Shown one piece after another: positions 1-64,000 of a stretch of DNA of 64,000 nucleotides. The position numbers and the translations under genes were made by a program. This DNA is from Azolla caroliniana (lineage: Eukaryota; Plantae; Polypodiophyta). Location: contig JBHGNT010000022.1 of NCBI GenBank assembly GCA_043228905.1, positions 10,106,001 through 10,170,000 of the forward strand. The letters are read 5' to 3'. The notes below the pieces were generated by a model. The model saw only the letters and a program-made list of their open reading frames with translations, was not told the origin of the DNA and did no database searches. Position 1 is the first letter of the stretch, and the number at the start of each line of letters is the position of its first letter.

Positions 1-2095
1 TTCGGCCGTGGATTGGATATTGAGTGCACGCGAGGGCACCGGCGCCCTCGACAGAGCCATTGAGGCGGTCGTCGGTACGATCGGCCGGTTCAGCGGAAAG
101 GATGCCACGAAGTATTTGGCGTCCTACGGGGCAGAAATGCTGATGCGGGACATTCCGGAAGAGAGGCGTCTTGCCGGGTTTCCTTGAGTGGCGATGCCGA
201 GCATCCATGCGGAGGTGCTCGAGGTGCGGGCGGAGAGCCGTACCTGGGAGGAGTTCGAAGGCCGACTCCTAGAAAAATATAGGCTGGACGACGCGCTCCG
301 GCTTTCGAAACGAGACTTCATGGAATGGGTGGAGTCCCCCAGCAAGGGAAGAAACGCATCGGCACTCCTCCGGGAGTTCGAAGAACGCTTTGCGCGCCTT
401 TCGGCGCTTGACCGAACCGTTCTGGATACGAGCCGGGTCCTACTGTTTGTCAAGTCGGTGGACAAGCGGGACTAGGATCAAGTCGGCTCCTTGCTGGAAA
501 CCGAAGACGGGTTGACGACAGACTGGGCTGCGGTTAAGAGAGTCTGTGGCCGTTTCGACAAACGGCGGGAATGGGCTGACAACGGGGCGGCCGGTGCGGG
601 CTCTGTCACAGCAAGGAGGCTTGAACTGGCACCGCAAGGGCGAAGGGAAGAAACCCGGGAATGGCTCGAAACCGGTTCGTCTTCGACCGGCATGGTCAAT
701 GGCTCGTCTGGAGGAGCAACGTTGGAGGAGTTGACGTGGGCGATAAAGGATCTCCAGATCGTCCAGACTCGAAGGGAAGGCGGTGAACCGGCTCGTGACC
801 GACGGCCGGCAGCAGGGAACAGGTACATGTGGTGCGACGAGGTCGGCCACATTCGGAAGGACTGCGGCGATTTCGCAGAGGCGTTGAGGAACCAGGTGGT
901 GTACCTGTGGCAAGGCCGGGTGCACGTCGGCGACACTAGAAGGGCCTTAAACCGAAACAACGGGCGAGGAGGTATGAAGAGACTGATGGAAGAGGCAGCG
1001 GCCCGACACGTGGAGGCCATCCACTACTCGGCGTCGGCCGGCATTCGGGTCGGGGGCAGCGAGGCCCGAAAGGAGAGCAAAGACGGATTCTGGTCGGCAA
1101 TGCTGGAAGGCCTGGCCGGCGCACAGTTGAGGAAAGACGAAGCGGACCATGCCGAGAGACGGGTCCGGGAAGTAACCGGGTGGAGCGATCCGGTCGAGGA
1201 GAAGACGGGCTTCGTAGAAGCCGCCTGCCGAAACTACGAGGCTCTGGTAGAAGACAAACGAGTGGGGAAAGCCGGAGCGGCCGGGCCCTCACAACGGTAC
1301 GAGACCCGGTTCGGGCAGCGACGGAACGATGCCGGTGGGCCCAGCTCGCAAGATAACCCCAGGAAGGGCGGATACCGATTGGGGACGGAAATAGAAAGGA
1401 CTACGGACCTACGAAAGGTCCTAGAAGAACAGATCCTCGACAGCAAAGTGGAGCTGTCATTGCGGGAGGTGCTAGGGATCGCCAAGAAGGAGTTCCACGA
1501 CTCCATTGTGGACTTGGTGAAACGAAAGAGGCTGTCGACGGAGACGGAACCGGAAAGACCGGTGGAGGTGCGGACGACGCGCATCGACGACATGGCACTG
1601 GAAGATGAGTGGGCGGAGAGCCACTATTCGAGGCCACACTGGGCCCGAGCGACCACGGAGACCCCGGTAAAGATCGGAGATGTTCAGGAACCGGTGGTGC
1701 CACTGGTGGACCATGGTTCGGAAATAAACCTGATGTCCATGGACTTCTATAAGAAGGGAAAATGGCCGATCAACACCAAGCACGGGTGGAAGATACGGGC
1801 GGCGACGCGGGCCACCGAGGAACTGCATGGGGCCTGCCCGAACGTGCGAGTCAAGATCGGCGACGTCGAGATTGACTAGCACTTCTTCGTACAGGAGACG
1901 TCCTCGCACCCGGTCATATTAGGTGAACCATACATCACAGCGGCGCGGATGGAGACCAAGGTGCTAGACAACGGTTCGGCCTACGCGAGGGTCAAAAGCC
2001 AGGACGGGCACCATTCGGTCCAATTTTTGACGGTGCGGCCGAACCACAAGAGAAACCGCGAATCCCTCGGTGGCGAGAACCGGGAGGATTTTTAG
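1..2095 (+). pseudogene. gag: Gag-protease of element A, with in-frame stops
   Basis: ORFs 188-475 and 491-1879 continue in one frame to TAG 2093-2095; degenerate zinc knuckle YMWCDEVGHIRKDC; protease-like LVDHGSEINLM; collinear with Gag-PR of element E. Confidence 0.88.
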
Positions 2096-2152
2096 AGAGG
2101 GCTGCCAAGGCGTGGGGCCGAGACAGCCCGGACACTCGGGAAAGACCCCACG
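2086..2152 (+). other. Predicted -1 ribosomal frameshift signal of A (G GAU UUU plus pseudoknot)
   Basis: Heptamer directly before the Gag-PR stop; pol open in -1 frame; stems 2099-2104/2124-2129 and 2111-2117/2146-2152. Confidence 0.8.
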
Positions 2153-5100
2153 ACTGTACGATAGAACTGAAACCGAAGGAACCCTGTACGATAAGTAGGA
2201 AATTCTGCTTCTCCAACAACAGAGGGTGTATGATAGTCGGCATCGTCGGCCGAGAAAAGACAAGGGCGGAAGTGCGACTTCGAGTGTGCGGAGTTCTCGG
2301 CCCGGACGAGGAAATCAGTGGAGCCGTGGAGGCGGTCTCCTTCGATGACACCTTGGGAATGCTGGGGGAGGTAGCCAGAGAAGACCTTAACGAAGACCGG
2401 ACGATACCGGTATGTTCCGAAGAGATGTACAAAGTCATCGCGAACTTCAGTCGGGGGCTCGGGTCGGATCGGACGGCCTGAGTTAGCACGAAGCACAAGA
2501 CTGTGGACCGGAAGGTAAGGCCCGTCGCGGCACCCTTATCGAAGGGCAGCGAGTCCCGAATCAGAGGGGTTGCGTCGGACCCCAGTTTACGAGATCCGGC
2601 CTGCATAGGACACACCTTCACCGACGGGATGCTCCGGGAGCTCAAGATCGGTGGGGGCGGGTTCCTACTGCCGGCGGAGGAAGACCGGTTTCGGAGAATG
2701 CTCGGAAGGCACGGGAAAGCCTTCGCGTTTTCGCCGGAAGAGATCGGGTGCGTAGACCCGACGATTGTGGAGCCGATGGTGATATTCACGGTACCACATG
2801 TGCCGTGGAATCTCAAGCCGATTCCAGTACCGAGAGCTCACATCCCGAAGTTGATGGAGCTATTGAGGCAAAAAGTCGATATGGGCATTCTCGAACCGTC
2901 GAGTGCCCCATACTCGAACCGATGGTTTACCGTACCAAAGAAAAACGGAACATTGTGCTTCATTCAGGACCTGCAGCCGGTCAACAAAGTGACCATTCGG
3001 AACGCAGGAATCGGACCGACCATAGACGAGTTCGTAGAGGCCTTCGCCGGAAGGTCGATTTACTCGGTCGGTGATCTGTACTCGGGGTACGACCAGTTCC
3101 AGCTAGCCGTGGAGAGCAGAGACATTACGACGATGCGAACTCCCCTCGGCCTGGTGCGAATGTGTACCCTGCCACAAGGAGGGACCAACTCGGTAGCCCA
3201 CATGGTGAATGCAATGAACAAGGTACTGAGGGATTGCATCCCATGCCGTTTCTAGACGACATCCCAATCAAGGGGTGCCCGGTGGAAGAGAAGGACGAGA
3301 CAGTCGGGCCGGACGGATGCCGGCGATTCGTGGCAACACACATCGACGACTGCGAGAAGGTGCTACAAAGGCTAGAGGATGCGAGGCTCACCTTCTCCGG
3401 GGAGAAATCGACCTTCGGGCAATCGGAAATCCTGGTGGTCGGACACCTATGTGGACCATATGGCCGGAAGCCGTCTCCGGCAAAGGTAGAAGCCATCTCC
3501 GCGATGAAGACCGACTGTAGCTCGGTTACGGAAGTTCGGAGGTTCCTGGGGGCATGCGCGTTCTACCACATATGGATCCCGCATTATGCCCACGTTGCGG
3601 AGCCGCTATACGGGTTGTTGAAAAAGGGGCGAAAATTCGAGTGGCGAGACGAGCACACGGAGTCAGTCCGGAAGCTGAAGGAAGCTCTTGCGGCAGCACC
3701 GGCGCTCCGGAAGGCTGTCTACGAGAAGGGTACCCCGGTATACATAACGGTGGATACGAGTCCGACCGGGATCGGATGGGTCGTCAACCAAGAAGATGGG
3801 GACGGCATTCGGTTCCCGATCCGATTTGGCGCGAAGGTCCTCAGTGAGCGACAGCGAGGGTACGCCCAGGTTAAACGCGAACTCTGGGGTATCGTTTCGG
3901 CAGTAAAGGCCGACAAAGACTACCTGATCGGGACGGAAGTGATTATCGAGACGGATTGCCTGCCAATTCTCGGCATGGTTTTCGGATGCGCGACACCGGA
4001 CCTGGCGATGCTCAGGTGGATAGCGTACATCAAGTCCCTGAACCCGGAAATACGGCACATTTCCGGAAAGGACAACGCCATGGCCGACATGCTTTCGAGG
4101 GCGAGGTTTGATGACGAGGGCGGCATGGTTTCGGAGGACGAAGATGTCGGCGTGGACTTCTTCGACGCGGCGTACGTGACGACCGATGGGACGAGCACTC
4201 CGGCACTTAACGACTTCGACAAGAGCAGGTACGACGGCGAGTGGCTCCAGATCGGTGGATTTTTGAGGACAATGACACCGGATGCGTCATGGACGGAGGA
4301 CGAGGCCAACCGGATCCGGAAGAAAGCTTACCGATTCTTTCTCCGGGACGGATACTGATGGAAGCACCCGAAGAAGAGGAACGGCGTCCCGCTCCGGGTG
4401 GTGGCGATGAAGGAAGAACAGGAGGATCTGCTGACGGCCTACCACGACAGCCCCTGGGCTGGACACCGTGGAACGTGGGCCACGTTCGAGAAGATAAAGG
4501 GGAAATACTGGTGGCCGGGACTGTACCGGGACCTGCATCGGTTCGTGACGACTTGCGAGAGCTATCAGATGCACTCCGTAGTCCGACATCGGGACGAGCT
4601 TCACCCTACGTACCCTCCGACCATCCACTTCAAATGGATGGTAGACCTAGTGACGATGCCGATGGGAGTAGGACAGATGCGGTATCTGGTCCTGGCTCGG
4701 GAAGATCTGACGAACCAGGTAGAAGGCCAGGCCCTTCAGAACAAAACGACCGCGGCCGTATGTCGGTTCCTGATTGAGGACGTGATATGCCGGTACGGGT
4801 GCGTCGGGAAGATCGTGGCTGATCGCGGGGAGTTGGACTCCGAAGAGGCCGAGGAGCTGTTCGACCGGCTAGGAGTCAAGCTCTCGCTTACCACTGCGTA
4901 TAATCCGGAGGCGAATGGGAAGGTGGAGCGCGGACACGGGCTGATCGTCAAGGCGTTAGTTCCGGCATGCAGAGGTCAAGTCGGGAACTGGCCGCGGCTG
5001 CTGCCTTACGCGTTGTGGGCGGACCGAACTACTCACAGTTCGGTAACCGGATTCATGCCAGCAGAGCTCATGTTTGGGCAAAAGCCGATCATGCCGATGG

Positions 5101-5579
5101 AACGTACGATCTCCTCATGGGCCACCATGGACTGGAGAGACGAGATGAGCCGGGAGGAACTGTTGACGGCGCGCATACGACAGCTCGAGCGAAGACCGGA
5201 GGACGTGGAGCAGGCTGCGGAAAAGCTTCGGGTGGCCAGGACGAGGAACAAAGCCCGGTTCGACCGGACGCACCGGCTCCGACCGAAGAAGATCGAGGAA
5301 GGCGACTGGGTGCTAGTCTACGACAGCAGCCTCGACAACCAGCACCGAGCGACACAGAAGTTCGCAAGAAGGTGGTTCGGGCCTTACGTGGTACAAAGCG
5401 CCAACGACAACGGAACGTACCATCTGACGGAATTCGACGGTACGAGAATGGCAATACCGGTAGCAAGGAAGCGGATCAAAGCGTTCAAGAAGCGTCACGA
5501 CGACGAGCCGGATCCGGTTGACGTGGACCACGACGACGAACGATCCGAAACCGAGGAAGAACCGACGAGCGGGGAATGA
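2092..5579 (+). pseudogene. pol: Pol (RT-RNase H-integrase) of element A; stops near 2479 and 4356, frameshift near 3240
   Basis: DLYSGYDQF, LPQGGTNS, FLDD (RT); VDTSPTGIG, IETDC (RNase H); HDSPWAGH, VADRGE, YNPEANGKVER (integrase). Confidence 0.95.
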
Positions 5580-5652
5580 AGGCTGGACCGGTTTTCTCCG
5601 TCCCAACTCAATTTGGCGCATGCCGGTGGATGCGTGGTTATGTGGGGGCGGA

Positions 5653-6279
5653 TGTCGTGAAGAAACTCGTCCACAAGTGGAATCGGTGCACCGGAGCGTA
5701 GGAACCGGCTCTTCATACACGTGCGCCTTATGTTGTACATAGAAGATCCTCGGTAGGTAGGAAGTTAATAGGAAACAGCTCCTTCCTTGCCTATAAAAGG
5801 AGGGAGACAAGGAGGGGAGAGGGATCGCGGAGAGTCGAGGACGAAGTGCTGTCAGTTTGCGTGCGAAGGCTTCTCTCTCTCTCTCTGTTTCGCAAACTCC
5901 ATAGCTTCCTTCTGTGCAGGTTTCGGGAGGCTCACACTGCGCTGAGGAATGCCCGAGTGCTTCCGGCAGCACCTCCAACCTGCTCCTGTCTTTCTGTGCG
6001 TTTACGAACAGGCATCGGCATCTGTTCGCCGGCCTGTTCGGTTGTAACCGACTTCGTGTTTTTGTTGCTTCCGTGTTCTTGTTGTTGTCTTTGTTAATAC
6101 ATACATACATTCGTGTCTCTCTATGTCGCTGTCCCACTCGCGTCTTTGTGTCGAAGGGCCGTGTCCCTGTGAATCTACGTTCGCACGTAGTGGGTCTCTT
6201 GTCCTTTCTCTCTTGCTCTTCGGTACAGGACCCCTGAGGTCCCGCCTCATTCCAGGCATCCGCGAGGAAAACCTCGACA
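5653..6279 (+). repeat. 3' LTR of element A (627 bp)
   Basis: Follows the PPT; TGTCG/CGACA inverted termini; TATAAAAG near 5792; followed by ACGT. Confidence 0.85.
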
Positions 6280-7949
6280 ACGTGAAATGTAATATTTTTG
6301 GTCTCATTGGTCATATTTGACCTCCGAAGACGTTAATAGAATCTGTGTATCTATCTCTCACTCTCTCACTCTCTCCTATAGTTCTACACCAATTACTTTC
6401 CATTAGAAATAAATTAGGCACTTAAGTCAAACTGAAATTTACTTTTATAGTTTATGAAAAAAGGAATGATTTTTGTTTTTTGCAATAACATTGTGTTATG
6501 CTATTAATGAACGACATTTAATGTATTGCTATAAGCAAAGAATAATGCTTGACATCTTTGATATTTCTATAGGATTGCTCAAAATTTTAGCATTTTCACA
6601 AAATTGCCAAGCCATGAATTCAGATATTCACACATAGGTGCCAAAAACATCTCCAAACTCATAGGTAAAGAAAATCTAGGATATTTTGGCATCGCAAAAT
6701 AAGCAAAAAATATGCAAGTGCAGGAAAAATGGTTCAAAAGATACAATGTATTTGAGAATTCCAATATGACACAACTTGGAGAAAACAATGAGGAAGCTAA
6801 TCATCCATACAATGTATTATGTATTTTACACAAACTTGAAAACCATGTTCTTATCTTATCAACTAATCACATAAATTTTCTTTTGGGAACACAAGTATTA
6901 TTGTAGTAGGAAGTCTCAAATCGATGTAAAATCTAATAGAAAATAATGAATATACAAAAATATTTATACTAGAAATAAAGTAAAATATCGGATTTGTGTT
7001 GATTAGGTACAACCATAAAGAGATTATCTCAAAAAAACATTGAAGAAATGAAAGTCAATAATAGCTTGTCACCTAAATGTCCAAATGGGTCTTAATGCCC
7101 CGAAACTGATCTAATTGAAAAAAATGGTGAATTGGCACAAAGTGATTAATTTTATAATTTTTATGTAACCTGTAAAATAGGAATGTAGATGACATGTAAA
7201 TGAGGCTTGTACATGACATAGTATGCCCTTATATTCTCACTTAAGATAATTGCATAATAATAATCAATTTGTAGAATGAAGGATTATCCTTGAGCTATTA
7301 AATTCTCAAACATATCAATCTCATATCAAGCACATGTTTCATACCATTGCCTTAAAGCAACACATCATCTAATATTGGACATCCCAAAGAGAGTAATTGA
7401 AGATTTACTAACATTATTGTTGAGATAGTCAAGCTCAACTAGCCTTAAGTGTTTATGTTGTCATGTAACTTAGTAGTTACATGAATAAAATCTAGTTAGA
7501 GTGAAGCCTTAAATAGGAGTTATTCTAGATATCCCCACTACTTGTAAGTAGACTTTACACCCTTAAATGAGATTTTGTACTTACGTCCCCTCTCACTACG
7601 TGGTATATATACCCATTGTAGGCTTTTTTGTAAGGTGATGCTTATTAATACAGGGTGTTGTTGCTCAAGCTACTTCCTTCTCTAAGTCATCCCCCATTAA
7701 GTGTTCTTTAAGTGTAAACCTAATTCCTCTCTTCCACTAATAGCTTGCCTCATCACATGCATGATTAGCTACTTAATAATTAGATATTAACTCACCTACA
7801 ATTGGCTATCTAATTATTTACATGATATCAGAGTGTGTGGTTTAATACATCCACCAAGCTCATCCATCACCTCATGACTATTTGCAAGAGACGACTACGA
7901 ACATTTCGTGCACATGCTCGAAGGAGGAAAACAGAATAAGAAGACATCA

Positions 7950-9000
7950 CATCAACATGAACACGCAAATGGGAGCGCACTCCCTAGTGAGAAGCTAGAT
8001 AGGAGTAATTTTTCATCTTGGGAGTACAAGGTGAACGAATACCTTGTTGGCCAAGGTTACTAGAGTTACATTAAAGGAGCACTCGAAGAGAAACCCGCCC
8101 TTACAAAATGCTAACTATCTCACATGGAGCAAGGAGCGAGCCGCGTAATGTACTACTTGACAACATGTGTTCATGATCACATGCTTAGCCACATTTGAGA
8201 TGCCAAGACTCCTAAGAAATCTTGGGAAAAGCTTAGGAAGATATTTGCTGCCAACACAATTGCCCGGAAGCTTAAACTTCGGTAGGAATTGAACAATATC
8301 CACCAAAAGCACATGTCTATGTCGGATTACACATGTAAGATCAAGAGCATCTCCAACTCACTTAGTTCGATCAACATAAATGTCAAAGAGGATGAGATGG
8401 TGCAAATGTGCTTGGGCGGCCTTGCACAATAGTTTGATCTATTCATGATGGCAATACTGACAAGGGAAAATCCTCCTTTGTTCTTCGACCTCCAATCTAT
8501 GTTATTGGTCGAAGAAACTAAAAACAACACATTTGAAGGACATATGATCTTCTCAAAATCGGATAATGGCTGAGGACGTGGTCAAGCAAGAAGAGGCTGA
8601 TTCAGCCAAGGAAGAGGAGGTAGATTTGACCCGTCACATGAATACCACACGAATTGTCTACAAGAAAGTAAGAGTACTCGTGGAAAATTTGGAAGAAGGT
8701 GGAGCTTTTACGCCGAACGAGGTTGACAAAACAGGCCTGTTAAGTGCTATTATTCTGTGAAGATCGGGCATCATGAAGAGGAGTGTCAGAAGAAAAGAGG
8801 TGAGTCGGCTTCCACAAGCCAGCAACTCACAAACTATGCCACCAACTTTGAATTCGAAGACTATGAAGGAATGTCTATCATGAAGTAGAAAGCAAGCACC
8901 ATGTCGGCATCTGGTTCAACCAACACCTCTAAATCAAAAGAAGTATGGTTCGTTGACTCTGATGCCTCAAATCACATGATGTTCCAAATGGAGTTGTTCA
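7950..9000 (+). pseudogene. gag: Old Copia gag-protease remnant
   Basis: Hand translation through stops: EKLDRSNFSSWEYK..., DAKTPKKSWEKLRKIFAANT, WFVDSDASNHM (Copia protease motif near 8945); no LTRs found. Confidence 0.75.
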
Positions 9001-9652
9001 ACAACCTCCAACTCCCTCTTGGAGGAAACACCATCGATTACTCCTATTGAGCAATCGGATCAAGGTATTGTGGTACGAAGAAGAATTGGGATCAGAACAC
9101 CTTGCGGAAACTGTTATCCGAATCGTTATGGGGTATATGGACTTCCCTATACTCGTGACACGTTCAGTCGGTTATGTAGACCTCCCCAATCAGACGGGGT
9201 GCAATGATAGAACAAGGTAAAGTATTTGCTAGATCGGCTACAACCGATCCTGGAATAGGACTCCTACACATCTAGTACTTATACACCAGACTTAAAAAGA
9301 AAGAACACTTGAGTTGACCACCAGAATGAATATTCAATTAAAGTTCATACACACATAGATACAAGTACCGATTACTATAGGTACCACACTCACTCTCGAC
9401 TTCACTATTCCTTTTTCCTTCGCCTAGTGACTCTCTTGGTCACTTGTAAAACACTCGGTATATATGGTCTTCTATGCTTGGTGTTTTTATAGACATCCCT
9501 TGATACTCAGCTCCTTTTTCTTGGCTGTTACTGCTTGGCTTCCTTTGCTCGTTTCACACTGTGTCCCATCTATCCCACCCGTAAACACCTTGTACGCTCA
9601 TGGGATAGGGCTTTTGGTCGTCGAACCTGAAAATAGAAATAAAACATCACTG

Positions 9653-10480
9653 TAAAAAATGTTGCTCATTCTTCATCGAGTTCTCTGGTTCGGCATCTGT
9701 GGTTCTGTCCCGTTCATAGTGCTCCAAATCGAGGGCGAGTTGTAGCTGCTTGTCCTCGAAGTCTTGGAGGAGCTTCTTGACTTTCTCGCTGTGCGTCTGG
9801 ACGAGGTGGACGAGGGAGGAGAATTCCTCGATGAGGTCTTCTCAGAGTAATTCGATGTTCTTCTCTTCCATTTTGTAAAATCCTTGGCCCTCCTTGCGGT
9901 TCTTGTGATCTGCGTCGAATCTTTGTAATTTAGCTGGGCTTGTGTCGACCATTCCTTCCATCCCTACCATAGACTTTCCTCGATCTTTGAGTACAAGTGT
10001 TGACGATTCTTTGTTAGCAAGGCCTTAATCCGGAAATTTGCCCATTTTTCTTTGTGCTCAAAGCTCTTGTAGTTCTCCTGTGAAGTCGGCCCGGCACGCC
10101 GTACATGGCTTCGATTTGAGCCCGCATTACCTTGAGTTGGTCATAGTAGAGGTCACGTTCTTGCTCTAAATGTCGCGCTAGCCTAGACTCGGCGTCCTCA
10201 ATGGCGTTTTCGGAACATGCGAGCTCGTGTTTGGTACGTCTTAATCTCCTCAATCGCGAATTTGGAGGTCGAGCAACTGTTGTTTGTGGTGTTGGTTGAC
10301 ATCGACCAACAACGACTTGTGCTCTTTCTACAGTTGCCGGTGCCGGTGCCGCTCGTGTTCGTCCCGGAGAACTTGCTTAAATGGTCTTCGATCTTAGCCT
10401 TAAGAAAGTGTTCTAATCTTTTCAGCCATATGGTCTGCTCGCATGCGAAGAGCCACTATGGCTTTGTGCTTCTTCTTTTG
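9653..10480 (-). pseudogene. Degenerate coiled-coil-like reading frame of unknown identity
   Basis: Minus-strand E/K/L/Q-rich fragments broken by a few stops, e.g. EDLIEEFSSLVHLVQTHSEKVKKLLQDFEDKQLQLALDLEHYE and ORF 10014-10253. Confidence 0.45.
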
Positions 10481-10576
10481 TGTCTGCTCTTCGTTAGGCT
10501 CTCTCCAACCACCTTCTTCTTTTCTTTCCTCCTCCTTCATACCCAGTGCTCCTGCCATTCGTTGATCTGGACAACT

Positions 10577-13500
10577 ATGGCACAACACGCACATGGCACA
10601 CCTATTTCTACATCTAATCCATCTACCCCGTCACTCGGTTCGTCCATATCGACACCTAGCCCAAGTTCTTCAACAACGCAAGACGCTACTCCGCTTGCCC
10701 CAACCACTACGATAAGTTACAATCTTGACAAACTCAGAGGCCCCAACTACCTTACATGGGCCACATGGATGCCACTGATGCTCAAACGAGCAGACTTGTG
10801 GAACGTGGTGAGTGGCACAACTAAACCCACCAAAACCAATCACACCGAATGGATGGCAAAAGATCTCCAAGCCCAAGCAGAACTCATGTTCCACCTTGGA
10901 GACCCGCAAGTGCAAATGGTCCGACGTTGCAACACCTCAGCGGAAATTTGGAAGATACTCCGAAGCAGTTATCATCATGAAGATTTGATCATCCAAGTCA
11001 CATCGTTAAAAAAGCTCCTCATTTCCTCCGTCACGGAAAACCAAGAAATCACCAAATTTCTTGATGAATGGCGCATCTTACTCAACAATGCCCTCCTCTT
11101 GGGATTGCAATTGGATTTGAATCTCCAAGCAATGTTACTCCTGGCGGCATTGCCCTCCTCTTGGCAACCGTTTATAACCACTCAAGCATCAATGACAGGC
11201 CTCACCGTCGAATCACTTATGGCACGCATCTGCCAAGAAGAGATCATGTGAAATGGCGCTCATCACTCAAATGCAACATTTTCAACACCGTCAATGCAAT
11301 ATGTGCAACGACAACCTAACTTCAAAAGGGGACCCCCCTTTTGAAGGAACAACAACAACACGCGACCCGCCACCACTTTAACAAAAGATTGTACATATTG
11401 TGGACGCCATGGACATCTTGAACGTGAGTGCTGCACCAAGCGTCGTGAACAACTGAACCAGCCACAACAACAACGTCAACAACCACATGGACGACACCGC
11501 AGAGCACACGTCCAACAACTAAATGTGCTTGAAGTTGGCCAATATGGTATGGAAACATTACAACTATTTACATCATTACTAAATAGTTCCGATTGTCTTT
11601 CCCACACCATAGATATATCCAAATGGCTACTCGACACAGGTGCAACTCACCACATGACACCACAAAAGCATTGGCTTCGCGACTACAAACACCTTTCAAG
11701 TTCCATGCACGTCTACCTCGGGAACAACCAATTCCACACAGCCATCGGGAATCTTCACGTCACCCTACCAAGTGGAGCAAACATCAACATCTACAATGTG
11801 TATCACATCTTGGGTCTTAGCCGGAATATACTTTCGGTTACAACGGCTACCTCAACTGGATCTTCCATTGAGTTCTTCCATGACTCATGTATTATTCACT
11901 TCAAGCTCCCGAATGGACAATTTGAAATTATAAAATTACCTCAAAAGGACCGTTTGTATCCCTTAGCTATATCTATGTCTAATCCTCCCTTTGTAATTGG
12001 TCACACCTCCATTCATTCTCTTCACATGGCTAAAGCCGTGTCCACCCTTATGTGTCACTATACGTTTGTGTCGGCTTGCCGTCCTATCTAAACCCAATAG
12101 AATTGTGTGAAGGTTGCATTTTAGGAAAATCTGGCCACAAAAGTCACCAAACATCTCTCAACAAATCCACACAATTGAACCAACTAGTACACAGTGACCT
12201 TTGTGGAACCATGGAAACGAACTCACTCACAAGCTCCCATTATTTTCTCACTTTCATTGATGATTTTAGCAGGTATACAACATTGTACTTCCTCAAGAAA
12301 ATTTTTGTCGTACTCACATACTTCAAAGAGTATTGCAACCTCGTGGTCCGTCAACATGAGCTTCCAATTCAAGCACTTCGCTCTGACAATGGTAGAGAAT
12401 ATGGCTCAAACGCGTTTGAGGCGTTTTGTAAAGATGAGGGTATCCAACAACAATTCACAGTTCCATACACGCCTCAACAAAATGGTGTGTCCGAACGGAA
12501 GAATCGAACCCTCATTGGTGCCGCTAGAGCCATGCTCCTTACGGCAGGACTACAAAAAACCTATTGGGAAGAGGCGGTCGTGACAACATGTTATGTGCAA
12601 AATAGAGTCCCGCATGCGAACAACCCCAAAACTATACCATATTTTCATTGGTTTGGACTGTAGCCCCATGAAGATCATTCACGTGCTTGTTGGGTCCAAC
12701 TTCTTTCTCAAGTCCAAAGCTTTCACCGAGTACGCTACACATCCAAAGATTTGAAGATGTTGAACATTAGGTGGCCAATTTTGTATCAAAGCATATAGAT
12801 TGTATGATCCGGAACAACGAAAATTTCACCTCGCACACTCAGTCTACTTCGATGAAACCTCTCTCATTAGCCCCCAACAAGAAAGCCGCAATCCCATAAC
12901 ACCATTAACCCCACTATCCACCACACCAACCATTCCACTCACTACTCCAAAAAGACACCCTGAAGTTGAATGGGAAGAATTCTCACAACTCACCCCACAA
13001 CAAACAACCACAAGACCACCAACGTTACATGCCCCCTTACCTACAACACCAAAAGCCCCTCGGTCCCTTGGACAGAAAACCAAATCCCTCCTATTCCCTA
13101 CTTCTACAAATTCACCATCCCCTAATGAAGCCCCCCACTCATTTAGGAATACCACCGCAACCAAACAACCGACCCCTAGTAGACCATTACATACAATTAT
13201 ACCAATAGAATCTATCTATCAACCTTCTCTCCTTGGACCAATCCCCAAGGCTCGTTCTCCCAAAGCTTCAAAAATCCGATCTTTGAAGGAGATCTATGAC
13301 TAGAAAAACATATCCATCCATCACTAGATACCACTATATTTGATCCCTTAGATATATTCTACCAACATATGATCCAAGATCCTTCTGCTGATCATGATCT
13401 TCAATTACTAAATCTTGAATCTTTTGATGATTTTAATATACAGGAAGCACTCTCGTGAACTGAAGCCACTTCATGGCGTGAAGCCATGGACACGGAGTAC

Positions 13501-14306
13501 CAATCTCTCATGGAGAATGGTACGTGGAAACTAGTACCACAACCACCGGATCGAAAATTGGTATTGTGCAAATGGCTACTTCGGAAGAAGTTTAATGCTG
13601 ATGGCTCGATCTCACGTTACAAAGCTCGACTTGTGGCGCGAGGATTCTCACAAGTACCCGACATGGACTACAACGAGACCTTCTCTCCCATCCTTCGGAT
13701 GACCTCATTCTGAGCGTTACTCGCCACCGCCACACAACTTCATCTCCTTGTCCATCAAATGGATGTTCGGACAACATTTCTACATGGTAACCTACATCAA
13801 GAGATCTACATGGAGCAACCACGCGATTATATATCTAAAGATTACCCAAACTATGTATGTAAATTAAACAAATCACTATACGGACTAAAAGAATCCCCAC
13901 GTCAATGGTACGAACGATTTAACTCATGTATGTCAAGCCTAGGATATGTTCGTTTTCAATCCGACCCTAATGTATATAGCCGAAATCGCCCCAACGTAAT
14001 ACTCCTCCTAGCCATTTACGTAGATGACATCCTAATCCTATCCAACTCTGAAAACACACTATCCAAAGTAAAGAGTGAGCTCCATGCATCATTCTCGATG
14101 CAAGATATGGGAGCCCTCCATTATTGTCTAGGTATCCATGTTATACAAGATCCCTCCCAAGGCATCATCCAAATAAACCAAAAATCATACATTGAGTCAC
14201 TCCTTAAAAAGTACAACATGTCCAAATGTAAAGGTGTCGCAACTCCCCTACCAATCTCATTTAAAACAAAAACACCAACCTCATCAGTAACTCAAACACT
14301 AGATAT
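10577..14306 (+). pseudogene. pol: Copia B gag-pol, 5' part
   Basis: LRGPNYLTWA, WLLDTGATHHM, LVHSDLCG, PQQNGVSERKNR, RYKARLVARGFSQ, YVDD; several stops and frameshifts. Confidence 0.92.
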
Positions 14307-14558
14307 TGTTAGGATTTCGCTCCCTCCGAATGGGATATGAGTACCCGGCAAGGAAGACCCTGTGAGAACCGGATGATGCAGGCCCGGTGAGAATCTCTCA
14401 CCAGATGAAGGGACATATATGTAAATATGTTCCAAACAACCCACTAGAACATATTAGTATAAATATGACCTAGGGCAAACAGAGCATATACAAGGTTGTT
14501 GTCATTATTTTGTATAGGATTATTGGTGTAACTCCTGTATAGAGCGTAGCAGAAGAGA

Positions 14559-14593
<35 letters not shown>

Positions 14594-17500
14594 GTGAGTC
14601 TTTGTTGTAACCGCCGCTAGGCAAAGATCGTAAGCACGAGGTCGTTGTCTCTGTGTTTACCTGTTGTATTCCTCTCTGATATAGTGATAGTTGGAGTCTG
14701 TGGGCTCCCGTGGTTTTTCCCATTTAGGGTTTTCCACGTAAACATATTGTGTACTCTCTTGCTCTATTGTTTTGTGTGTATACGTGCATTTCTCCCTATT
14801 CCCATTTTTTCTGTGGTTGATTCTAAGACTCGGTTGTGGCCGAGCAATGTTCTGCATATTCCTGTCAAACTGGTATCAGAGCGAAATGACGCAAAAAATG
14901 GAAGATTCATTTGGCGGCATGTTCAAGCTCACCGGCTCCAACTACTCAGTGTGGAAGTCGAAGATGAGGGACATGCTCATGGTTAAAGATCTTTGGTTGC
15001 CGGTTCAGTTCGGGGACAAGAGACCGGACAAGATCGGCGCCACGGTGTGGGAGGTGATGCACATGAAGACGACGGCATACATCCGGTGCTTCATCGACAT
15101 GAGCCTATACAACAACTTCAATGAAGAGAGCAAGTTCATGAGCTCTGGGATAAGATTGGCATTATGTGTCAGAACAAAAATGTTGTTAATCGGGTTTCGG
15201 TATTCCGGAAGCTAGTGTGGCTCCGGCACATGAATGCCTTTCAACGGCTAATTCACCAGGCAACATCGTTGGAAGTACCTCTCGCCAATGAGGTACTAGC
15301 ATTACTCTTGCTCGGTTCCCTCCCGGATAGCTGGGAGACGTTAGTTGTCACTTTGGGCAACTCCGGGACGGAAGGAAAACAACTATCCCTAGCAAGAGTC
15401 AAGTTGAGCTTGCTAGTTGAGGAGGCGCGTCGGAAAGACAAGGATACTAGCTCCGACTCCAACGCGCTCCTTATTGAATCAGAATGCGGAGTCCCCAAAA
15501 CTGGGAAAAGTCGGAGACACGATCAAAGTCAAGGGGAAGGCCCACTTGCTTCTACTGTGGGAAGCCGGGGCACTTCCAGAAGAACTGTTGGCATTTTCAG
15601 AAAGACAAGGAAATCGATAGTACCGATTCGAAGCGGTCACCGGACCCGAACGGTAAAGACCGGAGAGGACCGGACCGGAAGGAAACGATGGCAATTGCGG
15701 CAAGTGAAGAGGAGTAGATGCTCATCACCGAGGAGAGTGAGTTGAACCTTTCCGGGGACGAGACAACATGGGTTGTCGATTCCGAAGTGTTGTTCCACCT
15801 GTCCCCGGACCGGAAATGCTTCTCATCTTACACAGTCGGTGATCACGACTGTGTCCAGATGGGGAATGAAGGTACATGACAAATTATCGACATAGGAGAC
15901 GTGTGGCTGACAACACCAAACGGATGCAAGTTGTTGCTGAAGGATGTTCGACACGTTCCGGAGGTTCGATTGAACCTAATATCAGCCGGTCGGCTAGATG
16001 ATGAAGGCTACACAGGTAGCATCCGGAACGGAGTTATGAAGTTCAGCCCGGGGAGCTTGATAGTGGCTCGGGCCCGGAAGGTCAACACATTGTACTTGAT
16101 GAATGCCCGGTTATGCCTGGAAGAAGTGAACGTTGCATCCGACACTGCCGGTGAGTTGTGGCACAAGAGACTGTGCCACATGAGCGAGAAGGGGATGAGG
16201 AGGCTTGCTGATGATAACCTCATTCCGGTGAAAGACGTGCATCGTGAGAAGTGCACCGACTGCCTGGCCGGTAGGCAAAACCGGACTTCCTTCCGCTCAA
16301 GGCCACCGATGCGACGTAATGCACCACTAGAGCTGGTGCATACTGATGTGTGTCAAGTGGAGACGAAGTCACATGCCGGATCACAGTACTTCGTGATGTT
16401 CATAGATGACCACTACCGGAAGTTGTGGGTCTCCCCGCGGAAGACGAAGGATCAAGTGTTATCCGTCTTCAAGGAGCTCCACGCGAGAGTGGAAAGAGAA
16501 ACCGGTCGGAAGCTGAAGGCGGTTCAAGCAGATAACAGAGGAGAATACTAGGGGCAAGTCAAGGAGTATTGCTGCTCGAAGGGAATCTGGCTCGAATTTA
16601 CCATGCCGAAGACGCCGTAACTAAACGGGCTGGCCAAGAGGATGAACCGGACCATAATGGAGAGGGTTCGGAGTATGCTTGCACATGCTAAGCTACCCAA
16701 GACGTTTTGGGCTATGGCGCTGTCGACAACGATGTATGTGATAAATAGGTCACCCTCAGTACCCTTGGACGGAGACATGCCGCAGAGAGTGTGGACCGGT
16801 AAGGAAGTGTCTACCAGCATTTGAAGGTGTTCGGGTGTCTCACTTACGTGCATGTGGCAAAGAACTGGAGAGCAAAGTTGGATCCAAAGTCCCGACCTTG
16901 CATATTCCTCGGATACGACGATCATGAGTTCGTCTACCGAGTGTGGGATCCGGTCGACAAAAAGGTTTTCCGGAGTTGAGATATTATCTTCATTGAGGAC
17001 AAGACGCTTGCCGACAGGGAGTCGGAGAAGAAGACTGGTAAGGATCGGTTTGATGAGATTCTGACCTACCCGGCTAAGACCTAGTTGACACTCGAAGAAC
17101 CGGCCGGTTACGAAGAGGAAACCGAACCGACCGAAGAAGAAGAAGAAGAAGCAGAAACTGGAACCAATCAAGACCCCGAATCAGATTCGGATGAAGAACA
17201 AATAGAGGAGCCGGTTGCCGAAAGCTAAGGATGTAGATATCGTTTGAGAGAGAGAAGGCCCCCCCGGAGATTTCCGGATGTAGAGTGCGTGTTGCTAACC
17301 GATGAGGGGGAGCCGGAAAGCTTCGAAGAAGCAAAGGAAGACACCCACAACCGCAAGTGGTTGAGTGCCATGCAGGACGAGATGGATTCCCTGCATGAGA
17401 ACCACACGTACGAATTGGTGGAGTTGCCGAGAGGAAAGAGGGCACTCTGAAACAAGTGGGTGTACAAGCTGAAGCCGGGAGATGCCGACAACCCCCCAAG

Positions 17501-18046
17501 ATACAAAGCCAGGCTTGTGGTGAAGGGGTTCCAGCAAAAGAAGGGAGTGAACTTCGACGAGATATTTGCCCCGGTAGTAAAGATGACTTGCATCCGGACA
17601 GTGCTGAGCATAGCGGCAAGCATGGACCTCGAGGTAGAGTAGTGAGACGTGAAGACGATGTTCCTCCATGGCAACCTCGAAGAGGAGATCTACATGCAGC
17701 AACCGGAGGGATTTGTGAAGTGTCGAGTAATACGCGGAATAATCTCCGGTAACAACCGAAGGGAAAATCACTAAGGACTACATGCTCTCTTAAAAAACAA
17801 TGCTCGGCCACAACCGAGTCTAGCATCAAACACAGAAAGAACAGGTAATGTACGCAAGACACAGTAAATAGAAGAGTTCACAAGATGTTTACGTGGAAAA
17901 CCCAAACACGGGAAAAACCACGGTAGTCCACAAACTGCAAAACTATCACTATGTTAGAATATACAGTACATGAACACAGAGGCAACGACCTCTTGTTCAC
18001 TGCCTTCGCCACAGGCGGCGGTTACGATAGAGATACGAACTCTTCA

Positions 18047-18077
<31 letters not shown>

Positions 18078-20515
18078 GTACACGGTTGCGCTCAAGTCTT
18101 GCACCAACAAGAATTGCAACAACTCTCTATATTAAGTTTGCCCTAAGTTAGATTTATACTAATATGATTTTTCGGCTATTTACAAATATAGCCCTGATGG
18201 ACCCTCAGAAACATATTTACGAATATTTCCCTTCATCCGATGAGCACTTCTCACTGAGCCTTCACCATCCGGCTCTTGCCAGGCACTCGTCATCCGGTTC
18301 TCACCGGGTCTTCCTTGCCGGGTACTCGTCATCCGGTTCTCACCAGGTCTTCCATTGCCGGGTACTCCACATCCAGATTCGGCCTCGACCTAGTTTGCTC
18401 ATCAACATTGTTCTTCTCACTTCCCATCCGGAGGGACCTGTTTCCTAACAAACTCCCCCTTCAATCCGGCATGGGATGTCTTACTAGTCCGATCCGTTTC
18501 CGACACTCATCCAGCTTGTCGGGTATCAGTACTTTGGTCAGCATGTCTGACCCTTTCTCGGCCGTGTGGATCTTCGTCAACACGAACTCTTGATCTTCTA
18601 CTCGCTCCTGGATCCAGTGGTACCTACGCTGGATGTGCTTCGTCCTGGAATGGTACGTTACGTTCTTAGCAAGGTGGATGGCACTTTGACTGTTGCAATA
18701 TAGCCGGTATTCATCTTGCCGGATACCGAGCTCTCCGATGAAGTTCTTCATCCATAGTATTTCCTTGCCGGCTACCACAACCGCCATGTACTCCGCCTCC
18801 GTGGTTGACAACGCAACCGTCTTCTGCAGCCTCGACTGCCACGAAACAGCTCCCCCTGCATATGTCATTACATACTCGGATGTAGACCGGCTGGTATCCA
18901 CATCAGCCGACATGTCCGAATCGGTAAAACCGTCAAGTTGAGGTTTATCGGAGCCAAATCGGAGACACATATTCGAAGTGCCCTTCAAGTACCAAAGTAT
19001 CCATTTGACCGTGTTCTAGTGCTCCTTGCCGGGATTTCTCACAAACCGGCTCACCACTTCGACTGCATATCCAATGTTCGGCCGAGTACACACCATTGCA
19101 TACATCAAGTTCCCGACGGCAGAGGCATATGGAACCTTCACCATATCCGCCTTCTCTGCTTTCCTCTTCGGGCTTTGTTTACCGGATAGTCTGCAATTTG
19201 CCGGGAGTGTCGATCCGACCGGTTTTGCTTCTAACATGTTGAACCGTTGAAACACCTTTGTCACGTATTTCTCTTGTGACAACCACAATTGCTTGTTTGA
19301 TTGGTCCTGGATGATGTGCATCCCCAATATCTATCTTGTCGGGCCTAAGTCTTTCATTGAGAAAGTTCGGTTGAGAGCCTTCTTCAACATCCGTATTTTT
19401 GCTTGGTCCCGTCCGACGATCAACATGTCGTCCACGTACAGAAGGAGTATCAGGAATTCCTCTCCTTTGAACTTCTTCACAAACACACAGTGATTGGCAT
19501 GCGTCTTGTGGTACCCTTGATCGGTCATGAAAGAGTCAAACTTCCGGTACCATTGTCGGGGAGCCTGCTTCAGTCTGTACAGGCTCTTCTTCAACCGGCA
19601 AACCAAGTGTTCCTTCCCTTTCTCCACGAATCCTTCCGGTTGCTGCATGTAGATCTCCTCTTTGAGGTCGCCGTGAAGGAATGTCGTCTTCACGTCCAGC
19701 TATTCTACCTCGAGGTCCATGCTTGCCGCTATACTCAGCAACGTCCGGATGGAGGTCATCTTTACTACTGGGGCAAATATCTCGTCGAAGTCCACGCCCT
19801 TCTTTTGTTGGAACCCCTTCACCACGATCCTGGCTTTGTATTTTGGGGGGTTGCCGGCATCTCCCAGTTTCAACTTGTACACCCACTTGTTTGGGAGTGC
19901 CCGCTTTCCTTTCGGCAACTCCACCAATTGGTACGTTGTTGTGAAGATCCGTCACTACGCGCGGATCGTGAGGCGGAACCGCCGGGGTTCTGGACCGGAA
20001 GGATTCAAAGTCGGTACAAGTTTTGGCGCAAGCTTTAGCGAGAAAGTACTTAAGATAGATTGGGAAAGAGAGAAGTTGCGATTACACGATTGAGAGAGAT
20101 TGATTGAACTTTTAACTTTAGATTTAAGAAATAAGTTACATGATCAATTTGATAACGAATTTCCTCTTCTTAATTTTCATAAAAAAAACCGTGTTTTTTC
20201 TCCGCCCCCTTCCTTCTTTTATAGATGCTCTCATGCATATGATGCATGTGAGGGTACAAGACATGCATAAATTGCATGTTTGCCATTTGGCGCTTATGTA
20301 TTACATGTGGTGCATGATAACCATGTCACTCATTTTAGCTCTCATGTATGAGAATTTACATCTAAAAGTACAATGATAGAAATATAATTTCAACTAAATA
20401 ACATGCTTAATGGTAAGCCAATTGACTCCTAACTTGGAGGTGCTGTTGGGATTTCGGTCCCTCCGGATGGGATGTCCGGAGATGAATGACGGCAAGCCCG
20501 GTTGCGGTTACGGAA

Positions 20516-20690
20516 CCGGATGATGAGGAATACCCGGTATGAAGCCGGATGAAGAGTACCCGGATATGGATCCGGATGATGAAGTACCCGGATACGGATC
20601 CGGATGATGAAGACCCCGGCTACGGAGCCGGATGCTGAAGACCCCGACTACGGAGCCGGATGACGAATGTACCCGGAGAGAGATCCGGAC
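20516..20690 (+). repeat. U3 tandem repeat array of Copia I, ~21-27 bp CCGGATGA-containing units (second copy ~31111-31285)
   Basis: Repeated CCGGATGATGAAG..CCCGG..ACGGA units. Confidence 0.85.
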
Positions 20691-20859
20691 GCGGTGACAT
20701 ATTTGTGAATATGTTTTGCCAAGAGCCCTTGAGGCTATATTTGTAAATAGCCCGAAAGTCATATGTGTATAAATATGACTTAGGGCAAACAGTTAGTGGT
20801 TGTTGTTCATTTTTCTGTGTATCGCCACTCTTATGTGTGAAAGAGAGTGAAGAGAGCAG

Positions 20860-20900
<41 letters not shown>

Positions 20901-21197
20901 GAAGAGGCCGTTGCCTCTGTGTTTTACCGCCGCCTGTGGCGAAGACAACGAGCTCGAGGTCGTTGCCTTGTAGCTTCACCATTGTACATCTCTGTTTATA
21001 GTGATCGTTGGAGTTTGAGGACTCCCGTGGTTTTTCCCCATTTAGGGTTTTCCACGTAAAACATCCAGTGTACCTTTCTCTCTATTGTCCCCGTGCACTT
21101 CGTATTTCCTGTTTTCTGTGAGTTGATCCTATTCCTCGGTTGTGGCCGAGCACTGTTTTTCAACAAAGTGGTATCAGAGCGACGGTAACACAGAAAA

Positions 21198-24100
21198 TGG
21201 AAGGCGGCGGTAGTGGGCCTCCGGGCATGATGGTGTTGAACTCACAGAACTACGCCGACTGGAAGATAAAGATGGAAGACCTTCTCATCGTCCGAGACCT
21301 GTATGAACCGATTGACAATGCCGAGATACCCAAGGGGGCAATAGAGTCGGAGTGGAAGCTCCTGAACCGGAAAGCCGTAGCGACGATCCGGCAATATGTC
21401 GATGTAAGTGTTCTGCAACATGTGGCGAACGATACGAACGCCTATGAGATGTGGAAGAAGCTGTCGGGCCTCTACGAGAGGAAGAATGCGTTGAACCGGA
21501 CCTCCCTGGTGAGGAAGATAGTGAACCTCAAGTACCGGGACGGCGAGAATATGGTGGAACACGTGAGCACGTTCATGGGATTCGTGAACCAACTTGCGGC
21601 GATCAAGTTCCCGTTGGAGGATGCAATGCAAGCCATCATTCTGATGTGTACGTTGCCGGAAAGCTGGGAGAACTTGGTGGTGACTCTCAGCACCTCCTGC
21701 ACCGAAGATAACTTGTCTCTACAAACGGTAAAGACAAGCATTTTGAACGAAGAAGCGCGTCGGAGAGATAAAGAACCGGCCTCCGATTCGAAGGCGTTGC
21801 TTACCGAATCGGAACGGGGAAGACAATGGAACCGGAGTCCGCAAAGACGGGAGAAGTCGGGGACCCGATCGCAGTCAAGAGGAAGACCCACATGCTTCCA
21901 CTGTGGGAAGCCAGGGCACTTCCGGAAGAATTGTCGGCATTACCGAAAGGACAACGGAGCCAACGACACCGATTCGAAGAAGTCACCGGAGAGAAACGGT
22001 GCATACCGGGGAGCCACGGACCGGAGAGGTCCGGATCGGCGAGGGCAGGACCGGAAAGGAACGACGGCACTCGCGGCAAGTGAAGAAGAGATAATGCTCA
22101 TTACCGAAGAGAGGGAGCTGAACCTTGCCGGTGAAGAGATGACCTGGGTGGTCGATTCCGGAGCGTCGTTCCACCTGACCCCGGAGAAGAAATACTTCTC
22201 ATCCTACACAGCCGGTGAGCACGGCTGTGTCCGGATGGGAAATGAAGGCACATGCCGGATTGCCGGCATAGGAGACGTGTGGCTGATGACATCAACCGGA
22301 TGCAAGATGCTGCTGAAGGATGTGCGACACGTTCCGGAGGTCCGATTGAACCTGATCTCGGCCGGGAGGCTAGATGATGAAGGCTACACGGGTAGCATCC
22401 GGAACGGTGTCATGAAGTTCAGCAAGGGGAGCCTGATAGTGGCTCGGGCCCGGAAGGTCAACACACTGTACCTGATGAATTCCCGGCTATGTCCGGAGGA
22501 GCTGAACGTGGCAGCCGACACTGCCGGTGAGCTGTGGAACAAGAGACTGTGCCACATGAGTGAGAAGGGGATGAAGAGGCTTGCAGAGGACAGCCTTATT
22601 CCAGTGAAGCATGTGCACCTGGAGAAGTGCACCGATTGCCTGGCCGGTAAGCAGAACTGAACCTCCTTCCACTCAAGGCCACCGACGAGACGTAGCGCAC
22701 CATTGGAGTTGGTGCACACGGATGTGTGTCAGGTAGAAACGAAGTCACATGGCGGAGCCCAGTACTTCGTGACTTTCATTGATGATCACAGCCGGAAGCT
22801 GTGGACGGCGCCGTTGAAGACAAAGGACCAAGTGTTGTCCGTCTTCAAAGAACTCCACGCGAGAGTGGAAAGGGAATCCGGCAAGAAGCTGAAAGCGATA
22901 CGAGCGGATAACGGAGGGGAATACCGGGGGCAGTTCCAGGAGTACTGTCGCTCGAAGGGAATCCGGCTCGAGTTTACTGTGCCGAAGACGCCTGAACTAA
23001 ACGGGCTGGCCGAGAGGATGAACCGGACCATAATGGAGAGGGTCCGGAGTATGCTGGCACATGCGAAATTGCCCAAGGGGTTTTGGGCTGAGGCAATGTC
23101 GACGGCGACATACGTGATAAACAGATCACCCTCAGTACCTTTGGACAGGGACACGCCGCAGAAAGTGTGGACCGGTAAGGAAGTGTCCTACCGGCATCTG
23201 AAGGTGTTCGGGTGTCTCGCATACGTGCATGTGGCAAAGGACCGGAGAGGAAAGCTAGATCCAAAGACCCGGCCATGCATATTCCTCGGTTACGGCGACG
23301 ACGAGTTCGGCTACCGAGTATGGGACCCGGTCGACAAGAAGATATTCAGGAGTCGAGACATCATCTTCATGGAGGACAAGACACTCGCCGACTGGGAGTC
23401 GGAGAAGAAGATGAAGAGCTCCAAGTCGACCGGTGAGGATCAACTCTACGAGGAGCAGTCCCGACCGGCAAGGGACCGGTTAACACTCGAGGATCCGGCC
23501 GAAGACTATGAAGAAACAGAACCGGCCGAAGAAGATGAAAATGATACCGGAACCGGCCCCGATCCCGAAATGGATTTGGATGAAGAAGAATCGGAAGAAC
23601 CGGTTGCTGAAGCTCCGGAACGGAGATATCCTCTAAGAGAGAGAAGGGCCCCCCGGAGATTTCCGGAACCAGAGCACGTGCTGCTAACCGACGAAGGGGA
23701 GCCGGAGAGCTTTGAAGAAGCAAAGCTTGACACCCATAGCCGCAGGTGGTTAAATGCCATGCAGGAGGAGATGGATTCCCTGCATGAGAACCACACATAT
23801 GAACTTGTGGAGTTGCCGAAAGGAAAGCGGGCACTTCGAAACAAGTGGGTGTTCAGGCTGAAACCGGGAGATGCCGGAAACCCCCCGAGATACAAAGCCA
23901 GGATCGTGGTGAAGGGGTTCCAGCAGAAGAAGGGCGTCGACTTCGACGAGATATTTGCCCCGGTAGTGAAGATGACCTCCATCCGGACGGTGCTGAGCAT
24001 AGCGGCAAGCATGGACCTCGAGGTAGAACAGATGGACGTGAAGACGGCATTCCTTCACGGTGACCTCGAAGAAGAGATCTATATGCAGCAACCGGAAGGA

Positions 24101-25074
24101 TTCGAGAAGAAAGGGAAGGAGCACCTGGTATGCCGGCTGAAGAAGAGCCTTTACGGACTGAAGCAGGCTCCCCGGCAATGGTACCGGAAGTTCGACTCCT
24201 TCATGACCGACGAAGGGTACCTCAAAACGCAGTCCGATCACTGCGTGTTTGTGAAGAAGTTCGAAGGAGGAGACTCTCTAATACTCCTCCTGTACGTGGA
24301 CGACATGTTGATCGTCGGACGGGACCAGGTCAAGATACGGATGCTGAAGAAGGCTCTTCACCGAACCTTCTCAATGAAGGACCTGGGTCCGGCGAGGCAA
24401 ATACTAGGGATGCACATCATCCGGGACTGGAAGAAGAAGCAGTTGTGGCTGTCACAGGAGAAGTACGTGACAAAGGTGCTTCACCGGTTCAACATGTCGG
24501 AAGCAAGACCGGTCGGATCATCTCTCCCGGCAAACTGCAAGTTGTCCAGCAAGCAAAGCCCCAAGACAAAGGCTGAGAAGGAGGACATGATGAAAGTACC
24601 ATATGCCTCTGCCGTCGGAAGCTTGATGTACGCAATGGTGTGTACAAGACCGGACATAGGATATGCAGTCGGAGTGGTGAGCCGGTACATGAGCAATCCC
24701 GGCAAAGAGCACTGGAACGCGGTCAAATGGATACTCCGATACTTAAAGGGCACTTCGAACATGTGTCTCCGATTCGGCTCCGGTAAGCCCGAACTCGATG
24801 GATTTACCGATTCGGACATGTCGGCTGATGCGGATACCAGCCGGTCTACATCAGGGTATGTAATGACATATGCAGGGGGAGCTGTTTCGTGGCAGTCGAG
24901 GTTGCAGAAGACGGTTGCGTTGTCAACCACGGAGGCGGAGTACATGGCGGCTGTTGAAGCCGGCAAGGAAATAATTTGGATGAAGGACTTCATTAGAGAG
25001 CTCGGTATCCGGCAGGAGGAGTACCGGCTCTACTGCGACAGTCAGAGTGCCATCCACCTTGCGAAGAATGCGGC
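21198..25074 (+). pseudogene. pol: Copia I gag-pol polyprotein; one stop at 22658-22660; RNase H split by H and finishing at 30833-31028
   Basis: Single frame; CFHCGKPGHFRKNC, WVVDSGAS, LVHTDVC, KARIVVKGFQQKKGVDFDEIFAPVVKMTSIR (Tnt1-like), YVDD, FTDSD. Confidence 0.96.
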
Positions 25075-25085
25075 TGTCATAACTA

Positions 25086-25138
25086 GACTCGAACCCATAA
25101 CCTTTTGTTACACGGGTCGAGACTTTACCATTAGGTTA
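25086..25138 (-). promoter_or_regulatory. tRNA-like A-box/B-box module in the H LTR (second copy ~30380-30432)
   Basis: Minus strand TAACCTAATGG-N32-GGTTCGAGTC with AGGTT at the variable-loop position. Confidence 0.7.
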
Positions 25139-25364
25139 TGAGTTGTAATTTGAAGGATATTATTTTCATTTAGGTTTTATTAGGAAATTGATGTATATTC
25201 CAGATTTCTCTGGAACATTCTAGAAACTTCAGGAGTATTCCTGAAGACACTATAAAAGGAGGCGCAAGGCATTAGTTCGAACCAAATCGGTTCAACGCCA
25301 GTCTTAAGCCTTCTAACTACTGTTGTATATCTTCCGTCATATAATACATATATCTTTCGCATCA

Positions 25365-25400
<36 letters not shown>

Positions 25401-25535
25401 ACTCATTCCTTCTCTCAAAGTTCGACACCTCTCATAGTACTAATCCTTCTCTGTCTTAGTACTATTCCCCAACAATAGTACTAATCCTTCTTTTAGTACT
25501 AATTCCTTCTCTGCCTTAATAGAGTTCCTGACAGT

Positions 25536-25547
25536 TTGAACCGATTT
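25536..25547 (+). promoter_or_regulatory. Self-priming PBS of H
   Basis: TTGAACCGATTT is the exact complement of LTR 25284-25295, which starts 33 nt after the TATA at 25251. Confidence 0.88.
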
Positions 25548-25622
25548 TTCCCTACTAGTCTCCCTCTTCCTTCTGTCTCTCTCCTTTCCTACTAGTCTCT
25601 TATTTCCCTTTTCCTTCATCCC

Positions 25623-26792
25623 ATGGCCACCGTTAGCGCTGAAGAGTATCAATCCGTTTTCTCGGAATTTCAATGCTTGAAAGAGAAGTTTCATGCTTTG
25701 GAACAAGAAAATCAACGCTTGTTGGGGGATCTTCAGCAAATTTCTTTAGAAAAGCAGCAAACGCAACAACAGCATGGGGAACTTGCGTTACGCGTGCAAC
25801 AACTCGAAGCAACCATCGTAGCAATGCAACAACAAGGGCACGGAGCACAAGGGATTCATAAAGAACCCAAGATTGGCCTTCCCACGAAGTTCGATGGAAC
25901 GCGATCGCAGTTTAGAGGGTTTCTTAACCAGGTACGGTTAGTTATTCAAATGCATCCGTCCCGATATCCCACCGATGCATCACGAGTGGGTTTAGTAGGC
26001 ACGTTGTTAAATGGCTCAGCATTAGCATGGTTCGCTCCGCTACTAGAAAAGGAATCTCCAGTACTAAATAATTTTGAAGAATTCATAAGTGAGTTTAAAG
26101 CATGTTTTGGAGATACTGACAGCATAAGGACTGCAATCAACAAAATCCGGCGATTACGCCAAGGTGACCGTCCAGCCTCCGCATATGCTGCAGATTTCCG
26201 CCTACTCGCCACCGATATCCCCTGGGATGATCAAGCATTGATGGAGCAGTTCCGCTATGGTCTACGCAACGATGTCAAGGATTTACTCTTGACTTTCCCT
26301 GAAGAGCCAAAATCATTAACAGAAGCAATCAGTCGAGCGGTCAGATGTGACAACCGCCTCTTCGAGCGACGTTCGGAACGACAATTTCAGATGCCGAGGG
26401 CAAGATCCGAGCCTACCTATGCCTCAGTGGTAGCGAAACCTTTTCAAAGGGAGTCACATAATGCGCCTCCAGTAAGTACTCCAACTCCAATGGAAATTGA
26501 CACTACACGTCGTCGTGGGCCGCTATCGGAGGAGGAAAAGCAACGACGCCGAACAAACCGATTATGCCTTTATTGCGGTGGACCAGGGCATATCGCGATA
26601 AACTGTCCCCATAGACCAAGAAGGCAGGTAAACCAAGTCATTGTTAGTTCTGACTATACTAAACCCGAGTCTATGTCAGTAGGAATCTCTGATAATCCTC
26701 ATAGTCATAATAGTCCTAATAGTACTAATAGTCCGAATCTCGCAAACAAATTTGATGTCCTTAGCCAATTAGAAGAAGAGTTAAACGACTAA
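25623..26792 (+). CDS. gag: Gag of H: N-terminal coiled coil, capsid-like domain, zinc knuckle
   Basis: 389-aa ORF; [31 protein letters not shown]. Confidence 0.95.
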   Translation: MATVSAEEYQSVFSEFQCLKEKFHALEQENQRLLGDLQQISLEKQQTQQQHGELALRVQQLEATIVAMQQQGHGAQGIHKEPKIGLPTKFDGTRSQFRGFLNQVRLVIQMHPSRYPTDASRVGLVGTLLNGSALAWFAPLLEKESPVLNNFEEFISEFKACFGDTDSIRTAINKIRRLRQGDRPASAYAADFRLLATDIPWDDQALMEQFRYGLRNDVKDLLLTFPEEPKSLTEAISRAVRCDNRLFERRSERQFQMPRARSEPTYASVVAKPFQRESHNAPPVSTPTPMEIDTTRRRGPLSEEEKQRRRTNRLCLYCGGPGHIAINCPHRPRRQVNQVIVSSDYTKPESMSVGISDNPHSHNSPNSTNSPNLANKFDVLSQLEEELND

Positions 26793-26832
26793 GTCCAGCC
26801 AAAATAGGAGCCGTTTGGTTGGACAGCCCTAG
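26780..26832 (+). other. Predicted -1 frameshift signal of H (G UUA AAC plus 11-bp stem); G copy at 41579-41634
   Basis: Heptamer in gag frame, 6-nt spacer, GTCCAGCCAAA/TTTGGTTGGAC stem. Confidence 0.78.
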
Positions 26833-29800
26833 ATCTGTGCAGCCCATTAGTGGTTCCATTCCCTCTAAGCAAGTTAGTGATGTGTTCGTAGTCCAAGTAG
26901 CAGTTAGTACTAAAAGTACCCCTCCAGTACATACCTTAGCCCTTCTAGATTCCGGAGCTAATTCTTGCTTCATGGATAGGAATTTTGCCCGAGCTCATCA
27001 GATATCTCTCAGAAAGCTCCCATGTCCAGCCTCAGTAGTAGTCATTGATGGTCGTCCCATTGCTTCTGGTAATATCATAGAAGAGTCGGAACCCGTTAAT
27101 ATTGTCCTAGATAACTTAACATGTGTAGTATCATTTAATATTATTAGTATTCCAGAACATCCCATAGTTTTAGGATTACCATGGTTCGAGTTACATGACC
27201 CAGACATAGATTGGAGGACAAGGGAAATCCGGTTGCGACAAACCCAAGGATCTACCCAGAAGGTTGCAACCATTTCGCTACGTCAGTTGCGTGAGGAAGG
27301 GCGCAAGGAGGAAATGTTTCTCTTTGCAATATCAGTACAACCCTCCAGCACCACCAAAGAGGAGTCCACCGTTCAACTTCCCGAGAAGTATCGTCAGTAT
27401 GCTGATGTGTTCGATAAAGTACAAGCCAACACACTTCCTCATCATCGGCCGTACGACTGCGCCATCGACTTACAACCGGGAAAAGAGCCGCCATGGGGGC
27501 CGATCTACAATTTGTCACCAACCGAGCTAGAAGTCCTTCGAGCCTATATAGAGGAGAATTTGGAGAACGGTTTCATTCGGCATTCGAAATCTCCAGCCGG
27601 CGCACCCATTTTCTTCGTCAAGAAAAAAGATGGCTCGCTTCGACTCGTTGTAGATTACCGTGGCTTGAATAAGGTCACAGTAAGAAATAGGTATGCTCTT
27701 CCCCTTATCTCAAGTCTTTTAGAACGGATCAACGGTGCCAGGTTCTTCACGAAGATCGACTTACGAGGAGCCTATAACCTCGTACGGATCCGACCAGGAG
27801 ATGAATGGAAGACCGCGTTTCGCACCAGATATGGGCACTTCGAGTATACGGTCATGCCGTTCGGACTCACTAATGCGCCGGCAGTCTTCCAGCACATGGC
27901 GAATGATATATTTCGAGATCTCTTGGATGATTTTTTGATCATCTATTTGGATGATCTACTGGTTTATTCAAAGACCCAAGAAGAACATGATTCTCATGTA
28001 CTATTAGTACTAAAACGACTTCGAGAACATGGTCTGTATGCAAAGTTAGAGAAATGTAGTTTCGGGTGCAACCAAGTGGAGTTTCTCGGCTATGTCATCT
28101 CCTCAGAAGGCATATCTATGGACCCAGCCAAGGTCAAAACGGTGATAGAATGGCACACTCCGCGTTCGGTGCGGGATGTGCAATGCTTCCTAGGCTTTGC
28201 AAATTTCTACCGGAAGTTCATACAAAATTACTCAAAAATTGTGCTGCCTCTCACACAGCTCACCAGGAAGGGACAATCATTCATTTGGTCTAAAGAGACG
28301 GACATGGCTTTCGAGAGTCTTAAGAAGGCGTTTACATCAGCTCCAATTTTAGGTCATGTGGATCCGGAAAAACCATTCATTATCGAAGCTGATGCATCGG
28401 ATTTCGCATTGGGGAGCATTCTGTCACAACAGGGTAACGATGAGAAGCTACATCCTGTGGCTTTCCACTCCCGTAAGTTTGACGCCGCCGAAATCAACTA
28501 CGAAATTCATGATAAAGAGCTATTAGCAATAGTTGATTCTTTTATGCAATGGAGGCATTTCCTGGAGGGATCTCCTCATCAGGTCACTGTATTCAGTGAC
28601 CACAAGAACCTTGCCTACTTTCAAGATGCTCGTGTACTGAATCGACGTCAAGCTCGGTGGGCCCATTTCCTCACACGCTTCGACTTCAAAATTACATATC
28701 GTCCGGGGAAGCACCAAGGGAAGGCAGATGCATTATCACGGCGTTCGTATCTAACACCACGTCCCGGTGAGCCAGCTTTCGATAACCAGAAGCAAGTAAT
28801 CTTGGGTCCAGCACGACTGCAAGCAGCACAGATCTTTGACATGCCCGTGGATTCCGACATTACCAATACTATACGTGAGGACTTGAAGACTGACGCTTTC
28901 GCCCAAGCTATACTAGCACAAATTGACCCCTCTCGAGCGTCATGTTCACAATCACAATCACCAGGTACGGATTATCGGCAATTCAAATACTGTGATGGAT
29001 TACTCTTCTTTAAAGAACTTTTGTATGTTCCTAATGGTTCTTGCCGCCTTCGAGTAGTACAAAACTGCCATGACACATATACAGCAGGACATTTTGGTAG
29101 TACTAAAACATTAGATTTAGTACAACGATCATTCTGGTGGCCCCGTATGCGACAATTTGTCGAAGATTTTGTTCGGACTTGCGATACATGCTGCAGAGCG
29201 AAAATGCCAAGACATCATCCATATGGTTTATTAGAACCATTACCAATTCCAAGCAAGCCATGGCAATCCATTGCTCTTGACTTCATTACAGATCTTCCAG
29301 TCTCTAAGGGATTCAGTGCGATTCTCACAGTGGTGGATCGATATACGAAGATGGCTCATTTCTTACCATGTACTAAAGAAATATCTAGTGAAGACACCGC
29401 CGAAATTGTCATGCGGGAAGTATGTCGGCATCATGGACTCCCTGATAATATCATCAGCGATCGTGGACCCCAGTTTGTGTCAAAATTCTGGAAGCACCTT
29501 TTTAAAATGCTGAAGGTCACTTGTAACCTCTCCTCCGGCTACCACCCACAAACCGACGGTCAAGCCGAACGAACAAATCAAACACTGGAGCAGTATCTGC
29601 GGTGCTTTCTCAACTATCATCAGAATGACTGGGCAGATATTCTTCAGTTCGCCGAATTTGCCTATAATAACGCTATCCACGCATCGACTAAAGTCACGCC
29701 ATTCTACGCTTATACGGGATATCATCCCCGGTGGTGTGTCCTTGAAACCCCAGAAGTGTCCACAAATCCTTGCGCGGAGGATCGTTTGGAGCGGTTACGC

Positions 29801-30376
29801 AAGATACAAGCGGATTTATCTACTCAACTCCAGCAAGCTCAACAATCACACAAGGACTACGCAGATCGTCATCGACTTCCATCCAGTTTTAACATTGGAG
29901 ATCGGGTGTGGCTGCTACGACGACACATCAAGACTACTCGCCCATGTGAGAAGTTGGATTATCGACGATTAGGTCCTTTCCGTATTATCGGGAAGATTAA
30001 TGATGTCGCTTTTCGTCTCGAGCTACCTCCGCAACTTCGGATACACCCGGTGTTTCATAGTTCTCTCCTCGAACCCTATCACGAGAGCACTATCCCAGGA
30101 CGTACTATACAACCTCCACCTCCTATCGAGCTCGAAGATGGACCTGAGTATGAGGTCGCTGCCATCCTCGATTCCAAGATTGTTCGCAACAAGCTCTACT
30201 ATCTAGTCGATTGGCTAGGATATAGTCCCAGCGAGCGTACTTGGGAACCGATCGAGAATGTGACCAATGCTCGTGCTCTTCTAGAAGACTTCCATCGACG
30301 ATATCCCGAGAAACCGGGTCCTCAATCCAAAACGACTCGTGAAACTCGTCGTTTTAAAGGGGGGATAGTGTCATAA
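26786..30376 (+). CDS. pol: Pol of H (PR-RT-RNase H-IN-chromodomain), -1 frame relative to gag
   Basis: [32 protein letters not shown] motif, chromodomain EYEVAAILDSK...YYLVDWLGYSPSERTWEP. Confidence 0.96.
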   Translation, partial: RLSPAKIGAVWLDSPRSVQPISGSIPSKQVSDVFVVQVAVSTKSTPPVHTLALLDSGANSCFMDRNFARAHQISLRKLPCPASVVVIDGRPIASGNIIEESEPVNIVLDNLTCVVSFNIISIPEHPIVLGLPWFELHDPDIDWRTREIRLRQTQGSTQKVATISLRQLREEGRKEEMFLFAISVQPSSTTKEESTVQLPEKYRQYADVFDKVQANTLPHHRPYDCAIDLQPGKEPPWGPIYNLSPTELEVLRAYIEENLENGFIRHSKSPAGAPIFFVKKKDGSLRLVVDYRGLNKVTVRNRYALPLISSLLERINGARFFTKIDLRGAYNLVRIRPGDEWKTAFRTRYGHFEYTVMPFGLTNAPAVFQHMANDIFRDLLDDFLIIYLDDLLVYSKTQEEHDSHVLLVLKRLREHGLYAKLEKCSFGCNQVEFLGYVISSEGISMDPAKVKTVIEWHTPRSVRDVQCFLGFANFYRKFIQNYSKIVLPLTQLTRKGQSFIWSKETDMAFESLKKAFTSAPILGHVDPEKPFIIEADASDFALGSILSQQGNDEKLHPVAFHSRKFDAAEINYEIHDKELLAIVDSFMQWRHFLEGSPHQVTVFSDHKNLAYFQDARVLNRRQARWAHFLTRFDFKITYRPGKHQGKADALSRRSYLTPRPGEPAFDNQKQVILGPARLQAAQIFDMPVDSDITNTIREDLKTDAFAQAILAQIDPSRASCSQSQSPGTDYRQFKYCDGLLFFKELLYVPNGSCRLRVVQNCHDTYTAGHFGSTKTLDLVQRSFWWPRMRQFVEDFVRTCDTCCRAKMPRHHPYGLLEPLPIPSKPWQSIALDFITDLPVSKGFSAILTVVDRYTKMAHFLPCTKEISSEDTAEIVMREVCRHHGLPDNIISDRGPQFVSKFWKHLFKMLKVTCNLSSGYHPQTDGQAERTNQTLEQYLRCFLNYHQNDWADILQFAEFAYNNAIHASTKVTPFYAYTGYHPRWCVLETPEVSTNPCAEDRLERLRKIQADLSTQLQQAQQSHKDYADRHRLPSSFNIGDRVWLLRRHIKTTRPCEKLDYRRLGPFRIIGKINDVAFRLELPPQLRIHPVFHSSLLEPYHESTIPGRTIQPPPPIELEDGPEYEVAAILDSKIVRNKLYYLVDWLGYSPSERTWEPIENVTNARALLEDFHRRYPEKPGPQSKTTRETRRFKGGIVS

Positions 30377-30658
30377 CTAGACTCGAACCCATAACCTTTT
30401 GTTACACGGGTCGAGACTTTACCATTAGGTTATGAGTTGTAATTTGAAGGATATTATTTTCATTTAGGTTTTATTAGGAAATTGATGTATATTCCAGATT
30501 TCTCTGGAACATTCTAGAAACTTCAGGAGTATTCCTGAAGACACTATAAAAGGAGGCGCAAGGCATTAGTTCGAACCAAATCGGTTCAACGCCAGTCTTA
30601 AGCCTTCTAACTACTGTTGTATATCTTCCGTCATATAATACATATATCTTTCGCATCA

Positions 30659-30694
<36 letters not shown>

Positions 30695-31454
30695 ACTCAT
30701 TCCTTCTCTCAAAGTTCGACACCTCTCATAGTACTAATCCTTCTCTGTCTTAGTACTATTCCCCAACAATAGTACTAATCCTTCTTTTAGTACTAATTCC
30801 TTCTCTGCCTTAATAGAGTTCCTGACAGCGGCCTATCACTCCCGGACGAAGCACATCCAGCGAAGATATCACTGGATCCGGGAAAGGATAGAAGACGAGG
30901 AGTTCGTGCTGACGAAGATCCACACGGACGAGAACGGGTCGGATATGCTAACCAAGGTGCTCACACCCAACAAGCTGGAAGCATGCCGGAAGAGGATCGG
31001 ATTGGAGAGACATCCCATGCCGAAGTGAAGGGGGAGTTTGTTGGGATTTCGGTCCCTCCGGATGGGATGTCCGGAGATGAATGACGGCAAGCCCGGTTGC
31101 GGTTACGGAACCGGATGATGAGGAATACCCGGTATGAAGCCGGATGAAGAGTACCCGGATACGGATCCGGATGATGAAGTACCCGGATACGGATCCGGAT
31201 GATGAAGACCCCGGCTACGGAGCCGGATGCTGAAGACCCCGACTACGGAGCCGGATGACGAATGTACCCGGAGAGAGATCCGGACGCGGTGACATATTTG
31301 TGAATATGTTTTGCCAAGAGCCCTTGAGGCTATATTTGTAAATAGCCCGAAAGTCATATGTGTATAAATATGACTTAGGGCAAACAGTTAGTGGTTGTTG
31401 CTCATTTTTCTGTGTATCGCCACTCTTATGTGTGAAAGAGAGTGAAGAGAGCAG

Positions 31455-31487
<33 letters not shown>

Positions 31488-32429
31488 GAAGAGGTCGTTG
31501 CCTCTGTGTTTTACCGCCGCCTGTGGCGAAGACAACGAGCTCGAGGTCGTTGCCTTGTAGCTTCACCATTGTACATCTCTGTTTATAGTGATCGTTGGAG
31601 TTTGAGGACTCCCGTGGTTTTTCCCCATTTAGGGTTTTCCACGTAAAACATCCAGTGTACCTTTCTCTCTATTGTCCCCGTGCACTTCGTATTTCCTGTT
31701 TTCTGTGAGTTGATCCTATTCCTCGGTTGTGGCCGAGCACTGTTTTTCAACAGGTGCAAGGTTCGAATCCTTACTTGCCCTCCTTGTATATGTAAATATG
31801 TATATATATTTATATATTTATTTATCTAGTCGCCGGATACCGTTGGTTACCGGTGCCTCGCCGGATGCCGTCGTCGGTTGCCGCCGGATACCGGTGCCGT
31901 CACCGGATGCCGCCGTCTCACTGGCGCCGGATGTCGTCGCCGTCGGTTTCCGTTGCCGGTTGCCGCCGGATCACTGGCTCTATCGCCGGTCCGGTTTTGG
32001 TTGGCCAAAACCCTTTACGAGTAGCTAGCCCACCTCCACTCTTAGTTTAAGTTACCTTGAACTCTCTATGCTCCACACATAGACACAAAGATAATATCTT
32101 TTGCTCTACCTTATATATGATGAGAGCCGTATTTATCGTGCCTATGTGGGATATCTCACAATTTTCTCTTTTCCTTTCACAAACTTTATACCCTCATATC
32201 TTGACATTTAGTTGTCCGTTTCTCGTGTAATAAAGTGCATTCGAAACCTCCATCATTTTGTACTTAGATATTAAATTTATTTAAAATGTTATCTTCACAA
32301 TTATTGTATTATGTGATTCATACTCGATTTCGTACGTTTTATGGGATTTTCACACTATTGCCGAAAATCTTCACGACATCCACCCCCACCAAACCGCACG
32401 TCCTCCGGTACGTGCCAAGAAGAGAGAAA

Positions 32430-35400
32430 GTGAGATTTCGGCTACGATGATCAATTAGATTCCTCCATGTCTTCATTTTCATCCGCCCTGTTATGTTCAT
32501 CGTCGAGGTAATCGAGGTCAGGATCCTTGTCTTGTCTTTTCTTGAAAATCTTTACTCTTTTTCCCGCAATGGGTACAGCTTACCTTGATCCGTCTAATTC
32601 CGCAAGGTGGTATGTGGCATTATCGTTGGCACTTGTCACCACATACGACCCAAACCATCTTCTTGAGAACTTCCTTGTTGTACTATGTTGATTGTCAAGA
32701 GTGCTGTCGTAAACCAAAACCCAATCCCCTTCTTCAATCTTCTTGGGACGAAGTCAATGCGTGTTGTCGAACCGAACTTTGTTCTTTACTCGGGCTGCCT
32801 TCATCATCTTTCGCGCTTTTTCTAAATCTTCAGGTCTTCTTTCAAGTTGCCTTATCTGCACCGCTAATAACTCTTCTCGACTCATCTCGTTCTCCCACGG
32901 TATCGCTACCCATGAGGCGATCGTCCTTTCGATGGGCATAATCGGCTTTTTTCCATACATAAGCTCCGTCGGCATATGCCCTGTCACCGAGCTATGTGTC
33001 GTTCTATCGGCCCACAAGGCATAGGGTAATAGTCGTGGCCAATTCCCGACTCGACCGTTGCATGCCCCTACGATGGCTTTAACGATAGGTCCATGCCCTC
33101 GCTCGATCTTCCCATTTGCTTCCGGATTGTAGGCAGTCGTGAGGGAGAGCTTCACGCCTAGTCTTTCGAAGAGCTCCGTCGCTTCGTGCGCGTCCAACTC
33201 CCCTCGGTCGGTCACTATCTTCCCTACACATCCATATCGGCAAACAACATCTTCAAGTAAAAATTTACAAACGGCTAAAGTCGTCTTATTTGTCAAGGCT
33301 CGTCCTTCCACTTGATTTGTCAAGTCTTCCCTTGCCAGCGCTAAGTACTTCATTTGTTCCACTCCCATTGGCATCGAGACCAGATCCACCATCCATTTGA
33401 AGTGTATGGTGAGTGGGTATGTCGGCTTTAACTCATCACGATGACGTATATTTGAATATATTTGGCAAGTTTCGCATGTGGACACGAAATGGAGTACATC
33501 TTTGTACATGCTTGGCCACCAGTACTTCTCCTTCAACTTTTCGAATGTCACCCATGTTCCTCTATGACCTGCCCAAGCACTCTCGTGGAATTCGGTCATC
33601 AGCGTCTCTTGCTCTTCTTTCTTTACCACCACTCGACGTGGTATTCCTGTCCTTCTTTTTGGATGTCGCCAAAGGAATCCTCCCTTCAAGAAGTATCGGT
33701 AAGCTTTCTTTCGGATTCGTAGGGCCTCCTCCTTTGTCAACAAAGCATCTGTCGTCAATGTTCTTAGGAATCTACCGATGAGTAACCACTCTCCTTCGTA
33801 CTCGTTCTCGTTGAAGGCGTGGAGGGTTTGCGTGTCCTGGTCTTCCGCCGACAATCGAGCCATCTTGAAGAAGTCGAGGGCGACATCTTTATCTTCTGAA
33901 ACCATGTTACTTCCGTTTGAAAATCTTGCCCTCGATAGCATGTCAGCCATGGCGTTCTTCTTCCCTGCAATGTGACGGATCTCTGGGTTTAAAGACTTGA
34001 TGTAGGCGATCCATCTTAGCATAGCAAGATCTGGGGTCGCACATCCCGAGACCATTCCGAGAATTGGGAGACAATCTGTCTCTATTATCACTTCTGACCC
34101 GATCAGGTAATCTTTGTCCGTCTTCACTGCCGACACAATACCCCAAAGTTCCCACTTGACTTGGGCATATCTTTGTTGCCGTTCGCTGAGAACCTTTGCT
34201 CCGAACCGGACGGCATATCGCGCATTATCTTCACCTTCTTGATTGATGACCCACCCGATTCCGGTTGGGCTCGTATCTACGGTCATGTAAATTGGTTTCC
34301 CTTCGGCATAGTCGGCCTTCCTTAGTGCCGGAGCTTCAAGAAGCAGTTTCTTTAATCTTCGCATCGCCTTTGTGTGCTCGTCTCGTCATTCGAACTTTAT
34401 TCTTTTCTTTAGTAGTCCATATAACGGTTCGGCGACATGAGCGTAGTGAGGAATCCATATATGATAAAATGCGCACGCTCCAAGGAACCTTCGAACCTCC
34501 GTTTGGTTTTCGCATTCTTTTTTCATGTCTTGGATTGCGTTCACTTTGGATGGCGAGGGCTTCCGGCCGTATGCTCCACACAAGTGACCTACCACCAAGA
34601 TCTCCGGTTGCCCGAATGCGGATTTTTCTCCCGAAAATGTCAAATTCGCATCTTCGAGCCTTTAAAGCACCTTCTCGCAATCTTTCATATGATCCGCAAC
34701 GAACTTTCTACAACCTTCCTTATCTTTCGATTTATCTTTCTCCTCATCCGAACATCCTTTTATTGGAATATCATCCAAGAATGGCATCGTGATGTCCGGA
34801 ATGCAATCCTTCAAGACTTTATTCATGGCATTCACCATATGAGCCACCGAGTTCGTTGCGCCTTGGGGTAAGGTACACATCCGCACAAGCCCAATCGGAG
34901 TCCTCATGGTTGTAATGTCCCGACTGTCGATCGCCAATTGGAATTGGTCATATCCGGAGTAGAGATTGCCAATGGAGTAGATGGACCGGCCCGCAAACGC
35001 TTCGGCAAATTCGTCCACGCTCGGACCGATTCCGACATTTCAAATTGTCACCTTGTTGACGGGTTGAAGATCTTGGATGAATCACAATGATCCATTCTTC
35101 TTCGGCACCGTGAACCACCTATTGGAATAAGGAGCATTCGACGGTTCTAGAATTCCCATACTCACCTTCTCCTTTAAGAGCTCGATCAGCTTCGGAAGGT
35201 GTGCTCTCGGAACCGGTATCGGTTTCAAATTCCAAGGCACATGAGGCACCGTGAAGATCACCATCGGCTCTATAACCTTTGGGTCGGCGCATCCGATTTC
35301 TCGTGGGAAGAATGCGAAAGCCTTCCCATGTCTCTCAAGCCTATCGCGAAACATTCGCTCCTCTTCAGGGAGAAGGAAATCCTCCTTTCCAACTCGTAGC

Positions 35401-35938
35401 TTCCCCTTCGTCTCTTTGGTGAAGATATGACCTATCTTCTTCGGATCTCTTAAGCTTGGATCGTTAGCGACTTCCTTCATCTTTTGCCAGCTATCTTCCG
35501 GTAGCGGAACCGCAACTGGCTTGATCTTCTTATCCACTGTTTTATATTTCGTGTTGATGTCAGCTTCCTTCATCGAGATGCCACAACGGTATTCATCGAT
35601 GATAGCGTACATGTTGACGGAGTTAACCGAAATCACGCGTTGGTTGTGAAGATAGCTCAAGTCCACGACGTCCTCGATTTCGCCGATGGTGTCGTTAAAT
35701 GAGGCTTCTTCCATAATATGAGTCACGAACTCTCCTTCTTCTATTATGTTCTCTTCTTTCAGCATCTTCTCAAATTCTTGTATCCGGTGCTTGTGCTTCT
35801 TGTCGGGTAGTACTAGTTTACATGCGCCACTAGGTGTGACACATGTTGCTTCTCCTCGCAATCCACGCACTCTTCTTTCTTGTGGGGTCTTGTGATTGCT
35901 CGGACTATTTGTGCCCCATGCTTCAATAGTCCGCTCTA
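32430..35938 (-). pseudogene. pol: Pol (RT-RNase H-integrase) of element E
   Basis: ORFs 35082-35870, 34662-35018, 34386-34643, 32754-34364; LPQGATNS, FLDD, VDTSPTGIG, HESAWAGH...CETC. Confidence 0.95.
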
Positions 35939-35945
35939 AAAATCC
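35883..35945 (-). other. Predicted -1 frameshift signal of E
   Basis: GGATTTT then TAG; stem CGGACTATT/AATAGTCCG; loop TGGGG pairs with downstream CCCCA. Confidence 0.8.
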
Positions 35946-38110
35946 GAGGATTCACCTCCGAGACTATCTCGATTCCTTTCATGATTGGCTCGCACCGTTA
36001 GGAATTGGACCGATCTTTGGTTGTCAAGACTCTTTATTTGTGCGAAGGCTGCTCCATTATCGAACACTTTGGTCTCCATCCGAGATGATGTGATATAAGG
36101 TTGCCCTAGGATGACATGATGCGACGTCGATTCTTGTACGAAGAAGTGTTGATCCATCTCCACATCCCCGATCGTGACTTTGACATTGGGACAAGCTCCA
36201 TACAAATCCTCCGTAGACTTTGTTGCCGCGCGAATCTTTCATCCGTGGTTTGTATTGATTGGCCATCTTCCTTTTTTGTAGAAGTCGGTTGACATGAGGT
36301 TGATCTCCGAGCCATGGTCGATCAAGGTTACCACGGTCTCTTTCTTCTCCCCGATCTTCACCGGCGTCTTCGTTGTCGCTCGTGCCCAATGAGGTCAAGT
36401 GTGGTGGTTGTCCACCATATCTTCATCGATTTCGTCTCTTGCCATCGTTATGGCATTCGTTTTTGCTTTTTGCGGCTTCTCTTCTTCCTCGTCCGATTGT
36501 TGTCTCTTTCTCTTTACAAGGTCCACGATCGTGTCATGGAACTCCTTCTTCGTAATGCCAAGCAATTCCCTCAAGGACAAAGTTACGTGGCTATCAAGAA
36601 CTCGTTCTTCGAGAATCTTCTTTAGGTCTGTCGTCTGCTCTATGTCCGACCTTAGCTTATAGGTAGGTATGGTCCTTGTCCTCCGAGCGGGGTCTTCGAC
36701 ACCAACCTTCACGGGCCGAACCGTTTCTTCAACTCGTATGCTCGGCTCCACTTTTCGGCTTGATTCTCGTTCCTCCGTTTGTAAAGGTCGACTCGTCTCC
36801 ACATCGTCCTTGTTTTTCGCGTTCCTTGTTTCATGTCTTTTTGATGGCCCTTGCTCTTCTATTCTCTTTCTCTTTTCTTTGACGAACACCTCGTGGTTGT
36901 CGCACATCACCTCTGCGAGTATGGTGTTGTCGTCCATCGGATCCGACCACCCGGTTATGCTTTGCATGCTTCGGTCCGCAAGCTCTACCTCGTTCGATGT
37001 GATTTTTCCCTTCTTCTCATATTCGAGAACGGAAGTCCAAAACTTTGCTCCCGCTCTAGCAGCTTCAGTCTGGTCTTTCCCGACTCTTATTCCGGCCGAC
37101 GCAGCATAGTGCATCGCATCCACATGAGTCGCATCGGCATCCTCCATAGATCTCTTCATTCCTCCTCTTCCGAAATTCACCAGTAGGGGTCTTCTAGTCT
37201 CGCTTGAGTAGATCATGTTGTCCTCTATGTATACGATATTTTGTCGAATCGCCTCTCGAAGGCTCGCACAATCCCTTCTCATGTGGTCCATGCTATCGCA
37301 CCACACGCATCTAAAGGGTTCTTTTCCTTTAGGGCCCCGATGATTCATGTTGGCTAGCGTGACCTTCTCGAACTTCTTCGCTAGCTCTTCAATGATGTCG
37401 TCATCAATCTTCTTTTCTTCCACGTTACTTTGTCTTGGCGGCTTAGCTACTTTCGGCGGTCTTGCTTTCTCCGTGGTAGTCGATCCCGTCAAGTCGGTGT
37501 CATCAACCCATTGGCGACGCTTGTCGAGCCTATTGCATGCCCGCTTCAACGCGATCCAATCCGCTACAAGCCCATTTGCTTGGGTATCATCTTCGAGAAG
37601 CGTCCCCAACTCCCGTCTATCCTTTATGTCCACGGCCTTCAAGAAGTACAAAGTCTTGTCCTCTTCAAGCAATACTTGGTCCGTATTGGGGAGACGACTA
37701 AACATCTGGTCGAATTCGTCGTACACCCTCGAGACGCTCATCTTCTTATTCTTCTTCTCTATCCACTTCATCAGGGCATGTCGAGTCATCCTCGTGGAGT
37801 CTTCAGTCACGAACTCCGCTAGTATCGTTTTCTCGAACTCGAACCATGTTGTCTTACCTTCTTGAAGCTCGATGATGCGTCTTTGGATGTTGTTGGCGAC
37901 AACTCTCTTGAAGCTTGCGATTTGACGTGCCTCGGATAGGTCCCTCTGATTCATCTCCCTTCTATATGCATCAAGGAACTTCGTAATGTTCCTTCCATCG
38001 AATTGGCCCTCGAGCTCTACGACACGATCGACAGCCTTCTCCATGCTTGCGTCGTTGTCCCGAGATCTCATAAATTGCTCGACGATTAGCATCATCCTTT
38101 CGAGCGTCGT
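35936..38110 (-). pseudogene. gag: Gag-protease of element E
   Basis: ORFs 36395-38179 and 35936-36205; zinc knuckle CVWCDSMDHMRRDC; LIDHGSEINLM by hand translation near 36320; internal stops. Confidence 0.9.
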
Positions 38111-39949
38111 CTCAACGGTGCCGGATGTCATCGCCGGTTGCCACCGGATACCGGTTTGCCGCCGGATCATCGGCTCCATCGCTGGTCCGGTTTTGGTTGG
38201 CCAAAACCCTTTACGAGTAGCTAGCCCACCTCCACTCTTAGTTCAAGTTACCTTGAACTCTCTATGCTCCACACATAGACACAAAGATAATATCTTTTGC
38301 TCTACCTTATATATGATGAGAGCCGTATTTGTCGTGCCTATGTGGGATATCTCACAATTTTCTCTTTTCCTTTCACAAACTTTATACCCTCATATCTTGA
38401 CATTTAGTTGTCCGTTTCTCGTGTAATAAAGTGCATTCGAAACCTCCATCATTTTGTACTTAGATATTAAATTTATTTAAAATGTTATCTTCACAATTAT
38501 TGTATTATGTGATTCATACTCGATTTCGTACGTTTTATGGGATTTTCACACTATTGCCGAAAATCTTCACGACAATGTATGGTTCTCATGCAGGGAATCC
38601 ATCTCATCCTGCATGGCACTTAACCATTTGCGGCTGCGAGTGTCGTCCTTCGCTTCTTCGAAGCTTTCCGGCTCTCCCTCATCGGTCAGCAACACATGCT
38701 TTGCATCCGGAAATCTCCGGGGGGGCCTTCTCTCTCTGAGAGGATATCTCCGTCTTTGGCTTTCGGCAACCGGTTCCACTATTTGATCTTCATCTTCATC
38801 CGATTCAGGATCTTGGCCGGTTCCGGTTTCAGCTTCCTCTACTTCGTCTTCAACGGTGTGGCCCACAGCTTTCGGTTGTGGTCATCTATGAACGTCACGA
38901 AGTACTGCGATCCGGCATGTGACTTCGTGTCCACTTGACATACATCAATATGCACCAACTCCAGTGGTGCATTACGTCTCATCGGTGGCCTCGATCGGAA
39001 GGAGGTCCGGTTTTGTTTACCGGCCAGACAATCAGTGCAACTCTCCAAGTGCACGTTCTTCACTGGAATGAGGTTGTCGTCTGCAAGCCTCTTCGTCCCC
39101 TTCTCGCTCATGTGACACAACCTCTTGTCCCACAACTCACCGGCAGTGTCGGAAGCCATGTTCACTTCTTCCAGGCATTCATCAGGTACAACGTGTTTAC
39201 CTTCCGGGCTTGAGCCACAATCAGGCTCCCTTTGCTTAACTTCATAACACCATTCCGGATGCTACCCGTGTAGCCTTCATCATCTAGCCGACCGGCTGAT
39301 ATCAGGTTCAGATGAACCTCCAGAATGTGTCAGACATCCTTCAACAACAGCTTGCATCCGGTTGGTGTTGTCAACCACACGTCTGCTATGCTGACAATTC
39401 GGCATGTACCTTCATTCCCCATCCGGACACAACCGTGATCACCTGTTGTGTAGGATGAGAAGCATTTACGGTCTGGGGTAAGGTGGAACGACGCTTCGGA
39501 GTTGACCACCCAGGTCATCTCGTCGTCGGCAAGGTTCAACTCACTCTCCTCGGTGATGAGCATCAACTCTTCTTCACTTGCTGCGATTGCCATCGTTCCC
39601 TTCTGGTCCGGCCCCCTCCGGTCTGATGTCCTCTTCGAATTGGTACTGTCGGTTTCCTTGTCTTTTCGGAAGTGCCGACAGTTCTTTTGGAAGTGTCCCG
39701 GCTTGCCGCAATAGAAGCAAGTAGGCCTTCCCCTTGACTTTGACTGTGTCCCTGACTTCTCCCGGTTCTGGGGACTATAGTTCCTTTGTCTTCCGCGTTC
39801 CGATTCGGTAATGAGCGCTTTGGAGTCGAAGTTTGTATCCTTGTCTTTCTGACGCGCCTCCTCATCTAGCAAGCTCGACTTCACTCTTGCCAGGGATAAC
39901 AATTTCCCTTCCGGCCCGGCGTTGCCCAAAGTGTGTCATGAGATGGCAA

Positions 39950-40003
39950 GACTCGAACCCATGACCTTATGGTATATGGGTCGAGCTCTTAACCATCTCA
40001 CCA
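39950..40003 (-). promoter_or_regulatory. tRNA-like A-box/B-box module in the G LTR (three copies in G)
   Basis: Minus strand TGGTGAGATGG-N33-GGTTCGAGTC with AGGTC at the variable-loop position. Confidence 0.7.
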
Positions 40004-40364
40004 TCTATTGTAATTCATAGAATATTATTTTCATTTATGTTTTATTATAAGAAAGTAATGTATATTCCAGATTTCTCTGGAACATTCTAGAAGCTTCAGG
40101 ATTATTCCTGAGAACACTATAAAAGAAGGCACTAAGCATTATGTTGAACCAAATTGGTTCAACACCAGTCTTAAGCCTCTTAGCCGATTTGTACTTATCT
40201 TTCATATAATATAAGAGCTGCTGTCATCATTCTATTTCTCTCTCTCTCCTCTTCTCACTTTCTCTCTCTCTCGGGAATCTTACGCAGTCCTGTCTTCTTA
40301 GTACTAATAGTACTACTCTTCTTAGTACTAATTCCATCTCTGCTTTAGTACTATTCCTGACAGT

Positions 40365-40376
40365 TTGAACCAATTT
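40365..40376 (+). promoter_or_regulatory. Self-priming PBS of G
   Basis: TTGAACCAATTT is the exact complement of LTR 40151-40162, which starts 33 nt after the TATA at 40118. Confidence 0.88.
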
Positions 40377-40433
40377 TTTTCTCTCTAGCCTACTTGTCAC
40401 TCTCCCTCATCCTCCTACCCTTTTCCCTATACT

Positions 40434-41591
40434 ATGGCTACTGTTAGCGCCCAAGAATACCAATCCGTTTTCTCCGAGCTACAGTGCCTAAAAGAAAAGT
40501 TTGTTGCCCTGGAACAAGAAAACCAACGGCTGATAGGGGATCTGCAACAAATCGCTCTAGAAAAACAACAAACGCAACAACAACATGGGGAGTTAGCGTT
40601 ACGGGTACAACAACTCGAAGCAGCGTTGCAACAACAAGGATCCAGTCCCCAAGGATTTCATAAAGAGCCCAAGATTGGACTTCCTGTGAAATTTGATGGA
40701 ACGCGTTCGCAATTCCGGGGATTCCTTAATCAGGTACGCTTAGTCATCCAGATGCATCCTTCCCGATATCCCACTGATGCATCTCGAGTCGGCCTAATAG
40801 GCACGCTACTTAGCGGCTCAGCCTTGGCATGGTTTGCTCCGCTTCTAGAAAAACAATCACCCTTACTTAATAACTTTGAAGATTTTATTGGTGAGTTTAA
40901 AGCCTGCTTTGGAGACACCGACAGCATCAGGACGGCGATCAACAAGATCCGGCGATTGCGTCAAGGCGATCGTCCAGCCTCTGCCTACGCGGCGGATTTC
41001 CGCCTACTTGCTTCAGATATACCCTGGGATGATCAAGCACTAATGGAGCAGTTTCGCTATGGCTTGCGAAACGATGTCAAAGATCTACTTCTAACTTTCC
41101 CCGAAGAACCAAAGTCTCTTACGGAGGCAATTAGTCGAGCAGTTCGATGTGACAACCGCCTTTTTGAACGGCGTTCAGAACGTCAATTACAGATACCACG
41201 CTCTAGGCCAGAGCCCACCTACGCCACAGTCGCGGCTAAACCGTTTGCACGAGACACACCTCAAGCAAATACTTCGACACCGATGGAGATTGATACCATG
41301 CGTCGACGCGGCCCGTTATCGGAAGAAGAAAAGCAACGACGACGTGCCAATCGATTATGTCTTTATTGCGGTGGACCAGGACATATCGCCATCAATTGTC
41401 CCCATAGGCCAAGAAGACAGGTAAATCAAATCGTCGCCTGTACTAAACCCGAGTCAATTCTTCCCTTTGGAGTGTCTGATAGTATTAATAGTACTAATAG
41501 AGTGTCAGATAGTATTCATAGTACTAATAGCCCAAGTATCTCAAATAAATTTGAAATTCTTAGTCAATTAGATGAAGAGTTAAACGATTGA
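40434..41591 (+). CDS. gag: Gag of G
   Basis: 385-aa ORF collinear with H Gag. Confidence 0.95.
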
Positions 41592-44500
41592 GTCCGGCCA
41601 AAATAGGAGCCATTTGGTTGGACAGCAGCCCTAGATCTGTACAGCCCATTAGTGGTTCCATTCCTTCCAAGCAAGTTAGCAATGTGTTCCTAGCCCAAGT
41701 CATTGTTAGTACTAAAAGTACTCCCCCAGTACCCGTTCTAGCACTTTTAGATTCCGGAGCTAATTCTTGTTTCATGGATCGAAATTTTGCCCAAGCTTCT
41801 CAGATATCCTTAAGAAAACTTCCTTGTCCCGCATCTGTAGTGGTCATTGATGGTCGTCCCATTGCTTCCGGGAATATTGTAGAAGAATCAGAACCCATTC
41901 AAGTTGTCCTAGGTAGTTTTGTGTGTATAATATCATTTAATATAATTAGTAGTCCAGAGCATCCCATTGTCCTAGGATTACCTTGGCTTGAGTTACATAA
42001 TCCAGCCATAGATTGGAGAACAAGAGAAGTTCGATATCGACCACCCCAAGAATCAACTCGCCGAGTTTCGACCATTTCACTCCATCAACTACGCGAAGAA
42101 GGACCCAAGGAGGCAATGTTCCTATTTTCCATATCAGTACATCCTTCCAGCACTATTAAGAAGGACTCCTCAGTACAACTTCCGGCAAAATATCATCCTT
42201 ATGCCGATGTATTTGACAAGGTAAAAGCCGGTACCCTTCCTCATCACCGTCCCTATGACTGTCCCATCGATTTACAACCAGGAACCGAGCCACCATGGGG
42301 ACCAATTTACAACCTGTCACCCACCGAGTTAGAAGTCCTTCGAGCCTACATAGAGGAGAACTTGGCAAGCGGGTTCATCCGTCATTCGAAATCTCCGGCC
42401 GGTGCACCCATCTTCTTTGTCAAGAAGAAAGATGGCTCACTTCGTCTTGTCGTTGATTACCGCGGATTAAATAAAGTCACCATCCGGAATAGGTATGCAC
42501 TTCCTCTTATATCAAGTCTTTTAGAGCGAGTTAATGGTGCCAAGTTTTTTACTAAAATCGACCTACGCGGAGCGTATAATCTCGTGCGGATCCGACCGGG
42601 AGATGAGTGGAAGACCGCTTTTCGCACGCGGTATGGGCATTTTGAGTATACTGTTATGCCGTTTGGCCTAACCAATGCACCCGCAGTCTTCCAACACATG
42701 GCAAATGATATATTCAGAGACCTCTTGGATATCTGTTTGATCATTTATCTGGATGATCTGTTGATTTATTCGAAGACCTAGGAAGAGCACGACTCTCATG
42801 TACTATTAGTACTAAAGCGACTCCGCGAGAATGGTCTTTATGCCAAGCTAGAAAAATGTAGCTTCGACTGCAAGCAAGTGGAATTTCTAGGCTATGTCAT
42901 CTCCTCAAAGGGCATCGCCATGGATCCAGCTAAGATCCAAACTGTACTAGAGTGGCAAATTCCACGGTCGGTACGAGATGTACAATGTTTTCTAGGTTTT
43001 GCTAACTTCTACCGTAAGTTTATACAGGATTACTCGAAGATTATTTTACCTCTCACACAACTTACGAAGAAGGGCCAAGCATTTCTTTGGTCCATTGAAG
43101 CAGATATGGCTTTTCGGCATCTTAAGAAAGCCTTTACATCAGCACCGATTCTAGCTCATGTGGATACAAGCAAACCATTCATCATGGAGGCCGACGCATC
43201 AGATTTCGCCCTCGGTAGCATCCTTTCTCAACAAGGTGATAAAGAAGAGTTGCATCCGGTGGCTTTCCATTCGCGCAAATTCGATGTCGCAGAAATCAAC
43301 TACGAAATACATGACAAGGAGTTATTAGCCATCGTGGATTCATTTGTACAATGGCGGCATTTCTTAGAGGGCTCTCCACATCAGGTCATTGTCTTCAGCG
43401 ATCATAAAAATCTTGCTTATTTTCAGAACGCTCGCGTACTAAATCGACGGCAAGCTCGGTGGGCGCAATTCCTCACGCGTTTCGACTTCAAAATCACATA
43501 TCGACCGGGGAAGCAGCAAGGAAAAGCAGATGCACTATCACGACGTTCATATCTTGCACCTCGTCCTGGTGAAGCAACATTTGATAATCAAAAGCAAGTA
43601 ATCTTGGGACCAACACGATTGCACACGACGCGGATTTTTCACACCCCGATGGATTCACGGATTACCGATGACATACGTGCAACCTTGAAGACGGATAGTT
43701 TTGCTCAAGACATCCTGGCGCACATTGATACTTCTCGGGCATCCTGTTCTCAGTCTCAACAACCAGGTATTGACTACCGACAATTCGAATATCATGATGG
43801 TTTGTTATTCTTTAAAAAGCGCGTATATGTCCCCGATTGCTCCTGTCGCCTTCAAATTGTCCAACATTGTCACGACACCCATACGGCGGGACATTTCGGT
43901 AGTACTAAGACGTTGGAGCTAGTGCAGCGATCTTTTTGGTGGCCCCACATGCGCCGTTTTGTCGACGACTACGTTCGGACCTGTGATGCTTGCTGCCGAG
44001 CAAAGATGCCACGACACCATCCATATGGCTTGTTGGAACCTTTACCAATTCCAAGTAAGCCATGGCAGTCTATTTGTCTTGATTTTATCACAGATCTGCC
44101 GGTCTCGAAAGGGTTCGATGCTATCCTAACCGTCGTCGATCGATATACGAAGATGGCACATTTTGTGCCATGTACTAAAGCCATCACTAGCGAGGAAACC
44201 GCCGCTCTTGTTATGCGTGAGGTTTTTCGGCATCATGGCCTCCCAGACAGTATTATCAGTGACCGAGGCCCGCAATTTGTCTCCAAATTTTGGCAGCATC
44301 TCTTCAAGATGCTCAAGGTCTCCTGCAACCTCTCCTCCGGCTACCATCCTCAGACCGACGGACAGGCGGAACGAACAAACCAAACGCTGGAGCAATATCT
44401 CCGGTGTTTCCTGAGTTATCAACAGGACGATTGGGCCGAGATTCTCCACTTTGCGGAGTTTGCGTATAATAATGCTATTCACTCCTCGACTCGGGTCTCC

Positions 44501-45160
44501 CCATTTTTCGCTTATACCGGTTTCCATCCTCGCTGGTCGGTGATCGACGCTCCGGAGCTACCTACCAACCCTCGTGCCGAGGATCATTTGGAGAGGCTAC
44601 GCAAGATCCAGATGGATCTCTCTACTCACCTTCGTCATGCTCAACACACACAGAAGACTTATGCGGATCGTCATCGGATTCCCTCCTCTTTTGCCATCGG
44701 AGATCGAGTATGGCTCTTACGTCGTCACATCAAGACTACTCGACCGTGCGACAAGTTGGATTATCGACGACTCGGTCCTTTCCGTATTACGGGGAAGATT
44801 AATGATGTCACCTTCCGCCTTGATCTCCCTCCCCAGCTTCAGATACATCCGGTTTTCCATTGTTCTCTTCTTGAACCTTATAAAGCAAACACCATTCCCG
44901 ATCGTGTGACACCACCGCCGCCCCCACTGGAGTTGGACGCCGGCCCGGAGTATGAAGTTGCTGCCATCCTCGATTCCAAACTTGTTCGCAACAAACTCTA
45001 TTACTTGGTCGATTGGCTCGGTTATAGTCCGAGCGAACGTACTTGGGAACCCGTCGAGAATGTTGCCAATGCACAAGATCTTCTTGCTGATTTCCACCAA
45101 AAGTATCCGGACAAACCCGGTCCGCAAGTAGCGCTGACTCGTTCCACTCGTCGTCTTTAA
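41585..45160 (+). pseudogene. pol: Pol of G with one nonsense codon (TAG 42779-42781; CAA in H)
   Basis: ORFs 41588-42781 and 42878-45160 are in the same frame; same domains as H including the chromodomain. Confidence 0.94.
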
Positions 45161-46720
45161 GGGGGAGATAGTGTCATGAGATGGCAAGACTCGAACCCAT
45201 GACCTTATGGTATATGGGTCGAGCTCTTAACCATCTCACCATCTATTGTAATTCATAGAATATTATTTTCATTTATGTTTTATTATAAGAAAGTAATGTA
45301 TATTCCAGATTTCTCTGGAACATTCTAGAAGCTTCAGGATTATTCCTGAGAACACTATAAAAGAAGGCACTAAGCATTATGTTGAACCAAATTGTGTCAT
45401 GAGATGGCAAGACTCGAACCCATGACCTTATGGTATATGGGTCGAGCTCTTAACCATCTCACCATCTATTGTAATTCATAGAATATTATTTTCATTTATG
45501 TTTTATTATAAGAAAGTAATGTATATTCCAGATTTCTCTGGAACATTCTAGAAGCTTCAGGATTATTCCTGAGAACACTATAAAAGAAGGCACTAAGCAT
45601 TATGTTGAACCAAATTGGTTCAACACCAGTCTTAAGCCTCTTAGCCGATTTGTACTTATCTTTCATATAATATAAGAGCTGCTGTCATCATTCTATTTCT
45701 CTCTCTCTCCTCTTCTCACTTTCTCTCTCTCTCGGGAATCTTACGCAGTCCTGTCTTCTTAGTACTAATAGTACTACTCTTCTTAGTACTAATTCCATCT
45801 CTGCTTTAGTACTATTCCTGACAAAGTGACAACCAACGTCTCCCAGCTATCAGGGAGGGAACCAAGTAGGAGTAGCTCTAGTACCTCATCGGCGAGAGGT
45901 ACTTCTAATGATGTTGCTTGGTGTATCAACCCCTGGAAGGCATTCATGTGCCCCGCCATACTGGAGCCATCTTGGTACCGGAGTCTTACTAGCTTCCGGC
46001 ATACCGAAACCTGATTAACAACATTTTTATTCTAAAACATAATGCCGATCTTCTCCCAGAGCTCATGAGCCTTGCTCTTTTCATTGAAGTTGTTGTATAG
46101 ACTCATGTCGATAAAGCACCGTATGTACGTCGTTGTCTTCATGTGCATCACCTCCCATATCGCGGTGTCGTGCCTTTCGGCTCCGGATCGTTGCGTGAGT
46201 CGGGTGGGAACCGCCGAGGTTTTGGACTAGGAGAAAGAAAAATACAAATAAGGCTAGTAAAGAATAGGTATAAAGAGTTATAAGATAAGAATCTCGTGAA
46301 TCCCACGAGTTTAGTATATTTAGTCAATATTTAGGTAGTAAGAGAGAATTATTTTAGCAAATTCGTGAATCCCACGAATATTTTAGATTGATTGATCATT
46401 ATAGAAAAATAATCAACAAAAACTACAATGTGCTCCCCATCCTTATATAGTGATGGGAGAGACTAAGCATAACTACATGCTTTTTCTAATATGTTCATGC
46501 ACACTAAATGTGCATGTGATGCTTTTCTAATCCTTGCTTTTATTTGCTAAATATAGTGCTCATGCACGCTAGATGTGCATGAGTCACTTTTTTGTTGCTT
46601 GCGTTTTTCTATAAAATATTCACGCACTCTAAAAAATGCACGATTTACCTTTTAATAAAGGTAGGCGCAAATAAAGCACTTATAGTTATTAAATCTATTT
46701 ATAGAACACTAAAGATAAGG

Positions 46721-46774
46721 TAGCATAATGGTAAAGTTGAGGTTTGGCTACGTGGAGGTATAGGGTTTGAATCC
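46721..46774 (+). promoter_or_regulatory. tRNA-like A-box/B-box module in the F LTR (second copy ~49479-49532)
   Basis: TAGCATAATGG-N32-GGTTTGAATCC; antisense to the element. Confidence 0.7.
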
Positions 46775-46838
46775 TGCCCTATGCACGTGATAAATATCTT
46801 GATATATTATTTTATTTATTTATATGTAATTAAATCGG

Positions 46839-48887
46839 TTATATTATTTTTACTTTTTCACGTAGTGTACGAAATACACTACGACACTCGCCCCCTCCGA
46901 ACCCGCACATCCTCCGGTATGTGCCGAAGTTGCCGATGCTCGTTGTCTCCCCTTCATCCTCCGTTTGTCCCGCTATGTCAACTTTGTCTCTCCATTTTGA
47001 GTAGACCCATTCTTTCCACCCGAACCATTGTTGCCATCCGATCCACCATATTCTTTGTTCATTCGTGGTAGTGTCTTTTACTGGGCTCTTTCTTGTCTTC
47101 ATCAACCTTGACTTTTTTCCGGATCGCTCTCGTCCGATCAACTTTCGGTTTGATCGGCTTCCGATCGGATTCGTATTCGGCCGAATCGGAATCGGTTGTT
47201 CGGTTTCGATTGAGTCGGTCTCCTTCCGGCCCGGTTTCGATCTATCGGTTTCGGTTTCGGTTGGCTTTCTTTTCCTCGTTTTCACCAGTCTCGACCGGTC
47301 CAACCTTCGGTTGAGTCGGATTAGCTTCTTTCCGGATCGGTCTCGTCCGATTGGCTTTCGGCTAGGTCGGCTTCCATCCATATTCGCGTTCGGCCAAGTC
47401 AGACTCGGTCGATCGGTTTTGACCGAGTCGACCCCTTTTCGGGTCGGCTTTCTTTCGGGTCGTCTTTCGGCCGAATCCTCATTCGCTCGGTTCGGCTTTC
47501 GTTTGTGTCGTCTTTCGGCCGAATTCTCTTCCTTTCGGTTCGGCTTTCTTTCGGGTCGACTTTTGGTCGAATCCTCTTTTACCCGGTTCGGCTTTCTTTC
47601 GGATCGGAATCCCGTCCGGATCACCTTCCATCCGAACCGGCTTCCGACTTTACCTTTCTTGCCGCCACCTCCCGTCTCTCCGGTCTCACGTTGCTTCTCA
47701 GACACAGCCGCCGAAGTCTCTAGGATTAGTGGGTAGGAATCCTCGGTATTATCATCCTCCATTGTTTCACCCATAGCCATATTCTCGGCTATCTCTCCGT
47801 TGTATGCATCGACTTCGACCTTTGTTTTCTCTCCGCCACCTTCCGTCTCTTCGGTCTCACGTTGCCTTTCGAACGCAACCGCCGGAGTCTCTAGAATCAG
47901 TGGTGTGGAAGTCTCGATATGACCATCCGCTATTGATTCGTCCATAGCCACCTTCGATTCGATGTCATCTTTCGTGGCGACCTCCTCAATCAAGTCCTCC
48001 TTGCTCTTTTTCACTGCATCAATTATGCAAATATCAATTATGCTTACCCCTTTTTCACCCGATGTTTCGGACACTTGTATTCCGAAATCTTCTTCTACAC
48101 TTGGGTTATCGGCCTTATCCTTCACCGTCGTTCTTTCGCAAGACAAGAGGGTAGCTTGTTTTACACCCTCTTCCGTCACACCATCATGTTGTATTTCGGC
48201 CTTCATATCGGCTCCATCGTTTGTCTTCAATCGACCATCCTTCATCGGCCATGTCGTTGACAAGATTCTCATCTTCCTCTCATCATGTCTCCGGCATACC
48301 CTTTGGACTTCGGCCCAATCTTCAGTAAGACCATTCGTACCGTCATCGTCTTCGAGTTCAATCCCGATGTCCTTCCTTTCTTTTCGATCGATCGATTTTA
48401 CGAACATTAGGACTTTATCCTCCCCCACCAATCGTTGTTCTCGCTCCGAGAGTCGAGCAAAATGATGCTCGAACTCTAAGAATGCTTGTGTTGCACTTCG
48501 GTGGGTCTTCTCCGATGCCACCCATTCGTCCAATTTTCGCCGATCTTGTCCCTTTGATCTCTTGTAATCATATGCCTCTCGTAAAGCTTCTTCGAATGAC
48601 CCCCATGTCGAGTTTTGTTGCCGTATCTTGTGGATTCTCTCTTGTAGCTCATCCGTGGCCACCCGATTGAAGGATGTCACTTGCAATCCTTCCGGTATCC
48701 CACATCGTATCATCTCCGCCTTGTAGTCACGTAGATAGCGTGACACATCGTTTCCGTTGAATTGTCCGTTTCGTTGTACGAGCCGCTTTACTGCCCCCGT
48801 GATCTCCGACATCACTCGTTGTTCTTGTAGCATCTGCTCGAACATCATCATCATCGTTATGCTCATTGCCTCTTGTTGATTCTCCAT
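46839..48887 (-). CDS. Gag-derived protein of F (682 aa from first ATG): Gag N-terminus plus acidic and basic repetitive tail
   Basis: N-terminus aligns to A/E Gag (GQFNGNDVSRYLRDYKAEM vs GQFDGRNITKFLDAYRREM; FVKSIDRKER..LEDDD..GLTEDW); no zinc knuckle; stop lies 48 nt inside the 3' LTR. Confidence 0.85.
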   Translation of the reverse strand: MENQQEAMSITMMMMFEQMLQEQRVMSEITGAVKRLVQRNGQFNGNDVSRYLRDYKAEMIRCGIPEGLQVTSFNRVATDELQERIHKIRQQNSTWGSFEEALREAYDYKRSKGQDRRKLDEWVASEKTHRSATQAFLEFEHHFARLSEREQRLVGEDKVLMFVKSIDRKERKDIGIELEDDDGTNGLTEDWAEVQRVCRRHDERKMRILSTTWPMKDGRLKTNDGADMKAEIQHDGVTEEGVKQATLLSCERTTVKDKADNPSVEEDFGIQVSETSGEKGVSIIDICIIDAVKKSKEDLIEEVATKDDIESKVAMDESIADGHIETSTPLILETPAVAFERQRETEETEGGGEKTKVEVDAYNGEIAENMAMGETMEDDNTEDSYPLILETSAAVSEKQRETGETGGGGKKGKVGSRFGWKVIRTGFRSERKPNRVKEDSTKSRPERKPNRKEENSAERRHKRKPNRANEDSAERRPERKPTRKGVDSVKTDRPSLTWPNANMDGSRPSRKPIGRDRSGKKLIRLNRRLDRSRLVKTRKRKPTETETDRSKPGRKETDSIETEQPIPIRPNTNPIGSRSNRKLIGRERSGKKSRLMKTRKSPVKDTTTNEQRIWWIGWQQWFGWKEWVYSKWRDKVDIAGQTEDEGETTSIGNFGTYRRMCGFGGGECRSVFRTLREKVKII

Positions 48888-48903
48888 CTCCTTGCCACCC
48901 GCC

Positions 48904-48921
48904 TTCACGTCGGGTTCACCA
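48904..48921 (-). promoter_or_regulatory. Primer-binding site of F, complementary to the tRNA-Trp 3' end
   Basis: TGGTGAACCCGACGTGAA, 4 nt after the 5' LTR; matches the plant cytosolic tRNA-Trp(CCA) end TTCACGTCGGGTTCA+CCA as I recall it. Confidence 0.85.
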
Positions 48922-50145
48922 ATTGTGTCGTGCCTTTCGGCTCCGGATCGTTGCGTGAGTCGGGTGGGAACCGCCGAGGTTTTGGACTAGGAGAAAGAAA
49001 AATACAAATAAGGCTAGTAAAGAATAGGTATAAAGAGTTATAAGATAAGAATCTCGTGAATCCCACGAGTTTAGTATATTTAGTCAATATTTAGGTAGTA
49101 AGAGAGAATTATTTTAGCAAATTCGTGAATCCCACGAATATTTTAGATTGATTGATCATTATAGAAAAATAATCAACAAAAACTACAATGTGCTCCCCAT
49201 CCTTATATAGTGATGGGAGAGACTAAGCATAACTACATGCTTTTTCTAATATGTTCATGCACACTAAATGTGCATGTGATGCTTTTCTAATCCTTGCTTT
49301 TATTTGCTAAATATAGTGCTCATGCACGCTAGATGTGCATGAGTCACTTTTTTGTTGCTTGCGTTTTTCTATAAAATATTCACGCACTCTAAAAAATGCA
49401 CGATTTACCTTTTAATAAAGGTAGGCGCAAATAAAGCACTTATAGTTATTAAATCTATATAGAACACTAAAGATAAGGTAGCATAATGGTAAAGTTGAGG
49501 TTTGGCTACGTGGAGGTATAGGGTTTGAATCCTGCCCTATGCACGTAATAAATATCTTGATATATTATTTTATTTATTTATATGTAATTAAATCGGTTAT
49601 ATTATTTTTACTTTTTCACGTAGTGTACGAAATACACTACGACAGCGGCATCGATTTTGTCTGGTCTCTTGTCCCCGAACTGAACCGGCAACCAAAGATC
49701 TTTAACCACGAGCATGTCCCTCATCTTCGACTTCCACACTGAATAGTTGGAGCCAGTGAGCTTGAACATGCCGCCCAACGATTCATCCTTTTTCTGTGTC
49801 GTTTCGCTCTGATACCACTTTGTCGAGTAATACGCGGAATAATCTCCAGTAACAACCGAAGGGAAAATCAGTAAGGACTACACGCTCTCTTAAAAAACAA
49901 TGCTTAGCCACAACCGAGTCTAGGATCAAACACAGAAAGAACGGGTAATGTACGCAAGACACAGTAAAGAGAAGAGTAGACAAGATGTTTACGTGGAAAA
50001 CCCAAACACGGGAAAAACCACGGCAGTCCACAGACTGCAAACTATCACTATGTTAGAATATACAGTAGATGAACACAGAGGCAACGACCTCTTGTTCACT
50101 GTCTTCGCCACAGGCGGCGATTATGACAGAGATACGAACTCTTCG

Positions 50146-50191
<46 letters not shown>

Positions 50192-52270
50192 CACGGTTGC
50201 GCTCGAGTCTTGCACCAACAAGAATGGCAACAACTCTCTATATTAAGTTTGCCCTAAGTCATATTTATACTAATATGACTTTTCGGCTATTTACAAATAT
50301 AGCCCCGATGGACTCTCAGAAACATATTTATGAATATGTCCCTTCATCCGGTGAGCACTTCTCACCGGGCCTTCACCATCCGGCTCTTGCCGGGCACTCG
50401 TCATCCGGTTCTCACCGGGTCTTCCTTGCCGGGTACTCGTCATCCGGTTCTCACCGGGTCTTCCGTTGCCGGGTACTCCACATCCGGATTTGGCCTCGGC
50501 CTAGTTTGCTCGTCAACATTGTTCTTCTCACTTCCCATCCGGAGGGACCCGTTTCCTAACATGAAGAAAGGGAAGGAGCACCTGGTTTGCCGGTTGAAGA
50601 AGAGCCTCTACGGTTTGAAGCAGGCTCCCCGGCAATGGTACCGGAAGTTCGACTCCTTCATGACTGATCAAGGGTACCACAAGATGCAGGCCGATGATTG
50701 CGTATTTGTGAAGAAGTTCGAAGGTGGAGACTTCCTGATACTCTATCTGTACGTGCACGACATGTTGATCGTCGGACGAGACCAAGTCAAGATACAGATG
50801 TTGAAGAAGGCCCTTCACCGGACCTTTTCAATGAAAGACTTTGGTTCGGCAAGACAGATACTGGGGATGCATATCATCCGGGACCGGAAAACGAAGCAAT
50901 TGTGGTTGTCATAGGAGAAGTACATGACAGAGGTGCTTCAACGGTTCAACATGTCAGACGCGAAACCGGTCGGATCGACAAGTCTTTTGGCAAACTGCAA
51001 GCTAGTTGGTAAGAAATGCCCGAAGACAAAGGGAGAGAAGGCAGATATGATGAAGATACCATCAGGAGCTTGATGTACGCAATGGTGTGTACCCGACCGG
51101 ATATTGGATATGCAGTCGGAGTGGTGAGCCGATTTATGAGCAATCCCGGCAAGGAGCAGTGGAATGCGGTAAAATGGATACTCCGGTACTTGAAAGGCAC
51201 CTCAAGTATGTGTCTCCAATTCGGCTATGTCGGCTGACGTAGATACCAGCCGGTCAACATCGGGATATGTTATGATATATGCAAGTGGAGCTGTTTCGTG
51301 GCAGTCGAGGTTGCAGAAGATGGTTGCGTTGTGAACCACGAAGGCGAAGTACATGGCAACTATGAAAGCCAGCAAGGAGATATTATGGATGAAGGACTTC
51401 ATTGAAGAGCTAGGGATCTGGCAAGAGGAATACCGGCTCTATTGCGACAGTCAAAGTGTCATCCACCTTGCGAAGAACGTGGCGTATCATTCCAGAACGA
51501 AGCACATCTAGTGGAGGTACCACTAGATCCGGGAGTGAGTGGAAGATCGAGAGTTCGTGCTGACGAAGATCCATACGGAGGAGAATGGGTTGGATATGTT
51601 GACCAAACTGCCGACACCCGACAAGCTGGATGCATGCCGGAAGCGGATAAGACTGACAAGGCATTCCATGCCGGAGTGAAGGGGGAGTTTGTTAGGATTT
51701 CAGTCCCTCCGGACGGGATATGAGTACTCGCCACTGCAGACCCGGTGACAACCGGATGATGTAGGCCCAATGAGAATGTCTCACCGGATGAAGGGACATA
51801 TATGTAAATATGTTCCAGAGAGCCCACTGGGGCTATATTTGTAAATAGCCCGAAAGTCATATTAGTATAAATATGACCTAGGGTAAACAGAGCATATACA
51901 AGGTTGTTGTCATTATTTTGTATAGGATTATTGGTGTAACTGCTGTATAGAGCGTAGCAGAAGAGAAGTGAGAGAGACAGAGAGGGAGAGAGAGAGTCTT
52001 TGTTGTAACCGCCGCCAGGCGAAGATCGTGAGCACGAGGTCGCTGCCTCTGTGTTTACCTGTTGTATTCCTCTCTGATATAATGATAGTTGGAGTCTGTG
52101 GGCTCCCGTAGTTTTTCCCATTTAGGGTTTTCCACGTAAACATACTATGTACTCTCTTGCTTTATTGTTTTGTGTGTATACGTGCATTTCTCCCTATTCC
52201 CATTTTTTCTGTGGTTGATTCTAAGACTCGGTTGTGGTTGAGCAATATTCCGCATATTCCTGTCAGATAT

Positions 52271-52960
52271 GGTGGCATTTCCATATGCCAACATCCTTGG
52301 TGGAATTAGATACCTCATCACATGTACGAGACCCGACATATGCTTTGCAGCTAACTTCTTATCTCGCTACATGCAAGCACCAAGTCCAATCCTCACCCAA
52401 CACTTGAAGTGCCTATTAAGGTACCTTCAAGAAACTAAGGACTTTGGCATCACCTATTCGGCATGTCATCCATTACCAAAACCATACTTAACTTGCTACT
52501 CGGATGTCGATTGGGGGGGTGATGAAGACACATTACAATCGACATTAGGCTATGTCTATCTTTTATCAAATGGTGCCATTTCATGGCAAAGCAAAAGGCA
52601 ACAAAGAGTCACACTCTCATCAACGGAAGCAAAATATGTAGCAATGATATTGGCACTTAAAGAAGGAATTTGGCTAAAGGATTTCTTGAAGGAAACAACT
52701 TTATTCCTTGATCATCCACTTCTCCTTCGATGTGATAACATGTCAGCCATTATGCTTGCAAAGAACCTCAAACATTCTGAGCTAACAAAGCACATTGCCA
52801 TAAAGCTACAGTTTAGTAGGGAACTTCTACATGAAGGCAATATTCAAATAACTCATGTGCGCACTGAGCAACAATGGGCAGACTTCTTAACGAAGTCTAC
52901 GCAAAAATAAAAACACTACGAAATTTGTAATCAACTAGGATTAAAAGATACATAGTTAAT
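52271..52960 (+). pseudogene. pol: Copia B RT end and RNase H
   Basis: TRPDICFA, YSDVDWGGD, LSSTEAKY, CDNMSAI, ADFLTK. Confidence 0.9.
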
Positions 52961-53190
52961 ATTATCTAAGTTAGGGGGGTGTATTAGAATATAAGTTAAA
53001 TAATAATGTTAATAATAAATATAATAACTGTCTTCCGAGTGACATTCACCAAGAAAGGCTTCAACTAGCTTATATAGTTATAAATAGGCCTCTAGACCTA
53101 TAGTTGTAACATGGCGTTTTTATATAATAAACGATTTACACTTTCCCTCACTCTCTCTCTCTCTCTTGTCTCTCTTTTCTCTTCTCAACA

Positions 53191-54540
53191 ATGACCATGG
53201 CCGGCAGTTCCCAAAGTTGTCATTGAAGCTCGGCGATTCTGGCTTCTCAAGCTTGCCAGAGCTCCATCACGCATTTGGATTGTTTGCGTGCTTGTCTACT
53301 ACTAGAGGCCATATCCTTAGCTACACGGGTCGTCTTTTCCAATTCTTCGTATACTTCGACTAGGAAGGTATTAAGTTCTTGCAACTCAATGAGTAGGTGG
53401 CTGCTTCGATTGTGACACTTTCGACCGATTTGTTGTACGACAGCCTCTTCCTCGCTTCTAGGTTGCCGGCTATAGCTCTCTGTACCATAGCCCTATCCGT
53501 GTGTTCCTTCACCATGCGTGCTGCGGCCGCTACTTGTAGTCGAACAAGGAAATCGATAAGCTCGAAAGAAGTGCCGTGACGCAAAATGGCGCAGAGCTTG
53601 AGAGCTTACGGAGGCAGATCGGGAAAGGTCAACATTGTATCCTTCGTCATATGAGATGGATGGTCCGCCTACAATTTCCCTATGAGAGAGAGAGCCGCAT
53701 CCGGGATGATGACCACCATTTTGTTGAGTGCAACTACCAGTGGCAGGTCATCCTCAGTGGTGTGTACCCTTTCCTTTGCTTCATTGTGCCGTTGCACACG
53801 ACGACATTTCTTGGATTGGCTGAATCTAGCTGCCGAGTCCTTTTGGCCTCTATGTCCTTTCAAAGCCGTTTCTTGGTTTCTTTGGAGGGATGCTGGGTCT
53901 CGTCCCTTATATCTCGACGAGTCCTTGTTAGTACCAGCTTGTGCTCATCCACCAAAAACTTAGGCATGGGCTTGCTTCGCCTGTGAATTTTGAAGTCTTC
54001 GGCGGTGTTGTGTAGGAATTTTGCAAGTTCTCGAAACAACTCATCCGGTCTGCCCTGCCTTGTCCGAACCTGCCTTGGTGATGGTTTCGGTGCGAATTTG
54101 CAAGAAAATCTCCTACGTTCGAATGGGAGGCATGTCTGAGACTTTGAGATAACCACCAAGGCCATGCCTATTCAGCCGGAAATCTCCTACGCTTCGGATG
54201 GGAGGCATGTCTGAGACTTTGAGATAACCACCAAGGCCATGCCTATTCAGCCAGGTGCCGAGCTTAGCAGAAACTTCAATAGGCATAGTGATTCCCGCGT
54301 CTATTTTGGGGGAATGTAGAGGTAGGGTGCTTTTGTGCAGAGAGCGAGAGGGTGATGAGCTTCGTTGGAGACCTTGGAAGGTCTGAGCTTCTATTGTCTC
54401 TTCTTTCCGGGAAATGACTCTGTGCCTCTGTGGAAGCTTTTTTTGTAGGCACTATGTTTCTGGATGCGTGGTTGTCTATCCTAGATTCAGAATCTTCCTT
54501 GCCATTACGTGGTGTTAATGCCATGCATTACCTGCACTTG
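53191..54540 (-). pseudogene. Degenerate reading frame(s) of unknown identity, possibly the upstream part of 9653-10480
   Basis: Minus-strand ORF fragments 53360-53584, 53669-53863, 53860-54165, 54276-54524; no recognisable domain. Confidence 0.35.
54105..54252. repeat. Tandem duplication, two copies of ~74 bp
   Basis: AAATCTCCTACG...GCCTATTCAGCC repeated directly. Confidence 0.9.
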
Positions 54541-55317
54541 CTCTTCTTGATCTTGGTGCATGTGCATGCATTTTAAATACATTCATGGTGGGTTTTTTTT
54601 TTCCATAATTACACCTAATACACAAGTTTAGGGTAGGTAGAATTGCTACCATGAAGGGTGGTTAGCCAACTTTTGACCTACCACTATCGGGTCGTGGTTT
54701 CGCATTTTGTTAGAGAAGGGATTTGGAGGTGTGGTCTCGAGATAGGTTTTCATTTGGAATGCATTGACCGATTTTGGCATGACTTAGCTCGCTAAAGTAC
54801 CGAGTTTGTACGTTCCGTTGAATTGATCGACGATCTAGAAGCATTCAGTCTAGCGAAATTGGAGTTTTCCCGGCATACCTCCGAGTCGAGTGTGGAAAAA
54901 CAACACTGCATTGCCAATCCCAAATAGTTGCTCATTGCTTTGTGTTGGGAAACATGTCCCTCCGGATGGGAAGAGAAGGACTGTGTTGTTGAGCGAAACT
55001 AAAATTGGAAACCGAAAACGAAATCAAAATCGGATATTGTAATTGAAATTGAAATTGAAAACCGAAATCGTTTCAAAAGACTATAATTGTAAATAGTCTA
55101 AACTACCTCCTGGGGGCTATACTTGTAAATAGACAAAAAGTTGCTTTGCTTTATAAGCAACTAGGGAAAACTTTATGTTAGCAGTTAGTTGATCATTATT
55201 GTAAAGTTAGAATGAGGTATTTGCCTCTGAAATTGTGAGTGAGAGAGTGAGAGTGTAACTTTGTAGCCGTCTCTTAGATGAAGGAGAACTCAAGGTCGTT
55301 GTCTCCGAGTTCCTTAT

Positions 55318-55935
55318 TGTGAAAGTGTTTTTAGAATTCAAGGTATTGAAGTCTACAAAAATATAAGGCATGGATCATTCACACCCGAAGGCCAAGAACA
55401 CGAGCTAAGGTTTCAAGTATAGGTCAAACTAAAAGCAAGAAAGATGGAGAAAAGTAAAAGAAGGAAAAAGCAGACCACCAAAAAGCAGTCAGAAACAAAC
55501 GCTCATAACTCTCTCGTTTGACACCCAAATATACGTGTAAATATGGGTTAGAAAGCTTATGACGAGAGCTATCCGTAACTTTTTAAAACTCTAAATTTGG
55601 AGCATGGACGAGGGAGATATGACGATTTGAAGATTGTTGTGTCATAGATAAGAATAGGACTCGATGAAAACTCTAAAAAAAGCATAAAAAAGAAAGCAAG
55701 GGAAGCTTATCCAGTGGAAGAGAGCTTTATATAAAGGAAGAAGAGTAAGGTGGTGTAAGAGGGTCTCTTTCTTGTGGTGATTTCTTTACAATTTATGTAG
55801 TGTTGTTCTTATCAATAGATACTTGTAGTTGTATCTTCTTTCTATATATTCCTTCTTTCATGATCAATAGATCTTTGTAGATTTGGGTTTCTATATCTTC
55901 CTTCTCTCTCTTTTCTTTCATCATCTCTCTTTTCA
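55318..55935. mobile_element. Solo LTR L inside the J 5' LTR
   Basis: TG...CA ends; TSD CTTAT at 55313-55317 and 55936-55940; the empty site is visible in the J 3' LTR near 63970. Confidence 0.85.
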
Positions 55936-56980
55936 CTTATTTGTACTTCCTCTCTACTATAGCGATTTGTTTTCTCAGGGTTTGTGGACCCCCGTGGTTT
56001 TTCCCATTTCGGGTTTTCCATGTAAAATATCAGTGTCTCTATGTCTTCACATTTTTCTGTCTGCGTACTAGTATTTGGTTTCTGCACAGGAATACGAATG
56101 TGAAACCGGATGTAGCCGGTCGATTCCCACCAAAGTGGTATCAAAGAGATGAAAGACTCGTTCGGCGGCATGTTGAAGCTAACCGGCTCCGACTACTTAG
56201 TGTGGAAGTTGAATATGAGAGACATACTCGTGTGGAAAGACCTCTAGCTGTCGGTGTAGTTCGGAGATAAAAGACCAGACAAGATCGATGTAGCGACTTG
56301 GGAAGTGTTGCATCTGGAAGCGGTCGCATACATAAGGTGTTTTGTAGACATGAGTCTATACAACAACTTCGGCGAAGAAATAGATGCAAGTGTCCTATGG
56401 AAGACGATGGGCGTCATGTTCAAAAATAAGAACGTCGTGAACTGAGTGTCAATATTTCGAAAAATCGTGAGCCACTGTTATCATGATGGCTCTAGTATGG
56501 TGGAGCACATCAATGGCTTCCAAGGATTTATGAACCAAACCATCTCTCTAGATGTACCTCTGGCCAACGAGGTATTAGCATTATTGTTTTGGGGATCCCT
56601 TCCGGATAGCTGAGAGACGCTCGTTGTCACTTTGGGCAACGCCGGGCCGGAAGGGAAACATCTATCCCTAAAGCAGGTGAAGTCGAGCTTGTTGAATGAA
56701 GGAACTCGTTGGAAGGACTGTGAATCCAATACCAACCAGAAGGCCTTAATCACGGAAGGTGACATGATTCGGGGAAGAGGTCGAAATCGAAGTCCCCAGA
56801 ACCGAGATAAGTTGGGAACCAGGTCGAAGTCGAGGGGGAGACCCACGTGCTTCTATTGTGGGAAGCCGGGGCACTTCCAGAAAAACTTCCAACACTTTTG
56901 AAAGGAGAAAGGGGGAGTTGATGGTGTATAGCCAAAGATAATCCCAGACAGTAAGAACACCTCAACAATCACTGTGAGTT

Positions 56981-59900
56981 AGGTCTAGGTGTACTTCGGG
57001 GTCCTCGTAATAGGACAAAAAGAGCCGAAACCGCATACGTGGGCACAAAAACATAGTTTATTGTTAACATGTTTTTCGTGTTTAAACTATTCATGACTCA
57101 AACATACATGGTTGAGCCTCGGGGAGCTACCATGAAAAAATCGATATAGAGATCAGGGGAAGCCATTCATTTGTCACCCCCATGGTTTTTAAAACACCTT
57201 TGTGTTACCATAATAACCTGATCTTTAACTTTATCTCATACGTCTAGAGGGGTATTAACGTGAGATCATGATATCGATTAATGTTGGCCCATGATTGTCA
57301 TGAAGATAACATTTTGGTTATCAAGAATCGAACCTACGACTTCTTGGTCTATGTGTTGAACCCTTAACCATTGTAATAATATATATGTTGTGTGATTATA
57401 ATAATTATGTTTCTAGTTATTACAAGATATTAGAATATTCTAGAACATTCTAGAACATTCTAGATTATTCTAGAACATCCTTTAATATTTCATGATTATA
57501 TTTCTTATCATAAAATCTAAAATATTCTAGAACATTCTAGATTACTCCATAAGGACCTATAAATAATTGTCTATACATTCGTTTCAACTCATTCGGTTCA
57601 AACTGTCGAGACTCGTGGGTAGAAGATAGAGTGAGAGCGAAAGAGAGAGGGTGTGTGTGTGTGCGTGAGAGAGAGAGAGTGAGACAGATAGAGTGAGAGA
57701 GAGAGTCAGAGAGAGATAAGACTTGAAATAGAAATGAGATTATATTATGATGAAACAAGATTACAATGAGTAGGCTAAGGGCTAAAGACATTCTAGAACA
57801 TTCTAGATTATTCTAGAACATCCTTTAATATGTCATGATTATATTTCTTATCATAAAATCTAAAATATTCTAGAACATTCTAGATTACTCCATAAGGACC
57901 TATAAATAATTGTCTATACATTCTTTTCAACTCATTCGGTTCAACACCAGTCTTTAGCCCTTAGCCTACTCATTGTAATCTTGTTTCATCATAATATAAT
58001 CTCATTTCTATTTCAAGTCTTATCTCTCTCACTCTCACTCTCACACACACTCTCTCTCAGTCTCTCTCTCTCACGCACACACACACACACTGTCTCTCTT
58101 TCGCTCTCACTCTCGCTCTCACTCTATCTTCTACCCACGAGTCTCGACAATGATATGTTCACATCATGACATGATGTTATGACTATTTTTTTGACCTTAT
58201 CCTATTTCTTTGCCAGAAATAATCATTCATTGGCTCAGAATAACGACCCGATGTCATCCGCTCAAGCAGAAGGAACTCAAGGAAATCCTCCTGGACTAAT
58301 GTCCATTGAGTCGTATTTTTTACAAATAAAACATTTCCTTAGTTCAACAGTTCATCATATGTCCAAACTTTGGCAATCTTAAAGTGTTCTCGAGGCACGT
58401 GTCATTAGTTTACAACGTGACACTAATAGACCTGATGAGCGTCAGGGTGAACCATCATTTATCGTAAAGCCATTTACGGGAGAAAAAAAGGAAAGAACCG
58501 AAGAATCAATCTGCACGTGGCTAGGCCAATGGGAGTCTTATTTTGAGCTCTATCCCATGCCAGATAGTACGAAGATTTCATATGTCAGCCGAGAACTAGG
58601 GGGTAAGGCGGCCGCCTAGTGGCGTGTGCTCTGAACTTTGGGGAAATTGCCCGATACCTAGACAGATTTTGTCACAGTTTTCAAGGGCCAATTTCTGCAT
58701 CTCCCTCTCAAACCGAAGCATCACAAGCTTTAATGAACCTCTCTAGCAGGAAGTTTTCCTCGCTACAAGACTATGTCCACCATGCTAGAACCTAAATCCA
58801 AAAATCGGGTCTAGAAGGGGACAATTGGTTAATAACTTGTTCTGTCAATGGCATCCCCAATTCAGACTATCACTGGATAGTGCACGATAACGATTCAAAA
58901 TCCTCTGAAGAGGCTGTTGAAATAGTTCTTCGCTATCAATGCACTTCGAAGGACCATAACAAACCCAACGAAGCGCCCGGGACTAAGCTATCGCAGTTCG
59001 CTAGAAAACGCAAGACACCCAACGAGTTCATGGATCGCAATTGTAAGCGACAACATCCTTTTTGCGTATTCTGCAAAAAGAAACACCTTTGTGTTACCAT
59101 AGTAACCTGATCTTGAACCTCATCTCATACATCTAGAGGGGTATTTACGTGAGATCATGATATCAATTAATGTTTGCCCATGATATGTTGCATCACGACA
59201 TGATGTTATGACTATTTGTTTGACTTTATCCTATTTCTTTGCCAGAAATAATCATCTAATGGCTCAAAATAACGACCCGATGTCATCCGCTCAAGCGGAA
59301 GGAACTCAAGGAAATCCTCCTGGACAAATGTCCATTGAGATGTATTTTTCGCAAATAACCCAATACCTTAGTTGCACTGCTCAACAGATGACCGAACTTA
59401 GTTGCTACCATCAAATTCGTATAAGTGAGGATGATGTTCCTAAAACGACATGTCGTACGCCTTATGGCCATTACGAGTTTTTGGTTATGCCTTTTGGTTT
59501 GACCAATGCTCAAGCCACATTTCAACTAGAAATGAATGACATTTTCTGAGAACAACTTGGAAAATTCATCCTTATTTTCTTGGATGATATTGTAGTTTAT
59601 AGGAAAACATTAGAAGAACATGCTAAACATCTCCGCTTTATTTTACAAACATTGCGTGACAAGCAATTCTACATGAAGATCTCAAAATGCAAGTTCTCCA
59701 AGAAATTAATTACTTATCTTGGACATCTCATAACTGAACGAAGAGTTGAAATTGATCCTTCTCGCATCGAGAAAATCAAACTTTGGCCCACTCTTCGGAA
59801 TATTCAAGAAGTTTAGGTTTTGTCGGGTTTTTGAGAAAATCCCTTCGTAATTACTCCCAATTCACGACGTTGTTTATTGATATTTTGAAAGGTGAAAGGT

Positions 59901-62277
59901 GTAAGTCTACAAAACCTATTGTGTGGAATGCTACACTAGATCTCGCCTTTAAGGAACTCAAGGATGTGGTGTGCAATGCTCCTTCGCTTCTTTTACCTGA
60001 TCCTTCACAACCTTTTGAAGTTGAAACTGATGCAAGGGATTATGCTATAGGTGTTGTCTTATATCAAGATGGTAAACCAATAACATTCGAGAGTAAGAAA
60101 CTTGCTTATGCTCAATCTCGGTATACGGTTCAAGAAAAGGAATTACGCGCTCAAAACATGGCACCATTATCTTTATGGATATGGTTTTGTGGTAACTACA
60201 GACCATGATTCCTTGAAATATTTCTATGACCAACAAGACCTGAAAGGTCTTATGGGACGATGGGCTGATCTCATCCAAGACTTTGATTTTTCCATATGAT
60301 ATCGTAAAGGTTCCATGAACGTTGTCGCTGATGTACTAAGTCGCATCCATGAAGTTAACATGCTTAGCTTCATTGAAATAACATCAGATCTTTATGATCA
60401 CCTTCGAGGAAAGTATCCTTATGACAATTATTTTGTGAAATACTGGGCAAGAGTTGAGCCTGGAACAAACACCAACACATCCTCGAAGCAATCCTTCCAC
60501 ATTGCTAATGGTCTGCTCTACCGTAATGGGAAGGTTTGTGTTCCAGATTTTCTTGACGTCAAAAAGAGAATTGTTTTTGAATGCCATGATGCACCCTCAG
60601 TAGGGCACCCTGGAATACATCATACACTCGTTCTCATCTCCACTCAATTCTATTGGCCTAAGATGCGTCCTGACATACATAACTATGTGACTAAATGTCA
60701 CCAATGTTAGGTTAACAAAGCCGAGCGACTTAAAGCCGCTGAACTTTTACATCCCTTGGAAATTCCCAATAATAAGTGGGAAAGTATATCCATGGATTTT
60801 ATTGTCAGCCTTCCTCGCACCCAAAAAGGTCATGATGCCATTTGGGTTGTGGTTGATAGACTAACTAAAATGGCCAGATTTATTGATAGTAAAACCAGGG
60901 TAACAACTCCTGAATTGGCTTACCAATTCGTTGACGAGTTATTTCGTTTTTATAGGTTACCGATGGATATCGTGAGTGATCAAGATCCAAAGTTCACTAG
61001 TGACTTCTGGACGACGGTCTTTAAGAAGTTAGAAACTATGTTGAGCATGAGCTCCACAGATCATCCTCAATCCGATGGACAAACAAAATGACTAAATCAA
61101 ATTATTGAGGACATGCTTCGAGCATACGTTGGTGCAAAAACAACAAAATGGGAATGTTATCTCCCAAGTTTGGAGTTTGCTTATAACATCTCCAAGCATA
61201 CGTCGACAAGATATAGTCCTGTTATGTTGATGTATGGTTTCAGCCATGAGCCCCGATTGATGTTAATATACATCATGATGAACTATTGCAAAGTACGTAA
61301 AACTTTCTTTGGGATATGCAAGATATGTTGCATATTTCACGAGATAATATAAAACAACTCAAGATAGAGCGTGTTTTTACGCCGATCATAATAGGCAACC
61401 TCGTGTATTCAACCCTAAATAAAAGGCATTTTTACGCGTACCTCACAATTCAAAGACATTGTCTATGGGTAAATGCGCTAAGTTAGCCCCACGGTTTTGT
61501 GGACCTTTTCAAGTCCTCAAATGCATTGGTTCATCAGGCTATCGTCTCGCTCTTCCCGATGACGTTGAAATTCATCTAGTTTTTCATGTAAGTCGTCTAA
61601 AAGAACTTCTAGGTTCTGGCAACAATACAGTTACAATTGAAACTCTGGCTACTTCTGAAGAATTATCTTCTAAACCACATGTCCATGTCAAAAAAAAAAA
61701 TCTGAGAATTTAAAATTAAATGGATGGATAAATCTATCAAAGATGCAACATGGGAACGCAAAAATACTCTTAGAACTAACTTCCCTAACTTTCCATTGCA
61801 AGAGTGCAATGTTTTAAAGAGGGGGAGTATGTTACGGGTGTGACCATATAATATCCCGTGGTGAGAAGATACCGTAGTATTCTCTACACGTGGATAAGTG
61901 TGAGGGTTAAACGAGAGTGTAAAGAAGGGGAGGATTACTTTTAATCCTCAAGATTGAGACAACCCATTAGCCCAAGTGTGAACTTGCCTGGGGGCTTTGG
62001 GCATCGCTATAAATATGAGGCCTAGCTACCCTCATTTCATTATCTTTTGACTACGTCGAGACTCTGACGTTGTGGTGGGTCATCTCTTGTAGCGAGCGCA
62101 ACAACACTAGGTACAACTCGATGCCACGACGGTGGTATGGAACGCCGATCGAGGCTCGAGTCTATCTCGATCCCTTCTCTCGGGGGTGGATCGGCACCCA
62201 TCTTTCTCTCTCTTCTTTCTTATGTTTATCTATATTTTATCTTTATCATATGCTTACGTTAGACCATAACTCTAACA
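56981..62277 (+). mobile_element. Degenerate Gypsy (chromovirus-like) element K; 5' LTR lost
   Basis: gag remnant ~58250-59080; [48 protein letters not shown]; chromodomain-like FKIKW..ATWE near 61710; PPT AGAGGGGGAG; LTR 61830-62277. Confidence 0.88.
57296..58149 (+). mobile_element. Rearranged LTR-only insertion M related to the G/H LTRs
   Basis: TGTCA...CGACA ends; TSD ATGAT; empty site preserved in the duplicate near 59180; structure is U3 + inverted U5-R + partial U3-R-U5. Confidence 0.9.
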
Positions 62278-64000
62278 GAACTCGTGCATATGGACGTATT
62301 CTATGTGGGCACGAAGTCGCTTGGTGGTTCACAGTATTTCGTGACCTTCATTGATGACTGTAGCAGGAAGTTGTTGGCTTCCGTGCTTAAGACTAAGGAT
62401 CAAGTGTTAACCGTCTTCAAAGAGTTCCAAGCGAGGGCCGAGAGAGAAACCGGCCGAAAACAGAAGGCAATTCGAGTGGACAATGGCGGAGAGTACCATA
62501 GACCGTTCGAAGAATATTGCCGAAATCAAGGAATCCGCCTTAAGTATACTGTGCCGAAGACGCCAGAGCTTAATAGGTTGGCCGAGAGAATGAACTGGAC
62601 CGTAATGGAAAGGGTCTGAAATATTCTTGCACATGCTAAGTTACCGAAGAGGTTATGGGCTAAGGTGCTGATGACGAGATTGTACGTGATAAACCAATCA
62701 CCCTCAGTACCCTTGGACGGTGATATTCCACAAAGGGGATGGAGTAGCAATGACGTATCGTACCGACATTTGAGGGTGTTCGGTTGTCTTGCTTATGTGC
62801 ATGTTACAAAGGACTAGAGGGGGAAGTTGGACCCGAAATCTCGGCTATGCATATTTCTCGGCTACGGAAATGATGAATTTGGCTATTGGCTATGGGACGT
62901 AGCCGAGAAGAAGTGATTAGGAGCTGCGACATTGTCTTCATGGAGGAAAAGAAAATAGTTGACTGGGAGATTGAGAATAATTCTTCAACTACCAAATCAA
63001 ACCGAGTCGATGCTAAGTCAAATTGAGAACCGAATGAAGAGTGAGGGGAAACGTCCGAACAAGGAACTAAATTCGAATCGGCTGAAGTAGTCGAAGAAGA
63101 ACCTACCGTGCCGAATGGAGACTGTAGATGCCCCCTAAGAGAAAGGAGAGCTCCCTTAAGTTTTCCGGATGAAGGGCGTGTACTGCTAACCGATGAGGGG
63201 GAGCTGGAAAGCTTTGAAGAAGCGAAGAAAGATACCCACAACCGAAAGTGGTTGAGTGCCATGCAAGAGGAGATGGATTCTTTGCATGAGAACCACACAT
63301 ATGAACTGACCGAACTGCTGAGAGGAAAGAAGGCACTTCGGAATAAATGGGTATACAAGTTGAAACCGGGAGATAGCGAGAATCCGCCCAAGTACAAAGC
63401 ACAAATCATTGTGAAAGCTTTTTAGTGGAAGAAGGGTGTCGATTATATTTTCCTTGGTCGTAAAGATGATCTTAATTCAAACCATGCTGAGCATCGTGGC
63501 CAGCATGGCTCTCGAAGTCCAGCAATTGGATGTCAAGACAATGTTTCTGCACGGTGATCTCCAAGAGGAGATCTATATGCACCAATCGAAAGGATTTGTA
63601 GAGAAAGGTAGAGAGAAAGGTAAAGAGAACTTGGTAAAGAGAACCTGGTGAGTATCTCGGCCGAGGCTGAAACCAAAACCTAAACCTAAACCAAAACCGA
63701 AATCGGATACTGAAATCAAAATCAAAATCGTTTCGGAAGACTATATTTGTAAATAGTCTAAAATGCCTCCTAGGGGCTATACTTCTAAATAGTTAGAAAG
63801 TTGCTTTGGTTTATAAGCAACTAGGGCAAACTTTATGTTAGCAGTTAGTTGATAATTATTGTAAAGCTAGAACGAGGTAGTTGCCTCTCAAACCGTGAGT
63901 GAGAGAGTGAGAGTGTAACTCTGTAGCCGTTTCTCAGACGACGGAGAACTCGAGGTCGTTGCCTTTGAGTTCTGTATCTGTACTTCCTCTCTACTATGGT

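Follow-up and report, generated by a model that had tools for sequence, protein, structure and literature searches.

An antisense tRNA-like module conserved in the U3 region of chromovirus LTRs and in part of a second Gypsy lineage

A module resembling a class I tRNA gene is inherited as a component of the LTRs throughout a streptophyte chromovirus clade and in some members of a second Gypsy lineage. Under purifying selection, it has retained the residues corresponding to tRNA positions U8, R9, A14, R15, Y16, G18 and G19, those corresponding to G53, U54, U55, C56, A58 and C61, and positions 20-24 and 44-48, and both the length and the register of the module are fixed. Based on its sequence, we tentatively interpret this 74-nt module in U3 as the remnant of a class I tRNA gene or of a tRNA-derived SINE head that may act as a TFIIIC/Pol III platform and boundary, an interpretation to which we give somewhat less than an even chance.

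The module and its carrier elements in the window

Five LTR families (H, G, M, F and E) carry the module in the window, which is the whole 64-kb stretch of DNA that was analysed (Table 1). A preliminary description had listed motif strings for each of these families, and all are present as written, with spacers of 32 nt in H and F and 33 nt in G and M. The 32-nt spacer in E is obtained once the Copia insertion at 20444-31757 is removed. This element is inserted within the E module, where it separates the variable-loop positions from those of the T arm, and has a 5-bp duplication (GGTGC) on either side (20439-20443 and 31753-31757). Polypurine tracts, ORFs and TATA boxes establish that every module in the window is antisense to its own element and located upstream of that element's TATA, as had been proposed.

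Both LTRs of H and both LTRs of F carry the module, and those of H (25075-25534 and 30369-30828) are 100% identical. G contains three modules, as part of its 3ˊ LTR is duplicated. The 5ˊ LTR of E is truncated after ~470 nt, and thus the module is found only in its 3ˊ LTR, which runs from 32378 down to 31758 and continues from 20443 down to ~19950. In the 5ˊ LTR of H, the module adjoins the LTR tip (TGTCA at 25075), with the B box at 25086-25095 and the GG of the A box at 25128-25129. In the 3ˊ LTR of F, ~105 nt separate the module from the U3 tip (46886), and it is ~270 nt upstream of a TATA near 46450.

Table 1. Coordinates of the modules and their carrier elements in the window
Feature	Position	Strand	Remarks
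H 5ˊ LTR module	25075-25145	-	R1 50.1 bits; tRNA-like sense is the minus strand
H 3ˊ LTR module	30369-30435	-	Identical copy; R1 50.3 bits; polypurine tract 30356-30368 immediately before
G 5ˊ LTR module	39937-40010	-	R1 54.8 bits; LTR tip TGTCAT at 39934
G module, duplicated first ~224 bp of 3ˊ LTR	45177-45247	-	Adjoins polypurine tract; R1 match
G 3ˊ LTR module, second copy	45400-45470	-	R1 match
M LTR module	57312-57385	-	R1 51.7 bits; LTR tip 57296; homologous to G/H
F 3ˊ LTR module (minus-strand gag-only element)	46712-46784	+	R1 38.6 bits
F 5ˊ LTR module	49473-49540	+	Pattern and R1 match
E module, 5ˊ part	20395-20443	+	A box, D-arm-like and anticodon-arm-like region; interrupted by Copia insertion
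E module, 3ˊ part	31758-31780	+	T-arm-like region with B box GGTTCGAATCC; R1 19.4 bits, outside training set
Element H	25075-30828	+	Intact chromovirus; gag; PR-RT-RNaseH-IN-chromodomain; 460-bp LTRs
Element G	39934-45823	+	Chromovirus; ~78% DNA identity to H; pol split over two ORFs
Element F	46166-49644	-	3.5 kb; 722-bp LTRs; one 689-aa gag-like ORF
Element E	31758-38574	-	Non-chromovirus Gypsy; DUF4100 gag-like ORF and RNaseH-IN
Copia element D	20444-31757	+	LTRs 20444-21165 and 31039-31752

Elements G, H and M belong to one chromovirus clade, and H is nested in a Copia pol gene with the target-site duplication GCGGC. Elements E and F form one lineage with a DUF4100 gag; their gag-like ORFs are homologous (34% identity), and the Pol of this lineage is 21% identical to that of H. 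The primer-binding site of F is complementary to a tRNA 3ˊ end. The preliminary count of five families from two Gypsy lineages is accurate in that the two lineages are deeply different, but it amounts to only two or three independent observations since G, H and M come from a single clade, as E and F do from a single lineage.

Matches of this kind are not expected by chance. The pattern AATGG-N30-36-GGTTYGANTC occurs five times, compared with 0.02 occurrences expected. Matches to a degenerate three-block pattern proved far rarer in control sequence: two in 497 kb of chromovirus loci read on both strands (~1 Mb), versus nine in the window plus the one in E, from five families. A search of 626 kb with a sequence model of the module (R1) returned no matches besides modules, and the window search gave no R1 match in the LTRs of the Copia, A and K elements, from which the module had been reported absent. 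All R1 matches in the window and in the chromovirus loci are antisense to the element.

Conservation among related families

Related chromovirus families were retrieved from independent public assemblies through the Pol protein alone. The module is present in all eight distinct families (Pol identity 55-82%), antisense as in the window, directly after the polypurine tract and TGTCA tip and with a core-to-core spacing of 33-34 nt. An incidental SINE insertion, which the preliminary description had named as a possible origin to be checked, was therefore rejected: rather than being sporadic, the module is a constant part of the LTR across related chromovirus families, occurring in both LTRs and in 8/8 related families from other assemblies. 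Moreover, it has no SINE body, tail or target-site duplication of its own, and the B box of H is only 11 nt from the LTR tip.

Because the chromovirus module adjoins the polypurine tract and the LTR tip, it might be a cis-element for replication that functions in polypurine-tract selection, plus-strand priming or integrase binding. The module is 11-43 nt from the tip, within U3, in 11 of 11 chromovirus families, and in H the tip coincides with the tRNA-like 3ˊ end, as might be anticipated for such a role. However, the distance is ~105 nt in F, ~250 nt in a relative named L090 and ~600 nt in E, and no structure is conserved. We consider this explanation the least probable of those weighed here.

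The 12 families that were aligned give 74 almost gapless columns, some of whose conservation served to set the register, and the invariant columns correspond to tRNA positions U8, A14, G18, G19, A21, G53-U54-U55-C56 and A58, the positions of the A and B boxes. Positions U16, U20, A44, G45 and U47 are likewise invariant or nearly so. Overall, 10 columns of the module are invariant and 17 are conserved at ≥90%, versus 0.2 and 0.8 in shuffles, whereas neighbouring U3 windows yield 4 and 10, 1 and 4, 1 and 3, and 0 and 0, respectively. The class I register is maintained in 13/13 families, with 34-35 positions from G19 to G53, and C61 is kept in 11 of 13 modules. The B box GGTTCGANTCC is matched at all 10 positions in H, G, M and E and at all but one in F, and every relative retains its GTTC-A. 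When the region 30-60 bp before the B box is compared with the A-box consensus TRGCNNAGTGG, U8, R9, A14, R15, Y16, G18 and G19 are conserved with the correct spacing, and G10 and C11 occur in no families but F, E and L084.

Conservation of the AGGTC block (positions 44-48) and of positions 20-24 indicates that the retained sequence is wider than the two textbook boxes. Since these are not classic box positions, the agent of selection could be another binding factor. The tRNA-derived block might have been exapted as an ordinary Pol II enhancer, wherein GGTTAA-type, AGGTC and TTCGAA-type blocks bind Pol II factors and there is no role for Pol III. Conservation beyond the textbook boxes is consistent with this possibility, as is the placement of the module upstream of the TATA in a U3 that has conspicuous heat-shock-element-like arrays as well. 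We nevertheless judge it rather unlikely because the conserved columns are universal tRNA positions, the spacing is fixed within 1 nt over 13 families although separate factor sites need no such constraint, and the strict orientation across the chromovirus clade would be unexpected for an enhancer.

The E/F lineage is patchy, with four related LTRs that lack the full module and one relative that has an extra weak copy in the sense orientation. In the sense of the module, seven of 12 families have a T4 run no more than 50 nt downstream, which in some comes only from the complement of the polypurine tract, and G and L001 have none, in agreement with the earlier statement that no T-run terminator is conserved. 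A tRNA or SINE-head fragment might have been captured once or a few times and simply tolerated, remaining antisense only because sense copies face RNase P/Z cutting or termination. The patchy distribution, the decayed stems (see below) and the unconserved terminator would suit such a passenger, and tRNA-like pieces exist in quite a few Repbase LTRs (Kojima, PMC10886601). However, the module is the most conserved block of U3 in families that share only 55-82% identity in Pol and have LTRs that otherwise cannot be aligned, and its length is constant without indels. Neutral carriage therefore appears quite unlikely.

Folding of the corresponding RNA

ARAGORN identified 0 tRNA genes, and Rfam model RF00005 (E≤10) gave no match in the whole window, in 101-nt searches of H and G, or at nine related loci. 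The covariance model, whose application had been suggested, therefore makes no call on the modules. Cloverleaf pairing is found in 46.4% of cells, compared with 46.3% in shuffles, with values for individual stems of 40% (acceptor), 31% (anticodon), 56% (D) and 62% (T). The acceptor and anticodon arms are thus mostly unpaired, as first described, and pairing overall is no better than in shuffles. In an assessment of the anticodon loop (U33 and a purine at 37), the anticodon-arm columns show no conservation. A functional tRNA gene or pseudogene was rejected on these grounds, even though the universal residues stand in class I register. With no conserved cloverleaf and no tRNA call, what has been retained is not an RNA that functions as a tRNA. 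The preliminary proposal that the boxes are kept and the fold is lost holds for the box columns and the cloverleaf, but needs to be extended because retention also covers positions 20-24 and 44-48.

Selection might instead operate on the plus-strand RNA, whose complementarity to the D-loop and T-loop of tRNAs could allow pairing with tRNAs or their fragments as a decoy, target or packaging signal. Plant tRNA fragments target Gypsy transcripts (PMC5605234), and the complement is located in the 3ˊ untranslated portion of the genomic RNA. However, a 5ˊ or 3ˊ tRNA fragment would rely on positions 1-13 and 62-76, where no conservation is seen, and the conserved blocks alone are too short to pair stably, making this mechanism very improbable.

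The G module folds as a long imperfect hairpin (z about -7), and less extreme z-scores are obtained for L001 (-3.8), L008 (-3.1) and H (-2.9). In the G/H/L001 subfamily and L008, the module might now be a stable hairpin that gives rise to a small RNA, similar to Pol III-driven retroviral pre-miRNAs. In addition to the z-scores, there are weak matches to miRNA precursors, and BLV offers a precedent (PMC12498455). However, the hairpin is not kept in M, is missing from families other than these four, and has an inner stem without compensatory changes. As an account of the module, a hairpin RNA is improbable.

Possible function and relationship to known systems

We favour, with the reservation given at the outset, a scheme in which a class I tRNA gene or tRNA-derived SINE head was incorporated in U3, facing away from the Pol II promoter of the LTR itself. 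Its acceptor and anticodon stems have decayed, and the letters of the internal type-2 Pol III promoter have stayed. The module would then act as DNA, as a candidate binding platform for TFIIIC and probably for TFIIIB and Pol III. In favour of this, the module is preceded, in its own sense, by AT-rich, TATA-like sequence and a CA or CAA at the nominal +1, an arrangement also found in plant tRNA genes, and T4 runs follow it in the families noted above. The likeliest gain would be a boundary at the outer end of U3, occupied by TFIIIC/Pol III and free of nucleosomes, that leaves the LTR promoter accessible within silenced nests of repeats. Pol III might also make a short outward transcript, as a by-product or for a second function, and antisense placement would keep the tRNA-like fold and T-run terminators off the element's own RNA. 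Against the scheme stand the retention of A-box positions G10 and C11 in few families, the unconserved terminator, the conservation of positions 20-24 and 44-48 and the patchy E/F lineage, and TFIIIC is not known to act as a barrier in plants.

A more far-reaching version, which we regard as possible but doubtful, is that the entire, apparently self-priming, autonomous streptophyte chromovirus clade carries a working type-2 Pol III/TFIIIC unit divergent from the Pol II promoter. A second Gypsy lineage would have acquired it separately, and it would serve as a portable boundary or activation platform for firing in silenced nests and, in one subfamily, also produce a hairpin RNA via Pol III. If so, these would be the first autonomous LTR retrotransposons to use Pol III machinery in cis although Pol III does not transcribe them. 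Should TFIIIC or Pol III be recruited, LTR retrotransposons could carry their own insulator or open-chromatin device, which bears on how high-copy elements remain transcribable in heterochromatic nests and on whether a TFIIIC boundary function exists in plants. The modules are also dispersed, very high-copy A/B-box sites that could soak up Pol III factors and confuse the annotation of tRNAs, SINEs and small RNAs.

No description of an antisense tRNA-derived cassette in protein-coding LTR elements was found in the literature. The closest systems are the Cassandra, Helenus and Ajax TRIMs, whose LTRs contain Pol III promoters from small-RNA genes (PMC10886601). Helenus, the tRNA-type TRIMp3 group, comprises non-coding TRIMs of 311-1263 bp with a single known plant case, in Selaginella; Pol III transcription from the tRNA-like promoter is supposed, and capture of a SINE or tRNA into the LTR is the proposed origin (Kojima 2024, PMC10886601). 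As in Helenus, the LTR segment described here is tRNA-like, conserves the A/B-box letters and is unlikely to be a functional tRNA. In contrast, its carriers are coding chromoviruses of ~5.7-5.8 kb (gag, pol and chromodomain) and a second Gypsy lineage (F being 3.5 kb with a 689-aa ORF), and they have their own TATA promoter. They also differ in that the module is antisense, whereas the sense orientation of Helenus is implied by the TRIMp3 concept rather than read from sequences. Because the module faces the opposite way, it cannot drive the genomic RNA of the element.

Cassandra and Ajax likewise retain the internal Pol III promoter of a small-RNA gene within the LTR, but theirs is a sense-oriented 5S type-1 promoter in non-autonomous TRIMs, and Rfam searches of the module-bearing sequence gave no 5S rRNA match. 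Similar to tRNA-derived SINE heads, the module keeps the A and B boxes and has decayed acceptor and anticodon stems; unlike them, it is integral to both LTRs and to related families. The BLV miRNA cluster (PMC12498455) combines type-2 Pol III promoters with hairpins, comparable to the G/H/L001 form, although the BLV units are sense-strand, clustered and proven miRNA sources and the hairpin here is subfamily-specific and putative.

TFIIIC-bound B-box boundaries and tRNA-gene insulators include the IR boundaries of fission yeast, the HMR tRNA of budding yeast and the mouse B2 SINE. By analogy, the module may be a Pol III-factor platform that delimits chromatin domains beside a Pol II promoter, but those elements are host loci or dispersed SINEs and are not built into an autonomous LTR retrotransposon. 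With this module, the LTRs known to contain promoters of small-RNA genes extend from tiny TRIMs to coding elements, and to the opposite orientation.

Composition of the window and its modules

The picture of the elements was assembled from self-comparison of the window, ORFs, Pfam domains and LTR ends (see table). Upon direct check, the five motif strings claimed in the preliminary description are present in the sequence as written. The module, a 74-nucleotide tRNA-like block in U3 with an A-box-like part and a B box, also lies antisense to its element and upstream of the TATA box in all cases in the window, as had been stated. The chromovirus H is flanked by a GCGGC target duplication, and its relative G has three module copies because the start of its 3′ LTR (the first ~224 bp, including the module) is duplicated in tandem.

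Module halves in element E are separated by Copia element D, and joining them is legitimate because D is flanked on both sides by the 5-bp target duplication GGTGC. The insertion point lies between the variable-loop and T-arm positions. There is no support for insertions homing to modules, as D is the sole insertion within any module and this single event therefore gives no evidence of targeting. The 3′ LTR of E runs through the module and lines up without rearrangement with that of a relative from an independent assembly (L090), which carries an E-type module in antisense orientation. Only the first ~470 nt of the E 5′ LTR are left, followed almost at once by the gag-like ORF; a deletion has removed the remainder of U3, with its module and TATA box, as well as R, U5 and the primer-binding site. 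Tandem GCCGGAT(A/G)CCG-type repeats occupy the E U3 between LTR tip and module.

Elements, modules and neighbouring features in the window and in related loci (prefix L)
Feature	Coordinates	Strand	Description
Copia D	20444-31757		LTRs 20444-21165 and 31039-31752
GGTGC duplication	20439-20443 and 31753-31757		Flanks Copia D
H	25075-30828	+	Intact chromovirus, identical 460-bp LTRs; module (strand opposite to element) TAACCTAATGG-N32-GGTTCGAGTC
H polypurine tract	30356-30368		
G	39934-45823	+	H relative, DNA identity ~78%; module (opposite strand) TGGTGAGATGG-N33-GGTTCGAGTC
G tandem duplication	45168-45394		Start of 3′ LTR
M			Lone LTR of the G/H kind; module (opposite strand) TATTACAATGG-N33-GGTTCGATTC
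F	46166-49644	minus	3.5 kb, 722-bp LTRs, single 689-aa ORF; module (opposite strand) TAGCATAATGG-N32-GGTTTGAATCC
F gag-like ORF	46839-48908	minus	
E		minus	594-aa gag-like ORF and RNaseH-integrase ORFs; module (opposite strand) ATGCTTAATGG-N32-GGTTCGAATCC after removal of Copia 20444-31757
E gag-like ORF	36395-38179	minus	
E 5′ LTR	38105-38574		Truncated
E 3′ LTR	32378 to about 19950		
E U3 tandem repeats	31800-31970		
G LTR, Copia fragment, F LTR	45100-46900		High-depth stretch
TTCTAGAACATTCTAGAA-type arrays	25200-25235, 40060-40095, 57425-57560; L004:4380-4440; L085:4905-5016		U3 repeats
Mutually complementary stretches	H 25277-25300 and 25535-25552; G 40147-40165 and 40363-40380		
B-box-like blocks	L087:4690-4760		Tandem
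L090 module	L090:9702-9769	minus	E type
L090 second block	L090:10062-10120	+	12.4 bits
E-lineage LTRs with ATGGTTCGATCATG block	L088:2190-3450, L090:6140-7340, L091:2400-3550		Block antisense, full module absent

The Pol of E is only 21% identical to that of H. Homology links the E gag-like ORF to that of F (34% identity across 194 aa), and both have relatives that carry DUF4100 (PF13352). For these reasons, the two Gypsy lineages of the preliminary description are indeed deeply separate, whereas its five families count as no more than two or three independent cases. No Pfam gag match was found for the E and F gag-like ORFs in the window. The F ORF is long and intact despite the absence of pol from this element. 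The best named relatives of the Copia Pol are angiosperm TNT1-like proteins (~60% identity), the E gag cluster is mainly from Streptophyta, and the Pol protein search yielded no close named relative of H Pol. The Copia and gag results place the host among the streptophytes and speak against a rust fungus.

Distribution and specificity of the module

Relatives of H were found by a protein search with its Pol, the surrounding DNA was fetched, and the sequence after the pol stop codon was read. In all eight distinct relatives (55-82% identity; L001, L002/3/5, L004/7, L006, L008, L084, L085 and L086), drawn from several samples among ENA and JGI assemblies, a polypurine tract is followed by a TGTCA tip and, 11-43 nt on, by the antisense module. 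All 11 chromovirus families have a core-to-core spacing of 33 or 34 nt, and their LTRs do not align with one another outside the module. Because order and spacing are the same in all eight relatives, and the module is present in both LTRs of H, G and F, we rule out an alternative raised at the outset, namely that SINEs had inserted sporadically in a few of the copies. A ninth relative (L087, 60% identity) has two tandem antisense AGTTCGAATCTC B-box-like blocks after the LTR tip, with no A-box part visible up to the contig end. About 70 more distant chromovirus loci from soil and fungal-type metagenomes are without the module, and we reject it as a general chromovirus feature.

The modules are not chance matches. 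The pattern AATGG-N30-36-GGTTYGANTC has five matches in the window versus 0.02 expected. A degenerate three-block pattern matches nine times in the window, the split copy in E being additional, and twice in control chromovirus loci (497 kb on two strands). Furthermore, a sequence-only model (R1) trained on 12 families was run against the window and 87 fetched loci, a total of 626 kb. Its matches are modules only, every one of those in the window and the chromovirus loci is antisense, and the 3′ half of the E module was recovered although it is outside the training set. There are no R1 matches in the LTRs of families A and K or of the Copia elements, where the module had been described as absent.

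The module is patchy in the E/F lineage: E, F and one L090 element have it, while no full module occurs in L088, L089, L091 or the second L090 element. This patchiness suggests secondary acquisition of the module in this lineage. E-lineage LTRs of L088, L090 and L091 that lack the full module contain an antisense ATGGTTCGATCATG block, which may be a decayed B-box remnant. The E-type LTR of L090 also has a second, weaker tRNA-like block that is sense-oriented and thus convergent with the antisense module.

Three families sampled from the window (G LTR, a Copia fragment and F LTR) each reach a very high total depth in contigs from runs labelled as four different organisms. Among the contig variants listed for them, many are 80-95% alike.

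Conserved columns and loss of the tRNA fold

The alignment of the 12 families is almost free of gaps across the 74 columns. By tRNA numbering, the invariant or nearly invariant columns are U8, A14, U16, G18, G19, U20, A21, A44, G45, U47, G53, U54, U55, C56 and A58, and 11 of 13 modules have C61. Module and flanks were compared by column conservation in place of pairwise global identity, which is uninformative because the AT-rich flanks align spuriously. In a set of ten non-redundant families, 10 module columns are invariant and 17 are conserved at 90% or more, compared to 0.2 and 0.8 for composition-matched shuffles; the corresponding values for the next four U3 windows are 4/10, 1/4, 1/3 and 0/0. 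The module may nevertheless be a neutral passenger.

Cloverleaf pairing is found in 46.4% of the alignment cells; shuffles give 46.3% and slid controls 34-52%, and a conserved cloverleaf is therefore rejected. The acceptor and anticodon stems are paired in 40% and 31% of cells, in agreement with the earlier remark that these arms mostly do not pair, and the D and T stems in 56% and 62%; the sole well-kept pair is G53-C61. A tRNA gene or pseudogene is likewise rejected, as neither ARAGORN nor the Rfam tRNA model gave a match, even in 101-nt searches. The anticodon region of E may resemble that of tRNA-Trp, but the 3′ part of this module contradicts such an origin. With box columns at or near invariance and pairing at the level of shuffles, these comparisons support the proposal that the DNA boxes rather than an RNA fold are probably being retained. 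Folding gives a strong, long hairpin for G (z about -7), L001, H and L008 but none for the other families; the hairpin is therefore a subfamily feature, and a common conserved hairpin is rejected.

Read in its own sense, the module is preceded by 50 nt of AT-rich sequence containing TATA-like strings, and the nominal +1 is CA or CAA in most families. Such flanks resemble the upstream regions of plant tRNA genes, although U3 is AT-rich anyway. A T4 run occurs within 50 nt downstream in only 7 of 12 families, some of these runs deriving from the polypurine-tract complement, which bears out the earlier statement that no T-run terminator is conserved.

In H, G, M and related elements, U3 also contains arrays of TTCTAGAACATTCTAGAA-type repeats. 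Like heat-shock elements, these arrays alternate in an nGAAn/nTTCn layout, and they give spurious matches to miRNA-precursor hairpins in Rfam. Directly after the 5′ LTR of H and G lies GTTTGAACCGATTT, which is complementary to AAATCGGTTCAAC, located a short distance past the TATA box. Neither element has a tRNA-type primer-binding site, and the arrangement fits Tf1-like self-priming.

A candidate Pol III promoter cassette and its precedents

The best-supported reading takes the module for a type-2 Pol III promoter cassette of tRNA origin, apparently maintained by purifying selection. Acting as DNA, it would recruit TFIIIC and perhaps Pol III at the outer edge of U3 and point away from the Pol II promoter. 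We infer TFIIIC binding from the conserved boxes, and we speculate by analogy that such binding might provide insulation. The antisense orientation is as expected if sense copies harm the genomic RNA, with cleavage by RNase P or Z, or T-runs, as possible causes. Alternatively, and less probably, the module may serve as an exapted Pol II enhancer or a replication cis-element, or may pair with tRNA fragments (PMC5605234).

A limited full-text literature search, which does not prove absence, yielded no description of an inverted module in coding LTR elements, in line with the initial impression that this arrangement was not known. Kojima (2024, PMC10886601) mentions tRNA-like pieces in quite a few Repbase LTRs. 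The cases described there are short non-coding TRIMs only, one of them from plants. Cassandra, initially named as the closest precedent, is among the closest systems, but Helenus and Ajax are equally listed as TRIMs whose LTRs have tRNA- or 5S-derived promoters (PMC10886601). Like the module, tRNA-derived SINE heads have kept the promoter letters and lost tRNA function. Unlike the non-coding Helenus, Ajax and Cassandra, the carriers in this study have coding capacity and a TATA promoter of their own, and their module is inverted.
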